Part shown: piece by piece, positions 1 to 64,000 of the stretch
How positions within the stretch are numbered: position 1 is the stretch's first letter
Layout of the letters: the number at the start of each line of letters is the position of its first letter
DNA from: an uncultured Verrucomicrobiales bacterium
GTDB lineage: Bacteria; Verrucomicrobiota; Verrucomicrobiia; JADLBR01
DNA length: 64,000 nucleotides
Direction: 5' to 3'
Assembly: GCA_964651705.1 (NCBI GenBank)
Contig: CAZYWZ010000023.1
Coordinates: forward strand, 4,412 to 68,411
Made by a program: the position numbers and the translations under genes
The notes under the pieces: model-generated
What the model saw: only the letters and a program-made list of their open reading frames with translations
Databases searched by the model: none
What the model was told of the DNA's origin: nothing

Positions 1-207
1 CAGCCGCACCTCCCCCACGCTAACCGCATGGATCCAGATCCCGCCCCGCGCTCTTCCGATCGCTTCCCGCGTCCGCTTCCCGAATATCCCAAACCTCTGC
101 CCGAAACCGCGGCCCGACCGACTCCGCCGCAGCATCTTGTACCCGTAGTGCGGCGCCAGGGCCAAGAAGACGAAGGGAAACAGCAGATTGTATAGGATCC
201 TGACCAT
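1..207 (-). CDS. waaA: 3-deoxy-D-manno-octulosonic acid (Kdo) transferase WaaA/KdtA, N-terminal part (partial, runs off the window start)
   Basis: Minus-strand ATG at 207 (plus-strand 'cat' 205-207). Translation MVRILYNLLFPFVFLALAPHYGYKMLRRSRSGRGFGQRFGIFGKRTREAIGRARGGIWIHAVSVGEV matches the WaaA N-terminus pattern (hydrophobic anchor, RFG, IW[IL]HA[VS]SVGE). The frame is open to position 1. Confidence 0.7.
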   Translation of the reverse strand, partial: MVRILYNLLFPFVFLALAPHYGYKMLRRSRSGRGFGQRFGIFGKRTREAIGRARGGIWIHAVSVGEVRL

Positions 208-218
208 GGCCATTGGAG

Positions 219-1166
219 TCAGCCGGCGCGGCCCGCGCGGGGATGCGCCTCACCGTGGACACGCTTCAATCTCTCGAGGGTCACGTGCGTATACACCTGC
301 GTTGTCGAAAGCGATGCGTGCCCGAGCATCTCTTGCACGCTCCTGAGGTCCGCGCCACGCTCCACCAGATGCGTCGCGAAACTGTGCCTCAATTTGTGGG
401 GGGTGAGGTTGGCATCCAGGCCGCTGAACGCCAAATACTTTTTCAGCAGTTGCCCGATGGCCGCGACGCTGAGTCGCCCCTTCCGGGCCTTGTTCAGGAA
501 TAGTGGCCCGGCACCCGGGTGACCGGATTCGCGGAGGTACCGCGCCAGGGCCTCCGACGCCGGTTCCCCGATCGGGCACAGGCGCGTCTTTCCACCCTTC
601 CCCCGAACTCGAAATATCCCCGCCCCACCGTCCCAGTCCTCGACATTCAACCCGGCCAGCTCGCTGACGCGCAATCCCGCCCCGTACGCCGTCTCCAGCA
701 ATGCCGCGTCACGATAGGCGGTCCACGCCGGCGCCTGCTTGGCCCGCGGCATCCGCATCGGCGCACCCAATAGCGCCTCCACCTGCCCCACCGTCAAAAA
801 TTTCGGCAACCTCCTCCCCAGTTTCGGCAGCGCCACTCCCTCCATAGGGTTTTCCCCGACCATCCCCTCCCGCAGCAGGAACCGGTAAAATGACCGCAGC
901 GCCGAAAGGTGCTGCCTGACATGCGAGCGCGCATATCCCCTGCGCGAGAGATCAAACAGCAGCCGCCTCACATCCTCGCGCCCGACCGACCCCCAACCCG
1001 AGCCGAAAAAATGCCCCGCCTCGCAGAGGATATCCTCATACGCCCGCAGCGTCAGAGTCGCGCGCCCGCGCACGCCACCCAGATAGTCGAGGAAGGCGCG
1101 CACCGCGGGATCGCCAACCGCGCGCTTGGCGCGACCGCGTCTTCCGGAGTCGCCCGCCCTCCTCAC
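219..1166 (-). CDS. xerC: Tyrosine site-specific recombinase XerC/XerD family
   Basis: 315-aa ORF (GTG start) ending LTPHKLRHSFATHLVERGADLRSVQEMLGHASLSTTQVYTHV, the R..H.R..Y catalytic box of tyrosine recombinases. Overlaps the topA stop by 4 nt. Lies in the dprA-topA-xerC synteny known from many bacteria. Confidence 0.85.
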   Translation of the reverse strand: MRRAGDSGRRGRAKRAVGDPAVRAFLDYLGGVRGRATLTLRAYEDILCEAGHFFGSGWGSVGREDVRRLLFDLSRRGYARSHVRQHLSALRSFYRFLLREGMVGENPMEGVALPKLGRRLPKFLTVGQVEALLGAPMRMPRAKQAPAWTAYRDAALLETAYGAGLRVSELAGLNVEDWDGGAGIFRVRGKGGKTRLCPIGEPASEALARYLRESGHPGAGPLFLNKARKGRLSVAAIGQLLKKYLAFSGLDANLTPHKLRHSFATHLVERGADLRSVQEMLGHASLSTTQVYTHVTLERLKRVHGEAHPRAGRAG

Positions 1167-3838
1167 GCCGCCCGCTTCGCCGACACCCGGGCCGCCTTCC
1201 GCCCCTTCGTCGCCCCCGCCTTGGGTGCCGCCTTCTTCCGGGCCCGTGGCTTCGTCGCCGCCTTCCGTTTTGTCGCCGGCTCCGGCGCCTTCGCCGCGGC
1301 CGGCGCCTCGGCGAGCTTGTCCCCCCCATCCCCCTCCGGCCTCTTGTACTTCGACGCCTTACCGCCCTTGCCCACGCGGGGCGGAAAACCAAAACCGATC
1401 TTCCCCTCCGGCGATAGCGCCAGCCACGCCGAGAACGGCCGCCGCGTGCGCCGCGACCAGAACTTCTCCAAAAGGTCCGTCTTGCCCTCCGCCAGGAGCT
1501 TCGCTGCCTGCTCTCGATCGATGTCTCTCCCCAGGATCTTCTTGCTGATCCGGATGGTGCACTTCGCCTCGCCTTCCGTGGCCGGGCCCACCGCCCGCTC
1601 GCAGATGAACGCCATCGGCGTCTCAAAAACCCCGCCGCCGCAAATCGGGCATTTGCCGACCGGTTCCTGCCCGGAGAAATCGGCCGGACCGCCGCCAAGG
1701 CCATCCAGATCCAGCTCCACCTTCCACTCGTCCGTCAGCCTCAGGCCCGCAGAAAATGTCTTCCCGGCCTTCGACCGGAAACCATCCAGCGGCCCCACTT
1801 TCCGCTGCGTGATGAGCTCCTCCGCCTCCTCCCGCTCCAGGCGCCGTCCCGCGATCGTCTTCCAGATCGTAAAGTTATCGTTGACCGATTTGTATGCCTT
1901 GAAGGTCTCGATCATGTCGGCCCCGTCCACCGGGCTCTTGACCGACAGCGGGCTCGCGCCCAGATCCGTCTCCTCGAAGCTCTTCGCGATGCCGACGATC
2001 TCGCGCGTCAGATCCGAGATCTCGCGCATGAATTCCGCGCGGCTCATGTGGCCGTTCTCGATCTCGCGCAGCTTGTGCTCCCACTCGCCCGTCAGCGTCG
2101 GCGAGACCAGCGCGTCCACCCCGATGGCCCGGAGCAGTTCGATGAGCGAGATCGCCTTCGACGAGGGCACCAGCTCGCGCCCCTCGCGGTGCACGTAATG
2201 CTCGTAGATCAGGCCCTCGATGATCGAGGCCCGGGTCGCCGGCGTCCCGAGGCCCCGGTCCTTCATCGCCTCGCGCAGCTCCTCATCCTCGAGCAGCTTC
2301 CCCGCGGTTTCCATCGCCGTCAGGATCGTCGCCTCGGTGTAGCGCGCCGGGGGCCTAGTCTCCAACGCCGCCACCTCGACCGCGACGGTATCTGCCCGCT
2401 CCCCGGCCGATACCGGCACCACCTTGCCCTCGCCAGCCTCGGCCTCCCGCCCGTACACCGCCAGCCAGCCGGGTTCCCGAAGGATCTTACCCTCGGTCTT
2501 GAAGGGCTCGCCCTCCACCCGGGTGATCCGCGTCGTCACCTCGAACCTCGCCGAGGGATAGAATACCGCGATGAACCGCTTCGCGATCAGGTCAAAAAGT
2601 TTCGCCTCCGCCTCGTCCAGCCTCGCGTGAATCTGCCCCGTCGGGATGATCGCAAAGTGATCCGACACCTTCGCGTTGTTGAAAATCCTGCGGTTGGATT
2701 TCACCCAGTCCGACTCGAGCGCCTTTGCCGCATGGCCCGCGAGCGGCCCGCAGCCGGGGGGCAACTCCGGCGCCTTGGCGATCGCGCCCAGCGCCTCGCG
2801 CACCACGGGAAGATAGTCCTCCGGCAGGGCCCGGGAATCGGTGCGCGGGTAGGTGATCATCTTGTGCCGCTCGTACAGGGCCTGCGCCAGCTGCAACGTC
2901 CGCCGCGCCGAAAAGCCGAACCTCCCGTTCGCCTCCCGCTGCAGCGTGGTCAGGTCGTATAGCAGCGGCGGCGCCTGCGTCGCCGGCTTGGTCTCTTCGG
3001 TGACCTCGCCCGGCCGGCCCTCGCACCGCTCCTTGATCGCTAGGGCGCGCGCCTCTTCCCAGATCCGCTCCGCCCGGAGGTCCGACTCCTCGCCGGAATC
3101 CGATGCCCCCTTCTTGAAGGCCTCGTCAAACCACTTGCCCTGGTACTGCCCCGCCGCCACCCCGAAGGTCGCCGTCACCTCCCAGTATGCCCTGGGACGG
3201 AACGCCCGTATCCGCTCCTCGCGCTCGACGAGCATCGCCAGCGTCGGTGTCTGCACCCGCCCCACCGTCGCCCGATGCGCGCTCTTCGAACCGTAGATCC
3301 TGCGCGTGAAGGCCCGCGTCCCGTTGATGCCGATCAGCCAGTCCGACTCGCTCCGGCAGGTCGCGGCATCCGCGAGGTTATCCAGCTCGTCGCCATCCCG
3401 CAGATGGCCAAAGCCGTCCCGGATCGCCGCCGGCGTCATCGACGAGAGCCAGAGCCGCCGCACGCGCTTCTTTACCCCGGCCAGCCGGAGGATGTAGCGG
3501 AAGATCAGCTCTCCCTCCCGCCCCGCGTCGCACGCGTTCACGATCTGCCCGACGTCCTTCCGCTTCATGAGACGCACCAGCAGCTCGTAGCGCTCCTGCC
3601 CCTTTTCGGTCGGCTGAAGCCGAAACTCCTCCGGGATGATCGGCAGCGCCTCCAGCGTCCAGAAACGCCACTTCTTGTCCAGCTGGTCCGGCTTGCAGAG
3701 TTCCACCAGATGGCCGATGGCCGAACTGATCACGTACTCGTCACTCTCGAAATGATCCCCTTTTCGCCCCACCTTGCCCAGCGCGCGCGCGATGTCCGAC
3801 GCCACGCTCGGCTTCTCTGCAATAACCAACGTCTTCAT
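1163..3838 (-). CDS. topA: DNA topoisomerase I (type IA) with a C-terminal Zn-ribbon region and a lysine-rich tail
   Basis: 891 aa. N-terminal TOPRIM MKTLVIAEKPSVASDIARALGKV...ISSAIGHLVEL. Cys pairs KCPICGGGVFETPMAFICERA in the C-terminal part. Terminal KKAAPKAGATKGRKAARVSAKRAA basic tail. Confidence 0.9.
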   Translation of the reverse strand: MKTLVIAEKPSVASDIARALGKVGRKGDHFESDEYVISSAIGHLVELCKPDQLDKKWRFWTLEALPIIPEEFRLQPTEKGQERYELLVRLMKRKDVGQIVNACDAGREGELIFRYILRLAGVKKRVRRLWLSSMTPAAIRDGFGHLRDGDELDNLADAATCRSESDWLIGINGTRAFTRRIYGSKSAHRATVGRVQTPTLAMLVEREERIRAFRPRAYWEVTATFGVAAGQYQGKWFDEAFKKGASDSGEESDLRAERIWEEARALAIKERCEGRPGEVTEETKPATQAPPLLYDLTTLQREANGRFGFSARRTLQLAQALYERHKMITYPRTDSRALPEDYLPVVREALGAIAKAPELPPGCGPLAGHAAKALESDWVKSNRRIFNNAKVSDHFAIIPTGQIHARLDEAEAKLFDLIAKRFIAVFYPSARFEVTTRITRVEGEPFKTEGKILREPGWLAVYGREAEAGEGKVVPVSAGERADTVAVEVAALETRPPARYTEATILTAMETAGKLLEDEELREAMKDRGLGTPATRASIIEGLIYEHYVHREGRELVPSSKAISLIELLRAIGVDALVSPTLTGEWEHKLREIENGHMSRAEFMREISDLTREIVGIAKSFEETDLGASPLSVKSPVDGADMIETFKAYKSVNDNFTIWKTIAGRRLEREEAEELITQRKVGPLDGFRSKAGKTFSAGLRLTDEWKVELDLDGLGGGPADFSGQEPVGKCPICGGGVFETPMAFICERAVGPATEGEAKCTIRISKKILGRDIDREQAAKLLAEGKTDLLEKFWSRRTRRPFSAWLALSPEGKIGFGFPPRVGKGGKASKYKRPEGDGGDKLAEAPAAAKAPEPATKRKAATKPRARKKAAPKAGATKGRKAARVSAKRAA

Positions 3839-3887
3839 ATTATAAATCTGTGCCGAGGTCCCACCCGCGCCGCACTCGCCCGGCCCT

Positions 3888-5000
3888 TCAATTCAGCCGA
3901 ACGAAGTACTTGCCAGGGAGCGGGCGCACGAGGCGCCGAAGCTCAAGTTGCAGCAAGCTAGAGGACACCTTGGCGGGCGGCAACCCGCAAATTCGAATGA
4001 TCTCATCGATGTGGCGCTCGTCGGAACCCAGCGCGTCCAATATCGCAATTTCCTCGCCCCCAGGAGCTTCTGCCGCCAGCGGGCCCGCGCCATCCGCCTT
4101 CGGTGGCGCCACCTTCCCGATGCCGGGCACCAGGAACTCGAACTCGGCCAGCACATCCTCGGCGCCCTCCACGAGCCGCGCGCCGTCCTTGATCAGCTGG
4201 TGGCAACCCCGCGAATGCGGCGTGTCCACCCTGCCCGGCACAGCGAAAACCTGCCTCCCCTGATCCAGCGCCATGCGCGCCGTGATCAGGGCCCCGCTGC
4301 TCTTCGGCGCCTCCACCACCAGCACCCCCAATGACAATCCCGCCACGACGCGATTCCGGATCGGAAAGGTCTGCTTGTCCGGCTCCGTCCCGAGCGGAAA
4401 CTCGGAGACCAGCGCTCCCGACTCCGCCACCCGATCCGCCAGCAATCGATTCTCTGGCGGATAGACGCGATCGATGGCAGACCCAAGCACCGCGATGGTC
4501 CTCCCCTTGGCCGCGATCGCACCCTCGTGCGCGTGGGTGTCCACCCCGCGCGCCAGACCGCTGATCACCGTCATCCCCGCATAGGCCAACTGGAAACCCA
4601 GGCGCCGCGACATCTCGCGCCCATAATACGAGGTCTGCCTCGATCCCACCACCGCCACACCGCGCCGATCCCTTGCCTCGAACCCACCCCGCACGTAGAG
4701 GGCCAGCGGCGGATCGTAGATGTTTCTGAGATTCTCCGGATATTCCGCGTCCGCAGGCGTCAGCAGCCGGACCCCCAACGCCTTCGCCCGCGATAGCTCC
4801 GAGGCCAGATCCGCGTGCGATTCCCAGCCCGCGATCACCGAGGCCACGTCCTCCCCGATGCCCTCCACCCGCGCCAGCCTGCCACGGCTGCACCCCAGCG
4901 CGGCGGCCGCGCCCCCCAGCGCCTCCACCAGTCGCCGCACGCGCCCCGGCCCCACCTTCGGGAGCATGTTCAATGCCACGTACGCCTCGGATTCCGTCAT
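3888..5000 (-). CDS. dprA: DNA processing protein DprA (Smf)
   Basis: Rossmann-like DprA core GVDTHAHEGAIAAKGRTIAVLGSAIDRVYPPENRLLADRVAESGALVSEFPLGTEPDKQTFPIRNRVVAGLSLGVLVVEAPKSSGALITARMALDQGRQVFAVPG. Start set at the internal Met (MTESEAYVALNMLPKVGPGRV, a typical DprA N-terminus). The ORF stays open upstream to 5231 (GTG). Confidence 0.85.
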   Translation of the reverse strand: MTESEAYVALNMLPKVGPGRVRRLVEALGGAAAALGCSRGRLARVEGIGEDVASVIAGWESHADLASELSRAKALGVRLLTPADAEYPENLRNIYDPPLALYVRGGFEARDRRGVAVVGSRQTSYYGREMSRRLGFQLAYAGMTVISGLARGVDTHAHEGAIAAKGRTIAVLGSAIDRVYPPENRLLADRVAESGALVSEFPLGTEPDKQTFPIRNRVVAGLSLGVLVVEAPKSSGALITARMALDQGRQVFAVPGRVDTPHSRGCHQLIKDGARLVEGAEDVLAEFEFLVPGIGKVAPPKADGAGPLAAEAPGGEEIAILDALGSDERHIDEIIRICGLPPAKVSSSLLQLELRRLVRPLPGKYFVRLN

Positions 5001-5283
5001 GAACCGACCAGTTTCCAAGACCCCGGTCAAAATGTCCAGACCATGCCGCCGGCCTTGTGGCTGGCCCCCGGATCCGGGCGTGAGGGTCCCGCGAATGATG
5101 GCCAACTCTTTTGGAGTGCGGCGTCGGAGCGCCGCTTTGGATTGCCCCGCACGTCCCGGCGTGCGCTCGCCGACTCCTTCGCCGGACGACGCAGGACCGA
5201 CCCTTACGCGATGATTTCGATTGCCCGGCACCCATCACCACGCACCATGAATCGCACGGGTCCAAACGCATGACACCCAACAC

Positions 5284-6837
5284 ATGAAAACCCTCTCGGC
5301 CCTCATCTGCGCCTCCGCCCTCCTCCCCCTCGTCGCCACCGGCGCGCCGCACGAGAGTCGCCCCCGGCCCAACGTGCTCTTCATCGCCATCGACGACCAG
5401 AACGACTGGATCGGCCACCTCGGCGGTCACCCGCTCGCGAAGACCCCGAACATCGACCGCCTCGCGGCGCGCGGCACGGCATTCCTCAACGCGCACGTGC
5501 AAAGCCCCCTCTGCAATCCCTGCCGCACCAGCCTCCTGCTCGGCCTCCGGCCCACGACGACCGGCATCTATGGCCTCGCCCCCTGGTTTCGCACCGTCCC
5601 GAAATGGCGGGATCGCGTCACCCTCCCGCAGCATTTTGCCGCACAGGGCTACCGGACGCTCGCCACAGGAAAAATCTACCACGGTGGCGCCGGGGGCGGG
5701 GGCGGGGGCGGCGCCGGCAAGGCCAAGCGCAAAACTCAGGGCAAGGCCCCGGACCACGGGGCCCAGGATCCACCGGAATTTCAGGTCACGGGCAAGGCCG
5801 GTGGCCTCGGCGCCAAACCCGAAAAGAAACTCATCCCGCCGACCCCGATGGGCAACCATCCGCTCATGGACTGGGGAGTCTTCCCGCACCGCGACGAGGA
5901 CAAGGGCGACTATCAGGTCGCGAGTTGGACCATCGAGCAGATCCAGAACGCGCCCAAGGATCGCCCCTTCTTCCTGGCGGCCGGTTTCTTCCTCCCGCAC
6001 GTGCCCTGCTACGCCACGCAGAAATGGTTCGATCTCTACCCCGACGACGACAGCGTGCTCCCCATCGTCAAGGCAGACGACCGCGACGACACGCCGCGCT
6101 TCTCCTGGTACCTCCACTGGGAACTGCCCGAGCCCCGGCTGAGATGGGTGACGGAAAACAACCAGTGGCGCAACCTGGTCCGGAGCTACCTCGCCTGCAC
6201 CAGCTTCGTGGACGCGCAGGTCGGGCGCATCCTCGACGCCCTCGACGCGGCCGGCCTCGCGGAGAACACGATCGTCGTCCTATGGGGCGACCACGGATGG
6301 CATCTGGGCGAAAAGGGCATCACGGGGAAAAACACCCTCTGGGACGATGGCACCCGCGTGCCCCTCGTCTTCGCCGGCCCCGGCGTGAAACCGGGCCAGC
6401 GGTGTTCCCGTCCCGCCGAATTGCTCGACATCTATCCGACGCTCATCGGCCTCTGCGGCCTCCCCGCGCGCGACGACCTCGAGGGCATCAGCCTCCTACC
6501 CCAGCTCGAAGACGCCACCGCGATGCGCGAGCGCCCCGCCATCACCAGCCACAACCAGGGGAACCACGGGATCCGCAGCGAGCGCTGGCGATACATTCGC
6601 TACGCCGACGGCAGCGAGGAACTCTACGACATGCACGCCGATCCGAACGAGTGGAACAACCTCGCCGGACAGGCCAAGTACGCCGACGTCATCGCCGAAC
6701 ACAGGCGCTGGCTGCCGAAGATCGACGAGCCCCCCGCCCCGGGCAGCGCCTCGCGCGTCCTGACGTACGATAAAGCCACCGACACCGCCATCTGGGAGGG
6801 CAAGACCGTCAGACGCAACGACCCCATCCCGGAATGA
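5284..6837 (+). CDS. Sulfatase (formylglycine-dependent, Cys-type) with an internal Gly/Lys-rich insert
   Basis: Signal peptide MKTLSALICASALLPLVATGA. NVLFIAIDDQ metal-binding start. Motif LCNPCRTSLLLG (C-x-P-x-R). Insert HGGAGGGGGGGAGKAKRKTQGKAP. Confidence 0.85.
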   Translation: MKTLSALICASALLPLVATGAPHESRPRPNVLFIAIDDQNDWIGHLGGHPLAKTPNIDRLAARGTAFLNAHVQSPLCNPCRTSLLLGLRPTTTGIYGLAPWFRTVPKWRDRVTLPQHFAAQGYRTLATGKIYHGGAGGGGGGGAGKAKRKTQGKAPDHGAQDPPEFQVTGKAGGLGAKPEKKLIPPTPMGNHPLMDWGVFPHRDEDKGDYQVASWTIEQIQNAPKDRPFFLAAGFFLPHVPCYATQKWFDLYPDDDSVLPIVKADDRDDTPRFSWYLHWELPEPRLRWVTENNQWRNLVRSYLACTSFVDAQVGRILDALDAAGLAENTIVVLWGDHGWHLGEKGITGKNTLWDDGTRVPLVFAGPGVKPGQRCSRPAELLDIYPTLIGLCGLPARDDLEGISLLPQLEDATAMRERPAITSHNQGNHGIRSERWRYIRYADGSEELYDMHADPNEWNNLAGQAKYADVIAEHRRWLPKIDEPPAPGSASRVLTYDKATDTAIWEGKTVRRNDPIPE

Positions 6838-6958
6838 CGATTTCCGATGGACGATGGCAGTTGGTTGATCCGCATCCCGCGATCTTCCATCGAAAATCGG
6901 CAACCTAACGGCGCAGCGGGAGAGAGATAACTCCCCGCGAGGCGCGCCCGCAGGGGCC

Positions 6959-7780
6959 TCAGGGGCGAATGGAATGGCGCCGGCGATACACATGCGGGCG
7001 CACGCCCATGAAACGTCGGAACGTCCGCGAGAAATGGCTATGGTCGAAAAAACCTGTCTCCTGGGCAATGTCGGTGGCCTTTCGGCCCGTCTCGGCCAAT
7101 AGCCGGCAGGCGGCGTTGATCCGGACCCTCAATAGGTACTCGCGGGGCGAGGTCCCGAAGAGACGATGAAATTGCCGCCCGAACTGGCTGCGAGAAAGCC
7201 TCGCGGCTCTCGCCAGTTCCCCGATTCCCAGTGGTTCCCCGAAGCACTCATGCATCATCTCGACCGCTCGCGAGATACCGCTCAACGTCGGCGGCGGCGC
7301 GCGCAGGCCGCGTACCTCGCGCCAGATGCCCGCCAGCCCTATGATCTTGCCCCGGCGGTCGCGCAGCGGGAATTTGCTGAATACGATCAGCGCGTTCGAA
7401 CCCTTCTCTGGCGCCGGGCAGATCGCATTGATGATCGGTCGGCCCGTCACCATCACCTGCCGGTCCTGGTTCAGATACATCGCCATGTGGTTCTCCGAAA
7501 AGAACTCGCGCCCCGTTTTCCCGATCGTCTCCTCCTCGCTGGCGACCCCGCAGCATTCCACCGCGCGCACATTGTTCATCACGAAACGGCTCTGCCGATC
7601 CTTGACGAAAAATGCCACGTCCGGGAGCAGGTCGAGCAGCCCCTGGAATGCGCCGAAGTCCCCCACGCGCCGCAGAAAAGCCTCTTTGAACCTAGCCGGG
7701 CTCATGCGCACTGAATACACAGGAATGTCGCGCCCGTGCAAGCCGTCAGACTCGACCCCGGCCACGCTGGCGGCGATCAC
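6959..7780 (-). CDS. AraC-family transcriptional regulator with an N-terminal PAS-like sensor domain
   Basis: C-terminal AraC HTH: IGELARAARLSRSQFGRQFHRLFGTSPREYLLRVRINAACRLLAETGRKATDIAQETGFFDHSHFSRTFRRFMGVRPHVYRR. N-terminal portion resembles PAS (VAFFVKDRQSRFVMNNVRAVECCG...). The true start may be the internal Met near 7705. Confidence 0.8.
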   Translation of the reverse strand: MIAASVAGVESDGLHGRDIPVYSVRMSPARFKEAFLRRVGDFGAFQGLLDLLPDVAFFVKDRQSRFVMNNVRAVECCGVASEEETIGKTGREFFSENHMAMYLNQDRQVMVTGRPIINAICPAPEKGSNALIVFSKFPLRDRRGKIIGLAGIWREVRGLRAPPPTLSGISRAVEMMHECFGEPLGIGELARAARLSRSQFGRQFHRLFGTSPREYLLRVRINAACRLLAETGRKATDIAQETGFFDHSHFSRTFRRFMGVRPHVYRRRHSIRP

Positions 7781-7791
7781 ATCGCACCGCC

Positions 7792-9231
7792 GTGAATACC
7801 GAGCACCTCTACAGCCAGCGACTGAATCGTTACGTCACCGCCATGCGCAACCAGAGGCCGGACCGTGTCCCGATCCGGCCATTCGTCGCAGAATTCACCG
7901 CGCGCTACGCGGGCTACACTTGCCAGCAGGTCGCGCACGACTATCGCAAGGCCTTCGACGCCGCCGCGCGGTGCGCCCGCAATTTCGACTGGGATGCCAT
8001 CGTCCCCAACATGGTCGCCACCTGGACGGGGATGGCCCAGGCCGCCGGCTTGCGATACTACGGCATCCCCGGCATCGGTCTCCCACATGATTCGGGCTTC
8101 AATTACATCGAACCACCCGAGGAGCAGGCGTTCATGCGGGAGGATGAATACGACGCGCTCATCGCCGACCCTACCGATTTCTTGTATAATGTGTGGTTGC
8201 CGCGCGTCTCGACCGAGATCCGGAAACCCGGCGAGCCCGCCACGTACCGGGGGACCCTTGCGCTGGTGAAGAGCGCGATGGCCATGCGCCAATATTTCGA
8301 CGCATTCGGCCCACATGTCGCACGACTGCGCACCGAGTGCGCCATGCCCTGCGCCATCGCGGGCATCTTCAAGGCCCCCTTCGACATCATCGCCGACAAG
8401 CTCCGCGGCTACATCGGCCTGACGATGGACATGTTCACGCAGCCCGACAAGGTGCTCCGCGCCTGCGAGGCCCTGATGCCGCACCTCTGCCACGTCGGCC
8501 TGACCACCGCCGATCCCGATCGCCTCCTGCCCATCGGTTTCTGGATGCACCGCGGCTGCGTGCCGTTCGTCTCCCCACAGACCTTCGGTTCCCATTACTG
8601 GCCCACGCTGAAGCCGATCATCGAGGAGTTCTGGAAAAACGACCACCAGACACTGTTTTATGCCGAGGGAAAGTGGGCGCACCACCTCGACACGTTCCGC
8701 GAGCTACCCGATCGCAGCATCGTGTACCACTGCGACCGCGACGACATCTTCGAGGTGCACCGGCGCCTCCACGACAAGTTCGCCATCAGCGGCGGCATCC
8801 CGAACGTCATGCTGAGCTTCGGCAAGCCCGGTGAGGTGCGCGACTTCTGCGCCCGAGTCATACGGGAGGTTGCGGCGGACGGCGGCTACATCATGGACGC
8901 GGGCGCCATCATGCAAAATGACACCAGCATCGAGAACATGCACGCCATGACGGAGGCCTGCCGCGAGTTCGGCGCCTACGGGGCCGACGATCGCGCCGCC
9001 CCGGCGGCCGCGCCGCCGGCCGATGCACCAGGGTCGGCCGCCCGCGCCCGGCCGACCGGTATGGCCGATCGACCCCCTCCATCCATCCCGCCGGGCATCT
9101 GCATCCCATGGGAGCGGAAAGCCCGAGAGTTGCCTCCGATCACCGGCGACCCGGACCTCGTGCGGGACATCTGGAACGAGATCGAGGGGCTCGCCAGCAC
9201 CTACATCTGGCAGTTGCTTCTCGCGTTCTGA
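7792..9231 (+). CDS. Uroporphyrinogen decarboxylase (URO-D) family protein (methyltransferase/decarboxylase-like), with a Pro/Ala-rich C-terminal extension
   Basis: N-terminus SQRLNRYVTAMRNQRPDRVPIRPFVAEF resembles the URO-D family start (..R.L.A..G...DRVPVW). The fold is inferred from sequence pattern only. Confidence 0.45.
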   Translation: MNTEHLYSQRLNRYVTAMRNQRPDRVPIRPFVAEFTARYAGYTCQQVAHDYRKAFDAAARCARNFDWDAIVPNMVATWTGMAQAAGLRYYGIPGIGLPHDSGFNYIEPPEEQAFMREDEYDALIADPTDFLYNVWLPRVSTEIRKPGEPATYRGTLALVKSAMAMRQYFDAFGPHVARLRTECAMPCAIAGIFKAPFDIIADKLRGYIGLTMDMFTQPDKVLRACEALMPHLCHVGLTTADPDRLLPIGFWMHRGCVPFVSPQTFGSHYWPTLKPIIEEFWKNDHQTLFYAEGKWAHHLDTFRELPDRSIVYHCDRDDIFEVHRRLHDKFAISGGIPNVMLSFGKPGEVRDFCARVIREVAADGGYIMDAGAIMQNDTSIENMHAMTEACREFGAYGADDRAAPAAAPPADAPGSAARARPTGMADRPPPSIPPGICIPWERKARELPPITGDPDLVRDIWNEIEGLASTYIWQLLLAF

Positions 9232-9361
9232 GGCTCCGCCGACAATGGCCCGGGCCTGGCACGGACATCAGATGCGCCACCGATACACAGGAAAGCCGCA
9301 GAGATGCTCGCCACGCGAACCCGCCCTCGCCCAGAATGGCCCGAAATCACAGGAGGTCCCC

Positions 9362-10642
9362 ATGGTCGATCAGGAATCGTTGCACGAACCCCCCGGCACC
9401 GGGCTCCACGCCTCGCGCCGGGACTTCATCCGGGCCGCGCTCGCCGCCGCCGCGCCCGCGATGGCGACGGCGCCCGCAAGGGCACAGGTGCCCAATGCGT
9501 CCCCCGCCACCGAGCCGCCCAGACTTTCCAAGAGATTCAAGATCGGCATCATCGGCCTCGGGCACCGCGGCAATCACGTCGCCAAGTTTTTCCTGAAACA
9601 TGGCGGGTACGAGATCCATGCCGCGGCCGACTATTTCCAGGAGGCGGTCGACCAGTTTGGCGACTTACATGGCGTGGATAGGGCACGCCGCTTTGTCGGC
9701 CTGGGTGGCTACAAGAAGCTCATCGATTGCGGCGTGGACATCGTCGCCATCGAGCACATGCCGTATTTCATGCCAGAGCACGCCGCCGCCGCCATCGCTG
9801 CCGGCAAGCACATCTACATGGCCAAGCCGGTGGCCGTGGATGTGCCGGGCACACTGAAGATCGGCGAACTGGGCAAGGAGGCCACGCGAAAGAACCTCTG
9901 CTTCATGGTGGATTACCAGGCCCCGACCGACCCCTCCAATGCCGAGGTGCGCCAGCGCGTGCTCGACGGCGGCCTCGGCAAACTCGCCTACGTCTGCACG
10001 TACGGCAACGCCAAGCGCTGGCGCGAGCCGACGCCGGAGACCCCAAAAGAAGAGTACCTGCGCAACACCCTCTGGCTCCACCATGTCGAACTGGCCGCGG
10101 ACGCCTGCGTCTCCTACGACATCCACGCCATCGACACCGCCGTGTGGGTGCTCGGGAAGAGGCCCGCGGTCGCCATGGGTTTCGCCGAGACCCGGCGCGC
10201 CGACGCGTTCCTCTCGGGCCGCGACTCCGTCCACTGCGTCATGCAGTTCGACGACGGCCTCACCTGGGTCCACCAGCACCAGTCGTTGAAGAACCAGTCC
10301 GATCTGACCGGCGGCGCCAGCCTCTGCTGCAAGATCTACGGCACCGATGCCTGCGCCGTCCTGCCCTATGGCGAAAAGGCGTTCGTCCGCGGCGGCCCGA
10401 AGCATTTCGTCGGCCCGGTGGACAATCTCTACGCCGAGGGCGTCGCCCGCAACGTCGCCCAATTCTACACCGCCCTGACGGAGGGCCACTTCGAGAATCC
10501 CACCGTCGCGCGCTCCGTGGACAGCCACCTCGCCGCCATCCTGATGCGCGAGGCGAGCTATCGCCGGGGGCGTCTCACCATGGACGAGCTGCTGATGGAG
10601 TACAAGAGACTCGAGTTCGACGTCACCGGCCTCAAGGCATGA
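9362..10642 (+). CDS. Gfo/Idh/MocA-family NAD(P)-dependent oxidoreductase with a Tat signal (possibly GH109-like)
   Basis: Tat motif SRRDFIRAALAAAAPAMATAPARAQ. Rossmann start KIGIIGLGHRGNHVAKFF. The track ORF begins at 9023 in the same frame, but the Met at 9362 sits directly before the twin-arginine signal. Confidence 0.75.
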   Translation: MVDQESLHEPPGTGLHASRRDFIRAALAAAAPAMATAPARAQVPNASPATEPPRLSKRFKIGIIGLGHRGNHVAKFFLKHGGYEIHAAADYFQEAVDQFGDLHGVDRARRFVGLGGYKKLIDCGVDIVAIEHMPYFMPEHAAAAIAAGKHIYMAKPVAVDVPGTLKIGELGKEATRKNLCFMVDYQAPTDPSNAEVRQRVLDGGLGKLAYVCTYGNAKRWREPTPETPKEEYLRNTLWLHHVELAADACVSYDIHAIDTAVWVLGKRPAVAMGFAETRRADAFLSGRDSVHCVMQFDDGLTWVHQHQSLKNQSDLTGGASLCCKIYGTDACAVLPYGEKAFVRGGPKHFVGPVDNLYAEGVARNVAQFYTALTEGHFENPTVARSVDSHLAAILMREASYRRGRLTMDELLMEYKRLEFDVTGLKA

Positions 10643-10721
10643 GGGCACGGGTCAAGAATCGTTATCCCAAGGTCAAGAATAGCCATTCCCCGGAGGCCGG
10701 AACGGTGACAGCATACGGTCC

Positions 10722-12536
10722 ATGCTCGGTGGAGGGACGAAGGCCGTGAGACAGATCCTCCCAATCGTCGCGGCCATGCCGCTGGCGCCGCTGGCCGCGC
10801 TGCACGCCGCGGATGCGCCTGCCGCGAAGCCCAACATCCTGATCGTCCTGACGGACGACCAGGGATACGGGGATTTTTCCTTCTCGGGCAACCCGAGGCT
10901 GAAGACGCCCCATCTCGATCGCCTTCACGAGCGCAGCATCCGATTGACCGACTTTCATGTCGCGCCGATGTGTACGCCGACCCGAAGCCAGCTCATGACC
11001 GGAGTCGACGCGGCGCGCAACGGGGCGTTCATGGCATGCTCCGGATACTCCTCGATCCGCCCGGGCATCCCGACCCTGCCCGAGATCCTCCGCGCGAACG
11101 GCTACCGGACCGGCCTCTTCGGAAAATGGCACCTTGGCGACAACGCGCCGCACCGCCCGATGGACAGGGGCTTCGACCACGCGGTGTGGCACAAGGGGTG
11201 GGGCATCTCGTCGGTGCCCGATCGATGGAACAACGACTATTTTGACGACACGTACTGGGTCAATGACGAGACGAAGGCCTTTCGAGGATACTGCACGGAT
11301 ATCTGGTTTGACGAGGCGATGGCCTGGATGGGCGCATGCGGACGGGACCGCGCGCCGTTCTTCGCCTACCTGTCGCTCAACGCCCCTCACGGCCCACTGT
11401 TTGTCGCGGACAACTACCGGCAGCCCTATGCCGACCTCCCCCGCCCGCTGGCCACCTTCTTCGGCATGATCGCCAACATCGACGAGAACATGGGGCGGCT
11501 GGAGGACATGTTGGAGCGGTCCGGGCTGGACGACAACACCATCCTGATCTTCATGACCGACAACGGCGGGACGGTCGGCGTGCGGTTCTACAACGCGGGC
11601 ATGCGGGGCGGGAAGATGAGCCTGTACGACGGGGGCCACCGGGTGCCGTGCCTAATCCGCTGGCCGGCCGGGAACCTCGCGCCGCCGGGGGATCGCGGGG
11701 GATTGACGCTGGTTCAGGACATCGCGCCCACCCTGTTCGATTTTTGCGGCATCGGGGCGCGGCCCGACGTGGACGGCATCAGTCTCGCGGCGCTGCTCCG
11801 GGGGCGGGCGCTTCCCGCGTTGGAGTCGAGGATCGCGGTCGTTCAATACGGAAATCAGCCATGGCACTCGCTGGAACTTCCCGTCCGGCACGATGCCTGT
11901 GTGATGTGGCGGTCGTGGCGGCTGGTCAAGGGCGAGGAGCTGTACGACATCGCCTCCGATCCGTCCCAGAAGCGGGACGTCGCGGCGGACCATCCGCCCA
12001 TCGTCGATCGAATGCGCGCGCACTACGAAACGTGGTGGAGTCAGGTCGAGCCTCGAGTCTACGGGCCGGCGATTCCGATCGGGATCGGCTGCGGTCGCGA
12101 GAGGGAAACCCTGCTGACGTCCCACGACTGGATGACGCTGAACACCGCCAACCAGAGCAACGTGCGGGAGGGCGCCAACCGATCGGGCGCTTGGGCCGTC
12201 GAGGCGGCGCGGGCCGGAACCTACACGTTCCGGTTGTACCGATGGCCGAAGGAATCCGGATTGGCCATGCGCGAGGCGGCCCCGGAGTATCTGGGCGTCG
12301 ACGGCGTTTTTCCCGCGGGCGCAGCGCTGCCAATCCGCCGCGCGAATCTAAGGATCGACGCGCAGGAATACACCGCGGAAGTCCGGGAAGGCGATGTGTT
12401 CGCCGAATTCGCCGTGCCGCTCCCCGCGGCACCCGTCGTGGTCCAGACCGCGCTCTACGACGACAGGCGGAACCGGCTCTGCGGGGCATATTACGTCTCG
12501 GTCGAAGGACCCCGGCCGACTGGGGGCCACGACTGA
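10722..12536 (+). CDS. Sulfatase (Cys-type)
   Basis: Signal peptide. NILIVLTDDQGYGD. Motif APMCTPTRSQLMTG. GKWHLG. Confidence 0.85.
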   Translation: MLGGGTKAVRQILPIVAAMPLAPLAALHAADAPAAKPNILIVLTDDQGYGDFSFSGNPRLKTPHLDRLHERSIRLTDFHVAPMCTPTRSQLMTGVDAARNGAFMACSGYSSIRPGIPTLPEILRANGYRTGLFGKWHLGDNAPHRPMDRGFDHAVWHKGWGISSVPDRWNNDYFDDTYWVNDETKAFRGYCTDIWFDEAMAWMGACGRDRAPFFAYLSLNAPHGPLFVADNYRQPYADLPRPLATFFGMIANIDENMGRLEDMLERSGLDDNTILIFMTDNGGTVGVRFYNAGMRGGKMSLYDGGHRVPCLIRWPAGNLAPPGDRGGLTLVQDIAPTLFDFCGIGARPDVDGISLAALLRGRALPALESRIAVVQYGNQPWHSLELPVRHDACVMWRSWRLVKGEELYDIASDPSQKRDVAADHPPIVDRMRAHYETWWSQVEPRVYGPAIPIGIGCGRERETLLTSHDWMTLNTANQSNVREGANRSGAWAVEAARAGTYTFRLYRWPKESGLAMREAAPEYLGVDGVFPAGAALPIRRANLRIDAQEYTAEVREGDVFAEFAVPLPAAPVVVQTALYDDRRNRLCGAYYVSVEGPRPTGGHD

Positions 12537-12661
12537 ATGACAGGCCGCCCGAACGACCCAGGGCGAGTTCAAGCAGGACGGGGATGAGAACGTTTCGCGC
12601 CTGCCCGCAAACCCAAGAGAACCCGGCGTTCCCGACAACACCCTCATCATCCATACACGAG

Positions 12662-14167
12662 ATGAACCACGCCTATGGTAGTCCCGAAAACGCCGACATC
12701 GCGCTGGAGTTGCTGGATGCCCCGCATTACACCGGCAACGATCTCGTGGCGCTGATCAACGGCACCGGCCACAAAGTCACGATCACAAAACCCGACGGCA
12801 AACCGCTCGCGGCAGACTTGAAGATCGTCTGCGGCCAGACCCACCGCGCTGACGCGGAGGACGTTGGCAAGACCTTTGCAAAAGGGATCGGCCTCAAACA
12901 GATCTTCTCAATTCTTGCCACGCTGACCGTCCTACAAGCCGCTGCCCTCGAGCCACCGCAGTGGGACATTGCCATGCTTTCTAAACCACCGTCGGCAGTC
13001 GAGGCGCAGGAAGGCAAGGTTGAAGGCTTGCAGTCTCTCTTCCTCGACGGCCTACCCTACAAGGGACGGCCAACAAAGTTCTATGCGTATCTGGGATTTC
13101 CCACCAACGCGACCGGCAAGGTGCCGGCCGTAGTGCTTGTTCACGGCGGCGGCGGCACGGCGACTGCGCCATGGGCGAAGTATTGGGTCGCGAAAGGCTA
13201 CGCCGCACTTTCGCTCGACACCGAGGGCCATCTGCCGGTGAAAGCCTGCGACCGGAAACCCGGTGATCCCGGCTGGAAGACGATGGACAGTCTGGGTCAG
13301 CCGTGGGGTGGGCAACCGCGGCGGCCGAAAGGCTTTGCCGATCCCGCTTTACCACCGGAGGAACAATGGCTGTATCACGCTGTGGCGGACTCGATCTTGT
13401 CCATCTCATTTCTAACGTCACGCCCTGAAGTGGACGCAAACCGCATCGGGATCGTTGGCATCTCGATGGGGTCGGTTGTGTGCAGCATCGTGGGCGGTCT
13501 CGACCAGCGGTTGGCCTTTGTCGTTCCGCAATACATCGGCGGCAACAACGATCTCGGCAACGTCTGGTATGCCATTATCAAAGAGCACCCCGACGTCATG
13601 CGCTTGGACCCCGCGAACTTCTACCGCCAGCCCAAAGGCAAAGCGCACTGGCTCTGGATCAACGGCGACAACGACAAATACGGCCTGCCGCCCATGACCA
13701 CGAAATCCTGGCGCGAAACGGGCCCAAACTCATGGATGACGCTTCTTCCGACACAAGGCCACGGCGGCGCCTTCGGCGAGACCGGCCCGAACGCCCTGCG
13801 CGAAATCTACGCCTTTGCCGACAGTGTCACGCGCGGCATTCCGCCGTTGGCGCGCATCCTCAGCACGGCGCGTGTGAACAACTCTGTCACGCTGATCTGG
13901 CGTGAAGCCACACCCGTGACGCGATCTCAGATCATCCACACAACCGAGGCGATCCCTACTGTAGCGATCAGCGGCGACATCCGCAAAGATTGGCCGACGG
14001 TGAACTGGCACATGCAGGACATGCCGCTGCCAAAAGTGATCAGGCTGCCCGACGGCGGGCTGCGAGCCGACTTCCCATTGCCCGCTGGCGTGAAAGCCGC
14101 CTACATCAACCTGATTGATAAGCGAGGCCTTGCCGTGTCGAGCGATTTCCTTTTCGTCCAGCCCTAA
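12662..14167 (+). CDS. Alpha/beta-hydrolase esterase (acetyl-xylan-esterase / dienelactone-hydrolase-like)
   Basis: GxSxG nucleophile elbow GISMGSV. Putative Asp in NGDNDKYG and His in TQGHGG. VVLVHGGGG oxyanion region. Lower GC than the surroundings. The track ORF 11336..14167 extends upstream through a region that overlaps the preceding sulfatase; start taken at the first in-frame ATG after that gene. Confidence 0.5.
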   Translation: MNHAYGSPENADIALELLDAPHYTGNDLVALINGTGHKVTITKPDGKPLAADLKIVCGQTHRADAEDVGKTFAKGIGLKQIFSILATLTVLQAAALEPPQWDIAMLSKPPSAVEAQEGKVEGLQSLFLDGLPYKGRPTKFYAYLGFPTNATGKVPAVVLVHGGGGTATAPWAKYWVAKGYAALSLDTEGHLPVKACDRKPGDPGWKTMDSLGQPWGGQPRRPKGFADPALPPEEQWLYHAVADSILSISFLTSRPEVDANRIGIVGISMGSVVCSIVGGLDQRLAFVVPQYIGGNNDLGNVWYAIIKEHPDVMRLDPANFYRQPKGKAHWLWINGDNDKYGLPPMTTKSWRETGPNSWMTLLPTQGHGGAFGETGPNALREIYAFADSVTRGIPPLARILSTARVNNSVTLIWREATPVTRSQIIHTTEAIPTVAISGDIRKDWPTVNWHMQDMPLPKVIRLPDGGLRADFPLPAGVKAAYINLIDKRGLAVSSDFLFVQP

Positions 14168-14182
14168 TCCACGTTACCACTA

Positions 14183-14479
14183 ATGGAATACACAATCCTT
14201 ACCGTCCTTACCGCTTTGCTGCTTGCGCCGCTGGCGATGACAATTCCGCTTTACGGCATAAGCGCAAAGGAGATCATGTATGCATCCGGCGTTGCGGGCG
14301 GACTGGCTATTCAATTTTCCTTCCGCAACGACACCCTCACCGCCGAACTGCTGGCGAATGATCGCTATGTTGTCAAGGGGCTGGAAGCGGAAAGAAAATG
14401 CAAGAGGATGCAGGAAATGCCGGAGCAAGACCAGTCCTTCAATGCAGCGGAAAAGGTAAGTCGCGAGAGTGACGTATGA
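14183..14479 (+). CDS. Small hypothetical protein (98 aa) with an N-terminal hydrophobic segment
   Basis: ORF in the low-GC island (MEYTILTVLTALLLAPLAMTIPLYG...). Its last codons plus stop are part of the 27-bp repeat shared with 16341-16367. Confidence 0.35.
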   Translation: MEYTILTVLTALLLAPLAMTIPLYGISAKEIMYASGVAGGLAIQFSFRNDTLTAELLANDRYVVKGLEAERKCKRMQEMPEQDQSFNAAEKVSRESDV

Positions 14480-16311
14480 TGACAAGAGCAGTGCGGTGTT
14501 TTTGTATGTTGGCATTGGTGGGGCATGCCTCCGGCGGCACGTATCATGTGGCCAAGGATGGCTCCGACAGCAACGATGGATCCGTCAGAAAACCCTTTTT
14601 TACGATCCAGCGGGCGGCGGATGTTGCGCAGCCGGGGGACACCATCATCGTCCATGAAGGGGTGTACCGCGAGCGGGTCAACCCGCCGCGCGGGGGGACA
14701 TCCGATGAGCGGCGCATCACCTATCAGGCTGCGCCTGGCAAAAAGGTGGTGATCACCGGTGCCGAAGTGGTCACCGGCTGGGAAAAGGTGCAGCACGACA
14801 CCTGGAAGGTGACGCTTCCCAACCGCCTTTTCGGTGACTTTAATCCGTTTGCCGATCTGATTCAGGGTGCTTGGTTCGATCGCAAGGGCAGGGATCACCA
14901 CACCGGCGCGGTCTATTTGAACGGGCATTGGCTGACCGAAGCGGCTGGTTTAAGTGAGGTCATGCCGTCTGCCGGGACAGCACCGCTCTGGTTCGGACAG
15001 GTGGATGAGCAGAACACCACCATCCACGCCCAGTTTCCGGGGGTTGATCCGAATAAGGAATTGGCGGAAGTCAATGCGCGCCAAACCGTATTTTATCCGG
15101 ATCAGCCGGGCCGTAACTATATTACGGTGCGCGGGTTTACACTGACTCAGGCGGCCACGCCGTGGGCGCCTCCGACGACCGAACAGATCGGCCTGATTGG
15201 AACGCACTGGAGTAAAGGATGGATTATCGAGGACAACACCATCAGTTATTCGACCTGCTCCGGAATGACCTTGGGGGCTAAGAATATGGGGAAGTATGCC
15301 GGGACCGCTCTCGGATACATAGAACAGATCCAATATGCGACTACGGATGAGGGGGGGTGGACCCGGGATAATATCGGCCATCACATCGTCCGCAGAAACA
15401 AGATTATTCATTGCGAAATGGCGGGCATTCACGGCAGTATGGGCGGGGCCTTCAGTCTGATTGAAAACAATGAGATCTCCTATATCTGGGTCCGTCGACA
15501 GTTTAGTGGTATGGAGCAGGGAGGGATCAAACTGCTCGGCGGGGTGGATTCGGTGATTCGCAACAATTTGGTTCATAACACAAGGCACGGAATTTGGCTG
15601 GATTGGATGGGGCAGGGCTCGGAGGTCAGCGGGAATGTGTGCTTCGCCAATGATTCCGACCTATATCTCGAGGTTAACCACGGGCCGGTGTTGGTTGCGA
15701 ATAATATATTTTTGTCGCCTATCGCGCACAAGAGTATATCACGGGGAACGGCATATGCGCACAACCTGTTTGCCGGACGTTTCTTCGTGACGGATACGGC
15801 GCGGAAGACCCCGTATCTCAAACCCCATTCGACGAGTGTGGCGGGATATCATGCCAATGCTCCGGGGGATGACCATTTTTATAACAACCTCTATTTTGTA
15901 AACTCTCCAGTAATTAAAACCTTTTACGTATTTCGCGAATATATTGATCCTGAACTTCCGGTGACAATGCGGGATAATCTCTACATGGGGGTGTTGCCTC
16001 ATCCCGATGACGTCAGTCCGATGGTGCAAACCAAAGAGGTCCCCATTTTGAAACCGGTGCAGAAGGCGGACGGAATCTATATTGAATGGGCCAGCCGTGC
16101 TGAATGGACGAACACGACCCGTCAGGTCGTGACCTCCGACCTGCTCGGCCGTGCCGGCGTGTCCGGTGCGCGTTATGAGCAACCGGACGGATCACCGATT
16201 CGGGTGAACCGCGATTATTTTGGACACCCGCGCAACGAAAAGAATCCGCTGCCGGGTCCGTTCGAACTGCCGCCGGGCAAGGTGCTGCTGAAAATCTGGC
16301 CCAAAGAGTGA
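14476..16311 (+). CDS. Right-handed parallel beta-helix repeat protein (pectate-lyase-fold; candidate polysaccharide lyase/hydrolase)
   Basis: Signal peptide MMTRAVRCFCMLALVGHASG. N-terminus GTYHVAKDGSDSNDGSVRKPFFTIQRAADVAQPGDTIIVHEGVYRE typical of beta-helix (DUF1565/pectin-lyase-fold) proteins. Repeated NN-[IV]..N motifs. Confidence 0.55.
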   Translation: MMTRAVRCFCMLALVGHASGGTYHVAKDGSDSNDGSVRKPFFTIQRAADVAQPGDTIIVHEGVYRERVNPPRGGTSDERRITYQAAPGKKVVITGAEVVTGWEKVQHDTWKVTLPNRLFGDFNPFADLIQGAWFDRKGRDHHTGAVYLNGHWLTEAAGLSEVMPSAGTAPLWFGQVDEQNTTIHAQFPGVDPNKELAEVNARQTVFYPDQPGRNYITVRGFTLTQAATPWAPPTTEQIGLIGTHWSKGWIIEDNTISYSTCSGMTLGAKNMGKYAGTALGYIEQIQYATTDEGGWTRDNIGHHIVRRNKIIHCEMAGIHGSMGGAFSLIENNEISYIWVRRQFSGMEQGGIKLLGGVDSVIRNNLVHNTRHGIWLDWMGQGSEVSGNVCFANDSDLYLEVNHGPVLVANNIFLSPIAHKSISRGTAYAHNLFAGRFFVTDTARKTPYLKPHSTSVAGYHANAPGDDHFYNNLYFVNSPVIKTFYVFREYIDPELPVTMRDNLYMGVLPHPDDVSPMVQTKEVPILKPVQKADGIYIEWASRAEWTNTTRQVVTSDLLGRAGVSGARYEQPDGSPIRVNRDYFGHPRNEKNPLPGPFELPPGKVLLKIWPKE

Positions 16312-16405
16312 CGAATTCTCAGAGGCAATACGTTAATCCAGAGAGTGATCTATGATGACAAGAGCAGGCTGGATAAGATCGGGTAGGCTTTTTTGGAGAT
16401 TTCAC

Positions 16406-18991
16406 ATGGACCTCACCCTACTCGCCGCCCTGCTGCTCACGACGCTCCCGGCGCTGGGTACCGCCGACGCGGCAATCTCGCCGACCAAACCCAACATCGT
16501 TTTCATCTTCGCCGATGATTGGGGCTGGGGGGATTTGGGCTGCCACGGGCATCCTTGGCTGAAGACGCCGCACCTTGACCAGCTTGCCAGCGAGGGCACC
16601 GACTTCCATCAGTTTAACGTACTCAACCCCGTCTGCTCGCCGAGCCGGGCTGCGGTGATTACGGGCCAATACCCGGCGCGTCGCTGCATCCACCAGCACT
16701 TCGCCGCACCGGCATCCAACGCCCAGCGAGGCATGCCGGACTGGCTCGACCCGAAGGCGCCTTCGTTGCCGCGTTTCCTGAAGCAGCTCGGCTATCGCAC
16801 CGCGCACTTTGGCAAATGGCACCTCACCAACCGTGAGACCCACGGCGCGCCCACGCCGGACGCTTATGGATACGACGAGGCCAAGGTCTTCAACGGCGGT
16901 GCCGACTGGCCATCGGCTGATGCGCACGCGGCCGGTGATGACGCTGTCGCGTTCATCAAGGCGAACGCCGGAAAGCCATTCTTTGTCAACGTGTGGATTC
17001 ACGAAAGCCATACGCCGCATGTGCCGACGAAGCCGTCCATGCAACGGTGGCAACATCTCGACGAGCAAAAGCAGGTCTATGCCGCCGTCATCACCGATGG
17101 GGACAACGCGGTTGGGAATATTCTCGCGGCGTTGAAGGATGCGGGTGTGGAGAACAACACGATCGTCATGTTCTCCAGTGACAACGGTCCGGAGGGGACC
17201 GGCAAAAACAGAAACTTCGGCGCGAAGGACGCCCACACCAACTCGCAAGGCTACGACACCTATTACAGCGTCGGCTCCACCGGCGGCCTGCGCGGTCGCA
17301 AGCGCAGCCTTTTCGAGGGCGGCGTGCGTGTCCCGTTCATCGTGCGCTGGCCCGGCCACGCGCCGGTTGGAGCGCGGAACGACACGACGGTATTCACGGC
17401 GGTGGATCTGCTGCCGACTCTCTGCGCCGCGGCGGGTGTTACTCTGCCCGCTGACTACCAAGGAGACGGCGAGAACCTGCTCGATGCTTTTGAGGGCAAG
17501 GCCATCACTCGCAATCGTCCCATCTTCTGGGAATGGCAGGGCAACAATGCCGAGCCTGATTGGTGGCCGCGCCTCGCCGTGCGCGAGGGCGATTGGAAAC
17601 TCGCGCTTACCCATGACGCAAAACGCGTGGAGTTGCACCGCCTCACCGACGACCGCGCCGAGGCCGCCGACGTGGCCAAGGAACATCCCGACGTTGTCGC
17701 GCGCCTGACCAGGCTCGCGCTCGATTGGAAATCGACCTTGCCGGAAAAGCCCGACCCCGCCTGCATCGCGCCGATGGCCGCGCGGCACCCCACCGATCCC
17801 ACGCAAACATTGCGGGGGCCCGTATTCCGGTGGGACACCGTTCCGGTTTTCGCCCACTGCGGCAAACCGGACGGGCCGTTCACCGACGAGGAGGCGAAGG
17901 CACTCTCGCGGTTCGCCTACGTTGGGCTGGAGAAGATTCAGGAGATGAAGCTCCGCAAGCCGGCGTTTGAGACCATGCGAGCCGCGGCACTGGCGATCAA
18001 GGCGCACAACCCGAGGACCTTTGTGGCCGCCTACTGGAACACGTGCTTGGAGGATTGCGCCAAATTGCACGGGGAAGGCTATGACCAGTTTCTCAGGCAC
18101 CGCGAAGCGTGGCGACTCCTTGGCAAACACGGTAAACCGGTATTTGTGCGCGATGCCGCCGTGTTCGACCTGACGAAGACGGAGGTGCAGGCCTGGTGGC
18201 TGGAGCGCGCGCGCAAGATCGCGTCGGAACCCGCATTTGATGCCATCTTTCTCGACGCCGCCACGCGGGCGCATTGGCTGGTTTCACAGTGCGGCCAGGA
18301 GCGGGCAGACGCATACGATCAGGCCATGCGGCAGTTGCTCGGCACACTGAACCGCTCCACGGAGAAGCCGCTCATCTATAACGGCATCAATGTCCGCATG
18401 GCGCTCTGGGCGGATGGCGGCAGCCGGTATCTGGACTGGACCGACGGCGCGATGGTGGAGCATTTCCTCGGCCACAGCCAACGCGACGATGACGGCACCT
18501 TGCGAAGCGATGAGTTGGTGAAGACTTTCCAGCGCGTTCGCGACCTCAGCCGCACGGGCAAGATCATTCTCGTGAGATCTTGGCCCAAGACGCACGCCGT
18601 GTGGGGCAAGCGCCCTGAAGATCAACTCTGGATGAACGAGCCGACAGCTTCGGCGAAGGGTACGTCCGCCGGGAGGCTTCCGCCCCAGCTCACGACACCC
18701 CGCGCCGGGAAACTGCGGGAGATCCTTCGCGACGAGCTCGAGTTCTGCCTGGCCTGTTTTCTGATCTGTGCCGGCGAGAACTGCTACTTCAATTATTCCT
18801 GGGGCTACGGCGAGTGGGACTGGGGAACCTCCGGCAACTTCGACTGGTATCCGGAGTTTGACCGTCCGCTCGGCCCGCCCAAGGGCGAGTTCAAGCATGA
18901 CGGCATGATCTTCACGCGCGAGTTCGCCCATGCCGCGGTGCGCGTGGACCTGGAAAATGAACAAGCGCTGATCGATTGGAAGCAGCCATGA
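16406..18991 (+). CDS. Bifunctional-looking fusion: N-terminal Cys-type sulfatase domain + C-terminal (about 400 aa) putative glycoside-hydrolase-like TIM-barrel domain
   Basis: Signal peptide MDLTLLAALLLTTLPALGTADA. NIVFIFADDWGWGDLG. Motif NPVCSPSRAAVITG. C-terminal part (FAYVGLEKIQEMK...AAYWNTCLED...DAIFLDAA...LIYNGINV...ILVRSWPK...YFNYSWGYGEWDWG) is unlike sulfatase C-termini and resembles GH114/GHL-type domains (inference). The track start 16352 (MMTRAG...) lies inside a duplicated junction, so the Met at 16406 is preferred. Confidence 0.7.
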   Translation: MDLTLLAALLLTTLPALGTADAAISPTKPNIVFIFADDWGWGDLGCHGHPWLKTPHLDQLASEGTDFHQFNVLNPVCSPSRAAVITGQYPARRCIHQHFAAPASNAQRGMPDWLDPKAPSLPRFLKQLGYRTAHFGKWHLTNRETHGAPTPDAYGYDEAKVFNGGADWPSADAHAAGDDAVAFIKANAGKPFFVNVWIHESHTPHVPTKPSMQRWQHLDEQKQVYAAVITDGDNAVGNILAALKDAGVENNTIVMFSSDNGPEGTGKNRNFGAKDAHTNSQGYDTYYSVGSTGGLRGRKRSLFEGGVRVPFIVRWPGHAPVGARNDTTVFTAVDLLPTLCAAAGVTLPADYQGDGENLLDAFEGKAITRNRPIFWEWQGNNAEPDWWPRLAVREGDWKLALTHDAKRVELHRLTDDRAEAADVAKEHPDVVARLTRLALDWKSTLPEKPDPACIAPMAARHPTDPTQTLRGPVFRWDTVPVFAHCGKPDGPFTDEEAKALSRFAYVGLEKIQEMKLRKPAFETMRAAALAIKAHNPRTFVAAYWNTCLEDCAKLHGEGYDQFLRHREAWRLLGKHGKPVFVRDAAVFDLTKTEVQAWWLERARKIASEPAFDAIFLDAATRAHWLVSQCGQERADAYDQAMRQLLGTLNRSTEKPLIYNGINVRMALWADGGSRYLDWTDGAMVEHFLGHSQRDDDGTLRSDELVKTFQRVRDLSRTGKIILVRSWPKTHAVWGKRPEDQLWMNEPTASAKGTSAGRLPPQLTTPRAGKLREILRDELEFCLACFLICAGENCYFNYSWGYGEWDWGTSGNFDWYPEFDRPLGPPKGEFKHDGMIFTREFAHAAVRVDLENEQALIDWKQP

Positions 18992-19215
18992 ACCCCAGGG
19001 AGGGCAGGCGCCTCAATCCGGTCTTTCATGCCCACCCTGACACGGCTGGACTGTTGTCGCCACCGCGGCAACCCTGGCCCCATTGACGCATCGCTCTACG
19101 GCCCCTCGGTCGCCAAGCGCAACACCCGTCGAAACCTGGGCCAGCCTGTATTCGTGAATCCCGACTTGCCTGGCGACGCCCACGCGGCTGAAATCTACCC
19201 GAGAACTCCTCGATC

Positions 19216-20793
19216 ATGAGCACGCATTGCATTCTCTCCGCCGCCGCCGCCCTCTGGCTGGCGATCGCCTGCGCCGCGGCGGCCGCCCCCGCCCCCGCCC
19301 GGCCAAACATCCTGTTCGCCATCGCCGACGACTGGGGGCCACACGCCGGGGCCTACGGCACGAGGTGGGTGAAGACGCCCGCCTTCGACCGCCTCGCGCG
19401 CGAGGGGCTCCTTTTCCTCAACGCCTACACCCCCATGGCAAAGTGCGCCCCCTCCCGCGCCATCGCACTCACCGGGCGGCACCTCTGGCAACTCGAGGAG
19501 GCCGGCAACCACCTGGCCTACTTTCCCGCCAAGTTCAAGAGTTGGCCCGAGGTCCTCACCGAAAAGGGCTGGCACATGGGGATGACCGGCAAGGGATGGG
19601 CCCCGGGCATCGCCAACGATGCCAGCGGAAAACCCCGCCTCATCACCGGCAAACCCTTCGCCCGCCGCAAAGCCGAACCGCCCACGAAGGCCATCTCGCC
19701 CAACGATTACGCCGCCAACTTCATCGACTTCCTCGATGCCGCACCCGAGGGCGCGCCCTGGTGTTTCTGGTGTGGCACGACCGAGCCGCACCGCGCCTAC
19801 GAGTTCCAGTCCGGTGCCAATAAGGCCGGCAAACGCACCGCCGACATCGACCGCGTCCCCGCCTATTGGCCAGATATCGACACCGTGCGCCACGACATGC
19901 TCGACTACGCGCTCGAGGTCGAACACGTCGACGCGCACCTCGCGCGCATGATCGCCGAGCTGGAGAAACGCGGCGCCCTCGACAATACCCTCATCATCGT
20001 CACCAGCGACCACGGCATGCCATTCCCACGCGTCAAGGGCCACGCCTACCACGATTCCAACCATGTCCCCCTCGCCATCCGCTGGGCCCGCGGCATCCAG
20101 AACCCGGGTCGCGCGATCGAGGACTTCGTCGATTTCACCGACATCGCCCCGACCCTCCTCGATGTCGCGGGCATCCCACAGGACCAGACCGGCATGAAGC
20201 CCATCACCGGCAAAAGCTGGCGCCCCATCTTCGCCAGCGACCGCGCGGGAAGGGTCCTCGCCGAGCGCGATCACGTGCTCGTCGGCAAGGAGCGCACCGA
20301 CGTCGGCCGACCCCATGACTGGGGCTACCCCATCCGCGGCATCGTCACCCCCGAGCTCCTCTTCCTCAAAAACTACGAGCCCTCCCGGTGGCCCGCCGGC
20401 AACCCGGAGACCGGTTACCTGGACACCGATGGCAGCCCCACGAAGACCGCCATCTTGGATTTGGGCCGCAGGGACCGCGGCGACCGATTCTGGCGCCTGA
20501 ATTTTGGCATGAGGCCCGCAGAGGAGCTCTACGACCTCAGTTCCGACCCAGATTGTGTGACAAACCTCGCGGCCGAACCCGCGCACGCACAGACCGCGAA
20601 AGCCATGAGGGAACGCATGGAGTCCCTGCTCTCCGCCCAAGGAGACCCACGCATGTCCGGCAAGGGCCATGTCTTCGACGGATACAAACCCACCAACGGC
20701 TCCGGCTTCTACGAGAGTTACATGCGCGGCGAGAACCCCAAGGCCGGATGGGTCGAACCCACGGATTTCGAGAAACAACCCATCAGGCCATAA
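19216..20793 (+). CDS. Sulfatase (Cys-type)
   Basis: Signal peptide. [11 protein letters not shown]. Motif [14 protein letters not shown]. Confidence 0.85.
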
Positions 20794-20796
20794 GAT

Positions 20797-22281
20797 ATGC
20801 GCCCCACAGTCACCTTCCTTTGTCTGGTCCTGGCGGGTAGCGACACCATGCATGCCGCCCCCGGCGCAACGCGTCCCAACATCCTTTTCCTGTTCGCCGA
20901 CGACCAGCGTTTCGACACGATGGGTTGCGCCGGGCACCCCATCGTGCGCACCCCGACGATCGACCGGCTGGCGAGGGAAGGCGTGCGTTTCCAGAACGCC
21001 TTCGTCACGACATCGGTCTGCTGGGTCAGCCGCGCCGTTGTGCTCACCGGGCAGTGGGCGCGTTCCCACGCGCAACGGGACGCCATACCGACGGTCACCC
21101 AGACCGCCATCCAGACCATGTTCCCCGTCGAATTGCGCAAGGCCGGATACCGGACCGGACATTTTGGCAAATGGCACTTCAAGGGGCCGCCGGGCTTTAG
21201 GCCCGAAGAGCACTACGAAGAATTCGAGCACATCGGCCGCAACCCGTACTTCAAGACGCTGCCCGATGGCACGCGGCGACACGAGACCGACCTGATCTGC
21301 GACCGCGGCATCACGTTCATACGCGCACAGCCAAAAGAAAGGCCATTCTGCCTCAATCTCTGGCTCAACGCCGCCCACGCCGAGGACGGCGACCGCCGCC
21401 CAGGCATCGGGCACTACCCGTGGCCGCAATCGGCCGACGGGATGTATGACGGCGTGCCCATCCCCGCGCCGCGCCTCGGCGATCCGGCCATCTATGAGGC
21501 GCACCCTCAATTCCTCAAGGACTCCATCAACCGCCAGCGCTTCTTCTGGGGTTATGACACCCCGGAGAAGTACGCCACGAACCTCCGCGCCTACTACCGC
21601 ATGATCAGCGGCATCGACACCGCCATCGCCCGGGTGCTGGCCGCGCTTCAAGATGCAGGCCTCGCCGGAAATACCATCGTCGTCTACTCCGCCGATAACG
21701 GCTACTATCTGGGGGACCGGGGCTTCCAGGGGAAGTGGTCTCACTTCGAGGAATCCCTGCGCGTGCCCCTCGTGGTTTATGATCCGCGCCTGCCCAAGGA
21801 AAAGCGCGGGCGCGCCCTCGATCCCATGGCGTTAAACGTGGATCTCCCGGCCACGTTCCTTGACTGGGCCGGGGTACCGAGACCCCAAGCCTACGAGGGT
21901 CGCAGCCTCGTCCCCCTCATCGAGGGCCAGCCCGCCCCAGACTGGCGCACCGAATTCTTCTGCGAGCACCTCGATCTCGCGCCAACGCTCACCTGGGAAG
22001 GGATCCGCGGCCAGCGCTATGTCTACGCCCGCTACTTCGACCAGCGGCCCCCCTTCGAATTTCTCCACGACCTGAAATCCGATCCCGACGAGCTGAAAAA
22101 CCTCGCCCCCTATCCCGCCCACGCCGCCGAGCTGGCGGCGATGCGCGCCCTGTGCGATCGCGAGATGAACGCGCGCGGCGGCCCCCTCCTTCCCATGGAC
22201 CAACGCGGCGCCAGCAAACCCGCCCGTGGCAAGGGCAAAGCCAAGGCGAAAATCGACCTCGCGGACCCGAAAACCCCCTGA
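20797..22281 (+). CDS. Sulfatase-family protein with a non-canonical active-site motif (C-W-V-S-R) and a Lys-rich C-terminal tail
   Basis: NILFLFADDQRFD. TTSVCWVSRAVVLTG (Pro at +2 replaced by Val). Tail KPARGKGKAKAKIDLADPKTP. Confidence 0.75.
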   Translation: MRPTVTFLCLVLAGSDTMHAAPGATRPNILFLFADDQRFDTMGCAGHPIVRTPTIDRLAREGVRFQNAFVTTSVCWVSRAVVLTGQWARSHAQRDAIPTVTQTAIQTMFPVELRKAGYRTGHFGKWHFKGPPGFRPEEHYEEFEHIGRNPYFKTLPDGTRRHETDLICDRGITFIRAQPKERPFCLNLWLNAAHAEDGDRRPGIGHYPWPQSADGMYDGVPIPAPRLGDPAIYEAHPQFLKDSINRQRFFWGYDTPEKYATNLRAYYRMISGIDTAIARVLAALQDAGLAGNTIVVYSADNGYYLGDRGFQGKWSHFEESLRVPLVVYDPRLPKEKRGRALDPMALNVDLPATFLDWAGVPRPQAYEGRSLVPLIEGQPAPDWRTEFFCEHLDLAPTLTWEGIRGQRYVYARYFDQRPPFEFLHDLKSDPDELKNLAPYPAHAAELAAMRALCDREMNARGGPLLPMDQRGASKPARGKGKAKAKIDLADPKTP

Positions 22282-22303
22282 TGTCGCATCAACCCGCCCG
22301 ACC

Positions 22304-23659
22304 ATGAGAAACTTTTTCGCGACCGCGCTGACCCTTTCGTCCTTCGGCATCTTCGCCCAATCTTTCGCCGAGCCGTCGCGCCCCAACATCGTCCTCTTCA
22401 TGGCCGATGACTTTGGCTACGAGTGCGTCACCGCCAACGGGGGCCAGTCCTATCAGACGCCCCACCTCGACCGCCTCGCCACCGGCGGCGTGCGTTTCGA
22501 GTCCTGCCACGTGCTCCCGCTCTGCACCCCGACGCGCGTCCAGCTCATGACCGGGCGATTCAACGTCCGCAACTACCTCAACTTCGGCACGCTCCCGAGA
22601 ACGGAGAGGACCTTCGCCAACCTCCTCGCGGACGCCGGTTATGCCACGGCCATCTGCGGCAAGTGGCAACTTGGAAAGGAATCCGACGCGCCGCAGCACT
22701 TCGGTTTCGGGGAAGCCCTTCTCTGGCAGCACACGCGCCGCCCGCCACGCTATGCCAACCCCGGCATCGAGCACAACGGCACCGAAAAGGATTTTAACGG
22801 CGGCGAGTACGGGCCGAAGCTGATCAGCGATTTCGCGCTCGATTTTATCGGGCGGCACCGGGACCGCCCCTTCTTCCTCTATTACCCGATGATCCTCACC
22901 CACGACCCATTCCAGCCCACCCCCGACAGCCCGGATTGGGACCCCAACGCCATCGGGGAAACCGCGAATAGGGATGTGAGGCATTTCGCCGACATGACCG
23001 CCTACATGGACAAGATGATCGGTCGCCTCGACGCCCGGCTCGGCGAACTCGGCATCCGCGACAACACCCTGCTGATGTTCATCGGCGACAACGGCACGCA
23101 CGGGAGCATCACGACCCGCTTCAACGGCAACGAATACCGAGGCGGCAAGGGCACCACCACCAGGCGCGGCACGCACGTCCCCTTCATCGCGAGCTGGCCC
23201 GCCATCATCCGGCAAGGCCGCGTGAACCGCGACCTCATCAGCGCCGCCGATTTCTTGCCCACGATCTGCGCCGCCGCCGGCGTCCCCGTGCCTCCCGGCA
23301 TCGATGGCGTCAGCTTCCTGCCGCAGCTCCGCGGCGACAGGGGCGCACCTCGGGAGTGGATCTACTGCTGGTATTCGCCGCGCCAGAAGGCCGACATGAC
23401 GGTGCGCGAGTTCGCATTCGACCATGAACACAAGCTGTATCGCGACGGTCGGTTCTTTGACCTCAGGGCGGATCCGTTCGAGGAGACTCCCCTGCAAACC
23501 GCCGCACTCAAGGGCGCCGCAGCCTCCGCGGCCGCCAGGCTGCAAGGCGTCCTCGCCCAGTTCAAGGACGCCCGCCCCCCCGAACTCGACCGGCAGTTCG
23601 AGCAATCCCTGGCAGATGAGCCCGCGCCCAAGAAAGAGAAACGGAATAGGAAGAAATAG
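22304..23659 (+). CDS. Sulfatase (Cys-type) with a Lys-rich C-terminal tail
   Basis: Signal peptide MRNFFATALTLSSFGIFAQS. NIVLFMADDFG. Motif LPLCTPTRVQLMTG. Tail PAPKKEKRNRKK. The track ORF starts at 22226; the Met at 22304 precedes the signal peptide. Confidence 0.85.
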   Translation: MRNFFATALTLSSFGIFAQSFAEPSRPNIVLFMADDFGYECVTANGGQSYQTPHLDRLATGGVRFESCHVLPLCTPTRVQLMTGRFNVRNYLNFGTLPRTERTFANLLADAGYATAICGKWQLGKESDAPQHFGFGEALLWQHTRRPPRYANPGIEHNGTEKDFNGGEYGPKLISDFALDFIGRHRDRPFFLYYPMILTHDPFQPTPDSPDWDPNAIGETANRDVRHFADMTAYMDKMIGRLDARLGELGIRDNTLLMFIGDNGTHGSITTRFNGNEYRGGKGTTTRRGTHVPFIASWPAIIRQGRVNRDLISAADFLPTICAAAGVPVPPGIDGVSFLPQLRGDRGAPREWIYCWYSPRQKADMTVREFAFDHEHKLYRDGRFFDLRADPFEETPLQTAALKGAAASAAARLQGVLAQFKDARPPELDRQFEQSLADEPAPKKEKRNRKK

Positions 23660-23679
23660 TCGCCCAACCGAGCACCCCC

Positions 23680-25200
23680 ATGAAAAACATCCTCACCCTC
23701 TTAGCCTCGTACTGCCTCCTGGCCCCATTCGCCACGGCATCGCCACCCCCGAACATCGTCGTCTTCCTAGTCGACGACATGGGCGTGATGGATACCTCCG
23801 TGCCTTTTCTGACCGGCGCCGACGGCAAGCCGAAACGCTACCCGCTGAATGATCTCTATCGCACGCCGGCCATGGAACGCCTCGCGGGCCGCGGCATCCG
23901 CTTCAACAACTTCTGCGCCATGAGCGTGTGCTCCCCCACGCGCATCTCGATCATGACCGGCCAGAACGCGGCCCGGCACCGCACCACGAATTGGATCAAC
24001 CCCGACAAGGATAACGCCGGCCCCAGCGGACCGCCAGACTGGAACTGGAAGGGCCTCGCGCGCGGCGACGTGACCCTCGCCTCCATGCTCCGCGCCCAGG
24101 GCTTCCGGACGATCCACGTCGGCAAGGGCCACTTCGGCCCGCGCGATGCCGAGGGCGGCGACCCGTCCAACATCGGCTTCGAGGTCAACGTCGGCGGCGC
24201 GTCCATGGGCGCGCCCGGCAGCTATTACGGGAAGGAGAACTTCGGCCACGGCACCAAGCGCGCCCACAACGCCGTCCCCCACCTCGAGAAATACCATGGC
24301 ACCGATATCTTCCTCACCGAGGCGCTCACCATCGAGGCCAAGGCACGCGTCTCGGACGCGGTGCGGGATGGGAAACCCTTCTTCCTGTACATGGCCCACT
24401 ATGCCGTGCACGCGCCGTTCCAGTCCGATCCGCGCTTCGCCGACCATTACATCAACTCCGGCAAACCGAAGGACGCCCAGGCCTTCGCCACACTCATCGA
24501 AGGCATGGACAAGTCGCTGGGCGATCTCCTCGACCACCTCGATTCGCTGGGGATCGCCGAGAATACCCTGGTCCTGTTCCTAGGCGACAACGGCAGCGAC
24601 GCGCCACTGGGCCACCAGCACGAGGTGGCATGCGCCGCACCCCTCCGGGGAAAGAAGGGTGCGCACTACGAGGGTGGCATGCGCGTGCCCTTCATCGCGG
24701 CCTGGGCCAATCCCTCCTCCTCCAACACCAACCAACAGCGCCTGCCAATACCCGCCGCCTCCCTCCAGGGCCAGCAGGCCGCCGTCCAAGACATCTTCCC
24801 GACCATACTCGACCTCCTGGATGTCCCTCCCCCCAAGGGCCACGTGGTCGATGGCTTCAACCTGGCCACCCTGCTCTCCGGAAAGCCCGATCCCAGTCGG
24901 CCCGAGGCATTCCTCATGCACTACCCTCACTCGCCACACCGGAGCGAATACTGGACCAGTCTCCGGGATGGCGCATGGAAAGTCATCTATCACTACTTCC
25001 CCTCCGAGGCCTCCGGCGGCTCCCACTACCAGCTCTATAATATCAAGGACGATCCCTTCGAGCAAAACGACCTCGCCACCTCCCGGCCCGATGAACTCCG
25101 CCGCATGATGAAGAATCTCGCCGCCGAGCTAGAGCGGCACGACGCCGCCTATCCCATCGACAAGGGCGCACAGACCCCGCTGAAACCACGGTTGCCGTAG
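23680..25200 (+). CDS. Sulfatase (Cys-type)
   Basis: Signal peptide MKNILTLLASYCLLAPFATA. NIVVFLVDDMG. Motif MSVCSPTRISIMTG. Confidence 0.88.
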   Translation: MKNILTLLASYCLLAPFATASPPPNIVVFLVDDMGVMDTSVPFLTGADGKPKRYPLNDLYRTPAMERLAGRGIRFNNFCAMSVCSPTRISIMTGQNAARHRTTNWINPDKDNAGPSGPPDWNWKGLARGDVTLASMLRAQGFRTIHVGKGHFGPRDAEGGDPSNIGFEVNVGGASMGAPGSYYGKENFGHGTKRAHNAVPHLEKYHGTDIFLTEALTIEAKARVSDAVRDGKPFFLYMAHYAVHAPFQSDPRFADHYINSGKPKDAQAFATLIEGMDKSLGDLLDHLDSLGIAENTLVLFLGDNGSDAPLGHQHEVACAAPLRGKKGAHYEGGMRVPFIAAWANPSSSNTNQQRLPIPAASLQGQQAAVQDIFPTILDLLDVPPPKGHVVDGFNLATLLSGKPDPSRPEAFLMHYPHSPHRSEYWTSLRDGAWKVIYHYFPSEASGGSHYQLYNIKDDPFEQNDLATSRPDELRRMMKNLAAELERHDAAYPIDKGAQTPLKPRLP

Positions 25201-25215
25201 CGCCCCCGCTCGTAG

Positions 25216-25233
25216 TGCCGCGTTCACGCGGCA
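25216..25233. repeat. 18-bp perfect palindrome TGCCGCGTTCACGCGGCA (copy 1, 16 nt after the sulfatase stop)
   Basis: Arms tgccgcgt / acgcggca are exact reverse complements. An identical 18-mer recurs at 25600-25617. Confidence 0.6.
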
Positions 25234-25349
25234 GCCCGCGCGCCACCGGAGACGCCTGAAGGGCCTGTCGGTCAATTCCAGACCGCGCGGGAGTGCCGTG
25301 AGCCGGTATACCATCGCGACGCCATCGTGTGCTCCGATTCCGTCGGGCG

Positions 25350-25525
25350 GGCCTTTGGACTGCGGTGGCAGAACCCCGAACGGGGTGGCGACACCGCTTT
25401 GGATCCGCGGCCGGATCGCCTCGGGCGATCGGAGCGCGGGCGTCGGACCTGTCGCGCAGGTCCCGGCTCCGCCGGACGAAAAAGCGGCGTCGACGCTTCG
25501 CTTTGCCGCCGCACTCCACACTCGG
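25350..25525 (+). repeat. About 175-nt structured intergenic repeat element, copy 1 (candidate ncRNA or MITE-like element)
   Basis: About 90% identical over the first about 100 nt to 63675-63845. 5-prime arm ttggactgcggtggcag (25355-25371) pairs with 25503-25520 in 13/17 positions (two of the mismatches are wobble-compatible). Internal short hairpin gatcgcc-tcg-ggcgatc. Confidence 0.5.
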
Positions 25526-25599
25526 CCTCCGCTCCATCGTGATCGTCGAATAAATCGACACGCCATGAAGGCGTCACCACGAACCTCCCCCACTCGCTG

Positions 25600-25617
25600 T
25601 GCCGCGTTCACGCGGCA
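25600..25617. repeat. 18-bp perfect palindrome TGCCGCGTTCACGCGGCA (copy 2, upstream of the next sulfatase)
   Basis: Identical to 25216-25233. The two copies bracket the 175-nt repeat element. Confidence 0.6.
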
Positions 25618-25704
25618 TTCCCGCTGGACCCCCGGTTGCCCGACGATTACCCTGTCGCCGTGATGCGTCCGGTTCGCACAGGGCTGGCTGCCGCAGGAGC
25701 TGAG

Positions 25705-27231
25705 ATGCGGGCGGGCTCTTCCCTCGGGACCCGCTCCGCCAGACTCCTGCCCCTCCCGTTCCTATTCGCGTTCTCGCTCTCATTCACCGTCGCCGCCGAC
25801 CGGCCCAACATCATCCTCATGATGGGCGACGACCACGGATGGGAGGAGACCGGCTACAACGGCCACCCCCATGTGAGGACGCCCGTGCTCGACGAGATCG
25901 CCGCCACCGGATTCAAATTCAATCACTTCTACGCCGCCCACCCCTCCTGCTCCCCCACCCGCGCCAGCTTTCTCACCGGCCGCCACCCGAATCGCATGGG
26001 CACTTTCGCCCCGGGCTGGTCCTTCCGTCCCGAGGAAATCACGATCGCCCACCTCCTCGCAAGGGCCGGCTACCACTGCGCGCATCTCGGGAAGTGGCAC
26101 GTCGGCGCGGTCAGGAAGGACTCCCCCGTCAATCCCGGCGCCATGGGTTTCCACGAGTGGCTCTCGCACGACAACTTTTTCGAGATGAATCCATCGCTGT
26201 CCCGCGATGGCGCGCCGCCGGAGCCTTTCGAGGGCGAGAGCTCCGACATCCTCGTCGGCGAGGCCATCCGCGTCATCGACCGGGCCCGCGTTGCCGGCAA
26301 GCCCTTCTTCCAGGTGATCTGGTTCGGGTCGCCGCACGAGCCCTACAGCGGCCTGCCCGCTGACCTCGCCCTCTACGACGACCTCCCCGCGAAGTACCCG
26401 AAGCCCGTGAAGCTCACGTCCAACCAGACCGGCGGCCCCGTCACCCGCCCACAGGGCGAGGTCATCCGCGAGCGCTACGCCGAAATCACCGCGATGGACC
26501 GCGCCATCGGCCGCCTCCGCTCGCATCTGGCCAAAGGCGGCCTCCGAGAAAATACGCTCCTGTTCTACTGCGGCGACAACGGCACCTCGCCCGACGCCGC
26601 ACTCGGCTTCCCCCACCGCGGCACCAAGGGTCAGGTCTACGAGGGAGGCACCTTGGTCCCCGGCCTCATCGAATGGCCCGCCCGCATCCCCGGACCCCGA
26701 TCCAGTCCCTTCCGCGCCTCCACCAGCGACCTCCTTCCCACCCTAGCCGCCATCACCGGGACGCCATTGCCCGATCGGCCACTCGACGGCATCGACCTCA
26801 CCGCCGCCCTAGATGGCAAACTCACCACCCGCCCCACCCCACTGCATTTCTGGCAATACCCTAACGGGCGCTTCGCCCGATCAAAAGCCGAACCCTATAT
26901 CGACCCCAGATTGCAGGAGGGCACCACCCCGCTCGTCAAACTCTCGGGAGGGAAAGCGACGCGCGATTTCCTCAACTATCGGCAGCCCGCGCCCACCGAT
27001 GCCGATTACCTCGGCCCGCGCTCGATCATCGAGGGCCGCTTCAAGCTCGTCATACATGAGCGGAAGAACGCCGCACCCGCGCGCGAGCTCTTCGACCTCG
27101 ACGCCGACCCCGGCGAAAATCACGACCTCGCCACAAGCCAACCCGCACTCGCCGAAGATATGCAAACCCGCCTCCGCGCCTGGCAGGATGGCGTCCTGCG
27201 CAGCCTCACCGGCGCGGACTACCCGAAATGA
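25705..27231 (+). CDS. Sulfatase (Cys-type)
   Basis: Signal peptide MRAGSSLGTRSARLLPLPFLFAFSLSFTVAA. NIILMMGDDHG. Motif HPSCSPTRASFLTG. The track ORF begins at 25636 (TTG); the Met at 25705 gives a canonical signal peptide. Confidence 0.85.
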   Translation: MRAGSSLGTRSARLLPLPFLFAFSLSFTVAADRPNIILMMGDDHGWEETGYNGHPHVRTPVLDEIAATGFKFNHFYAAHPSCSPTRASFLTGRHPNRMGTFAPGWSFRPEEITIAHLLARAGYHCAHLGKWHVGAVRKDSPVNPGAMGFHEWLSHDNFFEMNPSLSRDGAPPEPFEGESSDILVGEAIRVIDRARVAGKPFFQVIWFGSPHEPYSGLPADLALYDDLPAKYPKPVKLTSNQTGGPVTRPQGEVIRERYAEITAMDRAIGRLRSHLAKGGLRENTLLFYCGDNGTSPDAALGFPHRGTKGQVYEGGTLVPGLIEWPARIPGPRSSPFRASTSDLLPTLAAITGTPLPDRPLDGIDLTAALDGKLTTRPTPLHFWQYPNGRFARSKAEPYIDPRLQEGTTPLVKLSGGKATRDFLNYRQPAPTDADYLGPRSIIEGRFKLVIHERKNAAPARELFDLDADPGENHDLATSQPALAEDMQTRLRAWQDGVLRSLTGADYPK

Positions 27232-27235
27232 TATC

Positions 27236-28600
27236 ATGAGAACCGCCATGCTGAACCGGATGATCCCGTCCGCGCTCCTTGCGCTTCTCTGCGGACAGGT
27301 CGCGTTGGCTGGCCCGCCGCCCAACATCCTCTTCATCCTCGCCGATGATCTCGGTTATGGGGATCTTGGCTGTTACGCTTGCCCCGACATCCGCACCCCC
27401 CGGCTCGACGCACTGGCCGCGCAGGGGATGCGATTCACCGACGCCTACGCGAACGGCCCCACCTGCTCGCCAACCCGCTACGCCTTCATGAGCGGCCGCT
27501 ACCAGCAGCGCGGCGGCATTGAATACGCGCTCTACTATCAGGAAAAGGGAACGGGTCTTCCGCCGGGCGGTGAGACGCTGGCCACGCGATTGCGCGCGGC
27601 CGGATGGCTCACGGCGCTCATCGGCAAGTGGCACCTCGGTTACGACGCGGAACGAGCCCCGAATGCGCAAGGGTTCGATCACTTCTTCGGCCTGCTCGGT
27701 GGAAACCACCATTACTTTCGGCACATGGACCGCCTGGGTCATCCCGACCTCTTTATTGGCGCGCAACCCGTCGAGCGCGAGGGCTACTCCACCGACCTTT
27801 TCACGCACGATGCCATCCGTTTCCTTCGCGAGCACCGCGAATCGACCGAGACACGCCCCCGGCCCTTCTTCCTCTTCCTCGCCCATCCCGCGCCGCATTT
27901 CCCCTACCAAGGGCCGAACGACGCCGGGCGCGAAGTGGAGCCAAAGTCGCCGAGTTGGCAGTCCGGCACCCGCGCCAATTACATCAGCATGGTCGAGCAC
28001 CTCGATCTCAGCGTGGGCCGCGTCCTCGATGAACTGGACAAGCTCGCTCTCGCGCAGAACACCCTCGTCGTTTTCACCAGCGACAACGGCGGCGATCCGA
28101 TGGGCCGCAACCTGCCGCTCTCTGGGCACAAGGGTTCGCTCTGGGAGGGCGGCATCCGCGTGCCGTGCCTTGCGCGCTGGCCCGGATCGATTTCGCCGGG
28201 AAGCATCCATCGCGCGCCCATCATCACCATGGACTGGACCGCCACTTTCCTGGCGCTAGCTGGAGCAAAGGACACCGGCACGCTCGATGGGGTAAACCTC
28301 CTGCCGCTGCTGCGCGGCGAGACCGTCGCCATCGAACGCGCCTTGTTCTGGCGCCGCGTTCCCGAACCCGTCCGCGGCAAGGTCATCCCGCAACGCGCCC
28401 TGCGCCTGGGCCGGTGGAAATATCTCGAAGAAAAGGACCATCCGCCACGCCTGTTCGATCTCGATTCCGACATCGCGGAGAAGGCCGACATCTCCTCGCA
28501 ACGACCGGACTTATGTGCCCGCTTCCGCCATCAGCTCGACGAATGGGAGTCCTCCATGCCCGCCACCAACCCCGGGTTCATACATTTCACAAAAATGTAG
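27236..28600 (+). CDS. Sulfatase (Cys-type)
   Basis: Signal peptide MRTAMLNRMIPSALLALLCGQVALA. NILFILADDLGYGD. Motif GPTCSPTRYAFMSG. In frame with track ORF 26813..28600, whose upstream part overlaps the previous gene. Confidence 0.85.
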   Translation: MRTAMLNRMIPSALLALLCGQVALAGPPPNILFILADDLGYGDLGCYACPDIRTPRLDALAAQGMRFTDAYANGPTCSPTRYAFMSGRYQQRGGIEYALYYQEKGTGLPPGGETLATRLRAAGWLTALIGKWHLGYDAERAPNAQGFDHFFGLLGGNHHYFRHMDRLGHPDLFIGAQPVEREGYSTDLFTHDAIRFLREHRESTETRPRPFFLFLAHPAPHFPYQGPNDAGREVEPKSPSWQSGTRANYISMVEHLDLSVGRVLDELDKLALAQNTLVVFTSDNGGDPMGRNLPLSGHKGSLWEGGIRVPCLARWPGSISPGSIHRAPIITMDWTATFLALAGAKDTGTLDGVNLLPLLRGETVAIERALFWRRVPEPVRGKVIPQRALRLGRWKYLEEKDHPPRLFDLDSDIAEKADISSQRPDLCARFRHQLDEWESSMPATNPGFIHFTKM

Positions 28601-28620
28601 CCGCACCAGAACACCGCCCC

Positions 28621-30132
28621 ATGAAGAATCCCGCTCGCTCCACCCGCCTCACCATGAATCCACTAGTCATCCTCTGCACCGCCTTCGCCATTTCTGCCGG
28701 CCATCCCTCCTTGGCCCAAACTAAGCCCCATATCATATTCGTCATGGCCGACGACATGGGCTGGGGACAGACCGGTTATCGAAACCACCCCGTCCTCAAG
28801 ACGCCAAACCTCGACAAGATGGCGGCCAGCGGACTGCGCTTCGAGCGCTTCTACGCCGGCGCGCCCGTGTGCTCGCCCACCCGCGCGAGCGTGCTCACCG
28901 GCCGCGCCAATGACCGCGCCGGGGTCTTGAGCCACGGCTATGCGCTCCGCCGCCAGGAAAAGACCATCGCGCAGGCGCTCCGGGGCGCCGGCTACGTCAC
29001 CGGCCACTTTGGCAAATGGCACCTCGATGGACTCAAAGGCCCCGGCGTGCCCATCCTCCCCAACGACGAATACCATCCCGGGCGATTCGGCTTCGACGAG
29101 TGGGTCTCCGTCTCCAATTTCTACGATCTCGACCCGCTCATGAGCCGCGGGGGCAAGATCGAACCGTTCCACGGCGATTCCTCCGAGATCGCCGTCGCCG
29201 AGGCGGTGAACTTTTTAAAGCGACATCTCTCCTCGGGAAAGCCGATGTTCGCGGTCGTCTGGTACGGCACCCCCCACAGTCCTTTCAAGGCCCTGCCCTC
29301 GGACAAGGCGGCCTTCGCCCACCTTGACGAGGACTCCGCCAATCACTACGGCGAGCTCGTCGCGATGGACCGCAGCATCGGCACCCTGCGGGCCGCGCTC
29401 CGCGACCTCGCCATCGCGGATAACACCCTGCTGGTATTCTGCAGTGATAATGGGGGTCTGCCAAAGATCACCCCCGAGACCGTCGGCGGCCTCCGCGGCA
29501 ACAAAGGTTCCGCATTCGAGGGCGGCCTCCGCGTCCCGGGCATCATCGAGTGGCCCGCGGCCATCAAACCGCGCGTCACCCATTATCCCGCCTGCACCAT
29601 GGACCTCTTCCCCACAGTCGCCGATATCCTCGGCCTGCCCGCCGATACCATGATCCAGCCCGTCGACGGCATCAGCCTGAAGCCACTCTTCGCCAGCGAA
29701 TTGGCGCCCCGGGAAAAGCCCATCCCGTTCCGCTTCGGTTCCAAAGCCGCGCTCGTCGACAACCGCCACAAGCTGGTGACCGAAAACCTCAAAGGCGGCA
29801 GCTTCCAGCTTTATGACCTCGCGGACGACCCCGCCGAGACACGCGACCTCGCCGCCGCGCAGCCAGGGCGTTTTGAGGAAATGAAGAAGGCGCTCCTCGC
29901 CTGGAACGAGAGCGTGGAGGCCAGCTTCTCGGGCAAAGATTACCCGGAGGGCACGCTGAACACCGCCGACCCAGAACCCCAATTCTGGTACGAGTCACCC
30001 GCCTATGCCCCCTACCTGCCGCAGTGGAAAGAGAGATGGGAGTTCAAGGGCTACATCGAGGCGCGGGGCAAGGCGCCCAAGGGCGAAAAGAAAAAGACAG
30101 CCCCAAAAGGCAAGCCCGGCGCCGGCCAGTGA
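28621..30132 (+). CDS. Sulfatase (Cys-type) with a Lys-rich C-terminal tail
   Basis: Signal peptide MKNPARSTRLTMNPLVILCTAFAISA. HIIFVMADDMGWG. Motif APVCSPTRASVLTG. Tail GKAPKGEKKKTAPKGKPGAGQ. Confidence 0.85.
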   Translation: MKNPARSTRLTMNPLVILCTAFAISAGHPSLAQTKPHIIFVMADDMGWGQTGYRNHPVLKTPNLDKMAASGLRFERFYAGAPVCSPTRASVLTGRANDRAGVLSHGYALRRQEKTIAQALRGAGYVTGHFGKWHLDGLKGPGVPILPNDEYHPGRFGFDEWVSVSNFYDLDPLMSRGGKIEPFHGDSSEIAVAEAVNFLKRHLSSGKPMFAVVWYGTPHSPFKALPSDKAAFAHLDEDSANHYGELVAMDRSIGTLRAALRDLAIADNTLLVFCSDNGGLPKITPETVGGLRGNKGSAFEGGLRVPGIIEWPAAIKPRVTHYPACTMDLFPTVADILGLPADTMIQPVDGISLKPLFASELAPREKPIPFRFGSKAALVDNRHKLVTENLKGGSFQLYDLADDPAETRDLAAAQPGRFEEMKKALLAWNESVEASFSGKDYPEGTLNTADPEPQFWYESPAYAPYLPQWKERWEFKGYIEARGKAPKGEKKKTAPKGKPGAGQ

Positions 30133-30217
30133 CGCGCGGCTCCGTCCTCGACCGCGCCGCCCGACACGCCCGCGCGTCGGATCGCCGGGGAGGCGACCGG
30201 GAACGTCACGACAGACC

Positions 30218-32050
30218 TCACCCGGACGTGCCGTTCAGAAGACGCAGCGTTATCCGACGCAGGTCCATGACGCTCTTGCCGGGGATCGATGTGGCGCGCA
30301 GGACCAGGGGGCCCCGGCCTTTGGGCAGGGTGATTTCACCGAGCCGCAGGGTCTTGAAGGGTTTCATTTGGCTCTCGGCGGGCGGCCTCGGGAGCGTGTC
30401 CTGGTTCGTGTTCAGGGGCGGATCCCACGCCGGCCGCACCGGGCCGCTAAGCCGCGCAGAGTCGCCCAGACTCAATTCGATCACCGCGCCGACATCGGCC
30501 TCGGGAACGGTGTAATCCACGGTGACCTCGTAACGCCCCGCCGTGACGACCTCCACATTCCAGACGAGGCGATCCTCAAGCGATGTCCAATTCACGAAGT
30601 AGGAGCAATTCGGGGCGCTGCTGCTGCGCGCCACGGTGCCCCGCGGTTCGCCATCCCGGGCCGGGAGATCCGTGATGGGAAATTCCGGATAGCCCACCGG
30701 GAGCGGACGCGGGTCGACCGCGTTGCGCGCCGCCTTTTTCTCGGGCCTGTGGCCACTCGCCTCGGGACCGTACATCTCCAACCGCCAGCCCTTCAAAGCC
30801 GAGGCTAACCGGCCGGCGAGGTCCGGCGCCCCATCGTTAATGGGCGCGGTCTGGCCGGGATCGCCGATCATGTCATAGAGATTGCCGTCTTGATCGAGGC
30901 GGTGCGTCTGGGTGCGCAGGCTGGTGCGCCCGTTCCACGCGGAGACAATAAACCGGTCCGGCCATTCCGGGGCGTCACCCGCCAGCAACGGGGAAAGGTC
31001 GAGCCCGTCCAGCGGCGCATCGCCGACCCGCTTGATCCCGGCCAGGGAAACTAAGGTGGGCAGCAGGTCGATGGCCCCCGCAATCTGCGACACGACCCGC
31101 CCTTGAGGGAGTTTCGCCCGCCAGCGCAGGTAGCCCACCGATCGGACACCCCCTTCGTCTGTCTGCCCTTTCCTCCCCTTCATCCCTCCATTCCACCGCC
31201 AGCTGTTGGGGCCGTTGTCGGAAAAATAAAAAATGATCGTATCGTCGCCCAGCCCGAGCGCATCGAGCTCGTCGAGCACGCGCCCCACGTTCCAATCCTG
31301 GTTCGCGAGCATTGCGAGCGCGCACCGGGTCTCGTCCGCCTTCTCCAATTCCGGCCGGGTCGCGCCCTGGGCGACGTCCTTGGCCCTGAAACGTTCCCAG
31401 TACTCCGCCGGCACGGCCCAGGGAGAATGCGGCGTCGTGAATGGAATGTAGCAGAAGAAGGGCTTCTCCCGATGGCGCTCGATGAAATCCAGCGCGCGGC
31501 TGGTGCATGCGTCGACGATGTAGCCCTGGCTGCGCACCATCTTGCCATTGTCGTCCAGCGGCGCGTCAAAGTACTCGCCCCAGTGCCCGGCGGTGTGGCC
31601 GAGGTACTCCTCAAACCCACGGCCCCTCGGATGATAGGGATATTGCGTCCCGTTGTGCCACTTCCCGAACGCCCCCGTGGCATAGCCCGCGCCACGGAAC
31701 GCGTCCGCGATCGTCTTCTCGTCCAGATCCAGCCGCTCCTGGCCCGTGGACACCCCGGTCACGCCCCCCCTCAAATGATAGCGCCCCGTCAAAAATTCCG
31801 CCCGCGTCGGGGCGCAGACCGGACAGACGTAGAAGCGGTCGAAAGACGCACCCTCCTTCGCGATCGAGTCGATCCGCGGGGTCTCGGCCGTCAGGTTGCC
31901 AGAATGGCCGTAGTCGCCCCACCCCGCATCGTCCGCGAGAAATATGACGACATTGGGCTGCCCTGCCCAGACGCTTCCCTCGCCCAGGGCGAACGCACCG
32001 ATGCCCATCACCGCCATTCGCGTCGCCACTCCTCGCCATCTCTTCCACAT
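30218..32050 (-). CDS. Sulfatase (Cys-type) with an extra C-terminal beta-sandwich-like (putative carbohydrate-binding) domain
   Basis: Signal peptide. NVVIFLADDAGWGD. Motif CPVCAPTRAEFLTG. About 150-aa C-terminal extension (YFVNWTSLEDRLVWNVEVVTAGRYEVTVDYT...). The only minus-strand gene inside the plus-strand sulfatase array. Confidence 0.85.
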   Translation of the reverse strand: MWKRWRGVATRMAVMGIGAFALGEGSVWAGQPNVVIFLADDAGWGDYGHSGNLTAETPRIDSIAKEGASFDRFYVCPVCAPTRAEFLTGRYHLRGGVTGVSTGQERLDLDEKTIADAFRGAGYATGAFGKWHNGTQYPYHPRGRGFEEYLGHTAGHWGEYFDAPLDDNGKMVRSQGYIVDACTSRALDFIERHREKPFFCYIPFTTPHSPWAVPAEYWERFRAKDVAQGATRPELEKADETRCALAMLANQDWNVGRVLDELDALGLGDDTIIFYFSDNGPNSWRWNGGMKGRKGQTDEGGVRSVGYLRWRAKLPQGRVVSQIAGAIDLLPTLVSLAGIKRVGDAPLDGLDLSPLLAGDAPEWPDRFIVSAWNGRTSLRTQTHRLDQDGNLYDMIGDPGQTAPINDGAPDLAGRLASALKGWRLEMYGPEASGHRPEKKAARNAVDPRPLPVGYPEFPITDLPARDGEPRGTVARSSSAPNCSYFVNWTSLEDRLVWNVEVVTAGRYEVTVDYTVPEADVGAVIELSLGDSARLSGPVRPAWDPPLNTNQDTLPRPPAESQMKPFKTLRLGEITLPKGRGPLVLRATSIPGKSVMDLRRITLRLLNGTSG

Positions 32051-32257
32051 CGTCTGCCTGCCTTTCCAGTTGGGCCGAGTATGGCAAACAGAGGATCAGA
32101 CACCAGCCCGACATGAAGTCTGTTCGCAGCGGTGCCTTCGGACTAGGACCAGCTGTTACGCGAGGATTTGGTCGGGCCATTTTCCCTTGGCAGATCCTCC
32201 CCTGACCCCCAGCCTAAAGGACAGAATCGGCCTTCGGTTCACCAGCAGGAGACCCGC

Positions 32258-33790
32258 ATGACTAAAACCCTCGCCCTTCTCTTTTTGACTGCCATGTCCT
32301 GCGCGCCCGTTTTCGCGCAAGGCGCTAGCGCTGCCCGACCCAACGTCCTGTTCGTCATCTCCGACGACCTCAACAACTACCTCGGCTGCTATGGCGATCC
32401 CAGGGCGAAGACACCCCACATCGACCGGCTCGCCTCGCGCGGCGTCCGCTTCGAGCGCGCCTATTGCACCTTCCCCCTCTGCGGGCCCAGCCGCAACTCG
32501 ATGCTCACCGGCCTCTACCCGAATACCTCCGGCATCTTGGCCAACGCACAGATATTTCGCCAGACGATCCCCTCCCACATCAGCCTCCCACAGGCCTTCC
32601 GGCAGGCCGGATATTTCGCCGCACGGATCGGTAAACTCTACCACTACAATGTCCCAAAATCGATTGGCACCGATGGCCACGACGACCCCGCCTCCTGGGA
32701 ACTCGAGTTGAATCCGGCCGGCGTCGACCGCCTCGAGGAAGAGCCCGACATCTTCACCCTGACCCCAGGCCAGTTCGGCGGCACCCTGAGCTGGTACGCA
32801 TCGCCAAAGGGCGACGCCCACCACACCGATGGCAAGATCGCCGCCGACGCCGAGTGGGTGCTCGAGCGCTGCGCGAAACAGCAGGATCGGCCTTTCTTTC
32901 TCGCCGTGGGTTTCTTCCGCCCCCACACCCCCTATGTCGCACCGAAGGACCCCTACTTCGGCCTCTACCCCGAGGCCGCGATGCCCGTCGTGCGAAACGT
33001 CGTCGAGGACCAGGCCGACCTGCCCGCCGCCGCGCTCGGCAGCTATAAGAAAGAGCAGGACAAGCTCACCGACGACCTCCGGCGCCAGTGCGTCCAGGCG
33101 TACTATGCCAGCATCAGCTTCATGGACGCCCAGGTCGGTCGCGTCATCGCGGCCCTGGACCGGCTCGGCCTGGCGGAGAAGACGATCATCGTCTTCACCA
33201 GTGACCACGGTTACCACATGGGCGAGCATGGCCTCTGGCAGAAAATGAGCCTGTTCGAGGGCAGCGCCCGCGTCCCCCTGCTCATCGTCGCACCGGGCGT
33301 CGCCAAACCCAACGGGGTCGCCAGATCCCCCGTTAGCCACCTCGACCTATACCCCACCCTCTGCGATTTGGCCGACGTCAAGGCCCCCCCAAGCCTCCAG
33401 GGCCAGAGCCTCGTCCCCCTGCTCAAAGACACCGCCGTACCCGGCCGCGGCTGGGCCATCACCCAGGTCACACGCGGCGGCATCCGCAAGCCCGGCGCCA
33501 GCGCCCCGCAGGGCGCCGCGGGAAACCGATTCTTCGGCTATACCCTCCGCACACCGCGCTGGCGCTATACCGAATGGGACGAGGGCACACAGGGCCGCGA
33601 GCTCTACGACCACGACGCGGACCCCCAGGAACTCACCAACCTCGCCGATAAGCCCGAGCACGCGCACACCATCGCCGAGCTCTCCGAAAAACTCCGCTCC
33701 GCCGCCAAGACCACCTTCCCCGCCGATGGCAAAACCCCGGAAATCCTCAAGGAGGGTGGCCTCTGGGCCCCCAACCTGACAGAACCATGA
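32258..33790 (+). CDS. Sulfatase (Cys-type; iduronate-2-sulfatase-like)
   Basis: Signal peptide MTKTLALLFLTAMSCAPVFAQ. NVLFVISDDLN. Motif FPLCGPSRNSMLTG. Confidence 0.85.
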   Translation: MTKTLALLFLTAMSCAPVFAQGASAARPNVLFVISDDLNNYLGCYGDPRAKTPHIDRLASRGVRFERAYCTFPLCGPSRNSMLTGLYPNTSGILANAQIFRQTIPSHISLPQAFRQAGYFAARIGKLYHYNVPKSIGTDGHDDPASWELELNPAGVDRLEEEPDIFTLTPGQFGGTLSWYASPKGDAHHTDGKIAADAEWVLERCAKQQDRPFFLAVGFFRPHTPYVAPKDPYFGLYPEAAMPVVRNVVEDQADLPAAALGSYKKEQDKLTDDLRRQCVQAYYASISFMDAQVGRVIAALDRLGLAEKTIIVFTSDHGYHMGEHGLWQKMSLFEGSARVPLLIVAPGVAKPNGVARSPVSHLDLYPTLCDLADVKAPPSLQGQSLVPLLKDTAVPGRGWAITQVTRGGIRKPGASAPQGAAGNRFFGYTLRTPRWRYTEWDEGTQGRELYDHDADPQELTNLADKPEHAHTIAELSEKLRSAAKTTFPADGKTPEILKEGGLWAPNLTEP

Positions 33791-35532
33791 AACAACCCCT
33801 CATCCTCACCATAGCCTTCGCCGTCATCGCCGCAGCCGGCCCCTGCCATCGCCTGTCGGCCGAATCACCCCCACCGAATCTCATCGTCATCCTGTGCGAT
33901 GACGTCGGCTTCTCCGACATCGGATGCTACGGGGGCGAGATCCAGACGCCAAACCTCGACGGCCTGGCCGCCGCCGGCCTCCGATTCACACAATTCTACA
34001 ACACCGCGCGCTGCTGTCCCACCCGGGCCTCCCTGCTCACCGGCCTCTATGCCCATCAGGCCGGCATCGGCCACATGGTCGATGACTGGAGCACCAAGGT
34101 CGGCGAATCCTACGCCGGCGATCTCAGCCGCCGCGCGCTCACCATCGCCGAGGCCCTCCGGCCCGCGGGCTACGCCACCTACATGGCGGGCAAGTGGCAC
34201 GTGACCAAGAAGACCAATCCCGAGAACGAGGCCGACAAACACAACTGGCCTCTGCAGCGCGGCTTCGACCGCTTCTACGGCACGATTCACGGCGCCGGCA
34301 GCTTCTTTGATCCCAACACCCTCGTGCGCGATAACGCATTCATCTCCCCCTACGCCGACCCGGAATACCGGCCCGAGATATTCTATTATACCGATGCCAT
34401 CAATGATCAGGCGACCCGCTTCGTCTCCGAGCACCACGCGCGCCAACCGGACAAGCCCTTCTTCCTCTACATCGCACACACCGCCGCCCACTGGCCCATG
34501 CACGCCAAGGAGGCCGACATCGCAAAATACAAGGGCCGTTACGACGCCGGGTATGACAGCATCCGGAAAGGGCGCATCGAAAAGATGACCCGCTTGGGCC
34601 TTCTCGACTCCCGTTGGGATATCTCGCCGCAGGCGGGCGACTGGGGTGCCGTCGAGAACAAGGCCTGGGAGATCCGATGCATGGAAGTCTATGCGGCCAT
34701 GCTGGATTGCATGGACCAGGGCGTTGGCCGCCTCATCGATGCCCTCAAGAGAAATGGTCAATTCGATAACACGCTCATCCTCTATCTCCAGGACAACGGC
34801 GGCTGTGCCGAGGGCATGGGACGCAACGGCCCCTTCAAGCCGCGCGCCGATTCCCCCACTCTCCCACCCCTCGCGAAAGACTACTTCCAGCCCGACATGA
34901 TCCCCAAGCAGACGCGCGACGGCTACCCGATGCGCCAGGGTGCCGGCGTCATGCCGGGCCCGGCGGACACCTACATCGGCTACGGCAAGGCCTGGGCGAA
35001 CGTGAGCAATACGCCATTTCGCGAGTACAAGCATTGGGTCCACGAGGGCGGGATCGCCACCCCGCTCATCGCCCATTGGCCCAAGGGCATCGCCGGGGAC
35101 CGTCGTGGCCAACTCGATCCGCAGCCTTCCCACCTGATCGATATCATGGCCACGTGCGTCGACCTCGCGGGTGCCAAATATCCCGCCGATTTCCAGGGCC
35201 GCGCCATCCGGCCCATGGAGGGAGTCAGCCTCGCGCCAGCCTTTTCCGGAAAGCCCCTCGGCCGCCAGCAGCCCATCTTCTGGGAGCATGAGGGCAACCG
35301 CGCCATACGCTCTGGCGACTGGAAGCTTGTCTCGAAGCACCCCGGCGACTGGGAACTGTATGACATGACGGCCGACCGCACCGAGATGCGCGACCTCGCC
35401 GCCAGCCAACCCGAGAGGGTCAGGGAACTCGTCGGCCTGTGGGATGCCTGGGCCAAACGCGTCGGTGTCATGCCCTGGCCCCTGGACGGCGGAAAACCCA
35501 AGCAGGCCAAAGGCAAGAAAAAGGCCAAGTGA
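33787..35532 (+). CDS. Sulfatase (Cys-type) with a Lys-rich C-terminal tail
   Basis: Signal peptide. NLIVILCDDVG. Motif TARCCPTRASLLTG. Tail GGKPKQAKGKKKAK. Start overlaps the previous stop (ATGA). Confidence 0.88.
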   Translation: MKQPLILTIAFAVIAAAGPCHRLSAESPPPNLIVILCDDVGFSDIGCYGGEIQTPNLDGLAAAGLRFTQFYNTARCCPTRASLLTGLYAHQAGIGHMVDDWSTKVGESYAGDLSRRALTIAEALRPAGYATYMAGKWHVTKKTNPENEADKHNWPLQRGFDRFYGTIHGAGSFFDPNTLVRDNAFISPYADPEYRPEIFYYTDAINDQATRFVSEHHARQPDKPFFLYIAHTAAHWPMHAKEADIAKYKGRYDAGYDSIRKGRIEKMTRLGLLDSRWDISPQAGDWGAVENKAWEIRCMEVYAAMLDCMDQGVGRLIDALKRNGQFDNTLILYLQDNGGCAEGMGRNGPFKPRADSPTLPPLAKDYFQPDMIPKQTRDGYPMRQGAGVMPGPADTYIGYGKAWANVSNTPFREYKHWVHEGGIATPLIAHWPKGIAGDRRGQLDPQPSHLIDIMATCVDLAGAKYPADFQGRAIRPMEGVSLAPAFSGKPLGRQQPIFWEHEGNRAIRSGDWKLVSKHPGDWELYDMTADRTEMRDLAASQPERVRELVGLWDAWAKRVGVMPWPLDGGKPKQAKGKKKAK

Positions 35533-35571
35533 CGCTCCGCCGCGCCCATCGAGCGCCCCTGCATCCATGAC

Positions 35572-36975
35572 ATGAGCCCAGCCCTCCAAGCCGCATTGCT
35601 TCTCCTCTGCCTGCCCGAGGCGCACGCCGCGCAGCAACCAAACTTCCTGCTGATCATCGCCGACGATTGCACCTATCGCGACCTGGGCACCTACGGCGGC
35701 CAGGCGAAGACCCCGCACCTCGACCGGCTGGCAACCGAGGGCATGACATTCACCCGCTGCTTCCAGGCCGCACCGATGTGCTCCCCCACGCGCCATTGCC
35801 TCTATACCGGACTCTACCCGGTCAAGTCCGGCGCCTATCCCAACCACACGATGGCCCACGACTGGGTCAGGAGCATCGCCCATTACCTCCAGGCCGCCGG
35901 CTACCGCACCCACCTCTCCGGGAAGACCCACATCAAACCCGAGTCCGTCTTCCCATTCGAGTATTCCGTCCGCGCGGGCGACGGCAATCCCGACCCCGAC
36001 GCCCTCGCGACGGCCCTGCGCAGCAGCACCGCATCAAACGCCCCTTTCCTCTTCATCGCCGCCTCCCACGAACCACACACCCCCTGGGATAAAGGCGATC
36101 CTTCGGCCTATCCCCCGGCCACCTTGAAACTCCCCCCGGTGCTCGTCGATTCCCCCGACACCCGAGAGGGATTCTCCCGCTACCTCGCCGAGATCACCTA
36201 CTTCGACGCCCAGGTCGGAGAAATCCTCGCCCTCCTCGATAAATACGGCGCCCGTGACACCACCTTCGTCATCGTCTTGAGCGAGCAGGGCAACTCTTTC
36301 CCCTTCGCCAAGTGGACGTGTTACGACGCGGGCCTCCAAAGCGCGTGCGTCGTCCGATGGCCCGACAGGGTTAAACCCGCCTCGACCAGCGACGCGCTGG
36401 TGGAGTATGCCGACGTCGTCCCCACCTTCCTCGAGGCCGCCGGCATCCCCCGGCCCGACATCCTCGACGGCCGCAGTTTCCTCCCCGTGCTGACCGGCGC
36501 CGCCACGGCACACAAGGGCCATGTCTTCGGCCTGCAGACCACCCGCGGCATCAACAACGGCTCCGATCACTACGGCATCCGCAGCGTCCGCGACGCACGC
36601 TACCGCTATATATGGAATCTCACGCCCGAGGTCACCTTCGAAAACGCCGCCACCAACGACCCCACCTTCAAGACCTGGAAACAGATGGCCGCCGCCGGCG
36701 ACGCGCACGCCGCGCGCCTCGTCCACGACTACCAGCATCGGCCCGCCGAGGAACTCTACGATGCCGAGGCCGACCCGTGGAACCGCACCAACCTAATCGC
36801 CAATGCGAAATTCGCCCCCGCCCGCGACGCCCTCCGCGGCAGCCTCGACGCCTGGATGAAACAGCAGGGCGACGAGGGCCAGCCCACCGAAATGAAGGCG
36901 CTCGAGCGCATGCCCCGCGGCGAGAAACGCCAGGCAAAGTCAAAAAAGAAGAAAGACCGGAAAGCCAAACCATGA
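35572..36975 (+). CDS. Sulfatase (Cys-type) with a Lys-rich C-terminal tail
   Basis: Signal peptide MSPALQAALLLLCLPEAHA. NFLLIIADDC. Motif APMCSPTRHCLYTG. Tail GEKRQAKSKKKKDRKAKP. Confidence 0.85.
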   Translation: MSPALQAALLLLCLPEAHAAQQPNFLLIIADDCTYRDLGTYGGQAKTPHLDRLATEGMTFTRCFQAAPMCSPTRHCLYTGLYPVKSGAYPNHTMAHDWVRSIAHYLQAAGYRTHLSGKTHIKPESVFPFEYSVRAGDGNPDPDALATALRSSTASNAPFLFIAASHEPHTPWDKGDPSAYPPATLKLPPVLVDSPDTREGFSRYLAEITYFDAQVGEILALLDKYGARDTTFVIVLSEQGNSFPFAKWTCYDAGLQSACVVRWPDRVKPASTSDALVEYADVVPTFLEAAGIPRPDILDGRSFLPVLTGAATAHKGHVFGLQTTRGINNGSDHYGIRSVRDARYRYIWNLTPEVTFENAATNDPTFKTWKQMAAAGDAHAARLVHDYQHRPAEELYDAEADPWNRTNLIANAKFAPARDALRGSLDAWMKQQGDEGQPTEMKALERMPRGEKRQAKSKKKKDRKAKP

Positions 36976-38426
36976 GCCGCCACCTCGCCATCGTATGCCT
37001 ATCCCTCCTGGCCTCCCACTGGACCTCGCCCGCGGCTCCCCCACCGAATATCGTCGTGGTCTTCATCGATGACATGGGATGGGGCGACTTCTCTTGCTTC
37101 GGGAACAGGGACGCCAGCACACCGAACGTCGACCGCCTCGCCTCCCAGGGCATTCGCTTCTCGCAGTTCTACGTGAACTCGCCGATCTGCTCCGCCTCGC
37201 GCTGCGCCCTGACGACCGGCCAGTACCCTCAGCGCTGGCGCATCACCTCCTTCCTGAACAACCGCGCCGACAACGAGCGCCGCGGCATGGCGCAGTGGCT
37301 GGATCCGGCCGCCCCGACGCTCGCCCGATTCCTGAAGGCGGCCGGCTACGCCACCGGCCATTTCGGCAAATGGCATCTCGGCGGCCAGCGCGATGTCGAT
37401 GACGCCCCGCCGATCACGGCCTACGGTTTCGACGCTTCCCTCACCAACTTCGAGGGCATGGGGCCAAAGCTCCTCCCTCTCACCCTTAAGCCCGGCGACA
37501 GAGAACCCGGCCGCATCTGGGCCGACGCCGAACGCCTCGGCAAACCCGTCGCCTGGATGCTCCGCTCGAAGGTCACCACAGGCTTCATCGACGCGGCGCT
37601 CGAATTCGTCGCCACCGCGCAGCGCGCCAAGAAGCCCTTCTACATCAATCTCTGGCCCGACGATGTCCATAGCCCATTCTGGCCGCCGGTGGACCGATGG
37701 GCGGACGACAAGCGAGGGTTGTATCTCGCCGTGCTCGAGGAGATGGATCGCCAGCTTGGCAAGCTCTTTGACCACATTCGCGACGACGCATCCCTGCGCG
37801 ACAACACCCTCATCCTCGTCTGCTCCGATAACGGCCCCGAACCCGGCGCCGGTAGCGCAGGAAGCCTCCGCGGCGCCAAGACCACCCTATTCGAGGGCGG
37901 CATCCGGTCCCCCCTCGTCGCCTGGGGCCCCGGGATCATAGCGCCCGAACGCGCCGGCGCGCACGATGCGACTTCCGTCTTTGCCGCGTTCGATCTCGTG
38001 CCTTCCCTGCTCACCATCGCGGGCGCAAAACGCCCCGCAGGCGTCGCCTTCGACGGCGAGGACATCTCCGCCACCCTGCTCGGCAAGGCCACCACCTCGC
38101 GACAGGCTCCCATCCACTGGCGCCGCCCCCCAGACCGAAAATCCTGGCGTCCGATGATTGCCGACACACTTCCCGACCTAGCCGTTCGCGACGGCTCATG
38201 GAAACTCCTCTGCGATTACGATGGCTCCCGCCCCCTGCTCTACGATCTCGATAAGGACCCCGAGGAATCCCTAAACTTGGCGGCGAGCCATCAGGACATC
38301 GTCGCCCGCCTCACCGCGGCCGCTTTAGCCTGGCACCAGTCGATGCCCGCGGACAATGGCCCCGCGCTCGGAGTGGGGCCCCCGCCACAACCCGGAAAGC
38401 AAAAGAAGAAAATGTCCAAGAAATGA
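36972..38426 (+). CDS. Sulfatase (Cys-type; motif variant C-S-A-S-R) with a Lys-rich C-terminal tail
   Basis: Signal peptide MSRHLAIVCLSLLASHWTSPA. NIVVVFIDDMGWGD. Motif SPICSASRCALTTG. Tail PQPGKQKKKMSKK. In frame with track ORF 36612..38426. Confidence 0.85.
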   Translation: MSRHLAIVCLSLLASHWTSPAAPPPNIVVVFIDDMGWGDFSCFGNRDASTPNVDRLASQGIRFSQFYVNSPICSASRCALTTGQYPQRWRITSFLNNRADNERRGMAQWLDPAAPTLARFLKAAGYATGHFGKWHLGGQRDVDDAPPITAYGFDASLTNFEGMGPKLLPLTLKPGDREPGRIWADAERLGKPVAWMLRSKVTTGFIDAALEFVATAQRAKKPFYINLWPDDVHSPFWPPVDRWADDKRGLYLAVLEEMDRQLGKLFDHIRDDASLRDNTLILVCSDNGPEPGAGSAGSLRGAKTTLFEGGIRSPLVAWGPGIIAPERAGAHDATSVFAAFDLVPSLLTIAGAKRPAGVAFDGEDISATLLGKATTSRQAPIHWRRPPDRKSWRPMIADTLPDLAVRDGSWKLLCDYDGSRPLLYDLDKDPEESLNLAASHQDIVARLTAAALAWHQSMPADNGPALGVGPPPQPGKQKKKMSKK

Positions 38427-40303
38427 GAAAGGGTATTGCCGCCTGCATCCTATTCGGCCCCCTCGCGCTGCCGGCGAGCGCCGCCGATCGTCCCAACATC
38501 CTTTGGCTGACCGCCGAGGACCTGAGCCCGCACCTCGGTTGCTATGGCGATGCGGACGCGACGACGCCCCGCCTCGATGCCTTCGCGCGCCAGTCCTTGA
38601 GATTCGACCGCGCCTTCGCCACGGCGCCCGTCTGTTCCCCTGCCCGGTCGTGCCTCATCACGGGCATGTTCGCCACCTCGCTCGGCACCCAGCGCCTCCG
38701 GTCGAAATTCCCGGTCCCCGGGGAGGTCATCCCCTTCCCGGCCCTCCTGCGACAGGCGGGGTGGTACTGCTCGAACAACGTCAAGACCGACTATAACGTG
38801 CGGGACGAGGCCGCCTTCATCCGCGCCGCATGGGACGACTGCTCCTCCAAGGCCCACTGGCGCCCCCGGCGCAAAGACCAACCCTTTTTCTCGGTGTTCA
38901 ATTTCATGACCACCCACCAGAGCCGCACCAGCGTGTGGCCACACGAGGAATTCGAACGGGAGATCCGCTCCAAACTCGACCCCGCCGAGCGCCATGACCC
39001 GGCCCGCGTCACACTCCCCCCCTATTACCCCGATACCGCCGAGGCACGCCGCGCCTGGGCCCGCTACCACGATTGCATCACCCTCATGGACAGGCAGGCC
39101 GGCGAGATCTTGGACCAGCTCGAGGCGGATGGCCTCGCCGAAGACACCATCGTATTCTTCTTCGGAGACCACGGCATGGGCATGCCACGCGGCAAGCGAT
39201 GCCTCCACGATTCCGGCATGCGCGTGCCACTCCTCGTGCGCATCCCAAAGCAATGGGCGCATCTCGCGCCATCGCCGCCCGGCTCCACCACGGATCGCCT
39301 CGTGAGCTTTGTCGACTTCGCGCCCACCGTCCTGAGCCTTTTCGGGATCCCTGCCCCGGCACATCTCCAGGGAAGTGCCTTCCTCGGCACGCATGCCGCC
39401 GCGCCGCGCGAGTTCATCCATGGCGCCCGCGACCGCGTTGACGAGGCCTTCGACGTCTCCCGGAGCGTCCGCGACGCACGATGGCTCTACATCCGCAACT
39501 TCATGCCACACCTCCCCTGGATGCAGCCGGAATCTTTCTCGGATGGCTCCACGTTCCGGAGGGAACTCAAGCGCCTCGCCGCGGATGATGCGCTTCCACC
39601 CGCCGCCCGGCCCTATGCCACCGCGCCGCGGCCACTCGAGGAACTCTACGACACCGCGGCGGACCCCCACCAGATCCATAACCTCGCCTCCGATGCCGCG
39701 CACATCGATCGATGCGAGCGCATGCGCGCCGAACTCCGCCGCTGGCAACTCGAGACCCGCGATGCCGGCTTTTTCACCGAACCCGACCTCTGGTCCACCC
39801 TGAAGCCCGGCGAGACGCCTCGCGCCACCACTGCCGATCCCGCGCGCTACCCGCTGGAACGGCTCCTCGATGTCGCCGGCGAGGTCGGTCGCCAGGACGC
39901 CGCGCCAAAGCAGCGCGGATGGCTGCACGATCCCGATCCCTCCGTCCGCTACTGGGCCGCCGTCGGACTCCACGCCAATGCCTCTCCCAAAGAGGCAGAC
40001 CGAGCCGCCCTCCGCCAAACCCTCGCCGATGCCTCGCCCGCCGCGCGCATCGAGGCCGCCGCCGCACTGGCACGCCATGGCGACGCCGCGCCCGCCATGC
40101 CGGTCCTCGCAGCCGCCCTCCACCACGAAACCCGCGAGGTCGTGCTCCACGCCGCCCGCGCCCTCGAACTCCTCGGGCCCATCGCCAAACCCCTCCATCC
40201 GGAAATGCGCGACGCGCTCGCCATCGCCAGCGAGGCCGAAAAGACCGGTGACGATATCGCCATGTTCGTCCGATTCAGCCTGGAGGCCGCACTGAATCCA
40301 TGA
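38423..40303 (+). CDS. Sulfatase (Cys-type) fused to a C-terminal HEAT-repeat domain
   Basis: Signal peptide. NILWLTAEDLSPHLG. Motif APVCSPARSCLITG. C-terminal DPDPSVRYWAAVGLHA...SPAARIEAAAALARHGD...ETREVVLHAARALELLG (HEAT / PBS-lyase-like repeats). Confidence 0.85.
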   Translation: MRKGIAACILFGPLALPASAADRPNILWLTAEDLSPHLGCYGDADATTPRLDAFARQSLRFDRAFATAPVCSPARSCLITGMFATSLGTQRLRSKFPVPGEVIPFPALLRQAGWYCSNNVKTDYNVRDEAAFIRAAWDDCSSKAHWRPRRKDQPFFSVFNFMTTHQSRTSVWPHEEFEREIRSKLDPAERHDPARVTLPPYYPDTAEARRAWARYHDCITLMDRQAGEILDQLEADGLAEDTIVFFFGDHGMGMPRGKRCLHDSGMRVPLLVRIPKQWAHLAPSPPGSTTDRLVSFVDFAPTVLSLFGIPAPAHLQGSAFLGTHAAAPREFIHGARDRVDEAFDVSRSVRDARWLYIRNFMPHLPWMQPESFSDGSTFRRELKRLAADDALPPAARPYATAPRPLEELYDTAADPHQIHNLASDAAHIDRCERMRAELRRWQLETRDAGFFTEPDLWSTLKPGETPRATTADPARYPLERLLDVAGEVGRQDAAPKQRGWLHDPDPSVRYWAAVGLHANASPKEADRAALRQTLADASPAARIEAAAALARHGDAAPAMPVLAAALHHETREVVLHAARALELLGPIAKPLHPEMRDALAIASEAEKTGDDIAMFVRFSLEAALNP

Positions 40304-42195
40304 GCCTTGATCGCCCCATGAACCTCACCTCGCATGCCAACCACCGGATCCGCGCGGGTGCGCGGCATCTCATCCTCCCACTGCTGCTGGCGTCCCGGAT
40401 CGCGTCGGCGGACGAACGTCCCAATATCCTCTGGATCACCAGCGAGGACAACAGCCCCTACCTTGGATGCTATGGCGATCCGCTCGCGCAGACGCCGAAC
40501 CTCGACCGCCTCGCCCGCGAGGGCCTCCGCTATCGCAACGCATTCGCCAACGCGCCCGTCTGCTCCAGCGCGCGCACCACCCTCATCACCGGCATGTACG
40601 CCTGTTCCCTCGGCGCCCACAACCACCGCAGCAAGGTCGCCATCCCCGATGGATTTCCGCTCTACCCCCAGGTCTTGCGCGCGTCCGGCTACTACTGCTC
40701 GAATAATTCCAAGACCGACTACAACCTTTCCGACAGGCGCGACGTCTGGGACGAGAGCAGCAAAAAGGCCCACTACAAGAATCGCGCGCCGGGACAGCCG
40801 TTTTTCGCCGTATTCAACTTCACCACCAGCCACGAGAGCCAGGTGGCGCCGAAGCCGGGCAAGACCGCGTTTCGCGTCCCGCCGGAAAAAGTCCCGCTCC
40901 CGCCGTATCACCCCGACACGCCGGAGATCCGGCGCGATTGGGCCAACTACTATGACCAGATGACCCTGTTGGATGCCCAGGTCGGCGAAGTCTTGGACGA
41001 GCTCGCCGGCGCCGGTCTCGACGACGACACCATCGTATTCTACTACGGCGATCACGGCGGCGCCCTGCCCCGCGGAAAACGCAACATCCACGACTCGGGC
41101 ACCCGCGTCCCCCTGATCATCCGCATCCCCAAGAAGTGGTCCCACCTCTCCCCCGCCGCTCCAGGCGAATGGGCCGATGACCTCGTCAGTTTCGTCGACT
41201 TCCCCGCGACCGTCCTCAGCCTCTGCGGGGTGCCCGTCCCGCCGAATTACGAGGGCCGCGCCTTCCTCGGAGCCGCCAAGGCCCCTCCCCGGACACGCGT
41301 CTTCCTGTTCCGGGGCCGCATGGACGAGCGCTACGATATGGTCAGGGCCATACGGGACAAAGACGCCCGATACGTGCGCAACTATTCGCCCCATCGGCCC
41401 TGGGGCCAGCACTACAGCTATCCCTTCGAGGTGCTCCCCAGCATGCGGTCCTGGTCGGAGACCTTCACCGCGGGGAAATGCAACGAGACGCAGGCGCGAT
41501 ATTGGCGACCCAAGCCCGGAGAGGAATTCTATCAGATCGCCGCGGACCCGTTCGAGATCCGCAATCTGGCCCATGACCCCGGATGCGCCGCCCGGATCGA
41601 GACACTCCGCGCCGCCCTGCGCGACGAGATCCTCAAGACGCGCGACGTCGGATTCATCCCCGAGGGAATGTTCCCGCGACTGGCCGGCGACAAGACCATC
41701 TACGACTATGCCCGGGGCGACGCCTATCCCATCCGCAAGATCCTCGACCTCGCCGACCGCGCCAGCGACAGCGATCCCAGGCACCTCAAGGACTTCATCG
41801 CCGCCCTCGATGACCCCCATCCGGTCGTCCGCTATTGGGCCGCGACCGGATGCCTCGTGCTCAAGGCCGATGCCGCGCCCGCGAAAGACAAACTCCGGGC
41901 CGGGCTCTCCGACGAGTGGGCCGACGTCCGCGTCGCCGCCGCCGAATCTATCGCCTACCTCGGCGAACCAAAGTCCGCCCTCGATGCCATCGCCGCGGTG
42001 CTTCGCGAGGGCAACCTCCACGAGGCGCTCGCCGCCCAGAATGCCCTCGACTTCATGTGGCAGGCAGGCCACGTGACCCTCGCCGACGCGCGGGCCCTCG
42101 TCAGGGACATGGACCTCCCCGAACCCGGGAACCGCATCCCGCGATACCTCCTGAATACCTCAGAATCCACGAAGCCATGCGACCCATTCCCCTAA
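40300..42195 (+). CDS. Sulfatase-family protein (motif variant C-S-S-A-R) fused to a C-terminal HEAT-repeat domain; tandem paralog of the previous gene
   Basis: NILWITSEDNSPYLG. Motif APVCSSARTTLITG (Ser replaces Pro at +2). C-terminal DPHPVVRYWAATGCLV...DVRVAAAESIAYLGEPKSALDAIAAVL HEAT-like repeats. Confidence 0.8.
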   Translation: MSLDRPMNLTSHANHRIRAGARHLILPLLLASRIASADERPNILWITSEDNSPYLGCYGDPLAQTPNLDRLAREGLRYRNAFANAPVCSSARTTLITGMYACSLGAHNHRSKVAIPDGFPLYPQVLRASGYYCSNNSKTDYNLSDRRDVWDESSKKAHYKNRAPGQPFFAVFNFTTSHESQVAPKPGKTAFRVPPEKVPLPPYHPDTPEIRRDWANYYDQMTLLDAQVGEVLDELAGAGLDDDTIVFYYGDHGGALPRGKRNIHDSGTRVPLIIRIPKKWSHLSPAAPGEWADDLVSFVDFPATVLSLCGVPVPPNYEGRAFLGAAKAPPRTRVFLFRGRMDERYDMVRAIRDKDARYVRNYSPHRPWGQHYSYPFEVLPSMRSWSETFTAGKCNETQARYWRPKPGEEFYQIAADPFEIRNLAHDPGCAARIETLRAALRDEILKTRDVGFIPEGMFPRLAGDKTIYDYARGDAYPIRKILDLADRASDSDPRHLKDFIAALDDPHPVVRYWAATGCLVLKADAAPAKDKLRAGLSDEWADVRVAAAESIAYLGEPKSALDAIAAVLREGNLHEALAAQNALDFMWQAGHVTLADARALVRDMDLPEPGNRIPRYLLNTSESTKPCDPFP

Positions 42196-43541
42196 CCGCC
42201 TGTCTGCTGGCGGTCGCCGTCACCCACGTCGTCGCCGATGCGCCAAAACCCAACGTCATCGTCATACTGTCCGATGACCAGGGCTCCGTAGACCTCGGCT
42301 GCTATGGCGCAAAGGACCTGCACACCCCGAACACCGACGCCCTCGCGGCCCGCGGCATCCGCTTCACCCAATTCTATTCCGCGGCGCCCGTGTGCTCCCC
42401 CTCGCGCGCCGGCCTGCTCACCGGACGCTGGCCCGTCCGCGCCGGCGTGCCCAACAATTGCGCCTCGCAGCAGGGGGGCAAAGGCGCGCTGCCTCCCGAA
42501 GAGATCACGATGGCGGAGGTCTTCAAGGCCGCAGGATACGCCACCGCCCACATCGGGAAGTGGCACGTCGGCTATACGCCCGAGACCTCGCCGCTATCCC
42601 AGGGTTTCGATCAGAGCTTTGGCCACATGGGTGGTTGCATCGACAACTATTCGCACTTCTTCTACTGGAGCGGCCCCAATATCCACGACCTCTGGCGCAA
42701 CGGCGCGGAGGTCTTCCGCGATGGGGCCTACTTCCCCGATCTCATGGTCGCGGAGGCCGCACGCTTCATCGCCGAGAATCGGCACCGTCCCTTCTTTATC
42801 TACTACGCGATAAACACACCCCACTATCCCTATCAGGGCGACAAGAAATGGCTCGATCACTTCAAGCATCTCCCGCACCCGCGCAACCTCTACGCCGCCT
42901 TCCTTGCCGCGCAGGATGAGCGCCTCGGCGCCCTCTTCGCGAAGGTCGAAGCACTCGGGCTGGCGGAGCGCACCATCATCGTCTTCCAGAGCGACAACGG
43001 GCATTCCACGGAGGAACGCGCGCATTTCGGCGGCGGGAGCGCGGGCCCCTACCGCGGCGCGAAGTTCAGCCTCTTCGAGGGTGGGATACGCCTCCCCGCC
43101 ATTATCTCTTGGCCCGGCACCCTGCCCCAAAACGAGGTCCGCGATCACGTGGCGCACGCCTGCGACTGGTTGCCCACCCTCGCGGCACTCGCCGGGGTCC
43201 AGCCGCCCGACACGCGCCTCGACGGCCGCAACCTCGTCCCCATCCTCCGCGACCCCAAGGCGCCCGGCCCGCACACCGCGCACGCGCTCCACTGGCAAGT
43301 AGGAGACGGCCCAAATGCCGACTGGGCCGTGCGCGACGGCGAATGGAAACTGCTCGGCAATGCCCGCGATACCGGCGGCGGCATCGCCTGGGGACCCGGC
43401 GCAACCAAGAAGGGCGGCGACCGCATACCCCTCTTCCTCGCCAATATCACGGACGACCCCGCCGAAACAACCAATCTCGCCGACCGCCACCCCGACATCG
43501 TCGCCCGCCTCAGGCAATTGCACGAAGACCACCTCCGCTGA
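42177..43541 (+). CDS. Sulfatase (Cys-type)
   Basis: Signal peptide MRPIPLTACLLAVAVTHVVADA. NVIVILSDDQGSVD. Motif APVCSPSRAGLLTG. In frame with track ORF 41835..43541. Start overlaps the previous gene. Confidence 0.85.
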   Translation: MRPIPLTACLLAVAVTHVVADAPKPNVIVILSDDQGSVDLGCYGAKDLHTPNTDALAARGIRFTQFYSAAPVCSPSRAGLLTGRWPVRAGVPNNCASQQGGKGALPPEEITMAEVFKAAGYATAHIGKWHVGYTPETSPLSQGFDQSFGHMGGCIDNYSHFFYWSGPNIHDLWRNGAEVFRDGAYFPDLMVAEAARFIAENRHRPFFIYYAINTPHYPYQGDKKWLDHFKHLPHPRNLYAAFLAAQDERLGALFAKVEALGLAERTIIVFQSDNGHSTEERAHFGGGSAGPYRGAKFSLFEGGIRLPAIISWPGTLPQNEVRDHVAHACDWLPTLAALAGVQPPDTRLDGRNLVPILRDPKAPGPHTAHALHWQVGDGPNADWAVRDGEWKLLGNARDTGGGIAWGPGATKKGGDRIPLFLANITDDPAETTNLADRHPDIVARLRQLHEDHLR

Positions 43542-43542
43542 T

Positions 43543-43692
43543 TGCCCCGCGCTGCAACTCTTCGACCTCGATGCCGACCCCGGCGAATCGAGACCCGCCC
43601 GCGACGCCCAAGTCATCCGAAAACTCCGCGGGATGGCCGTCATGTTCCAGGAGGAGATGACCGCGCCACCCGCGCGCGCCGGCGGATCCTAA
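43543..43692 (+). pseudogene. Relic of a sulfatase C-terminus (no start codon, about 49 codons)
   Basis: Immediately after the stop of the preceding sulfatase, frame +1 reads LQLFDLDADPGESRPARDAQVIRKLRGMAVMFQEE. The LFDLDADPGE block is identical to the C-terminal region of the sulfatase at 25705..27231 (ELFDLDADPGEN). Confidence 0.4.
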
Positions 43693-43722
43693 AATCCCGC
43701 GCCCCACCCTTTATGGGAATGC

Positions 43723-44126
43723 CGTGACCTCGCCGGCAAGATCTACTGGTTCCCAGGCCAGAGGCACGCTGGATCGCCGCGAGACATCACCACGCAATCC
43801 GACCCGATCATCGCAGAACTTTGCCATGAGCTTCGCACCCGTCATGGCGGCCAGACGGCCATCCTGTATGGGTCGTGAGCCGGTGGTGACGCAGAACCGG
43901 ACAGCGACTCTGACATCGCGGATTTCGGCCCCGTTTCGACCTGAGGTTCCTTTGCTTCCTCGGCCCCAAGCAAAGCCTCGAATGGCTCCGGGAGCACGAC
44001 AAGGGCGCCCATGCCGCCTTCGAAAAGGCCCTTCGGCAGGGAGTCGGCCTGGACGCGATCCGCCAACCTGTGGAAGCAGTGGTGGGCGCTGAGAGCCAAT
44101 CGGGCGGGTTCTGGGAACAGCAGTAG
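43723..44126 (+). pseudogene. Disrupted nucleotidyltransferase (MNT/Pol-beta-superfamily, antitoxin-like) gene: in-frame TGA plus one frameshift, no start codon
   Basis: Frame 1 reads ...DPIIAELCHELRTRHGGQTAILYGS*AGGDAEPDSDSDIADFGP. This fits the nucleotidyltransferase motif (LFGS-x-ARG...SDxD[IL]) if the TGA at 43876-43878 was CGA (Arg). A second stop at 43942-43944 is followed by an open frame 0 to TAG at 44124-44126. Confidence 0.4.
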
Positions 44127-44143
44127 TCGGCTCAGGTCCGGCC

Positions 44144-46867
44144 CTACTTGAGCCGCCGCTTCCGGAGAATCGCACCGACGCCCAGCAGCAGCCATGCCCA
44201 TGCCGCCGGCTCGGGCACCGGGATGAGCCAGCCACCGCCGGCCAAGGCGTGGATCTCGTCGTTCAACTCGGGGTTGAGCGAAGGGGCGTAGTAGATGTTG
44301 AATGCCGAGGTGACCTGTTGTGTGTCGGCATTGAACCGGAGCACGTAGAGCGCCGTGCCATCATTGCCAGTATTGCCGTCTTCGATCGTCACGGTGCCGC
44401 CTGGCGCGATCTCCAGTTCCCCGATCGCAAAGTTGTTGCTGTAGCCGCTCCAGTCGAGGCCGAGATCGGCGCCTGCAAATTCGAAAGTGTGGCTGCCGAT
44501 CCCGAAACCGAGCGCCGAGCCCGCGAGGTCGAACGTGAACGCGTTGGTGCTGGCGTTGAGCAAATTGCCCTGGATGACGAATTCATCGCCGGGCCCGCCG
44601 TTCAGCGCGCCGCTCGCGCCAACCTGGAGGGTGGTGAAGAAGTTGGTGCCCGAGTCGCTGATGTATTTGCCATTGTTCACGAAGACATCCAGGAACGTGA
44701 TCTGGCCACCGGTGTTCTTGAAGACCCCGCCGAGTTCGTTGGTCACGACGCTGGCGACGCTTCCCACGTCCCCGGCCGCGTCGAGTTGCGCCCCCGGCCG
44801 CACCAGCACGACGCCGCCGGTGCCCGTGACCGCCCCGCCCTCCAACCGCATGACGCCGTTGGACGCCGACAACACGCCGTAGTTGGCGATAGCGGCGGAA
44901 ACCGTCCCCCAACCGCTGACGGTGGCGTTGGTGTTGATGACCAGGCCGTCGCTGAAGCCGTGGGCTCCGCCGAGAAGGTTCATCGTGGCTCCCTGTGCAC
45001 CATCGCCGATGGTGAAGGCGAAGGTATTGGCGAGGGCGCTGCCACGGGCGCTCAACGTGCCGGCGTTGAAACTCATCTGCCCGCCAGCGTTGGTCAAGAT
45101 GAGTTGATCGGTCGCAACGCTGCCGCCGTTGAGGCTCAGCAAGCCGTGGCGCACTTCCAGCGAGCCGCTGCCGGCCGGCCCAACTGCTTGCAGATTGCCG
45201 CCGATGACGGCCACCAAGCTGCCCGTGGCCGCGGAAACCCTTCCGACCACAACGCCCGAGGCAACAACGGAGCCGCCGTCAGCGATACTCAATTGGTTGT
45301 CCGGACCCTCATGACCCACATAGAGGTTGTTGCGGTTAGTCCAGAGCGAATCGGCGCCGATGACAAGCACCGCGTTGCTCCTCGCCAGGCCGCCATAGCC
45401 CACGAACCCGTTGTCATCCGCCACGGCGCCGCCGTTGCTGATGATCAACCCGTTGCACGAACCTTGATTGCCCACCCGTAACCATGAGCCGTTATCCCAG
45501 AGCGAATCGGCGCCGGTGACAAGCACCACGTTGTTGCTCGCGTAATGTGTGTCGCCCAGGTAGCAACCGTTGTTCGCCACCGTGCCGCCGCCGCTGATGG
45601 TCAGCCGGTTGCCCGAACCGTAGTCGCCCACGCTTAGATACGACCTGTTGGTCCAGAGCGAATTGGCGCCGGTCACCATCACCACGTTGTTGCTCGCGCT
45701 CTTCTCATCGCCCACACAGCCGTAAGAGTCCGCCACCGTGCCGCCGTCGCTGATCGTCAACCGGTTGCCCGACCCGTAGTCGCCCACGGTTAAAGAGGTG
45801 TTGGTCCAGAGCGAGCCGGCGCCGGTGACCAGCACCGCGTTGTCGCTCGCGTTGCTGCCGCAGCCCACATAGCCGTTCTCGCTCTTCACCATGCCGCCGT
45901 TGGTGATGGTCAATCGATTGCCCGAACCGAAGCAGCCCACATGGAGGTCATTGCGGTTGGTCCAGAGCGAGCTGGCGCCGGTGACCAGTACCGCGTTGTT
46001 GCTGGCGCGGCTGTCTTGTCCTACATAGGCGTTCCCGCTGGCCACCGTGGCGCCGTCGCTGATGGTCAGCCGGTTGCACGACCCCGAATCGCCTACGCTA
46101 AGGTTGGTCCGGTTGTTCCAGAGCGAATCGGCGCCGGTGACAAGCACCGCGTTGCTGCTCGCCAGGCCGCCATAGCCCACGAACCCGCTGTCATTTGCCA
46201 CGGCGCCGCCGTTGCTGATGGTCAACCGGTTGCACGAACCCTGATTGCCCACCCGCAACCATGAGCCGTTATGCCAGAGCGAATCGGCGCCGGCGACCAG
46301 CACCACGTTGTTGCTCGCGTAATGTGTGTCGCCCAGGTAGCAGCCGTTGTTCACCACCGTGCCGCCGTCGCTGATGGTCAACCGGTTGTCCGAACCGTAG
46401 TCGCCCACGCTTAAATAGAACCTGTTGGTCCAGAGCGAATTGGCGCCGCTGACCAGCACCACGTTGTTGCTCGCGCTCTTCCCGTCGCCCACACCGCCGT
46501 AAGAGTCCGCCACCGTGCCGCCGTCGCTGATGGTCAGGCCGTTGAAGGAGCCTGAATTGCCAATGGTCAGATCGTTGCTGTTGTTCCAGATAGACCCACT
46601 GCCTGTGATCAAGGCGGAATTGTGGTCGGCGCCGGCGAGATCGCCCACAATGCCCGCTGTCGAATTCAGGTCGGCGTTGTTTGTGACGATCAGGGCATTC
46701 AGCGGTCCATTGCTGCCGACCAGGTACGTTCCGGCATAGTTGACGGAAATGCCGTTGATGACGTTCGTTTGGCGGGTCTCGGCGCTGGCCGGGCCGCAAA
46801 ATACAACCCCCAAGCAGGCCCATGTCGCGGCAACCCTCCACAGTCGAATCCTTGGAAGTCGCCTCAT
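44144..46867 (-). CDS. PEP-CTERM-anchored surface protein built of about 45-aa autotransporter-associated beta-strand-like repeats
   Basis: Signal peptide MRRLPRIRLWRVAATWACLGVVFCGPASA. At least 10 repeats of the form SLWTNR..L.VGD.GS.NRLTISDGGTVA. C-terminus LIPVPEPAAWAWLLLGVGAILRKRRLK (VPEP + TM + basic = PEP-CTERM exosortase sorting signal). Confidence 0.75.
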   Translation of the reverse strand: MRRLPRIRLWRVAATWACLGVVFCGPASAETRQTNVINGISVNYAGTYLVGSNGPLNALIVTNNADLNSTAGIVGDLAGADHNSALITGSGSIWNNSNDLTIGNSGSFNGLTISDGGTVADSYGGVGDGKSASNNVVLVSGANSLWTNRFYLSVGDYGSDNRLTISDGGTVVNNGCYLGDTHYASNNVVLVAGADSLWHNGSWLRVGNQGSCNRLTISNGGAVANDSGFVGYGGLASSNAVLVTGADSLWNNRTNLSVGDSGSCNRLTISDGATVASGNAYVGQDSRASNNAVLVTGASSLWTNRNDLHVGCFGSGNRLTITNGGMVKSENGYVGCGSNASDNAVLVTGAGSLWTNTSLTVGDYGSGNRLTISDGGTVADSYGCVGDEKSASNNVVMVTGANSLWTNRSYLSVGDYGSGNRLTISGGGTVANNGCYLGDTHYASNNVVLVTGADSLWDNGSWLRVGNQGSCNGLIISNGGAVADDNGFVGYGGLARSNAVLVIGADSLWTNRNNLYVGHEGPDNQLSIADGGSVVASGVVVGRVSAATGSLVAVIGGNLQAVGPAGSGSLEVRHGLLSLNGGSVATDQLILTNAGGQMSFNAGTLSARGSALANTFAFTIGDGAQGATMNLLGGAHGFSDGLVINTNATVSGWGTVSAAIANYGVLSASNGVMRLEGGAVTGTGGVVLVRPGAQLDAAGDVGSVASVVTNELGGVFKNTGGQITFLDVFVNNGKYISDSGTNFFTTLQVGASGALNGGPGDEFVIQGNLLNASTNAFTFDLAGSALGFGIGSHTFEFAGADLGLDWSGYSNNFAIGELEIAPGGTVTIEDGNTGNDGTALYVLRFNADTQQVTSAFNIYYAPSLNPELNDEIHALAGGGWLIPVPEPAAWAWLLLGVGAILRKRRLK

Positions 46868-46900
46868 AAGCCTTCCGCAATCCTCATGGCCGGGGGCACC

Positions 46901-48271
46901 TCAATCCGACCATCGGGCGATCGTCTTTCGCCCGGTGACCGGCCACCACGCCGAGATCTTGCCCGCCAGTCGCTCGACCACCTCCGGATTCCCGGCGGCA
47001 ACGTTCCTCTCCTCGCCCGGATCGGCGAGCAGGTCGAAGAGCTGTGGGCGCCTCTCGGTCCGGGGGTGCGAGCTGGCGTAACGGCCCAGCGCGCCGTCAT
47101 AGGTCAAAAGGAGCTTCCATTTGCCCTCGATGGCCCAGCGGTACAACAGGGAATCCTCCGGCCTGTCGATGTCCGCGATGTCATGGGCGAACCCCTCGCC
47201 AAAAATCGTGTCCCGACCCAAGGGCACACCATCGCGGACCAATGGCAGGAGGTCCAGGCCGGGAAGGTTCCCGGAGATGGTGGCGCCGGCGGCACTCAGC
47301 ATCGTGGGCACCAGATCGATGCTGCTGACCGGTTCATCGCGCTTGCCGGTCCGGATTACGCCGGGCCAGCTCAACAGGATGGGCTGGCGCACGCCGCCCT
47401 CGTTGGGCGACTGCTTCGATTTCGGCGCGTAGCCCTGGCTGGCGGGATCCTGGATCCAGCCATTGTCGGCGATATAGGCATAGAGCGTGTTCGCGTTGAG
47501 CCCCTTCCCATCGAGGAAATCGATCAGTTGCCCGCATGTTTCATCGAACCACTCGCACATGGCGTAGTACTTCGCGACGTGGAGGGATTCGACCTTGTCC
47601 CGGTACTTTGCCAGCAACCGGTCGGGCGGATTGTGCGGCGTGTGCGGCAGGAAGGGCGCGTACCACAGAAAGAAAGGCTTCTTCTCCCCCATCGCATGCT
47701 CCACGAAATCGAAGACGGGCTGCATGCCCTCCCGCCCGATCTTGAGCCCGTCGTCCCCGTGTCGCCCGCCCTTCTCCGGAAACCCCCGGGTCATCCCGTG
47801 GGTGAATCCCCCGCGGCGATAGGACCCCTCCCACCACTTGCCGGATTGGTGCGAGAGATAACCGCGCTCCGCCAGCAGCTTCGGCAACGTCGGATGCCCG
47901 TCGATGTGGCTGATGAGCCGTTCCCGCAACTCGGCATACTTCGGCGAATCGGCGGGCGCGAGGGCGTGGGACGGGTCATTGCCCGAGATCCTGTGCTGAT
48001 GCGCAAACAGCCCGGTCGCCAGCGTGCTGAGCGCCGGCCGGCAAAGCGCCGTCGGCACATATCCCCGGGTGAATAGCGCGCTCCGCGCGGCCAATCGGTC
48101 CAGGTGCGGTGTCTGGATCACCGGGTGCCCCATGAACCCATAGTCCGTCCACGCCTGGTCGTCGGAAAGGATCAGGACGATGTTCGGCGTTCCGCGCGTT
48201 CCCGCGGATTCAGACAGCCCAACGGCCGCCAGCAGCGCACCTAACACCGCAATGGTCTGCTCAAATCTCAT
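46901..48271 (-). CDS. Sulfatase-family protein with a degenerate active-site motif (C-R-P-A-L; Arg at +4 lost)
   Basis: Signal peptide MRFEQTIAVLGALLAAVGLSESAG. NIVLILSDDQAWTDYG. PTALCRPALSTLATG. GKWWEGS. Confidence 0.75.
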   Translation of the reverse strand: MRFEQTIAVLGALLAAVGLSESAGTRGTPNIVLILSDDQAWTDYGFMGHPVIQTPHLDRLAARSALFTRGYVPTALCRPALSTLATGLFAHQHRISGNDPSHALAPADSPKYAELRERLISHIDGHPTLPKLLAERGYLSHQSGKWWEGSYRRGGFTHGMTRGFPEKGGRHGDDGLKIGREGMQPVFDFVEHAMGEKKPFFLWYAPFLPHTPHNPPDRLLAKYRDKVESLHVAKYYAMCEWFDETCGQLIDFLDGKGLNANTLYAYIADNGWIQDPASQGYAPKSKQSPNEGGVRQPILLSWPGVIRTGKRDEPVSSIDLVPTMLSAAGATISGNLPGLDLLPLVRDGVPLGRDTIFGEGFAHDIADIDRPEDSLLYRWAIEGKWKLLLTYDGALGRYASSHPRTERRPQLFDLLADPGEERNVAAGNPEVVERLAGKISAWWPVTGRKTIARWSD

Positions 48272-48280
48272 GATCGCCCC

Positions 48281-49858
48281 CTATTGTCTCTTGGCCTTCC
48301 CCTTCTTTCCGGGGCCTCCAGATCTGGCGGCCGGGGCCAGCGACTCGGGCGGATCCTGAGCCGGGACCTTTAGCTCGGCCCGCAGCCGGTCGAGTTCGGC
48401 GTGCAGCGCCTCCCTGGCTTCCGCGTGAGCCGGATCGTCATAGACATTCCTGAGTTCCTTCGGGTCCCCCTCACGATCGATGAGTGACCAGTAATTCATC
48501 TCGGGCTCATAGAAGTGGAAGAGCTTATACCGGTCGGTGACGACGCCGTAGTGCTTGCGCACGCTGTGGGGACCGGGAAATTCGTAGTAGTGGTAGTAGA
48601 AGCTCGTGCGCCAATCGGCCGGATTCTCGCCGCGCAGCAGTGGCACCAGGCTCCGGCCCTGCATATCGCCCGGGACCGCCTGCCCCGCGGCGTCGAGGAA
48701 TGTCTCCGGAAAATCGAGGACCGAGACCATGCTGGCGTTCCGGCCGCCCGGCTTCGTCACCCCGGGCCAGCGCGCCAGCAGGGGCGTCGTCAGCGACTCC
48801 TCGTAGATCCAGCGCTTGTCGAACCAGCCGTGCTCGCCCAGGTAGAATCCCTGATCGGATGAGTACATGACGAGCGTGTCCTTCGCCAAGCCCTCGGCAT
48901 CGAGGAAGTCCAGCAGCCGCCCCACCCCCTCGTCGACCGCGAGGATCGTGCCGAGGTAGTCGTGCATGTAGCGCTGGTAGCGCCAGCGGACCAGATCCTT
49001 GCCCGAGAGATTGGCGGCGAGAAACTTCTCGTTCCGCGGCCCGTAGTAGGCGTCCCAGGCCTTGCGCTGGGTCGCGTTCAGATACGGCGGCGCCGCCAGC
49101 TTCGCGTCCCTCTCGTTGAATGTCTTTTCCAGCGTCATGTCCTGCTCGCGCTCCGCCCTGCCGCGGCCCGCGTAGTCATCGAAGAGCGTGTCCGGTTCGG
49201 GGAACTCCCGATCCCCATTCCAGCCCAAGTGCCGGAGGGCCGGCGCCCACTCGCGGTGCGGCGCCTTGTGCTGGCACATGAGCATGAACGGTTTTGTCTC
49301 ATCGCGGGCCTTCAGCCACTCGATGGCGATATCCGTGATTATGTCGGTGGTGTATCCCTCGTGCGTCACCTTCTCCCCATCCCGGATCATCGGCGGGTTA
49401 TAATAAATGCCTTGGCCCGGGAGGATGTGCCAATGATCGAAGCCGACGGGATCGCTCTCGAGGTGCCACTTGCCGATGACCGCGGTCCGATAGCCCGCCG
49501 CCTGCAGCAGTTTGGGAAAGGTCTGCTGCGCCCCGTCGAACCGATTGCCATTCCGAAAGAAGCCGTTGATGTGGCTATATTTCCCCGTCTGGATGACGGC
49601 GCGGCTGGGCCCACAGATCGAGTTTGGCACGAGGCACCGCTCGAACAGCACGCCCTCTTTCGCCAGCCGGTCGATGTTCGGGGTCTGGACCAGCTTGAGC
49701 GGGTGAGCATAGGCGCTGATCGCCTGCGACGCGTGATCATCGGCAAAGATGAACAGGATATTCGGGGGCCTCGTCTCCCCCGCGGCCCGGGTGAATACGG
49801 CGGCGAGCAGGATCACTCCCAGCGCCGCGGCTTTCGCAAAGGTGGATGCAGCTCTCAT
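48281..49858 (-). CDS. Sulfatase (Cys-type) with a Lys-rich C-terminal tail
   Basis: Signal peptide [37 protein letters not shown]. Motif [14 protein letters not shown]. Tail [12 protein letters not shown]. The track ORF extends to 50026; start set at the Met preceding the signal peptide. Confidence 0.85.
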
Positions 49859-49901
49859 GATATTCCTCTCCTTCCAATAGCACTCTGCCGGGCGCCCGAC
49901 A

Positions 49902-50588
49902 CTACTGCCCTTCCCAAAGCCTGATGTGGTCGATCTGACACGTGCCGCCATCGATGGCCTTGAAGTCGATCTGCGCCTGCCCGGCCATGTCGATGTTCTC
50001 GCTCTCGAATAAGTGCTTCTTCCCATCGATCTTGAGCAGGATCCTTCCCTTCTTCAACTCGATCACCACGTCGTGCCACTCGTTGAGCGTGAACAGCGGC
50101 CCCTTCACTTCCAGGGTCTCGACGTCTCTTTTGATCGCAAGCGTCGTCGCCTTCTCGCCGAAGGTCAGCGTGTGGATGTGGTGCCCTAGGTCAAAGAGCG
50201 GAAAGCCGCGCTGGTAGGCCTTCGCATCATACCGCACCCGCATGGCGCAGACGAAGTTCTCGGGCACCTTCTTGAGCCAGATCACCGGCTTGAACCCGGC
50301 GTGGGCCCGGTCGCCGCTGGCCACCTTCTTCTCCTGAAATTCCTTCGATGACGGACCGCCGGTCAGGACCCCGTCCTTTATCTCCCAGGTGGTGTTCTGC
50401 CGGACCTCCCAAAACTCCGAGTTGAGCGTCCCATCGAAGGCGTCCTCGTACACGAGCTTCGTGCGAAAGAACAACTCCGACCTGTATGCGGGCAGTCCCT
50501 CCGCCCGAAGCGGCGCATTCCAACAGAGGCATGACATGGCAACCGGCACGGCAAGAAGACGGACATGGTTTTTCATGAGCGGGCTCAT
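49902..50588 (-). CDS. DUF1080 (3-keto-disaccharide hydrolase / LamG-like jelly-roll) domain protein, secreted
   Basis: Signal peptide. [12 protein letters not shown]...[11 protein letters not shown]...[10 protein letters not shown]...[19 protein letters not shown]...[20 protein letters not shown] matches the DUF1080 family pattern. Lower GC than its neighbours. Confidence 0.6.
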
Positions 50589-50603
50589 GGGTAGATCCGG
50601 CCG

Positions 50604-52991
50604 CTATCGGATCAGCCTGGCCTCGATGTTCGCGACCTGGCGATTGGCGAACTCATCCGTCAGGAGCCACAGCTGGTAGAGGCCATCGATCTGCTTCAGG
50701 TACCAGTCGACCGAGCTTTTCGTCAAATCGCGCTTGGCATCCTTCGGCCGGTCCTCGTCGCGGATATCCGGCCGCACGCGATCGGCCGGCGGCTGGTAGG
50801 CCGGGTTGAAGACCAGGGCCGGCAGGTCGTTGGCGGGCAACAGGTGGCGCCACAGGAAGGCCTGCATCCTATCTTCGGACGGGACAGCCTCGCGGACGAT
50901 CTCTTGCTCCCCGACCTTCGCGCTGCCGACGACCGCGAGGTTGACGGGCTTCTCCATCTCCGACAGGGTCGATTTCAGGGTCAGGCCGATCGCCTCCTGT
51001 TTTGCGGCCAGCGTGGCGCCGGGAGATTCGAGCCCGGCGGGCAGGTCCTTGAATCGGAGCTGGATCGGTCCATCGAAGCCGTCCTTTCGGATGGCGAAGA
51101 CCGTCGCGTTCGCCGACTTCGCCCCCGCGATCACGATTCGTGATGGGATGAGCCGCAGCTCGAAGTCCGGCCTCGGCTGACTGATCCGGAGCCGGTAGGC
51201 ATACTCCTTGCCCGCGTGCCTACGGGTATCTCCCAAATGGACATAATACTTCCCGTCGGCGGGCAGCTTGACCATGAGATAGGAATCGGCGTGGTCGGTG
51301 TTCTCTCCCGATGCCGCATCGTAATAATCGTCGTTCAGCGCGATGACCTTGCCATCGGGGCCGGTCACCTTGAGGAAGGAATCGAACGGCGATCCGAGGC
51401 GGCGCGCGGTCACCTCCGCGACGAGAGTCTCACCCGCCTTCCCCTCCACCCCGAAGACATCCCAATCCCCGGGCCGATCCGACCGACCGTTGATTATCAT
51501 GGGCAGGCTGACTCTCTGGGCCTTGGATGGCACGTCATTGGATTCCTTGTCCATGCATTCCGGCAGCGTGTCTAGGACGAACGGCACCTCGTTGGAAATG
51601 ACCTCCCCGTTGCTCGCCACGATCCGGTGGCGTCCGGGCTTTGCGTCGTTGGGTGGTGCCGCCAGCGTGGTCTTCTCCAAATTCCAGCCGCTCATCTCGA
51701 TCTTGACCGGCTCTCCCGCCCGCCCCCCCAGGGGGAAGATGCCGCTCAAGAAAGGTGCCTCGGAGACCGTGACCCGGTACACGAAGCTCTCCCGACCCCG
51801 GAACAGCGCCTCGTTGATAGTCAGCACATACTCGCCATCCGCGGGGACTTCGAAGAACAGGACGGGGTCCGGGTCGAAGCGGAAATCGTCGTTGTAGGCC
51901 AGCTCGTTACCCTTCGCATCGCGCAGCGTCAACACGGCCTGAAACCATCCGGGGACGCCGTCGGCAACGTAGGGGGACAACTGTCTGGCCTTGGCCACGA
52001 TGACCAGGCGCTGGCCCTTCATGGCAGTGAATCGATACCGGTTGACCTCTCCGGCGCCGATCTGGCCATTCATCGTGCACGGCACCGTGATCTGTACCTC
52101 CTCCTCCTCCGGCGGCCGCTTCCGCTGGGCCAGATGCTCCTTGCCCAGCACCTGCTTCTGGCAGGTCTTCATCGGTTTCCGCGCGACTTCAGGGTCCTGG
52201 CCGACGAAAAATGGCAGCGGGTTGGACACCCCTTTCTTGCTAATAACCCGGATCTCGCGCGCTCCGGGCCTCGCGTCGGGGGCCACCGTCACCTCGGCAA
52301 ACACGAGCTCGCAATGGGCCGGCACCGCAGGATTCCGCTCGTCCTCCGCAAAGATCCTCTCGATCCGATCGATCAGTTTCGCCTTGGCCGCCTCCTGCTC
52401 GGACTTCGGGGCCTCCTCCTTCGCCTCGCCCGCCTTTAGCTCCTTCGCGTTTTCCAGGGACGCGTTGCAGTCCCTGCAGACGGTGGTGCCCAACGGGTTG
52501 AGGCGTCCGCAGGCGGGGCACATCACCCCCTCGACCTTCGGCGGCTCGATGCGCTCGGGCAACTCGAGAAACGCCATCTTGGCGACCATGGTCTCGTTGA
52601 CCACCGTCTCCTTCTTCTTCAGCTCGTTGAGCTGCTGCCGCAGGAGATCCAGCTCCTGATTGTTCAGCACCCGATAATAATCGACGAGCCGGACCGAGAC
52701 TCCCTCGCCCGTCACGACCACTTCGCTGGGTTCGAGAAGCCCCTGCCCGCCCAGCCGGATCTGGAAAGTCGAACCCTGCTGCCCGCCCGCCGGATAGACG
52801 TAGCCGATGTACTGGTTCTGCGCCCGGCCCGCGGACGCCCCCGCCAGCAGCAGGCCCAGGACCACAGATCTAACGACAGGGCGCAAGGCGCGCGGGGCCG
52901 CGGGAACCCCCAAGGCTGACTCGAAAATACGGCGCAACTCCAACGCGTCGGCCACGGCCGGCCACCCCACAGGCAATCTACTCATGGGCAT
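50604..52991 (-). CDS. Secreted protein with two pre-peptidase C-terminal (PPC) domains and a C4 zinc-ribbon
   Basis: Zinc-ribbon CPACGRLNPLGTTVCRDC. PPC-like modules GQIGAGEVNRYRFTAMKGQRLVIVAKA...GNELAYNDDFRFDPDPVLFF and GRSDRPGDWDVFGVEGKAGETLVAEVTAR...GKVIALNDDYYD. Confidence 0.5.
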   Translation of the reverse strand: MPMSRLPVGWPAVADALELRRIFESALGVPAAPRALRPVVRSVVLGLLLAGASAGRAQNQYIGYVYPAGGQQGSTFQIRLGGQGLLEPSEVVVTGEGVSVRLVDYYRVLNNQELDLLRQQLNELKKKETVVNETMVAKMAFLELPERIEPPKVEGVMCPACGRLNPLGTTVCRDCNASLENAKELKAGEAKEEAPKSEQEAAKAKLIDRIERIFAEDERNPAVPAHCELVFAEVTVAPDARPGAREIRVISKKGVSNPLPFFVGQDPEVARKPMKTCQKQVLGKEHLAQRKRPPEEEEVQITVPCTMNGQIGAGEVNRYRFTAMKGQRLVIVAKARQLSPYVADGVPGWFQAVLTLRDAKGNELAYNDDFRFDPDPVLFFEVPADGEYVLTINEALFRGRESFVYRVTVSEAPFLSGIFPLGGRAGEPVKIEMSGWNLEKTTLAAPPNDAKPGRHRIVASNGEVISNEVPFVLDTLPECMDKESNDVPSKAQRVSLPMIINGRSDRPGDWDVFGVEGKAGETLVAEVTARRLGSPFDSFLKVTGPDGKVIALNDDYYDAASGENTDHADSYLMVKLPADGKYYVHLGDTRRHAGKEYAYRLRISQPRPDFELRLIPSRIVIAGAKSANATVFAIRKDGFDGPIQLRFKDLPAGLESPGATLAAKQEAIGLTLKSTLSEMEKPVNLAVVGSAKVGEQEIVREAVPSEDRMQAFLWRHLLPANDLPALVFNPAYQPPADRVRPDIRDEDRPKDAKRDLTKSSVDWYLKQIDGLYQLWLLTDEFANRQVANIEARLIR

Positions 52992-53006
52992 CTCCTTTTC
53001 CCGCGG

Positions 53007-54410
53007 TCACATGATCTCTCTCAGGAGCCCGGCCGACTTCATCCCCTCGTTCTGCGCGTCCAGGACACGGGCATCGAGCCCCAGGGGGTTCGGCAGCGTG
53101 GCGTTGGCGTCGATCCCGGCCAACTGATAGAAGCTGCCCAAGAGGTCCGCCGGATAGACGGGCCGGTCCTTGACCTCCTCTCCTTTGGCGTCCGAGGAAC
53201 CAACGACGCGACCACCCTTGAATCCGCCACCCGCGACGAGCACGGTGAAGACCTTCCCGTAGTGATGGCGGCCGCCGTTCCACGGCGGTTCCCAAGAGAC
53301 CTTCGGCGACCGGCCGAACTCCCCGGTGCACCAGACCAGCGTGCTCTCCAGCAGTCCCCTCTCCCTCAGGTCAGCGAGCAGCGTCGCCAGGCCCTGGTCG
53401 AGCCAGGGGCACTGCCGCTTCATCGTCGCAAAGTGGTTGGAGTGCGTGTCCCAGCCACCGGGGAAGCTGATGGTGACATACGGCACGCCCGCCTCGACCA
53501 TCCGCCGGGCCGCGAGGCACTCCTGCCCGAAGGTATTCCGCCCGTAGCGATCCCGGATCACCTTGGACTCGTTGTCGAGATTGAATACCTCCTTCCCCTT
53601 GCCCAGGATCAGGCCGTAGGCCTTCTGCCTCGCCGCCTCGGCCTCGGCAACCTCCGGCACCTCCGAGAGCCCGTAACCCATGGTGTTGATCTTGTCCACC
53701 AACTCGCGGCGGGCCCTCTGGCGGTTGTCATCGATCCCGCGATTGACGATCCCCTGCACCTCGAAGCGGTCCGCGTTGGGATCGCCCCCCGTCGCGAACG
53801 GCTTGTACGCCGGGCCCAGGAAACCCTCCTCAGAAAAGCGTCCGGCCGCCTGCGTCATCACGATGTACGGCGGGAGCAACCCTTTGTATTCCTCCCTCTT
53901 GAAGTAGGTGAATATGGCGCCCACGCTCGGGTAGGCGAGTTGCCCGCCGGGCTTGTGGCCCGTCTGCATCAGGTAGGCCGCCGTCTCGTGGCCATCGATG
54001 CCGTGGGTCATGCTGCGTATCAAGGAGTACTTGTCCGCCTGCTTCGCCAGGTTCGGAAACAGCGAGCTGATCTGGATCCCATCGACGTTTGTCGGGATGA
54101 ATTTGTCGAATTCCCCGAGGTAATCGTAGCCGGTGCCCGGCTTCGGGTCCCACGTGTCATTGTGCGACATCCCGCCCCACAGGAAGACCTGGATGACCGA
54201 CTTGATCTTGCCCTTGGGCAACGGCTTCGCCGCCGCGTCCGGCACCGCCTTCGGTTCGCCGCCCGCGGGCGCCGCCTTGGGATCCTCCGCCAACGCCCGG
54301 AAACCCAGCCCGCCAGCGGCGACCATTCCCGCCGCGCCCAAGACGCCCCTCCGCACGGCCTCGCGCCGCGAGATGTTCCCTCGACCCTCTGGACCTTGCC
54401 CTGCGCTCAT
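53007..54410 (-). CDS. DUF1501 family protein (sulfatase/alkaline-phosphatase-like fold) with a Tat signal
   Basis: Tat motif SRREAVRRGVLGAAGMVAAGG. Motifs GGMSHNDTWDPKPG, YVTISFPGGWDTHSNHF, LVWCTGEFGRSPK are typical of DUF1501. The track ORF starts at 54500; the Met at 54410 precedes the twin-arginine signal. Confidence 0.75.
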   Translation of the reverse strand: MSAGQGPEGRGNISRREAVRRGVLGAAGMVAAGGLGFRALAEDPKAAPAGGEPKAVPDAAAKPLPKGKIKSVIQVFLWGGMSHNDTWDPKPGTGYDYLGEFDKFIPTNVDGIQISSLFPNLAKQADKYSLIRSMTHGIDGHETAAYLMQTGHKPGGQLAYPSVGAIFTYFKREEYKGLLPPYIVMTQAAGRFSEEGFLGPAYKPFATGGDPNADRFEVQGIVNRGIDDNRQRARRELVDKINTMGYGLSEVPEVAEAEAARQKAYGLILGKGKEVFNLDNESKVIRDRYGRNTFGQECLAARRMVEAGVPYVTISFPGGWDTHSNHFATMKRQCPWLDQGLATLLADLRERGLLESTLVWCTGEFGRSPKVSWEPPWNGGRHHYGKVFTVLVAGGGFKGGRVVGSSDAKGEEVKDRPVYPADLLGSFYQLAGIDANATLPNPLGLDARVLDAQNEGMKSAGLLREIM

Positions 54411-54496
54411 AGCTTCCCTGCTCCTTTCTTGCCCGCCTGCCTCATCGTGCCAGAAACGAAACTTCCAAATATTATGCCCGACCGCCCGCCCCGCAA

Positions 54497-57400
54497 TCAA
54501 TGCCTCAACAAAAATTCCGGGTTGTTGACCAGCGCCCAGGCGAGGTCGATCCAGACATCATTCCCTTTCGCCGCGCCGGTCTTGGCGTGCTCTTCTGCCG
54601 CCCGCACGTCGGCCTCCGTCGGGAACCGCGAGAGGATGGCGAGATAGAGCCTCTCGGCAATCTCCTCCGGTTTGCCGCCCGCGGAGATCAGCGCCGCGAG
54701 TTTCGGGCCTCCCTGAAGCTTCTGCTGGATGGTGGCCGAATTCAGCATATGCAGCCACTGCGGCGAGGCGAGTTCGCTCACGCGCTCGCTCTCCATCCCC
54801 GTGGCGCGCGTGGAGCGCCCGAACAGCGTCAGGAACGAACTCGTGACGCTGCCGTCGGCCAGGGCCACCGCGGGCATGTCCTCCGGAATATACGTGAACG
54901 GCTCCGGGACGGCGCTGGTGTACAGGTCAGATGTGCCGGTGATCTCGTTCAGGGCATCGATGAGCACCTCGGCCTCGACCCGGCGCAGGCGGTAGTTCGC
55001 AAAGGCCGCCACCGCCTCCGTACCCTTGGTCCTCGGCATCGAAGAGAACTGGTATGCCGTCGAGGTGAAAATCAGGCGCTTCAGGTGCCTCAGGTCGTAG
55101 CCGCTCGAGACCAACTCTTTCTCCAGATAGGCCAGAAGCTCGGGGATGGCGGGCGGGTTGTCCTCCCGGATGTCATCGGGCTCATGGATGATGCCGCGAC
55201 CCATGGCCCAGGCCCAGGTCCGATTGGCGATCGCCTTCGCGAACCACGGGTTCTCGGCGCGTATGAGCCAATCCGCGAACACCTCGCGCGGGTCGCGGTC
55301 TGGTGGGATGGTCGTCTTGGCGCCATCCGGAAACGTCGCCGCGAGCGGGGCGTTCTCGCTGAGCGGCTGCGCCAGCGCCTGGGGGATCTTGTTGGCGACG
55401 CTCACCGCCTTGGCGACGGCATCGACGCCCGGGGCGATGCTGCCAGGCACCGCGGTCGATTTCAGCGGGTCCCAGAACACGATCTCCTCCTTCCACTCGC
55501 TGGTGGGCTTGTAGCCGACCTGCGAGAAGAAGGCCGCCATGGAGGCCCGACGCTCATCGGGCCAGGACAGGACCCGCGTCCCCATCAGCGCCAATCCCAC
55601 CGACGCGGCAATTCCCTCCGGGCTCCTGTCTTGGATCGCCCTGTAGAAGTTGACCGGCCCGACGCGGAAATTGCTGCCGCTGGAGGTGAGCAGTTCCCGG
55701 ACGAACTTGTCGTACCGCGCGTTCTTGGCGATGGCCTCCCAGACCCAGCGATAATAGGCCTGCGCCGCGTTGGGCCAGAGTTTCACGGGAAACTCGGCCT
55801 TGATCCGCAAGATATCGCTCCATTTCATCGCCCAGTAGTCGACGTGCGCGGTCTGGCCGAGCAGCCGGTCGATCAGGGCGACGCGCTTGTTCTTGTCCGC
55901 GTCGCGGATGAACGCCTTCGCCTCATCCGCCGCCGGCAACTTGCCCGTCAGGTCCAGATAGGCGCGGCGGATGAATGCCGCATCGGTGCAGAGCGCCGGC
56001 TCGATGCCCGATGCCTTCAGCTTCGCGAAGATGATCTCGTCGATGCGGTTTCCCGGCTTCGGCGGATCGGGGCCCTCGAGGAGACCCGCGACGCGACCCT
56101 CGGCGATCAGCCGGTACAGCGCGGCCTTGGTCTCCTGGACCCTGGCGCGCTTTTCGTCGGAAACGTCCTGGGCGGCCAGATACGCCGCGCGCGTTCTCTC
56201 CGCCTCCGCCTTAAGCGGAGCGGCGGCGGCCTCCGCTTCCCCCGCCGCCTTCTCGTCCGCCACGTGGGTCTCCTTGGCCGACGCGACCCGCTTCCTGATG
56301 TTCGCGAGCGTCTCGTCCGTAGATACCTTCCGCTTCTCGGCACGGTCCAGCGCCTGCGCCGCGTTGTTGGCTTGAATCGTCGCCTGCTCCAGGGCCTTCT
56401 GTTTCGGGTCGAGCGCCGCCTTCGCCTCGTTGGCCGCCTTGCGCTTGGCGGCCGCTTCGGCCGTGGCCTGCTGGCTCGCCGCATCGAGTTGCAGGAGTTC
56501 CTTGGCCACCGCCCGGGCGCCCTCGTTCGCGGCGGCGCAGGCGGCGACCTGCTTCTTGGCGTTCGCCAACGCGTCGTCGGCCGCCTTCTTCTGCGCATCC
56601 GCACCCGTCACGACTCCCGCGGCCGCCGCGACCTGTTTCTGCGCCTCCTGCTGTTTCTGCTGGGCCTGGGAAAGCGCCGCCTTGGCCCCATCGGCCACCT
56701 TGCGTTTGGCGGCGGCATCGTCGGCGGCCTGCTTTTTCTCCGCGTCTGACTTGGCGGCATCCGCCGCGACCTGTTTGGCCGTGGCATCTGCCGCCGCCGC
56801 CGCCTGTTCGGCCCCTTGAGCGGCTGCGGTCGCGGCACCCACCTGCTGGCTCGCGGCCGCCAGCGCCTCGTCGGCCTTCTTCTTTCCCGCCTGTGCCTCG
56901 GCCAACTTCTGCCCGGCGGCCGCGACCTGTGCCCCGGCCCCCTGCTCTCCCTGCTGCGCCTTGGCCAGCGCGGCCGCGGCATCCGCCGCCGCCTTGCGCT
57001 TGGCCGCGGCCTGGTCTGCCACCTGCCGCTTCTCCGCGGCCAGTCTCTCAGCGGCTTGGGCGGCCTGCTCCGCGGCCTCGGCGGCTGCCGCTGTGGCACC
57101 GGCCTGCTTCTTTACGCTGGCCATGGCGGAATCGAGCAACTTCTTCCGCGAGGCCGGACCCGCAAATTTCTCCGCGGCGGCGGCGGCCAATTTCTGCGGT
57201 TCCTGCACCGCGGCCTGGGCCTGCGCCAGGGCCAACTTGGCCGCAGCGGCCGCCTTGCGCTTGGCCTCGGCATCGGCCCCCGCCTGCCGCACTTGCTCCT
57301 CGGAGCGAGCGGCACGCTCGGCCATCACCTTGGCCCTGGACTCGGCCGCCTGGGCCGCCTGCTCGGCCAACTGTTGCGCGCCGATGGCCGCCGCCAACTG

Positions 57401-59491
57401 TTTCTTCGCGTTGGCCGAGGCCTCGTCGGCCGCCTTCTTCTGGGCCTGGGCGTCGGTCAGGGTCTTCGCCGTGACGTTGGCGTGGCCCTGCGCTTGCTGC
57501 TCGCCCTGCTGGGCGTGGGCCAGCGCCGCCTTTGCCTCGTCGGCGACTTTCCGTTTGGCCGCCGCATCCGTCGCCGCCTCCTGTTTCTGGGGATCCGTTC
57601 TCCCGAAAAGGGCGGCGATGCCACGCCCCTTGCCCTCGGCCGCCTGCGCCTCCTTCTCGGCGGCATCGGCGGCGCCCGTGGCTGCGGCCAGCTGGTTCTT
57701 TGCGCTGGCCAGGGCTTCATCCGCCGCCTTCTTCTCGGCCTGGGCCGAGCCCAACTTCGTGGCCGCCGCATCCGCCGTCGCCTGCGCCCCTTGTTGTTTC
57801 TGCTGGGCCTGCGCCAGCGCGGCACCGGCATCATTGGCCACCTTGCGCTTCGCCGCCGCCTCCCGCACGGACTGGGCCAACTCCGCGGCCGATATCACCT
57901 TTGCGTTGGCCGCCGCCGCCTGGGCCACTTGCTCGGCCGCCTGATAGGCGGCCTGCGCCTCTTGCGGCTTCTGCGGCGCCTGCGCCAGCGCCGCCTTCGC
58001 ATCGTCCGCCGCCTTCCTCTTGGCCGCCGCATCCGCCGCGGCCTGCTTCATCTGCTCCTCGGTCCTCCCCGCGCGCTCGACCATCGCCTTTGCCGACGCC
58101 TCCGCCGCCTGCGCCTCCTGCTCCGCGCCCCCCTGAGTGCCCGCCGCCGCCGCCGCCAGATTCTTCGCATTGGCCAGGGCCTCGTCGGCCGCCTTCTTTT
58201 CGGCTTCCGCCCCCGCCCCCTTCTTGGCGGCCGCCTCGGCCGCCGCCTGCGCCCCCTGCTGTTTCTGCTGCGCCTGCGCCAGCGCCGCCTTCGCATCGTC
58301 TGCCGCCTTGCGCTTCGCCGCCGCCTCGCCAGCGACCTGGGCCAGTTCGGCGACCGGCACGACCCGCGCATTCGCCGCAGCCGCCTGCGCCGCCTGCTCG
58401 GCAACCTGATAGGCCGCCGTGGCCGCGGCGAGCTGTTTCTTGGCGTTGGCCAAGGCCTCATCCGCCGCCTTCTTCTGCCCTTCCGCCGCCACCAACTTCT
58501 GCGCGGCATCGGTGGCCTGCGCCTGCGCCCGCTGGTCGGCCTGCTGTGCCTGGGTCAAGGCGGCCTTGGCCTCTTCCGCCGCCTTGCGCTTCGTCGCCGC
58601 TTCCCCCGCCGCCTGCTGCTTCTCGGCCTCCGACACCGGCTTCGCATTCTCCGCTGCCGCCCCCGCGGCCTGCTCGGCTGCCTGATGCGCGGCCGCGGCC
58701 GCGGCCAGCTGCTTGTTGGCGTTCGCCAGCACTTCGTCGGCCGCCTTTTTCTCCTTCTCTACAACGGCAAGCTCTTGCCCCGCCTCGTTGACCTGCGCCT
58801 GTAACTTCTCCTCCCCCTGCCGCGCCCGCGCCAGCGCGACTTTCGCCCCATCCGCCGCCCGGCGCTTCACCGCCGCTTCCGCCGCCGCGCGCTTGGCTTC
58901 CTCCTCGGGCCGATTCGCCGCGTCGGATGCCGCCTTCGCCGCCGCCTCGGCTTCCTTCGCCGCCTTCTCCGCCGCATCATAGGCCTGCTGCAGCGGGAGC
59001 GCCACCGCCTTGGCATCGGCCAACGCCTTGTCCAGCGGCGGCTTCGCGCTCGTCGCGTCGGCCAAACCCTTCACGGCCACGGCCACATTGTCCTCCGCTT
59101 CCTTGATGGCCTTGACGCCCCCTTCCCCGGCCAGTTCCTTCGCCTCCGTCGCCTGCTGCCGCTTCGTGTCGGCGCCCTTCCTAGCCTCGGCGTACGCCCC
59201 GTCGGCCTTCTGCATCGCCGCCCTCAGCGGACCCACCGCCGCATCCGCCTCCCCAGACGCCTTCGCCGCTCCCTCGTATGCCGCCCTCGCCTCCGCCTCC
59301 GTCACCGCCGCCTTCGCCGCATCCGCCCCCACAGCCACCCCACAATGGAAATTCCCCGACGCGACCGCCAAGGCCACAACAAGGACTACCCAGCCCCCCT
59401 TGCCCCGGGGGAACAACACCTCGCCATCAACGCCGCAATTCATGGATCGATCCCTCGAAGGCTCTCGGCCCAATCCGGCCGACAAAATCAA
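54497..59491 (-). CDS. DUF1549/DUF1553 (PSD1-type) protein with an N-terminal membrane anchor and an about 1000-aa Ala/Lys/Glu/Gln-rich coiled-coil repeat array
   Basis: C-terminal third has DUF1549 (IDEIIFAKLKASGIEPALCTDAAFIRRAYLDLTGKLPAADEAKAFIRD...KRVALIDRLL) then DUF1553 (ENPWFAKAIANRTWAWAMGRGIIHEPDDIRED). The N-terminal 60-1000 aa consist of about 12 repeats of about 57-100 aa anchored on AAKRK[AV]A[DN][DE]AKAAL[AS]QAQQ. The periodicity also shows up as about 280-nt-spaced look-alike antisense ORFs. Confidence 0.8.
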   Translation of the reverse strand: MILSAGLGREPSRDRSMNCGVDGEVLFPRGKGGWVVLVVALAVASGNFHCGVAVGADAAKAAVTEAEARAAYEGAAKASGEADAAVGPLRAAMQKADGAYAEARKGADTKRQQATEAKELAGEGGVKAIKEAEDNVAVAVKGLADATSAKPPLDKALADAKAVALPLQQAYDAAEKAAKEAEAAAKAASDAANRPEEEAKRAAAEAAVKRRAADGAKVALARARQGEEKLQAQVNEAGQELAVVEKEKKAADEVLANANKQLAAAAAAHQAAEQAAGAAAENAKPVSEAEKQQAAGEAATKRKAAEEAKAALTQAQQADQRAQAQATDAAQKLVAAEGQKKAADEALANAKKQLAAATAAYQVAEQAAQAAAANARVVPVAELAQVAGEAAAKRKAADDAKAALAQAQQKQQGAQAAAEAAAKKGAGAEAEKKAADEALANAKNLAAAAAGTQGGAEQEAQAAEASAKAMVERAGRTEEQMKQAAADAAAKRKAADDAKAALAQAPQKPQEAQAAYQAAEQVAQAAAANAKVISAAELAQSVREAAAKRKVANDAGAALAQAQQKQQGAQATADAAATKLGSAQAEKKAADEALASAKNQLAAATGAADAAEKEAQAAEGKGRGIAALFGRTDPQKQEAATDAAAKRKVADEAKAALAHAQQGEQQAQGHANVTAKTLTDAQAQKKAADEASANAKKQLAAAIGAQQLAEQAAQAAESRAKVMAERAARSEEQVRQAGADAEAKRKAAAAAKLALAQAQAAVQEPQKLAAAAAEKFAGPASRKKLLDSAMASVKKQAGATAAAAEAAEQAAQAAERLAAEKRQVADQAAAKRKAAADAAAALAKAQQGEQGAGAQVAAAGQKLAEAQAGKKKADEALAAASQQVGAATAAAQGAEQAAAAADATAKQVAADAAKSDAEKKQAADDAAAKRKVADGAKAALSQAQQKQQEAQKQVAAAAGVVTGADAQKKAADDALANAKKQVAACAAANEGARAVAKELLQLDAASQQATAEAAAKRKAANEAKAALDPKQKALEQATIQANNAAQALDRAEKRKVSTDETLANIRKRVASAKETHVADEKAAGEAEAAAAPLKAEAERTRAAYLAAQDVSDEKRARVQETKAALYRLIAEGRVAGLLEGPDPPKPGNRIDEIIFAKLKASGIEPALCTDAAFIRRAYLDLTGKLPAADEAKAFIRDADKNKRVALIDRLLGQTAHVDYWAMKWSDILRIKAEFPVKLWPNAAQAYYRWVWEAIAKNARYDKFVRELLTSSGSNFRVGPVNFYRAIQDRSPEGIAASVGLALMGTRVLSWPDERRASMAAFFSQVGYKPTSEWKEEIVFWDPLKSTAVPGSIAPGVDAVAKAVSVANKIPQALAQPLSENAPLAATFPDGAKTTIPPDRDPREVFADWLIRAENPWFAKAIANRTWAWAMGRGIIHEPDDIREDNPPAIPELLAYLEKELVSSGYDLRHLKRLIFTSTAYQFSSMPRTKGTEAVAAFANYRLRRVEAEVLIDALNEITGTSDLYTSAVPEPFTYIPEDMPAVALADGSVTSSFLTLFGRSTRATGMESERVSELASPQWLHMLNSATIQQKLQGGPKLAALISAGGKPEEIAERLYLAILSRFPTEADVRAAEEHAKTGAAKGNDVWIDLAWALVNNPEFLLRH

Positions 59492-59589
59492 ATTTTCGAA
59501 CCAATTCTAATTATGCCACGTGTCACGGTCAAGCCGTTCTGATGCTCGAGAACGCACGTCAGTCGACCGGACCGATGGCGTCGGCGCCC

Positions 59590-62500
59590 TTACCAGATCA
59601 CCTGCACGCGCATGAAGCGCCGCGGATGGGCGGGATCGGTCACCGGATAGGCATCCGTCACCTCCACGGTTCGCAGTTCGCCAGACCCGGATTCGGTGAC
59701 GGTGACGCCATCGATCAAGGGCACCGTCGTGGCCCCATTTGCGCTCGCGGCGAGGTCTGTCCACGGCCCGGTCAACGCATCGCTGCCTTGGACGACCAGG
59801 GAGACATCCGTGTGGGCGACGACCCGGGCAAACCGCAGCGCGAGCCTGCCGCCGGGCGTGCTGGCCTGGGGGAGGTTCGCCACTGAAGGGTCGTTCGGGT
59901 CGCCACCCAGGGCATACTCCACGATGTTCGCCATGCCGTCCCACTCGACGTCGACGAGGTTGCCCGATAGGGCCGGGTTGTCCCAATCCTCTCCGAAATT
60001 GGCCTGCCTCCAGTCGGCGATCGGCGCGTCGGCGACCACCGTCAGGAGGAAGCTGTCGCTGGCGGTTCGCGTCCCGTCGCTCACGGTGAGGGTGATGGTC
60101 GCCGCGCCGCTCTGGTTTGGGGCGGGCGTGACCCTGACGGTCCGATCGTTGCCCGATCCCGAAAACACGATATTCGCGGCCGGCACCAATGTCGTGTCCG
60201 ACGACGATTTTGTCAGCACCAGCGCGTCGGTGGCGGTCTCGGCATCGCCGACGGCCACGGCCAGTTCCGGGGTCGCGGTGTCCTCCGCGATCGCCTGATC
60301 GGCCAGGTCACCAATCGTTGGGGCCTCGTTGCACACGTTGACGATGTCGGCGATCTCGGGCGCCGTGAGGGCGTGGTCGTAGAGCCGCACCTCGTCCATG
60401 TGGGAACGAAACCGGAACTGCGTGGCCATCGCCCCGACATGAAATGTTGCCTCATTGGCGAAATCCGTGCGGATGGTCCCGGCCGCCACCGCAATGCCGT
60501 TCCGGTAGAGCGTCACCGCGCCACCGGCGCGATCCACCGCCGCCACGACATGTTGCCACCGATCAAAGGCGACGGTGCCCGCAGAGGAACTGACGTTGGC
60601 GCCCACGGTCCCATTGCCCGTGGCGAAGACGAGTTTCCCGTCGCCCGTATTGAATCCGTTCACATAGAACCGGAAACCGTCGGTGGACGCGCCGCCGGCG
60701 GAGTTTGCTGCGATGGTCTGGATCTGTGCCGTCCCGCTGGGGACAAAGATCCACGCGGCGACGGTGAACCTGTCGCCAAGCGGGATGGGGCTGGCGCTCG
60801 ATGCACCGTCGGTCGTGCCATCGAACGTGAGCGACTGGCCACCCTGCTTTCTTGTCGCGCTCGAGAACGCCGGGACACCGCTATGCGCCAGCGCCCAACC
60901 GCCCCCCGTCACATCATCGAGCGTGCCGTCGAATGGCCAGCGGGCGATCGCCCCGGCGACGCCATCCGCGGACAGGACCGTCACGCGGAAGCTGTCGCTG
61001 GCGCGGAGGCCCCGCGAGTCCGTCACCGTCACCGTGATGTTGGCGGACCCAGACGCGTTCGCCTTCGGCGTGACGGTCACGGTGCGGTTCGTGCCGCCTC
61101 CCCCGAACACGATGGCGTCGGCCGGCACGAGGGCGGGATTCGACGACGCGCCGGAGACGACCAGGGAGTCGGGCGGCGTCATGTCGTCGCCGACGGTAAA
61201 AACCAACACGGGGGTGGACTCGCCCTCGGCGATCGTCTGGTTCACGACGTTCCCGATGGTCGGCGGATTATCCCACACATGCGTGGTGCTCGCCGGGGCA
61301 GAAGCTTCCATGGCCTGATTGACGGCCTCCACTTCGATAGACACGGACGGCTCATCCCCGGCGCGATCCAGCTCGGGGATGAAGCAGGCATCCCGGCTCG
61401 CGGCCCATAGCCAAGTGCGGCCGCCGCCGGCGTTGCGCCGGTACACGTTATAGTATCGCACGTCGGATGATGCCGACGGTGTCCAGCGCAGGCGCACTGA
61501 GTCCCGCATAGCGCTCACGGCGTAGGAGTTCTCCACGTAGACACCGGTGGGCGCGTCCGGCGGCGAGGGCGACCCCTCGTAGATTGCCAGTTCGCCGAGC
61601 TGCATCGAGTAATCGCCGATGGCGCCGGCCGCGGCCGGATCGAACTGCAAACCGATGTACCCCAGCCTTCGCCCTGAGTGTGACGCCAGGCTGAATGCCT
61701 TCGTCGCCCAACCTGTGCCCGCGCGGGTGCCGACATCGAGGTAGACCGTGGTGCCCGGTGCGTCGGCGAATGCGAGCGCGACCCTCATGTTTGTCTCCTC
61801 GAAAGCGTCGGTGTCCCTGTACGCGATGCGCAACGTGGTCCCGGAGGTGATGGGCAGGTTGGCCTGGTAGAGGCGCAACTCACTGGCGGCATCCAGATTC
61901 CCGGCGATTCGGAGGCAGCTGCCCCCGGTGTAGGCGTCCTTCCAATACCACGAGGGCATCAGGCGATTGGTGCTCGCCGTGTCCAACGCCCACTGCCAAG
62001 AGGGCAGGATATCCTGCGTGGTCAGATTGTGCCAGTTGAACACCACCCCATCGGCATCGAGCGCCGACCGCACGAGCGCCCCACGCCAATAGAAACGGTT
62101 TCCGTGGCCGACGTTGAACCCGCTCACGAACGGCAGCTGCTGGAGCGGGCTCCATTCTTGCACGTAATGCGCCAGGCCCTCCCAATCCGTGCCACTGGCG
62201 GTGTCCGGCGTATTCGAAGGATCCTCGTTTGGGCCGGCCCAGAACTTGCGCTCCCGCTGGTAAAATAGCACGCTGTCGTTCCCCGACTTATCGAAGGTCC
62301 AATTCGGCTGATACAGCCCGACCGAGGCGCGGTGGGCGGCGCCATTCGGAAACAGGTAGTTCCAATTCACCGACGTGTCATAGCCATCGGACTGAACGTC
62401 GGCGCCAAAGTACAATTCGTACGGGCTTCGCCCCAATCCCGTGGCCGCGCTGACGCCATTCGTGACTTTCGCCATCGACCACCCGAAGTCGGCGAAGAAA

Positions 62501-63291
62501 GTGTCGCTGACCAGCGTGCCGCCATCCTGGAAAAACGCATCGTTGTTGGCATTGAGCGTGTCCTGCCACGAGACCGTCCCCGCCTCCGTCATCGCGTCGT
62601 ACCACATGATCCGGAGGCCCGAGTTCGATTGGATGTATTTCAGGAAATTTCGGACCTCCGTGGCGAGCGCCGCGTCGCCGCCACCGGTCTCCTGATTCAC
62701 GAACCACCCGTCGAAACCGCAGTAGTTTGCGATGGCTATCAATTTGTCCGCCACCGGGTAGCTGGAACCCGTCTTCTGGACCAATGCCTGCACCCATTCG
62801 ATTTTCCCGCCGTACGCCGTTGGTGGAAAAAAGATATTGCCGAACACCGGGACACCGCTGCGATGCCCCGCATCGATCAGCGTGGGGTTGGGCGCGAGGA
62901 TGATCCCCGCGCCGGCAGAGCCCCCCCACAGGACTAGCTGGTCGAGGTACTGCCAGTGCGCGAACGCGTAATAATCGAGGAAGCTCGCCGTGCGCTCGCC
63001 CTGGGAGGGGTTCTTGTTCGCCGCGTGAAAGGATGAGAGCGCCGTGATGCCGCCCTCCCCCGAACGCGCGTTGGCATTTATCTTGAAGTCCGGGTTTCGC
63101 CCCCTGGGCGCCAGCGGCGTGCCCGACCGCATGTAGGGGGCGTCGGGGTCGTTCGAGATGTCGTAGTTCAGGATGAAGTTCGGTTCGGTATCCTTGAGAT
63201 GCCAGAGTCCGGCGTATGGCTGCCCGGGTGGTGCCGCGCCCAAGGCCGCGCACATAAACCACAACGGCGCGACGATTCCGCCGCGCCCCAT
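59590..63291 (-). CDS. Large secreted multidomain glycosidase: GH85-like endo-beta-N-acetylglucosaminidase domain + two Ig/cadherin-like modules flanking a LamG/ConA-like domain
   Basis: Signal peptide MGRGGIVAPLWFMCAALGAAP. FLDYYAFAHWQYLDQLV...CGFDGWFVNQETGG matches the GH85 catalytic region (GWLINiE motif with N-x-E). Two about 95-aa duplicated modules (PPTIGNVVNQTIAEGESTP...RTVTVTPKANASGSANITVTVTD and EAPTIGDLADQAIAEDTATP...RTVRVTPAPNQSGAATITLTVSD) flank a LamG-like segment (RFTVAAWIF...DEVRLYDHALTAPEI). The track ORF extends to 63483; start set at the Met before the signal peptide. Confidence 0.55.
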   Translation of the reverse strand: MGRGGIVAPLWFMCAALGAAPPGQPYAGLWHLKDTEPNFILNYDISNDPDAPYMRSGTPLAPRGRNPDFKINANARSGEGGITALSSFHAANKNPSQGERTASFLDYYAFAHWQYLDQLVLWGGSAGAGIILAPNPTLIDAGHRSGVPVFGNIFFPPTAYGGKIEWVQALVQKTGSSYPVADKLIAIANYCGFDGWFVNQETGGGDAALATEVRNFLKYIQSNSGLRIMWYDAMTEAGTVSWQDTLNANNDAFFQDGGTLVSDTFFADFGWSMAKVTNGVSAATGLGRSPYELYFGADVQSDGYDTSVNWNYLFPNGAAHRASVGLYQPNWTFDKSGNDSVLFYQRERKFWAGPNEDPSNTPDTASGTDWEGLAHYVQEWSPLQQLPFVSGFNVGHGNRFYWRGALVRSALDADGVVFNWHNLTTQDILPSWQWALDTASTNRLMPSWYWKDAYTGGSCLRIAGNLDAASELRLYQANLPITSGTTLRIAYRDTDAFEETNMRVALAFADAPGTTVYLDVGTRAGTGWATKAFSLASHSGRRLGYIGLQFDPAAAGAIGDYSMQLGELAIYEGSPSPPDAPTGVYVENSYAVSAMRDSVRLRWTPSASSDVRYYNVYRRNAGGGRTWLWAASRDACFIPELDRAGDEPSVSIEVEAVNQAMEASAPASTTHVWDNPPTIGNVVNQTIAEGESTPVLVFTVGDDMTPPDSLVVSGASSNPALVPADAIVFGGGGTNRTVTVTPKANASGSANITVTVTDSRGLRASDSFRVTVLSADGVAGAIARWPFDGTLDDVTGGGWALAHSGVPAFSSATRKQGGQSLTFDGTTDGASSASPIPLGDRFTVAAWIFVPSGTAQIQTIAANSAGGASTDGFRFYVNGFNTGDGKLVFATGNGTVGANVSSSAGTVAFDRWQHVVAAVDRAGGAVTLYRNGIAVAAGTIRTDFANEATFHVGAMATQFRFRSHMDEVRLYDHALTAPEIADIVNVCNEAPTIGDLADQAIAEDTATPELAVAVGDAETATDALVLTKSSSDTTLVPAANIVFSGSGNDRTVRVTPAPNQSGAATITLTVSDGTRTASDSFLLTVVADAPIADWRQANFGEDWDNPALSGNLVDVEWDGMANIVEYALGGDPNDPSVANLPQASTPGGRLALRFARVVAHTDVSLVVQGSDALTGPWTDLAASANGATTVPLIDGVTVTESGSGELRTVEVTDAYPVTDPAHPRRFMRVQVIW

Positions 63292-63515
63292 CGTTCCACG
63301 CGGGGCTCTCGCGCCACCGGCGTGGCGCGCGCCCCGACAAGGCGATAGGTCCAAAACTGCAGCGTCGACCACGCCTGCACCAATATCGGAACCGGCAACA
63401 GAAGTCGAGGTCGCGCCGACCCGATCCGCAGGCACTGTCTCAAATCGGGCCAGCCCCACCCCCGCCGCGCGGACGCGCCGCATCGTTCATGTGGAAACTC
63501 CATTCCCGCTGCCGC

Positions 63516-63613
63516 CTGGCACAGGCGGCCTACAAAAAATTGTAGGGCGTCTGTGCCAGACGCCACCGGGGGGAAGTTTCAGGTCAGCCCCGCCCCCGGC
63601 GCGCGGGGGCGGG
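63516..63613. promoter_or_regulatory. Cluster of hairpins upstream of the GH85-like gene: nested imperfect hairpin 63516-63559 and GC-rich perfect hairpin 63589-63613
   Basis: ctggcacag...cctacaa-aaaa-ttgtagg...ctgtgccag (63516-63559). cccgcccccg-gcgcg-cgggggcggg (63589-63613). Candidate terminators or protein-binding sites; no T-tract follows either hairpin. Confidence 0.4.
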
Positions 63614-63674
63614 TCCAGCCAGAGTCCACCACGCGCCGGATGATTCAGGGGGAAACTTCGGATGCGCCCGAGGG

Positions 63675-63845
63675 GCCGTTTGGACTGCGGTGGCAGAACC
63701 CCGCCAGGGGTGGCGGCACCGCTTTGGATCCGCAGTCCGATCGCCGCGGGTGATCGGAGTGCGGGCGTTGGCCCCGGATCCCGGCTCCGCCGGGAGCCAA
63801 AGCGGTGTCGCCGCTGCGCTCTGCCACCGCAGTCCAAAATCGGGC
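63675..63845 (+). repeat. About 175-nt structured intergenic repeat element, copy 2
   Basis: Aligns to 25350-25525. 5-prime arm ttggactgcggtggcag (63680-63696) is the exact reverse complement of ctgccaccgcagtccaa (63821-63837): a 17-bp perfect long-range stem enclosing 124 nt. Internal hairpin ccgatcgcc-gcg-ggtgatcgg has one G.U wobble. Confidence 0.55.
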
Positions 63846-63939
63846 CGCCTCCTGACCCCGGCGCACCACCGGATTCACAACGAACGAGAATACAATGAAT
63901 TATCTCCGTCGTCCCCATGATCCGCGGTTTGAAGTTTCT

Positions 63940-63980
63940 GGCTAGGAATCTGTCGGACAAAGTCCGACAGATTCCTAGCC
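63940..63980. repeat. 41-bp perfect palindrome / hairpin (19-bp stem, 3-nt loop)
   Basis: ggctaggaatctgtcggac-aaa-gtccgacagattcctagcc. The 5-prime arm is the exact reverse complement of the 3-prime arm. AT-richer than its surroundings. Located at the window edge. Confidence 0.7.
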
Positions 63981-64000
63981 CCCGCCGTCCGCACTCTGCC

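Follow-up and report, generated by a model that had tools for sequence, protein, structure and literature searches.

Seven of the 20 exported sulfatases encoded in the window, the whole 64,000-nucleotide stretch that we analysed, have a C-terminus that is a short, floppy, strongly positive lysine-rich tail. Among the exported formylglycine (S1) sulfatases of Verrucomicrobiota, Planctomycetota and their relatives, certain orthologous groups carry such tails. Their presence or absence tracks the orthologous group, which on comparative sequence grounds points to a genuine, selected appendix of those groups. As the best explanation we tentatively propose that the tail is disordered and uses its positive charge to tether polyanions, of which the sulfated glycan substrate is the most probable. 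No description of Lys-rich sulfatase tails was found in the literature that we searched.

A Pfam search of the window returned PF00884 matches in exactly 20 proteins. The preliminary description had reported lysine-rich tails on seven of 20 secreted sulfatases, each following a complete sulfatase fold. Translation, Pfam and lysine counts bear this out, and neither the Pfam Sulfatase/SGSH_C matches nor the PDB alignments extend into the tails. All seven tails are in frame and end at the stop codon. Public gene calls on identical contigs (503, 581, 467 and 484 aa) agree with codon-likelihood models. Because these independent calls match, the tails are not mis-called stops or frameshifts and lie within the real coding sequences.

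All the tailed proteins are exported Cys-type sulfatases with Pfam support. The first, of 494 aa, lies at 20797..22281 (+), with PF00884 and SGSH_C matches and an atypical formylglycine motif (C-W-V-S-R); its translated tail spans 22207-22278 (GASKPARGKGKAKAKIDLADPKTP). In P0362 (Phycisphaerae), which at 52% identity is the nearest representative of the 50%-identity clusters, the C-terminus reads ...KRPAAKRKKKKARG; no other representative keeps the tail of this group. The 451-aa protein at 22304..23659 (+) has its translated tail at 23618-23656 (EPAPKKEKRNRKK), and orthologs in loci L020 and L033 (66-70% identity) end in ...QGKKKSKTPRPDAVE and ...PEKKKSKKSKKGR. At 28621..30132 (+), a 503-aa sulfatase, closest among PDB structures to carrageenan S1_19/S1_16-type sulfatases, carries a tail at 30064-30129 (RGKAPKGEKKKTAPKGKPGAGQ); the next gene downstream is convergent, and there is no co-directional follower. 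The 581-aa protein at 33787..35532 (+) is nearest to 7all and the AtsA-type arylsulfatase 1hdh. Its tail occupies 35488-35529 (GGKPKQAKGKKKAK), and at least five lysines occur at the end of 6 of the 11 related sulfatases of the loci (mean 49% identity).

Two consecutive genes follow. The sulfatase at 35572..36975 (+; 467 aa; tail 36913-36972, PRGEKRQAKSKKKKDRKAKP) is nearest to human SGSH (4mhx) and an S1_8A sulfatase (9bb9), and the alignment stops at about residue 440; its stop overlaps the start of the following gene (ATGA). The stop of the sulfatase at 36972..38426 (+; 484 aa; translated tail 38385-38423, PQPGKQKKKMSKK) also overlaps the following start, and a 72% identical ortholog in L010 ends in ...APPQAGKNKKNK. 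The seventh, at 48281..49861 (-), has 526 aa from the ATG at 49861, Pfam Sulfatase and strong SGSH_C matches, and a tail at 48284-48328 (-). Among its metagenomic orthologs (62-78% identity), 38/80 have at least five lysines at the end, nearly all of the closest ones included. In this group the tail is less strictly kept, being found in about half of the orthologs. The seven paralogs share 25-38% identity and belong to different subfamilies, a divergence that suggests independent acquisition of their tails.

The window tails are 13-24 residues long, with 4-8 lysines and a net charge of +5 to +9. Six of the C-termini have at least five lysines, and the seventh (48281) has four plus two arginines. 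At the 3.95% lysine content of the 20 sulfatases, the probability of at least five lysines in 20 aa is 9e-4; none of their 9,936 internal 20-aa windows reaches that count. The GC content of the window averages about 0.65 (range 0.55-0.72). Across the tails compared, the mean length is about 20 aa (range 4-30), and they consist of 34% K (42% K+R), 10% D+E, 39% G/A/P/S/T and 2% hydrophobic residues. Basic sulfatase tails have a K/(K+R) of 0.75-0.81; the values are 0.42-0.49 for the enzyme bodies and 0.44 where other proteins have a basic C-terminus. Thus lysine is specifically preferred to arginine, by about 4:1. Tailed and untailed enzymes do not differ in net body charge (p=0.7-0.99), so the tails do not compensate an acidic enzyme body.

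The tails are predicted to be intrinsically disordered. In a structure model of 35572..36975, pLDDT falls below 50 at residues 446-467. However, the model is mediocre (mean 67.9) and parts of the folded core score similarly low, so the low values are weak evidence of disorder.

We compared the tails across orthologs. At least five lysines occur in the last 20 aa of 102/120 orthologs of 35572-36975 (72-92% identity), and the basic tail is kept at 55-80% identity in genomes with a GC content of 0.38-0.69. For 28621-30132 (orthologs at 68-81% identity), the last 20 aa contain at least five lysines in 67/120 and carry a net charge of +4 or more in 100/120. In contrast, in orthologs of the tail-less control 42177-43541 from the same taxa, 0/120 have even four or more lysines there. 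Right-aligned tails are 23% identical, against 19% when shuffled, whereas the enzyme bodies are about 70-80% identical. Some orthologs have arginine-rich tails instead (for example P0077, P0093 and P0098). These data indicate that the tails of Verrucomicrobia and Planctomycetes relatives are conserved in composition, not in sequence. The tail had been envisaged as possibly the conserved appendix of a subfamily; instead, several unrelated orthologous groups carry it stably and others lack it.

Tail frequency was counted in 80 related loci centred on sulfatase clusters of bacteria of the Planctomycetes-Verrucomicrobia-Chlamydiae (PVC) superphylum, a sample with few glycoside hydrolases or lyases, with query orthologs and the window left out. 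Tails occur on 32/126 sulfatases (25%) and 13/608 other proteins (2%; p=1e-16), which speaks against a genome-wide compositional quirk. The excess persists at cluster level (19/77 sulfatase vs 9/560 other clusters, p=1e-12) and among signal-peptide-positive proteins alone (25/100 sulfatases vs 7/188 others, p=1e-7, about 7-fold). The earlier statement that canonical sulfatases lack such tails holds for the control group but not more widely, since about a quarter of the sampled PVC sulfatase clusters are tailed. Similar tails are found on a few other exported proteins: Redoxin/AhpC-TSA, beta-lactamase family, ThuA and 3-keto-disaccharide hydrolase. The tailed Redoxin adjoins a sulfatase ortholog and is conserved in four syntenic Planctomycetaceae loci.

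Because the tails are enriched on sulfatases, a role linked to sulfated glycans is favoured. The tether would work through charge and not through a sequence motif: some 13-25 residues, 30-35% lysine with hardly any hydrophobics, attached to the last helix of the C-terminal subdomain, would bind polyanions electrostatically and reversibly. The likeliest ligand would be the enzyme's own substrate class, sulfated polysaccharides or glycoprotein glycans. By capturing the polymer, the tail could keep the enzyme within the matrix of its substrate and concentrate that substrate locally. The basic hydrophilic domain of human Sulf1/2 and the Lys-rich domain of mycobacterial HBHA are precedents for this mode of action.

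The main rival, which we consider possible though rather unlikely, is envelope retention or sorting. Here the tail would bind LPS, anionic phospholipids, capsule, peptidoglycan-associated polymers or a putative export or anchoring machinery, so that enzymes with an ordinary type I signal peptide are kept on or in the cell or its vesicles and do not diffuse off. The similar tails on non-sulfatase exported proteins keep this reading in play. Such proteins, the syntenic Redoxin among them, do not act on sulfated glycans, and tails without an obvious sulfated-glycan link fit general localisation as well as or better than the tether. Basic tails are also about three times commoner on signal-peptide-positive non-sulfatases (7/188) than on signal-peptide-negative ones (4/360). 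An Akkermansia sulfatase with an SPI-type signal peptide is reported to be surface-anchored 'by an unknown mechanism' (preprint 10.1101/2025.09.11.675649), and this unexplained anchoring means that a surface-anchoring device is being sought. However, a general tag predicts no excess on sulfatases over other signal-peptide proteins. Moreover, the tails have no conserved motif, fixed length or hydrophobic segment of the kind found in known C-terminal sorting signals, they show no association with a lipoprotein signal, and no candidate machinery gene was found.

It is distinctly improbable that the tail is a generic biophysical helper without a specific ligand, aiding solubility, slowing or pacing the last step of Sec export, assisting folding or formylglycine maturation, or shielding the C-terminus from proteases. 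Conservation of composition alone, with length and sequence free, is typical of entropic or solubility tails, and the tailed proteins are all enzymes that need modification and folding. Yet such a helper leaves unexplained why the charge is always positive, why lysine outnumbers arginine against GC pressure, why comparable sulfatases of the same genomes are never tailed (the control group above), and why net body charge is equal in tailed and untailed enzymes.

We consider it very unlikely that the tails are neutral low-complexity extensions, AAG/AAA runs added by triplet slippage or stop-codon drift and tolerated without function. Their repetitive make-up, such as (GK)n, (KA)n or Kn, and widely varying length do fit slippage as the mutational source, but presence and absence follow orthologous groups across 55-92% identity, two phyla and the full GC range, the bias toward sulfatases is strong, and lysine-rich runs are absent from the internal windows.

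Least credible is a nucleotide-level feature, in which the A-rich 3' end would serve the next gene as a ribosome-binding site, as an unstructured region for initiation or in translational coupling, with lysine as a by-product. For 6/7 window tails the next start codon does follow within 0-40 nt, two with ATGA overlaps, and AAA supplies 0.47 of their Lys codons vs 0.30 in the bodies (n=38). But the gene beyond the tail at 30132 is convergent, tightly coupled genes of the same operon are tail-less (20793/20797, 33790/33787, 40303/40300), and the arginine-rich variants are CGN-coded. Among 225 sulfatases, tails occur at similar rates whether the downstream gene is co-directional and close (39%), co-directional and far (30%) or convergent (31%; chi-square p=0.49). 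The larger sample also shows no AAA excess, with equal shares of Lys codons in the tails and the bodies (high-GC loci, 0.37 vs 0.37; low-GC loci, 0.50 vs 0.47). These data largely refute the nucleotide-level reading and show that the tails are independent of the downstream gene. Together, the arginine-rich variants, the persistence across GC 0.38-0.69 and the equal AAA shares suggest that charge is selected at the protein level.

Two further features had been pointed out in the window. The sulfatase at 5284-6837 does contain the internal Gly/Lys-rich insert, a Gly run plus a Lys-rich segment at 5680..5841 (+), about residues 133-186 (HGGAGGGGGGGAGKAKRKTQGKAP...KPEKKLIPP). Though not C-terminal, this insert may be akin to the tails. 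The PEP-CTERM signal of the protein at 44144-46867 is a real but borderline match (20.8 bits vs a cut-off of 20.7).

PEP-CTERM/exosortase signals and the T9SS C-terminal domain resemble the tails in being C-terminal on exported proteins, and PEP-CTERM ends in a short basic cluster. However, Gram-negative sorting signals combine a signature motif with a hydrophobic helix or else form a folded beta-sandwich domain, whereas the sulfatase tails are almost free of hydrophobic residues, motif-less and variable in length. A basic tail occurs on just one of the 14 non-sulfatase proteins of the window, topoisomerase I: TopA has a C-terminal 45-residue K/R/A/P-rich extension (1163-1300). The Lys-rich tail of bacterial topoisomerase I binds DNA. 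The TopA tail is the same kind of disordered polycation, but on a cytoplasmic protein with a DNA ligand; it shows only that the lineage employs such tails in more than one context. In the Cardin-Weintraub consensus (XBBXBX or XBBBXXBX), basic clusters bind sulfated glycans electrostatically. The tails conserve charge density in a disordered segment and not spacing, and the strict XBBXBX motif occurs in only 2/7 window tails.

The hydrophilic domain (HD) of Sulf1/Sulf2, the human extracellular endosulfatases, is likewise a strongly basic non-catalytic segment on a formylglycine sulfatase. It is rich in basic residues, including 12 consecutive ones, and binds heparan sulfate; it is required for endosulfatase activity on heparan sulfate, not on small (aryl) substrates, and for cell-surface localisation, which also suits retention (PMC3890690). 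The Sulf HD has acidic stretches too and is confined to animal Sulfs, whereas the window tails sit at the extreme C-terminus of several unrelated bacterial subfamilies without homology to it; among solved structures, the tailed enzymes come closest to SGSH/S1_8, carrageenan S1_19/S1_16-type and AtsA-type sulfatases. Mycobacterial HBHA has a C-terminal Lys-rich domain that binds heparan sulfate (PMC3293801), and its lysines are methylated (PMC8467707). HBHA is an adhesin and not an enzyme, and its domain is built from defined penta- and hepta-peptide repeats, unlike the sulfatase tails, which have no conserved repeat or register. Nevertheless, HBHA (and Hlp/LBP) is bacterial, and its domain is C-terminal, Lys/Ala/Pro-rich, largely unstructured and binds sulfated glycoconjugates (PMC3293801), a composition that window tails such as GKAPKGEKKKTAPKGKPGAGQ resemble.

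Twenty proteins in the window of approximately 65% GC carry a Pfam Sulfatase domain (PF00884) by Pfam search, and 16 of them lie in a near-continuous array at 19216-43541. The PF00884 matches of all 20 have E-values from 8.7e-36 to 8.4e-61, and most of the proteins also match SGSH_C. Seven, named here by their window coordinates, end in a Lys-rich tail: 20797-22281, 22304-23659, 28621-30132, 33787-35532, 35572-36975, 36972-38426 and, on the minus strand, 48281-49861. The domain matches of these seven fall in the same range. C-x-P/A-x-R is found in 17 of the 20 sulfatases and C-S-[AS]-[AS]-R in two more, including the tailed 36972-38426 (C-S-A-S-R); six of the seven tailed sulfatases have one form or the other. 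The tailed proteins are ordinary members of the formylglycine-dependent S1 sulfatase family (SulfAtlas S1). An N-terminal export signal is usual for carbohydrate sulfatases, though not strictly defining, and all seven tailed proteins have a basic n-region and hydrophobic h-region directly before the conserved PN(I/L) domain start, as judged by a heuristic and inspection by eye. Atypical formylglycine motifs occur in the tailed 20797-22281 (C-W-V-S-R, with no Pro) and in the untailed 46901-48271 on the minus strand (C-R-P-A-L, with Leu in place of Arg). The SulfAtlas paper describes Arg-to-Leu/Ile variants of this motif in Lentisphaerae and Planctomycetes as possibly inactive.

Gene models came from a codon-likelihood caller and match independent public calls on contigs with identical genes (503, 581, 467, 484, 626, 631 and 454 aa). 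Many genes of the array have abutting or overlapping stop and start codons (ATGA at 33787, 36972, 38423 and 40300), and a gap of 3 nt separates two of them at 20793/20797. From this arrangement, the array looks like one very long operon whose genes may be translationally coupled. The adjacent paralogs 38423-40303 and 40300-42195, which are 45% identical, each join a sulfatase to C-terminal HEAT repeats, and at 16352-18991 a sulfatase is fused to a GHL15 (hypothetical glycosyl hydrolase) domain.

The preliminary description had claimed Lys-rich ends on 7 of the 20 sulfatases, and in-frame translation to the stop codon together with Lys counts confirmed this. On the plus strand, the tails lie at 22207-22278 (GASKPARGKGKAKAKIDLADPKTP), 23618-23656 (EPAPKKEKRNRKK), 30064-30129 (RGKAPKGEKKKTAPKGKPGAGQ), 35488-35529 (GGKPKQAKGKKKAK), 36913-36972 (PRGEKRQAKSKKKKDRKAKP) and 38385-38423 (PQPGKQKKKMSKK); the seventh, of 15 residues, is at 48284-48328 on the minus strand. 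Each runs in frame to the stop and comprises 13-24 aa at the extreme C-terminus, contains 4-8 Lys and is positively charged overall (net +5 to +9). Because Lys makes up only 3.95% of the 20 sulfatases, any one stretch of 20 residues would contain 5 or more Lys with a probability of 9e-4. None of the 9,936 internal 20-residue windows of these proteins reached that count, and the C-terminus is the most Lys-dense window in every tailed protein. Among the 14 non-sulfatase proteins of the window, only topoisomerase I (1163-3838, minus strand) has a basic tail, a 45-residue end rich in Lys, Arg, Ala and Pro at 1163-1300 (AAAKAPEPATKRKAATKPRARKKAAPKAGATKGRKAARVSAKRAA). The Gly/Lys-rich insert reported earlier for the sulfatase at 5284-6837 is also present in the sequence, as a Gly run followed by a Lys-rich stretch at 5680-5841 (GGAGGGGGGGAGKAKRKTQGKAP...). 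It is possibly an internal counterpart of the tails.

The preliminary description had also proposed checking whether the tail is a conserved appendix of a subfamily, and it did not prove to belong to a single one. Pairwise identity among the 20 sulfatases is 25-45%, the tailed ones are scattered among them, and between tailed paralogs identity is just 25-38%. Their nearest solved structures also differ: human SGSH and an S1_8A sulfatase for 35572-36975, carrageenan S1_19/S1_16-type sulfatases for 28621-30132, and the AtsA-type arylsulfatase 1hdh, along with 7all, for 33787-35532. These data rule out a single tailed subfamily.

We then considered each orthologous group. The 120 best database relatives of 35572-36975 (72-92% identical) include proteins named Verrucomicrobiota, Prosthecobacter, Opitutaceae, Thermoguttaceae and Pirellulaceae. 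In nearly all of them the Lys-rich tail varies and comes after a conserved ...TEMKALERMPR; the last 20 residues include 5 or more Lys in 102/120, and net charge is +4 or higher in 107/120. For 28621-30132, where the tail follows a conserved ...WKDRWEFKSYLERR, the corresponding counts are 67/120 and 100/120. At least 5 Lys are found in 38 of 80 metagenomic orthologs of 48281-49861 (62-78% identical), nearly all of the closest ones among them. The closest 50%-identity cluster representative of 20797-22281, a Phycisphaerae protein 52% identical to it, ends ...KRPAAKRKKKKARG, and the tail is mostly absent from more distant relatives. Basic tails are also kept by orthologs of 22304-23659, 33787-35532 and 36972-38426 in related loci. 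As a tail-less control we used 42177-43541, and none of its 120 orthologs (70-95% identical, same taxa) had at least 4 Lys or a net charge of +4.

Tails of the 35572-36975 group average 20 residues (range 4-30) and consist of 34% Lys, 42% Lys plus Arg, 10% Asp plus Glu, 39% Gly/Ala/Pro/Ser/Thr and 2% hydrophobic residues. When right-aligned, they are 23% identical, compared with 19% after shuffling and about 70-80% for the enzyme bodies. Because orthologs that are 55-80% identical, with genome GC ranging from 0.38 to 0.69, keep a basic tail while tail identity is near that of shuffled sequence, what selection maintains is composition, polycationic and of a disordered type, rather than sequence. 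Between bins named as Verrucomicrobiota and bins named as Planctomycetota, individual sulfatase orthologous groups share 70-80% identity, which is unusually high for separate phyla and suggests horizontal exchange within the Planctomycetes-Verrucomicrobia-Chlamydiae (PVC) superphylum, or mis-binning.

To place the tails among neighbouring genes, we used 80 loci around orthologs of 35572-36975 in species-representative genomes of Verrucomicrobiota, Planctomycetota (including Phycisphaerae), Lentisphaerae and one Bryobacterales bin. Among the 846 genes called, 225 encode sulfatases by a profile built from the window's 20. All of these loci are centred on PVC sulfatase clusters, to which the enrichment figures refer, and the query's own orthologs were left out of the tests. 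With window proteins also excluded, 5 or more Lys among the final 20 residues were found in 32/126 neighbouring sulfatases (25%) versus 13/608 other proteins (2.1%; Fisher p=1e-16). The tails are largely specific to sulfatases and not a property of all proteins regardless of family, which the preliminary description had named as an outcome that would refute it. With window proteins kept, tails were found on 25/100 sulfatases versus 7/188 others among proteins positive by a crude signal-peptide heuristic (p=1e-7). Clustering at 45% identity or above, which reduces pseudo-replication, gave tails in 19/77 sulfatase versus 9/560 other clusters (p=1e-12, window kept), and signal-peptide clusters gave 13/51 versus 4/173. 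A Pfam census of 120 signal-peptide comparators was heterogeneous, with 168 families, none of them a major CAZyme family, and few glycoside hydrolases. The span of tails from GC 0.38 to 0.69 and their rarity on non-sulfatases of the same loci rule out a GC or compositional artefact.

The few tailed non-sulfatases are mostly exported and include Redoxin/AhpC-TSA, beta-lactamase-family, ThuA-like and 3-keto-disaccharide hydrolase proteins. The exported Redoxin/AhpC-TSA protein has an extreme polybasic tail (...RKRRKRKKTKKKK; ...RFERKRRKRKKTKKKK) and lies 0-3 kb upstream of a tailed sulfatase ortholog in four syntenic Planctomycetaceae loci (L054 6212-6907, L076 6237-6929, L059 2158-2790 and L077 4862-5491), which we counted as one independent case.

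The observations show that certain groups of exported sulfatases carry a short C-terminal appendix that is rich in Lys, poor in hydrophobic residues and under selection for its charge. Such a tail is probably disordered and would bind polyanions electrostatically. Solved structures align with 35572-36975 only up to about residue 440 of its 467, and the tail therefore lies beyond the fold. An AlphaFold2 model gives pLDDT <50 at residues 446-467, in agreement with the disorder that the preliminary description expected structure prediction to confirm; however, low confidence is not confined to the tail. The model is mediocre (mean 67.9) with other low-confidence segments, and its support for disorder is therefore weak. 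Tail composition is the stronger argument.

The likeliest ligand, which we propose tentatively, is the sulfated glycan substrate. The tail would capture the sulfated polymer and keep the sulfatase within the substrate matrix. Retention on, or sorting to, an anionic cell envelope is the main rival and seems rather unlikely. It would fit the tails on a few unrelated exported proteins, as well as an Akkermansia sulfatase with an SPI-type signal peptide that is reported to be surface-anchored by an 'unknown mechanism' (preprint 10.1101/2025.09.11.675649). However, the roughly 7-fold bias to sulfatases, the variable tail length and the lack of a motif in the tails speak against it. Substrate tethering and envelope retention are compatible and not mutually exclusive.

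One broader reading, which we consider doubtful, is that PVC bacteria use the tail as a localisation signal encoded in composition and not recognised before. It would then fix enzymes exported by Sec and processed by signal peptidase I to the cell surface, vesicles or a periplasmic polyanionic scaffold, with sulfatases as the main cargo and a few redox and hydrolase proteins as further cargo. If true, such a signal would explain cell-associated enzymes in organisms without Bacteroidota-type surface machinery, and would be a candidate for the 'unknown mechanism' of Akkermansia sulfatase anchoring (10.1101/2025.09.11.675649). A generic role of the tail in solubility or export is improbable. Neutral slippage, as the source of tails whose composition is kept within orthologous groups, is very hard to credit.

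A role at the DNA level is the least credible. In six of the seven window tails the next start codon follows closely, so that the A-rich stretch might have served the initiation of the gene downstream. However, the tail at 30132 faces a convergent gene, and the same array has tightly coupled tail-less genes. Tail frequency among the 225 sulfatases was 39% with a close co-directional next gene, 30% with a far one and 31% with a convergent one (p=0.49). In the large sample the AAA share of Lys codons showed no excess in tails over bodies, and some orthologs have Arg-rich tails. Tail frequency independent of downstream arrangement, the lack of AAA excess and the Arg-rich variants reject a ribosome-binding site or translational coupling for the downstream gene. 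The tail of 35572-36975 contains a correctly phased dnaX-type slippery heptamer (A_AAA_AAG, 36942-36948). Beyond it, no stop interrupts the -1 frame before the next sulfatase gene, whose ATG (36972) it runs into, so that a -1 slip would give a two-sulfatase fusion protein. This heptamer is probably a by-product of Lys codons.

Lys is specifically preferred in the tails: basic sulfatase tails have a K/(K+R) of 0.75-0.81, compared with 0.42-0.49 for the bodies and 0.44 for basic C-termini on other proteins. The tail does not offset an acidic body, as body net charge is equal with and without a tail. Tails showed no association with a lipoprotein signal or Cys/Ser type; an unconfirmed small excess of matches to a Tat-like regex (8/75 versus 3/138) is given no weight here.

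The window has other unusual features. On the minus strand, 54497-59491 encodes a 1,600-residue PSCyt2/PSD1 (DUF1549/DUF1553) protein whose N-terminal ~1,000 residues are rich in Ala, Lys, Glu and Gln, repetitive and coiled-coil-like by look (e.g. ...AAKRKAADDAKAALAQAQQ...KKAADEALANAKKQLAAA...); this region accounts for a local GC of 0.72 and AT skew of -0.48. Adjoining it is a DUF1501 protein, the usual partner of PSCyt2/PSD1 (53007-54500, minus strand). The GH120-insertion/beta-helix protein at 14476-16311 sits in a GC trough (0.547 versus about 0.65) and could be a recent horizontal acquisition.

PVC bacteria encode tens to hundreds of sulfatases and play a major part in breaking down recalcitrant sulfated polysaccharides, among them fucoidan, carrageenan and mucin glycans. 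The tails bear on the positioning of these very large repertoires and offer a handle on how the enzymes meet polymer substrates and where in the cell. Easily recognised, kept within orthologous groups and found in about a quarter of sampled sulfatase clusters, a tail may predict which sulfatases bind polymer or envelope. Simple deletion or transplantation experiments are feasible, and for enzyme production and crystallography tails are expected to affect heparin-like binding, solubility and construct design. If the tail is a retention signal, it would represent a new localisation principle for the superphylum. Tails of this kind are not very surprising in principle, but they are widespread, cleanly defined and directly testable. 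We found no description of them on bacterial sulfatases in the literature searched, of which coverage was incomplete; they are absent from the accounts in the SulfAtlas paper, a Planctomycetota fucoidan study, the Akkermansia sulfatase preprint and a Kiritimatiellales sulfatase study.

Several known systems invite comparison. PEP-CTERM-type signals combine a signature motif, a hydrophobic transmembrane stretch and a basic cluster, and other C-terminal sorting signals are folded domains, whereas the tails are 2% hydrophobic and share no motif, and Pfam found no C-terminal sorting domain on the tailed sulfatases. The window's own PEP-CTERM protein, noted earlier at 44144-46867, is present as a borderline match, barely over the Pfam cut-off, and has 7.7 tandem copies of a 156-nt (52-aa) repeat at 45335-46536 (minus strand). 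The Cardin-Weintraub GAG-binding motif XBBXBX occurs in only 2 of the 7 tails (DRKAKP and GKKGKA) and XBBBXXBX in none, and we rejected the strict motif as a definition of the tail. HBHA binds heparan sulfate by a C-terminal Lys-rich domain (PMC3293801), and the tails have a similar composition and may bind polyanions in the same way. However, HBHA has defined Lys/Ala/Pro penta-/hepta-peptide repeats, and the tails have no conserved repeat or register (23% versus 19% shuffled). The human Sulf1/2 basic hydrophilic domain is required for heparan sulfate endosulfatase activity and cell-surface localisation but not for small substrates (PMC3890690), and the proposed action of the tails, with their net +5 to +9 basic cluster and putative binding, resembles it. 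That domain is large and lies between catalytic and C-terminal regions, whereas the tails are just the last 13-24 aa of each protein; at 451-581 aa, the tailed sulfatases have no room for one. By analogy, the tails would act like known polyanion-binding basic segments, yet they belong to none of those families. Should the tail prove to tether substrate, bacteria would have arrived by convergence at a counterpart of the hydrophilic domain in human Sulf enzymes.

Follow-up and report, generated by a model that had tools for sequence, protein, structure and literature searches.

A previously uncatalogued family of short palindromic repeats dispersed in Verrucomicrobiota genomes

The window, by which we mean the whole 64-kb stretch of DNA analysed here, contains two similar intergenic segments, each of which is predicted to fold into a branched hairpin. 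Copy 1 is located between two co-directional sulfatase genes, in a spacer of 504 nt, 154 nt past the stop at 25200 and 184 nt ahead of the likely ATG at 25705. The preliminary description of this DNA had assigned it to the 5' region of a sulfatase gene; it does lie ahead of one, but in a spacer that separates two. Copy 2 precedes a minus-strand GH85 gene, with 388 nt between it and the likely start (63291), in agreement with that description, but the conserved unit to which it belongs is larger than was stated there, extending over approximately 63615-63945. The two cores and their predicted parts are as follows.

25354..25521, plus strand: copy 1 core, with a 3' arm of the diverged 'R' type (covariance model, 170 bits)
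25356-25372/25502-25518, plus strand: copy 1 helix P1 (predicted fold)
25373-25386, plus strand: copy 1 branch hairpin P2 (predicted fold)
25389-25400/25481-25492, plus strand: copy 1 helix P3 (predicted fold)
25404-25440 and 25441-25478, plus strand: copy 1 inner hairpins (predicted fold)
63679..63840, plus strand: copy 2 core, with a 3' arm that is the exact complement of the canonical L arm (covariance model, 180 bits)
63679-63697/63820-63838, plus strand: copy 2 helix P1 (19 bp, perfect)
63698-63711, plus strand: copy 2 branch hairpin P2 (predicted fold)
63712-63725/63799-63812, plus strand: copy 2 helix P3 (predicted fold)
63732-63762, 63763-63774 and 63783-63798, plus strand: copy 2 inner hairpins (predicted fold)

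Pairwise alignment places the two cores collinearly on the plus strand, with 79.9% identity across 168 and 162 nt, respectively; the identity is 87.5% in the first 96 nt and 69.9% in the remainder, and falls to only about 50% in the 60-nt flanks. With copy 1 as the BLASTN query, copy 2 is retrieved from the window at E=8e-44 and nothing else is matched, so that the existence of two similar structured segments, the first part being the more alike, stands as originally described. A 17-mer, TTGGACTGCGGTGGCAG, is found at 25355, at 63680 and, reverse-complemented, at 63821, where approximately 0.3 matches would be expected by chance. The same branched hairpin is predicted for both copies, with a folding energy of -96.6 kcal/mol (z=-4.4) for copy 1 and -123.7 kcal/mol (z=-9.95) for copy 2. 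The pairing counts given earlier for the 17-nt arm also hold: it is perfectly paired in copy 2, as part of the 19-bp outer stem, and in copy 1 forms 13 Watson-Crick pairs, two G.U pairs and two mismatches. Both copies have the short inner hairpin gatcgcc/ggcgatc, which in copy 2 includes a G.U pair, as had been noted.

Both copies lie among other small repeats. Copy 1 is bracketed by two identical 18-nt palindromes, at 25216 and 25600, which are real, as the preliminary description had it, and occur nowhere else in the window; from their sequence they look like classical REPs, and one of them has the GTAG tag. Opitutus terrae, likewise a verrucomicrobium, has abundant REPs with this tag, some of which lie within genes (Di Nocera et al. 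2013, PMC3733652). The flanks and end motifs of the extended unit that contains copy 2 are also kept in a class of 142-nt elements and in two further loci (L124 and L076), and on its low-coordinate side the unit has a neighbour of related design.

25212..25233, plus strand: GTAG-tagged 18-nt palindrome, GTAG-TGCCGCGTTCACGCGGCA, upstream of copy 1; a separate REP-like repeat of the classical kind
25322..25329, plus strand: 8-nt direct repeat CCATCGTG, 25 nt upstream of copy 1, with its partner at 25534-25541, 13 nt downstream of copy 1
25600..25617, plus strand: second 18-nt palindrome, downstream of copy 1, preceded by GCTG, not GTAG
63483..63587, plus strand: neighbouring unit of related design, with the box-A-like GGAAACTCC and then a different long hairpin at 63499-63574
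63573-63587, plus strand: box A' and end motif GAAGTTTCAGGTCAG of the neighbouring unit, followed by a G+C hairpin at 63588-63616
63615..63945, plus strand: extended unit around copy 2
63615-63624, plus strand: end motif CCAGCCAGAG of the copy 2 unit
63633-63639/63858-63864, 63645-63652/63848-63855 and 63618-63624/63936-63942, plus strand: mutually pairing flanks of the copy 2 unit (predicted fold)
63652-63659, plus strand: box A GAAACTTC of the copy 2 unit
63931-63938, plus strand: box A' GAAGTTTC of the copy 2 unit
63931-63945, minus strand: end motif CTAGCCAGAAACTTC of the copy 2 unit

Given a second unit of like design and a G+C hairpin immediately beside it, the copy 2 region is a mosaic of small repeat modules.

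Further copies, which the preliminary description had proposed to look for, proved to be numerous. A 19-mer from the 5' arm occurs in 14 GTDB contigs, 12 of which belong to Verrucomicrobiota MAGs (Akkermansiaceae, Limisphaerales, Verrucomicrobiales and Verrucomicrobiia), with six of the 12 coming from a single MAG; the other two, from Methanosarcinaceae and Streptomyces, match in the 19-mer alone. An 18-mer of the arm occurs in at least 120 metagenome loci, and no match to the arm sequence was found among viral contigs and plasmids. From the retrieved loci we extracted approximately 108 distinct elements, all built on one plan, in a sample that is seeded on the arm sequence, the copies having been retrieved with the 18- and 19-mer. 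The window copies thus belong to a large and formerly uncatalogued family of short non-coding repeats dispersed in Verrucomicrobiota genomes.

The common plan consists of two inverted arms of about 40 nt, contributing helices P1 and P3, around a variable centre of approximately 20-190 nt. The L arm is TTTGGACTGCGGTGGCAG-junction-GGCGACACCGCTTT. In type A elements, such as copy 2, the 3' arm is the exact complement of L, and in type B elements it is a fixed, diverged R arm, AAAGCGGCGTGGCGCTTCGCTTCCCGCCGCAGTCCAAA; type B gives the commonest form of the element, 97 nt in length, and the 3' arm of copy 1 is of the R type. In a set of 41 distinct copies of the 97-nt form, each arm position is 90-100% conserved, compared with 30-55% in the loop, and the paired arms of this class retain two constant wobble pairs and fixed mismatches. 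Each arm is itself palindromic around the junction (GCGGTG...CACCGC in L, GCGGCG...CGCCGC in R). In its basic form the junction between P1 and P3 reads A-GCG-N-AGC, where N is C in 48 cases, A in 8, T in 8 and G in 3, with at most four variants at the other positions; as read from the sequence, this is the pattern of a putative two-base-pair mini-hairpin with a G-N-A triloop. Other subfamilies have longer junction hairpins (P2) of 5-7 bp, namely ACCCC/GGGGT in the window copies and GCCCT/AGGGC, AGCCT/AGGCT or GTCCGGC/GCCGGAC elsewhere, as well as larger inserts, and some copies have similar small hairpins at the mirror site of the R arm. We therefore describe the element as a three- or four-way junction in which the length of the branch is variable.

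Outside the arms, sequence conservation is a property of the subfamily, and k-mer enrichment in the flanks detected only subfamily-specific signals. These flanks often pair again, forming a helix P0. In the 142-nt class, about 72 nt upstream and 60 nt downstream are conserved between loci and end sharply in CTAGCCAGA...TCTGGCTAG, and box A pairs with box A'; in the 97-nt class the flanks are shorter, with CTGCAAC paired with GTTGCGG, relative to which the outer helix of one locus (L046), CCGCAG/CTGCGG, is a compensatory difference. In one subfamily a TACAAT box is conserved 33 nt upstream, and a small hairpin on the downstream side has loops of the GNRA type.

The family behaves as a dispersed repeat. 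Several copies are present per MAG, and their neighbours are unrelated housekeeping genes, including response regulators, ABC transporters, ribosome recycling factor, menaquinone synthesis, sulfatases and type II secretion. For the 18 asymmetric type B copies with confident flanking genes, seven lie between co-directional genes in the sense orientation, eight between co-directional genes in the antisense orientation, three between convergent genes and none between divergent genes. Solo L arms are present, as are tandem copies (L007 and L106), a deletion derivative joined at a CACCGC microhomology (L002) and an element whose P2-bearing arm is flipped relative to the centre (L129). Different contigs of one sample contain full-length copies that are nearly identical, also in the centre and in about 130 nt of flank.

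The clearest view of insertion comes from a type II secretion operon (L099), where two elements form 99-nt in-frame inserts of 33 codons in the leader-peptide regions of gspH and gspJ. The gspH homologue reads MNARVEK[FGLRWQ...PAALQ]NRAFTL and the gspJ homologue MKTKRTNQDK[FGLRWQ...PAALQ]SAFTL, with the insert in brackets, and orthologues with 75-94% identity have either the same 33 residues or a short canonical leader. At the gspH site, which is filled in L099, L148 is empty with aligning flanks and L149 has a different repeat; at the gspJ site, likewise filled in L099, L151 is empty with aligning flanks and L150 has a different repeat. A single 303-kb contig has a filled gspJ site and an empty gspH site (P0244 and P0195), from which it follows that the two insertions were independent. 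The presence and absence of the element at orthologous sites indicates that it is inserted DNA and not part of the regulation of one gene. The 'empty' gspH site has no clean excision footprint. At the gspH and gspJ junctions, and in approximately 55 pairs of flanks, we found no locus-specific direct repeat, and hence none of the target-site duplications at the copy borders that the preliminary description had proposed as a mark of a MITE; its suggestion of a MITE-like mobile element stands in general form, on more than 100 copies and on presence and absence at orthologous sites. The 5' flank is purine-rich and RARRAT-like, and the unit ends have an almost constant CTAG, itself a palindrome. 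For the window copies themselves, empty sites were sought through exact-protein look-ups of the flanking sulfatase and GH85 genes and of relatives with 97% and 80% identity, and the contigs retrieved stopped at the repeats or lost synteny.

In-frame cases were seen only in leader-peptide regions and only in the L099 lineage. Elsewhere a protein-coding repeat is rejected: lengths (95-99 nt and more) are not kept to multiples of three, the loop varies in length and the arms are conserved at all positions. No codon pattern of a conserved ORF was found, in line with the earlier view that the nucleotide differences do not look like purifying selection on a peptide.

The arms are nearly unchanged between MAGs of at least two different orders. 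In one orthologous pair (L029 and L043) the arms are 97% identical (38/40 positions in L and 38/38 in R), compared with 88.6% over 387 nt of the adjacent coding DNA and 73% in the loop. Judged by these comparisons, the conservation of the arms looks like the product of selection or homogenisation and not like that of decaying selfish DNA, and calls for selection on the sequence of the arms, for gene conversion or for copies to be replaced repeatedly from a master. It is conceivable, although we hold this only tentatively, that the near-invariant arms are the recognition site of a conserved, dedicated partner that is kept vertically in Verrucomicrobiota, for instance in a new REPIN-RAYT-like pair of replicator and host that would use the branched hairpin with its GCG-N-AGC mini-hairpin as substrate; alternatively, the element may be a structured RNA, abundant and of a new class, that serves the cell. 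The arms are apparently under stronger constraint than the adjoining genes, and known enzymes or functions do not account for this constraint.

From these observations, we consider the element to be most likely a non-autonomous inserted repeat, and the best reading of the family is that of a new family of nested-palindrome elements of the REPIN/MITE/RPE-like type. We assign it to no named family and treat it as a new one of the general kind 'dispersed palindromic intergenic repeat'. Such an element would be copied in trans by an enzyme encoded elsewhere, and this enzyme would most likely recognise a folded single strand, in the way that RAYT-type or other HUH/Y1 transposases do with REPINs; recognition of a single strand is favoured by the lack of a detectable target-site duplication, by the palindromic nature of the arms and by the signature of a G-N-A triloop mini-hairpin at the junction. 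Where an element is co-transcribed, it would form an RNA duplex of 35-40 bp and could affect mRNA processing. Pfam searches of 151 flanking ORFs (142 and 9 in two sets) identified no transposase or RAYT, and all-against-all clustering of 392 flanking ORFs revealed no transposase family, the recurrent families being sulfatases, sensor kinases, ABC ATPases and artefactual ORFs that read through the repeat. A tblastn search of 858 kb of retrieved sequence gave no match to a Y1 transposase, although this is a weak test, made with two IS200-family TnpA queries. Were a partner to be found, it would either extend the REPIN/RAYT paradigm beyond Proteobacteria or provide a new one.

The closest analogues of the element are REP dimers, or REPINs (Bertels & Rainey 2011). 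As in REPs, REPINs and BIMEs, two inverted units, each an imperfect palindrome, are separated by a spacer of variable length and sequence and together form one long hairpin; as with REPs, there are many extragenic copies, in singlets and clusters, with occasional insertion in an ORF and no target-site duplication found, and the elements form mosaics with other small repeat motifs and keep their consensus over the long term. In contrast to REPs, however, the arms have no GTAG or CGTC tag (in the window the tag is found only on the 18-nt palindrome at 25212), the units are of about 40 nt with a fixed branch hairpin instead of a simple stem-loop of 20-35 nt, and the arm sequence is common to at least two orders, whereas REP sequences are usually specific to a species or genus. 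No RAYT, as would accompany REPs, was seen among the 151 flanking ORFs, which represent the gene neighbourhoods of the copies. A literature search found the arm sequences in no paper, and keyword searches returned only general work on REPs and REPINs.

With the Correia elements of Neisseria, the enterobacterial ERIC/IRU and the pneumococcal RUP the family shares a size of 100-330 nt, terminal or nested inverted repeats, an intergenic location that is often within operons, both orientations, presence/absence polymorphism and a predicted long RNA duplex. It differs from them in that the most conserved part is internal and not terminal, in having no sequence similarity to them and in that a cognate insertion sequence was not seen; Correia elements, moreover, duplicate TA, and no target-site duplication was found here. 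The Rickettsia palindromic elements (RPE) and the intragenic REPs of O. terrae provide the precedent for an in-frame palindromic insert in protein genes, which here is 99 nt long and falls within the leader that is cleaved from the GspH and GspJ pseudopilins, but their sequences are unrelated and most copies of the present family are intergenic. The ends of IS200/IS605 elements and PATEs are likewise hairpin-based, without a target-site duplication, and a short preferred flank is a possible shared feature; unlike IS200/IS605, which have two different subterminal hairpins, the present element is one long nested palindrome, TnpA and TnpB were not found nearby and the 5' flank is only a possible target motif.

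An alternative is that these elements are a family of structured non-coding RNAs, which would be multi-copy small RNAs or else leaders or processing elements that act in cis, and whose arms would provide a platform for binding protein or RNA. The very stable fold predicted for copy 2 is what such a family would be expected to show, and so is a conserved architecture in which the junction hairpin keeps its site and varies in length, with compensatory differences in P2 and P0 between subfamilies, although the latter are weak as evidence for RNA since the inverted repeats of a mobile element would show them too. Among the four window-type copies there are one compensatory pair and five G.U changes versus two A.C changes, and in the 97-nt class 18 wobble versus eight A.C deviations on the strand that reads from L to R. 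A covariance model (R1) matched both strands of nearly every element, and the alignment from its search (A4) was therefore left out of the pair counting. The TACAAT box and GNRA-type loops of one subfamily, and arms that are more conserved in situ than the adjoining coding DNA (L029/L043), could be added. We stress that the hints of a structure on one strand are few, that they are in part shared through common descent and that a single-stranded DNA intermediate would fit them equally well.

Against a structured RNA, at the gathering threshold the whole window has no match in Rfam, in keeping with the preliminary description, which could not match the element to a known RNA family, and E-value scans of the copy 2 region and eight related loci gave only generic hairpins of miRNA precursors, far below threshold. 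Promoter and terminator scans detected neither signal beside either window copy, so that these copies do not resemble independent small-RNA genes; in the 64 type B copies the two strands fold nearly alike and the strand asymmetry is only slight, the top strand being better in 38, by a mean of 1.6 kcal/mol. Nor do the elements occupy a constant position and orientation upstream of a coherent set of genes, as a riboswitch or leader would: the two orientations to the flanking genes are equally frequent (seven sense versus eight antisense) and no gene association is fixed. The arms show no covariation, being invariant; the earlier claim that pairing is kept while sequence diverges is weak, because the arms are conserved as sequence, with one compensatory pair in 60 among the four closest relatives, and only the differences in P2 and P0 between subfamilies accord with it. 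The absence of the element from orthologous sites in close relatives, its position in frame within coding sequence in L099 and the flipped arm of L129 are further arguments against an RNA. We consider this explanation unlikely, and the structured RNA or riboswitch put forward in the preliminary description is not borne out.

Similarly improbable is a MITE derived from a classical DDE transposon, the true ends of which would be the outer inverted repeats CTAGCCAGAAACTTC, at CTAG-like insertion sites, with the central hairpin as cargo. In the 142-nt class and in copy 2 the conserved unit does reach approximately 60-105 nt past either side of the hairpin, the element is small with nested and terminal inverted repeats, the sharp outer ends CTAGCCAGA and TCTGGCTAG recur in two subfamilies, and variation is greater in the outermost tetranucleotide (CTAG, CTGA, CTGG or CCAG) than elsewhere. 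These outer ends are, however, specific to subfamilies, the flanks of the 97-nt class being different and shorter, and it is the inner arms that are conserved across subfamilies, the opposite of what is predicted for terminal repeats bound by a transposase. As CTAG is palindromic, it is indistinguishable from an extension of the inverted repeat; neither a transposase gene with such ends nor a related insertion sequence was found in the examined loci, and a duplicated target site was likewise not seen.

A host-domesticated intergenic hairpin of the BIME or ERIC kind, which would protect mRNA 3' ends, be processed by RNase III between cistrons or bind proteins of the nucleoid or of DNA topology, and would spread by recombination, is partly compatible with a non-autonomous inserted repeat and does not exclude it; as an explanation in its own right we regard it as quite unlikely. 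None of the 18 sites lies between divergent genes, where roughly one quarter would be expected, all being co-directional or convergent, and elements are found inside operons, such as that for type II secretion in L099. The conservation of the arms in situ above that of coding DNA and the mosaic association with other small repeat modules agree with a domesticated hairpin, but its dispensability at orthologous sites does not. Chance resemblance or local segmental duplication within one genome, to which the presence of only two copies in the 64-kb window might point, is refuted by E=8e-44 between the copies and by the more than 100 related copies in other organisms. An integron attC site, a retron msr/msd, a bridge or omega RNA, 6S or Y RNA and a terminator were rejected on anatomy, given that there are no R/L boxes, that no reverse transcriptase, recombinase or TnpB lies nearby, that the element is multi-copy and that no T-run follows the stem.

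The family is uncatalogued, phylum-wide and unusually conserved, yet of a well-known kind of element. It accounts for spurious or N-terminally extended ORF calls and for the odd 33-residue inserts in pseudopilin leaders, and its presence or absence provides a marker for comparison at the strain or species level in an environmentally important and mostly uncultured phylum. It also accounts for recurrent assembly breaks in Verrucomicrobiota MAGs. Eleven contigs terminate within the element, and the repeat borders are also where all short-read contigs with the window's own genes break off, at approximately 25230, 25281, 25535 and 63515: five of them terminate near 25230, short-read contigs resume at 25535 on the other side of copy 1, and the break near 63515 falls inside the neighbouring unit at 63483-63587.

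Copies of the dispersed nested-palindrome repeat are found within coding sequence at two pseudopilin genes of L099, a retrieved locus with a type II secretion operon, and the same leader sites are filled by heptad arrays in two other retrieved loci, gspH in L149 and gspJ in L150:

L099:162-260 and L099:1329-1427, nested-palindrome element, in frame within pseudopilin leader coding sequence
L149:1500-1575, (CGCGTCA)n heptad array
L150:1350-1505, (GATTGCC)3 ... (AATCGTC)4, in inverted orientation

When translated, the element adds 33 residues in frame (FGLRWQSEAATPLF...KRRGASLPAALQ) to the GspH and GspJ leader peptides; this insertion is kept in several orthologue clusters (P0121-P0135 and P0241-P0244) and would presumably be removed by prepilin peptidase. 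The heptad arrays may represent a second repeat family or, alternatively, arrays of binding sites. Many elements of the 97-nt class are flanked by similar CATCCGTG arrays (e.g. in L105 and L024).

The element also occurs in clusters, with two to three copies within a few kilobases on single contigs (L044, spanning 3.9 kb, L021, L106/L127 and L131); some of these clustered copies are in tandem, their units joined by a conserved TACAAT-containing linker.

Within the window, copy 1 (25354-25521) is bracketed by two pairs of shorter repeats:

25322-25329 and 25534-25541, 8-nt direct repeat CCATCGTG
25212-25233, 18-nt palindrome TGCCGCGTTCACGCGGCA, preceded by GTAG (included in the coordinates)
25600-25617, second, identical 18-nt palindrome

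The first palindrome is where five short-read contigs stop, and at position 25535, at the downstream 8-nt repeat, contigs from short reads of the same organism begin again. The 8-nt pair may delimit a repeat unit of greater extent, or else reflect a population in which the site is filled in some members and empty in others. The GTAG before the first palindrome resembles that of the GTAG-tagged REPs of Opitutus terrae (PMC3733652). We also observed that the palindrome core, GCGTTCACGC, matches DNA encoding the prepilin motif RAFTL, and that in L099 such DNA adjoins the insertion point of the element.

Copy 2 (63679-63840; extended unit 63615-63945) is accompanied by three further hairpins:

63499-63574 (unit 63483-63587), long hairpin unlike that of copy 2, with the same box A and box A' flanking motifs on its two sides
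63588-63616, G+C-rich hairpin CCCCGCCCCC-GGCGCGC-GGGGGCGGG, directly after the preceding unit
63942-63980, perfect 17-bp hairpin CTAGGAATCTGTCGGAC-AAA-GTCCGACAGATTCCTAG, touching the end of the copy-2 unit

The G+C-rich hairpin recurs next to elements of the 142-nt class (L058, L059, L118). The 17-bp hairpin, whose context is visible on the copy-2 side only as it lies close to the window end, has a related counterpart in L072 that touches the same end motif.

Paralogous sulfatase genes form a very dense array at about 5300-43500, with at least 10 copies sharing conserved blocks, and every neighbour examined there gave a Pfam Sulfatase match; such arrays are typical of polysaccharide-degrading Verrucomicrobia. 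Two regions of long internal tandem repeats probably encode repeated protein domains:

45267-46655, 156-nt period
56223-59286, periods of about 261-294 nt, within a 4992-nt ORF (54497-59491, minus strand)

Follow-up and report, generated by a model that had tools for sequence, protein, structure and literature searches.

A three-gene cassette of the PVC superphylum encoding a PSCyt2/PSD1 protein with a long predicted coiled-coil rod

Introduction

Gene modules in which a DUF1501 protein, a PPC-domain protein and a PSCyt/PSD1 protein are encoded side by side have been described previously, and a related module was found to correlate with invaginated membranes among PVC species (Kamneva et al., 2012; PMC3542564). 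Coiled coils are unmentioned in that work, which contains zero occurrences of 'coiled'. Sulfatases have been reported near PSCyt genes (He et al., 2017).

Here we describe a window of 64,000 nucleotides from an uncultured Verrucomicrobiales bacterium (GCA_964651705.1, CAZYWZ010000023.1:4412-68411), in which positions 50604-59532, on the minus strand, hold a copy of a self-contained cassette of three genes that occurs across the PVC superphylum (Planctomycetes, Verrucomicrobia and relatives). The cassette shares with the clusters of Kamneva et al. the adjacency of the three families, the twin-arginine (Tat) signal on DUF1501 and the signal peptides on its partners, and this adjacency is present in the window and at all 80 related loci with enough flanking sequence. 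It differs in that protein A has neither the PSCyt1/Big_2 region nor a CxxCH motif and no WD40 gene belongs to the cassette; instead, protein A carries an N-terminal coiled coil of ~1,070 amino acids.

Results

Gene content and domains

The preliminary description treated the stalked protein and DUF1501 as a two-gene module, with the PPC gene as a mere neighbour. Both open reading frames are present as claimed (1664 and 497 aa), but the unit is one of three genes, stalk-head protein (A), DUF1501 (B) and PPC protein (C), and the order A-B-C is kept at all of the 80 loci. Clustering of flanking reading frames recovered the three cassette genes in 80, 76 and 69 loci, with the next genuine cluster in no more than 6 and no fourth conserved neighbour. 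Sister clusters L085 and L087 have both a PSCyt1/Big_2 region on protein A and a fourth, PSCyt1/WD40, gene; the window and the orthologous loci have neither. Features are collected in Table 1.

Table 1. Features of the cassette, in positions of the window (amino acids of protein A numbered on the 1664-aa reading frame)
Feature	Position	Strand	Basis and remarks
Promoter-like site, TTGACC-17-TAGAAT	59504..59532	-	10/12 consensus matches only; lies between GH85 stop codon and stalk gene
Gene A, stalked PSCyt2/PSD1 protein	54497..59491	-	ORF from TTG 59491; probable start ATG 59443, giving 1648 aa; orthologue N-termini
Sec-type signal peptide (putative), aa 17-56, MNCGVDGEVLFPRGKGGWVVLVVALAVASGNFHCGVAVG before ADA	59324..59443	-	Sequence; signal-peptide-like orthologue N-termini; cleavage inferred
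N-terminal 'tip' of mature protein, aa 57-200, including divergent unit 1	58892..59323	-	Conserved; contains prolines; 61-72% identical across 11-unit class
Ten heptad coiled-coil units u2-u11, aa 201-1094	56210..58891	-	92, 92, 98, 57, 98, 98, 87, 98, 87, 87 aa
Junction helix and linker joining rod to head, aa 1095-1148	56048..56209	-	AF2 helix 240-308 (model numbering); conservation 0.57
PSCyt2/DUF1549 domain, aa 1149-1285	55637..56047	-	Pfam; profile positions 1-144 of 209 only; CxxCH absent
PSD1/DUF1553 domain, aa 1402-1634	54590..55288	-	Pfam
Gene B, DUF1501 protein with twin-arginine signal, 467 aa	53007..54410	-	78-92% identical in orthologous cassettes
Gene C, exported PPC-domain protein, 795 aa	50604..52991	-	Third cassette member; 64-83% identical in orthologues

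Protein A consists, from N- to C-terminus, of a putative signal peptide, ~1,070 residues of alanine-rich repeats, PSCyt2/DUF1549 and PSD1/DUF1553. Although a reading frame of 1664 aa exists, translation likely starts at Met17, whose ATG has an SD-like GAGGGA and with which the orthologue N-termini agree. The promoter-like match upstream suggests that the cassette has its own promoter.

The three domain calls were confirmed, all lying above the Pfam gathering scores: PSCyt2/DUF1549 (PF07583; E 1.8e-26, 93.8 bits against a cutoff of 29.8), PSD1/DUF1553 (PF07587; E 1.1e-34, 120.5 bits against 28.5, profile positions 2-242 of 244) and, on the 497-aa frame, DUF1501 (PF07394; E 1.3e-95, 321 bits against 27). 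The PSCyt2/PSD1 head is a fold without a solved relative. Compared with the sister protein P0149, where the haem-binding motif reads CARCH, the segment holding CxxCH is deleted from the window head, and the motif is found neither in the window's protein A nor in any of 61 head homologues; for this reason the designation 'planctomycete cytochrome' was rejected for the PSCyt2 of protein A. A stalk-less paralogous cassette (P0109/L081; PSCyt2-PSD1 protein of 557 aa, DUF1501, PPC) has the same gene order and a head 60-70% identical to that of the window, and sometimes lies in tandem with, or inverted beside, a stalked cassette. It differs in that its signal peptide leads directly into the head, with no rod between.

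Gene B likely starts at Met31 (54410), which is also the start that was called independently on a Logan contig. The predicted Tat export of its product is supported by a twin-arginine motif, SRREAVRRG, followed by a hydrophobic stretch and conserved in orthologues and paralogues. The proposed sulfatase-like fold stands in part: hhalign relates DUF1501 to a profile of the window's sulfatases (E 6e-5, probability 64%), but only over aa 331-438 (~100 aa), with the nucleophile region outside the alignment.

The rod

Alanine makes up 32-48% of each 100 aa across residues ~100-1100 of protein A. Eleven units, each 57-98 aa long, make up the stalk; its KRK motifs lie 92, 98, 57, 98, 98, 87, 98 and 87 aa apart, and the DNA shows a 276-nt period (Tandem Repeats Finder). 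The repeats had been called near-identical at the DNA level, yet units within the window stalk are only 54-74% identical in DNA and 36-72% in protein. Heptad periodicity is stronger than in every shuffle: its power at period 3.50 is 11-13, and no shuffle went above 9.9. In a consensus built from 370 internal units, Leu or Val occupies positions 20, 41, 55 and 62 in 81-97%, and Ala accounts for 74-95% at positions congruent to 2 modulo 7, except at position 9, which is Lys, and position 58, where Ala falls to 71% and large hydrophobic residues make up 24%. The combined fraction of Gly and Pro is at most 0.19 at any of the listed unit positions, and no conserved helix breaker was found inside the rod units. 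The heptad register is constant through the 98-aa units (14 heptads) and shifts by +1 after the 92-aa and by +3 after the 87-aa units. These sequence data show the rod to be a canonical heptad coiled coil whose a positions hold Leu, Val or Ala and whose d positions hold Ala.

An AF2 monomer model contains helices of 87, 137 and 69 residues, with units folded back on one another; its confidence is modest (pLDDT 66-70, with 60-70 in the stalk), and a monomer model cannot tell an intramolecular hairpin from a parallel homo-oligomer. Fully extended, the rod would measure ~160 nm, or ~80 nm as one antiparallel hairpin. The long alpha-helical stalk of 100 nm or more that was originally proposed is supported by the 3.50 periodicity, the unit consensus and register, and the AF2 helices.

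The N-terminus

The same proposal placed a membrane anchor at the N-terminus, which the sequence does not favour. A hydrophobic segment of about 13-23 residues is followed by AVG/A in the window protein and by AHA/G or AQA/A in orthologues, and an AxA-type site follows the N-terminal hydrophobic segment here and in nearly all of them; the N-terminus therefore looks like a cleavable Sec signal peptide rather than a stable membrane anchor. No stable transmembrane segment, peptidoglycan-binding domain or outer-membrane beta-signal was found in protein A. Inspection of the orthologue N-termini by eye found no lipobox ([LVI][ASTVI][GAS]C), and an Lpp-like lipoprotein was rejected since the cysteine near the signal peptide is preceded by Ile, Val, Thr or His in the N-termini listed. 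Elsewhere the tip was found only in N-terminal fragments of the protein A orthogroup and inside the PSD1 insertion of P0149.

Rod length and the spread of the unit

The stalk is not peculiar to this copy but the norm in its orthogroup, where stalks span 427-1,406 aa (~3-14 units). Lineages differ in unit number and in the pattern of unit lengths, but within a lineage both are fixed. The window copy falls into an 11-unit class (proteins of 1652-1705 aa; stalk 54-76% identical position by position) whose pattern recurs in ~9 independent Verrucomicrobia and Lentisphaerae assemblies and is seen at loci L001, L004, L006, L021, L033, L036, L045 and L046; another pattern, [99,92,98,98,87,98,87], is found in more than 10 Planctomycetes genomes, two cultured strains among them. 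Cultured carriers include Novipirellula herctigrandis CA13 and strain ZRK34. Units are positionally orthologous between genomes (identity is 55-78% for units in matching positions and 25-60% for the other pairs), and a deletion of 36-40 aa that shortened unit 5 is common to the window and L001, its closest relative. The DNA identity of 54-74% between units that are old and positionally orthologous argues that the stalk is neither hypervariable, as had been supposed, nor an assembly artefact. A hypervariable contingency repeat was rejected on that identity and on the retention of the 11-unit pattern in eight loci. Metagenomes also contain short-stalk variants of 14-119 aa; should these prove real, the limits on rod length would be looser than we argue.

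A profile of the unit gave only 22 matches among 1.84 billion cluster representatives. In P0149 it is inserted in a loop of PSD1, on 4 contigs with the gene order A, DUF1501, WD40, PPC, so that a four-gene sister cluster of the Kamneva type carries the window's coiled-coil unit. It also occurs between WD40 blades and in PPC proteins of sister DUF1501 clusters, its hosts there being the non-enzymatic subunits PSD1, WD40 and PPC. Units inserted within folded domains must form hairpins there.

Genomic context

A GH85 gene and at least 12 sulfatase genes flank the cassette in the window. On the strand of the cassette, 15 nt separate the end of gene C from the start of a DUF1080-like gene, and sulfatase genes also lie downstream on that strand; local co-transcription with glycan genes may occur in this genome. 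A role in glycan capture was suggested from these neighbours, none of which is conserved beside the cassette. Near the 80 related loci no homologue of the window's GH85 or DUF1080-like copies was found and sulfatase matches were weak and confined to ~6; L001 has no GH85, DUF1080-like or sulfatase match beside its cassette, and the contexts of the orthologues sampled are unrelated to one another. Across these loci the domain pair is not tied to glycan-utilisation genes. Assignment to a polysaccharide-utilisation or sulfatase cluster was rejected, as there is no conserved co-localisation with CAZymes and sulfatases are sporadic and weak across orthologues.

Discussion

With modest confidence, we lean towards reading the locus as a conserved exported three-protein cassette with a structural rod and an envelope-related function. 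Protein A would be exported by Sec and, once its signal peptide is removed, consist of a conserved tip of ~150 aa, a rod of ~900-1,000 residues and the PSCyt2/PSD1 head; protein B would be exported by Tat as a relative of the alkaline-phosphatase/sulfatase superfamily, and protein C by Sec. The three may assemble into a single complex of the periplasm or envelope, with the head as dedicated partner of a DUF1501 hydrolase or transferase. The rod would be structural rather than catalytic or variable; it could keep the enzyme head a set distance away from a ligand of the tip, or bundle subunits, and the job of the cassette would be a conserved envelope-related one rather than the use of a particular glycan. 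It counts against a spacer that protein A, if its signal peptide is cleaved, is without an identified anchor.

Coiled coils with alanine in the core include the Lpp-56 alanine zipper, the antiparallel 'Alacoil' and TolA domain II, which share with the window rod an alanine at one core position over many heptads, an abundance of Ala, Lys, Glu and Gln, and a periplasmic setting, predicted in the case of the rod. Unlike Lpp and TolA, the rod has no apparent lipid or transmembrane anchor; it lacks TolA domain III and a Lys context for covalent linkage to peptidoglycan, is 10-20 times longer than Lpp, and shows no detectable homology. Resemblance to the coiled-coil hairpins of EnvC, PcsB and RipA, regulators of periplasmic or extracellular hydrolases, and of Tsr, SMC and the dynein stalk is generic, the identity of 7-25% reflecting composition, and the window has no FtsEX-type partner or hydrolase domain of the EnvC, PcsB and RipA families. 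Streptococcal M protein and phage tape-measure proteins are likewise long, repeat-built alpha-helical rods, but here there is no LPXTG or cell-wall anchor, hypervariable region or phage context, and the repeats are ancient and positionally conserved.

Among the alternatives, a parallel homo-dimeric or homo-trimeric fibre of ~160 nm is possible but on balance unlikely. Such a fibre, comparable to M protein, the Lpp alanine zipper or tetrabrachion, would form a surface or periplasm-spanning fibril with the heads at one end, acting as a tether or ruler that sets the spacing of envelope layers. The continuous heptad register and Ala/Leu core fit it well, whole- and partial-unit indels are easily tolerated in a parallel oligomer, discrete lineage-specific lengths suit a ruler, and the correlation with invaginated membranes (Kamneva et al., 2012) is in keeping with it. 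The single-unit indels, and the unit 5 deletion shared by the window and L001, fit poorly with a single long hairpin. However, homologous units elsewhere are necessarily hairpins, the AF2 monomer folds units back on each other, and none of the anchoring elements looked for in protein A was found. A rod of 120-200 nm also exceeds the width of an ordinary periplasm.

We consider it very improbable that a membrane-anchored stalk of rapidly varying repeat number projects the head far outward, where it would work with the GH85, DUF1080 and sulfatase products in capturing or processing a large sulfated glycoconjugate. The neighbours in this genome and the sulfatases reported by He et al., 2017 speak for it, but the model is largely refuted by the failure of that context to recur, by an N-terminus that looks cleavable, and by repeats that are divergent and positionally orthologous. 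It is hardly credible that the alanine-rich region arose by erroneous expansion in assembly, or is a low-complexity linker that is mostly disordered and has no specific structure: the composition is extreme, short-read assemblies often break here and leave many homologues truncated at contig ends, and the stalk pLDDT is low, but independent assemblies agree on the 11-unit pattern, L001 has the same shortened unit 5, stalks align position by position, heptad a and d positions are conserved with very little Gly or Pro, and the units differ too much in DNA to have been collapsed or expanded in error.

Our preferred view of the rod is that it serves an exported DUF1501 enzyme complex as a structural spacer or as an assembly rod. 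A bolder version, which we put forward as speculation and think rather doubtful, is that the cassette encodes a core envelope machine of the PVC bacteria, in which an alanine-zipper rod of quantised, lineage-specific length (~30-200 nm) serves as ruler or scaffold, positioning a DUF1501 phospho- or sulfo-transferase or hydrolase complex in the unusually wide, invaginated periplasm of these bacteria or at crateriform or fibre structures, while the coiled-coil unit acts as an assembly glue that moves between the PSD1, WD40 and PPC proteins of the sister systems. If true, this would represent a new class of bacterial envelope-organising complex.

Results

Genes A, B and C run in the same direction in the window and encode the stalked PSCyt2/PSD1 protein, a DUF1501 protein and a PPC-domain protein, respectively (table). 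A promoter-like sequence for gene A, TTGACC-17-TAGAAT, ends at nucleotide 59504. An ORF of 1664 aa, the length given in the preliminary description, is indeed present, but the likely start is the ATG at 59443, which has GAGGGA upstream and fits the N-termini of the orthologues, giving a protein of 1648 aa. For the DUF1501 protein the most likely start is Met31 (nucleotide 54410), immediately 5′ of the twin-arginine motif SRREAVRRG; the same residue is chosen in an independently called gene for an identical DUF1501 protein on a Logan contig. This predicted Tat signal is conserved, and proteins A and C carry predicted Sec-type signal peptides with AxA-like sites. Sequence reading and Pfam/NCBIfam scans of A and C revealed no lipobox, second hydrophobic segment or recognised sorting domain; with no lipobox, a lipoprotein anchor was rejected.

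Features of the window and of related loci (E, Pfam E value)
Feature	Location	Strand	Size	Description
Gene A ORF	54497-59491	-	1664 aa	Stalked PSCyt2/PSD1 protein
PSCyt2/DUF1549	residues 1149-1285 of 1664-aa ORF			E 1.8e-26
PSD1/DUF1553	residues 1402-1634 of 1664-aa ORF			E 1.1e-34
Gene B ORF	53007-54500	-	497 aa	DUF1501, E 1.3e-95
Gene C ORF	50604-52991	-	795 aa	PPC domain, E 3.6e-11
GH85 gene	59590-63483	-	1297 aa	Upstream of gene A; endo-beta-N-acetylglucosaminidase
DUF1080-like ORF	49902-50588	-		Weak 3-keto-disaccharide hydrolase match; starts 15 nt past gene C
Sulfatase array	16352-50026	both		At least 12 sulfatase genes
Sulfatase-GHL15 fusion	16352-18991			Array member
HEAT-repeat sulfatase	38423-40303			Array member
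GH120-like gene	14476-16311			Beta-helix
ORF	44144-46867	-	907 aa	Sole Pfam match a borderline C-terminal PEP-CTERM sorting motif
P0149	L085:414-3776			PSCyt2/PSD1 protein with CxxCH motifs, mini-stalk inserted
P0139	L087:8001-9860			Exported WD40 protein, two units between blades, Pro-Pro at midpoint
P0144	L088:8001-11156			Gene C homologue (37% identical), units in C-terminal part
Sister-cluster ORF	L087:9874-12966			Coiled-coil unit inserted
Stalk-less cassette	L065:15932-21284
Stalk-less cassette	L066:16122-21299
Stalk-less cassette	L021 and L045			Inverted
Stalk-less cassette	L081:8001-13307

When the head (aa 1101-1664) was scanned against one genome per GTDB species, 269 relatives were found, of which the best 80 (73-85% identity) were kept. 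The groups named in the record titles of these 80 are Planctomycetota (Thermoguttaceae, Pirellulales), Verrucomicrobiia, Lentisphaerae/Victivallales and Kiritimatiellae, and two of the carriers are in culture, namely Novipirellula herctigrandis CA13 and, with a complete genome, strain ZRK34. The closest of the 80 is L001, a locus from a Verrucomicrobiia MAG (head 85%, DUF1501 92% and PPC protein 83% identical). The order A, DUF1501, PPC holds at every one of the 80 loci with enough flank, and identity across the orthologous cassettes is 78-92% for DUF1501 and 64-83% for the PPC protein. Between genomes labelled as different phyla, DUF1501 identity is about 80-92%. All-versus-all clustering of ORFs of at least 150 aa from the 80 loci left three clusters that are both real and conserved, covering 80, 76 and 69 loci; beyond these, no genuine flanking cluster occurs at more than six, and the remainder are shadow ORFs over A, B and C. 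The pair of DUF1501 and PSD1 genes previously described does recur, but the unit is one of three genes, the PPC gene being conserved with them.

A stalk-less paralogous cassette, with the head directly after the signal peptide, adjoins the stalked one in some genomes, in tandem or inverted, and lies elsewhere in others. Its head is 60-70% identical to the stalked version; for the copies in the table the values are about 57-64% (head), 68-72% (DUF1501) and 51-57% (PPC). A small ORF 5′ of one stalk-less paralogue (L081:7455-7994) was considered as a separate stalk gene and set aside, as its translation looks spurious.

From about residue 100 to 1100 gene A encodes 32-48% Ala per 100 aa, with aromatic residues and Pro very scarce. 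A unit HMM resolves 11 units; the KRK and KKAADE motifs are spaced by 92, 98, 57, 98, 98, 87, 98 and 87 aa. The hydrophobicity of the stalk has a period of 3.50 residues, with a power of 11-13, where shuffled sequences reach 9.9 at most. Across all loci, 370 internal units were aligned to the unit HMM. In their consensus the heptad series 6, 13, 20 ... 83 has Leu or Val in 81-97% of units at positions 20, 41, 55 and 62, Glu at 27, Lys at 48 and mostly Ala at the rest. Three residues on (2, 16, 23 ... 79) Ala is found in 71-95%, position 9 being Lys. Gly plus Pro does not exceed 0.19 at any unit position listed, and variation is confined to a unit junction of 3-15 residues, often GRTEE-like. 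In the window stalk the phase is intact across 98-aa units (14 heptads) and shifts by +1 after 92-aa and +3 after 87-aa units. An AF2 model of aa 823-1664 (71 homologues, pLDDT 66) contains helices of 87, 137 and 69 residues. The period above shuffles, the conserved heptad core, the continuous register and the modelled helices support the alpha-helical coiled coil proposed earlier; its contour length would be about 160 nm.

Far from being a peculiarity of this protein, an Ala-rich extension (30-42% Ala) upstream of the head is the norm in the orthogroup, present at essentially every locus that is not cut by a contig end. Past the signal peptide it spans 427-1,406 aa (median 801 aa) in orthologous loci. 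Patterns of unit length repeat exactly between genomes: eight units (spacings 99, 92, 98, 98, 87, 98 and 87 aa) in more than ten Planctomycetes genomes, six (99, 98, 87, 98 and 87 aa) in several genomes, and eleven (99, 92, 92, 98, 97, 98, 98, 87, 98 and 87 aa) in Verrucomicrobia and Lentisphaerae. Both the window and L001 fall in this last, 11-unit class, whose full-length proteins have 1652-1705 aa, and in both unit 5 is cut to 57-61 aa.

The claim that the DNA repeats are near-identical proved wrong. Units of gene A are 54-74% identical to one another as DNA and 36-72% as protein, Tandem Repeats Finder detects a period of 276 nt (74% matches), and no direct-repeat family in the stalk DNA exceeds 82% identity to its reference copy. 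Each window unit best matches the same-numbered unit of three related loci (L001, L006 and L046), at 55-78% against 25-60% for other units, and across the 11-unit class position-by-position identity is 54-76% in the stalk, compared with 77-83% in the head. The recurring patterns, this positional orthology and the class-wide identity indicate that the repeats are old, individually conserved and stable, and on these grounds we reject a hypervariable or contingency repeat; lineages do vary in copy number, which ranges from about 3 to 14 units. An assembly artefact is likewise rejected, since the unit pattern recurs and same-numbered units match best across genomes.

Many database homologues end inside the stalk, which shows it to be a common breaking point of short-read assemblies. 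Three metagenomic proteins (P0037, P0008 and P0041) have the signal peptide and head of the orthogroup with a stalk of only 14-119 aa, similar EAEAA sequences marking the point where the start of the tip meets the end of the last unit. They may have arisen by natural recombinational deletion or as shortcuts taken by the assembler. On one JGI contig (L084:5145-9431) the stalked gene is split between two called ORFs, of 544 aa without a Pfam match and then 802 aa with PSCyt2/PSD1, which may reflect a frameshift or stop in the stalk or a sequencing error. In the window, 56000-59500 has an extreme AT skew (-0.48) and carries very long spurious shadow ORFs on the plus strand and in other frames; one of them, 56816-58804, is rich in Arg, Leu and Gly and encodes 662 aa. 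Both features are produced by the stalk's repeated Ala, Lys, Gln and Glu codons, and the region could mislead gene callers.

A search of 1.84 billion cluster representatives with a profile built from eight window units retrieved no more than 22 proteins. Alongside orthogroup members and fragments, these include three further architectures (P0149, P0139 and P0144). The mini-stalk of P0149 comprises tip, units and last unit, is 42% identical to window aa 49-239 and sits in the loop immediately ahead of the last PSD1 helix. P0149 is present on four contigs in the order A, DUF1501, WD40, PPC, and P0139 belongs to a cluster of the same type. In the sister clusters units lie in a loop towards the C-terminus of PSD1, between the blades of WD40, or into or after the PPC protein; Ala-rich unit segments occur in all three non-enzymatic subunits at L087 and in two at L088.

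The window head and 61 of 61 head homologues lack the CxxCH motif, the segment being deleted relative to P0149. This subfamily is therefore unlikely to serve in electron transfer, and a cytochrome function of protein A was rejected. The DUF1501 protein aligned with a profile of the window's sulfatases over aa 331-438 only (hhalign E 6e-5). NCBIfam gave no match for the four proteins scanned, PDB searches with single sequences and profiles nothing below E 0.05, and permissive Pfam scans, run on head, tip and PPC protein, yielded nothing more than weak zinc-ribbon and PUMA_CC matches. With the tip (aa 40-300) as query, a homologue search recovered just 16 short fragments, Ala-rich words saturating the word index. 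Residues 154-180 of the exported PPC protein (52452-52532, minus strand) contain a zinc-ribbon-like CPACGRLNPLGTTVCRDC motif with weak DUF7577, DZR and L40e-like matches, inside an insertion of about 130 aa not present in the paralogue P0144.

A glycan role had been proposed from the neighbouring genes. The GH85 and DUF1080-like genes have no counterpart at any of the 80 related loci, and sulfatases are matched, weakly, at about six. Neighbours of the orthologues sampled include HtrA/MgtE/ABC transporter genes, IS66 and DruA, and GH2/aldose epimerase genes. A context that is not conserved is what the preliminary description itself took to speak against such a role, and from these 80 loci we reject the cassette as part of a polysaccharide-utilisation locus. 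In this genome the GH85 gene is apparently a separate transcription unit, and the cassette may be co-transcribed with the DUF1080-like gene and sulfatases, one of which also lies downstream of it, an arrangement that is not conserved. The GH85 protein has GH85_C, two cadherin-like/Big_9 and Laminin_G_3 domains. Elsewhere in the window, the GH120-like gene coincides with a stretch (14001-16311) of GC 0.547, against about 0.65 elsewhere, and may be horizontally acquired.

Discussion

We have shown a conserved three-gene cassette whose products are predicted to be exported, and whose PSD1 subunit, judged from its sequence, bears a conserved rod with a heptad Ala core and a modular length fixed by lineage. 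The observation first made in the window thus stands, and its interpretation is borne out in part. The stalked cassette is a variant of a known, uncharacterised PVC module: Kamneva et al. (2012; PMC3542564) described a module of DUF1501, a PPC-domain protein, a PSCyt/PSD1 protein and sometimes a WD40 protein, the presence of which correlates with invaginated membranes among PVC species, and neither they nor He et al. (2017) assigned it a function. Among the papers retrieved none describes a coiled coil in these modules, a word that Kamneva et al. do not use, and our literature searches found no published description of the stalked variant and no functional study or mention of the stalk.

How the helices of the rod pack can be read in two ways. 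The units may fold back as an antiparallel hairpin: Ala at every seventh residue of the core also suits the antiparallel ‘Alacoil’ type, and insertions within folded domains of sister-cluster proteins must return to their starting point, so that units can form hairpins. A parallel oligomer, or a unit-wise arrangement, is better suited than one long hairpin by the single-unit indels and by the 36-40-aa deletion in unit 5. One single hairpin would need the phase shifts of the two stalk halves to mirror each other; compared by eye, two of five match if the apex is set near aa 621, a result indistinguishable from chance.

We infer that A, B and C would work as one periplasmic or envelope complex, with the rod as a structural spacer or assembly element. 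Given the lack of an evident membrane anchor, the likeliest contact site would be the N-terminal tip, which is conserved at 61-72% identity. The presence of units in several subunits of one operon suggests that they bundle together, and this recurrence in the sister clusters provides a testable hypothesis on how such complexes assemble.

For annotation, CAZyme and sulfatase neighbours are no guide to the function of the cassette, and shortened ‘DUF1553’ metagenome proteins often reflect an assembly break inside the stalk. DUF1501 and PSCyt/PSD1 are among the most expanded unexplained families in Planctomycetes and Verrucomicrobia, a problem named since 2004-2012. The stalked orthogroup offers a good experimental handle on it, being a compact cassette at all loci examined, with strong conservation and cultured carriers, and with a rod of 60-200 nm that is open to length engineering and could be visible in cryo-electron tomograms.
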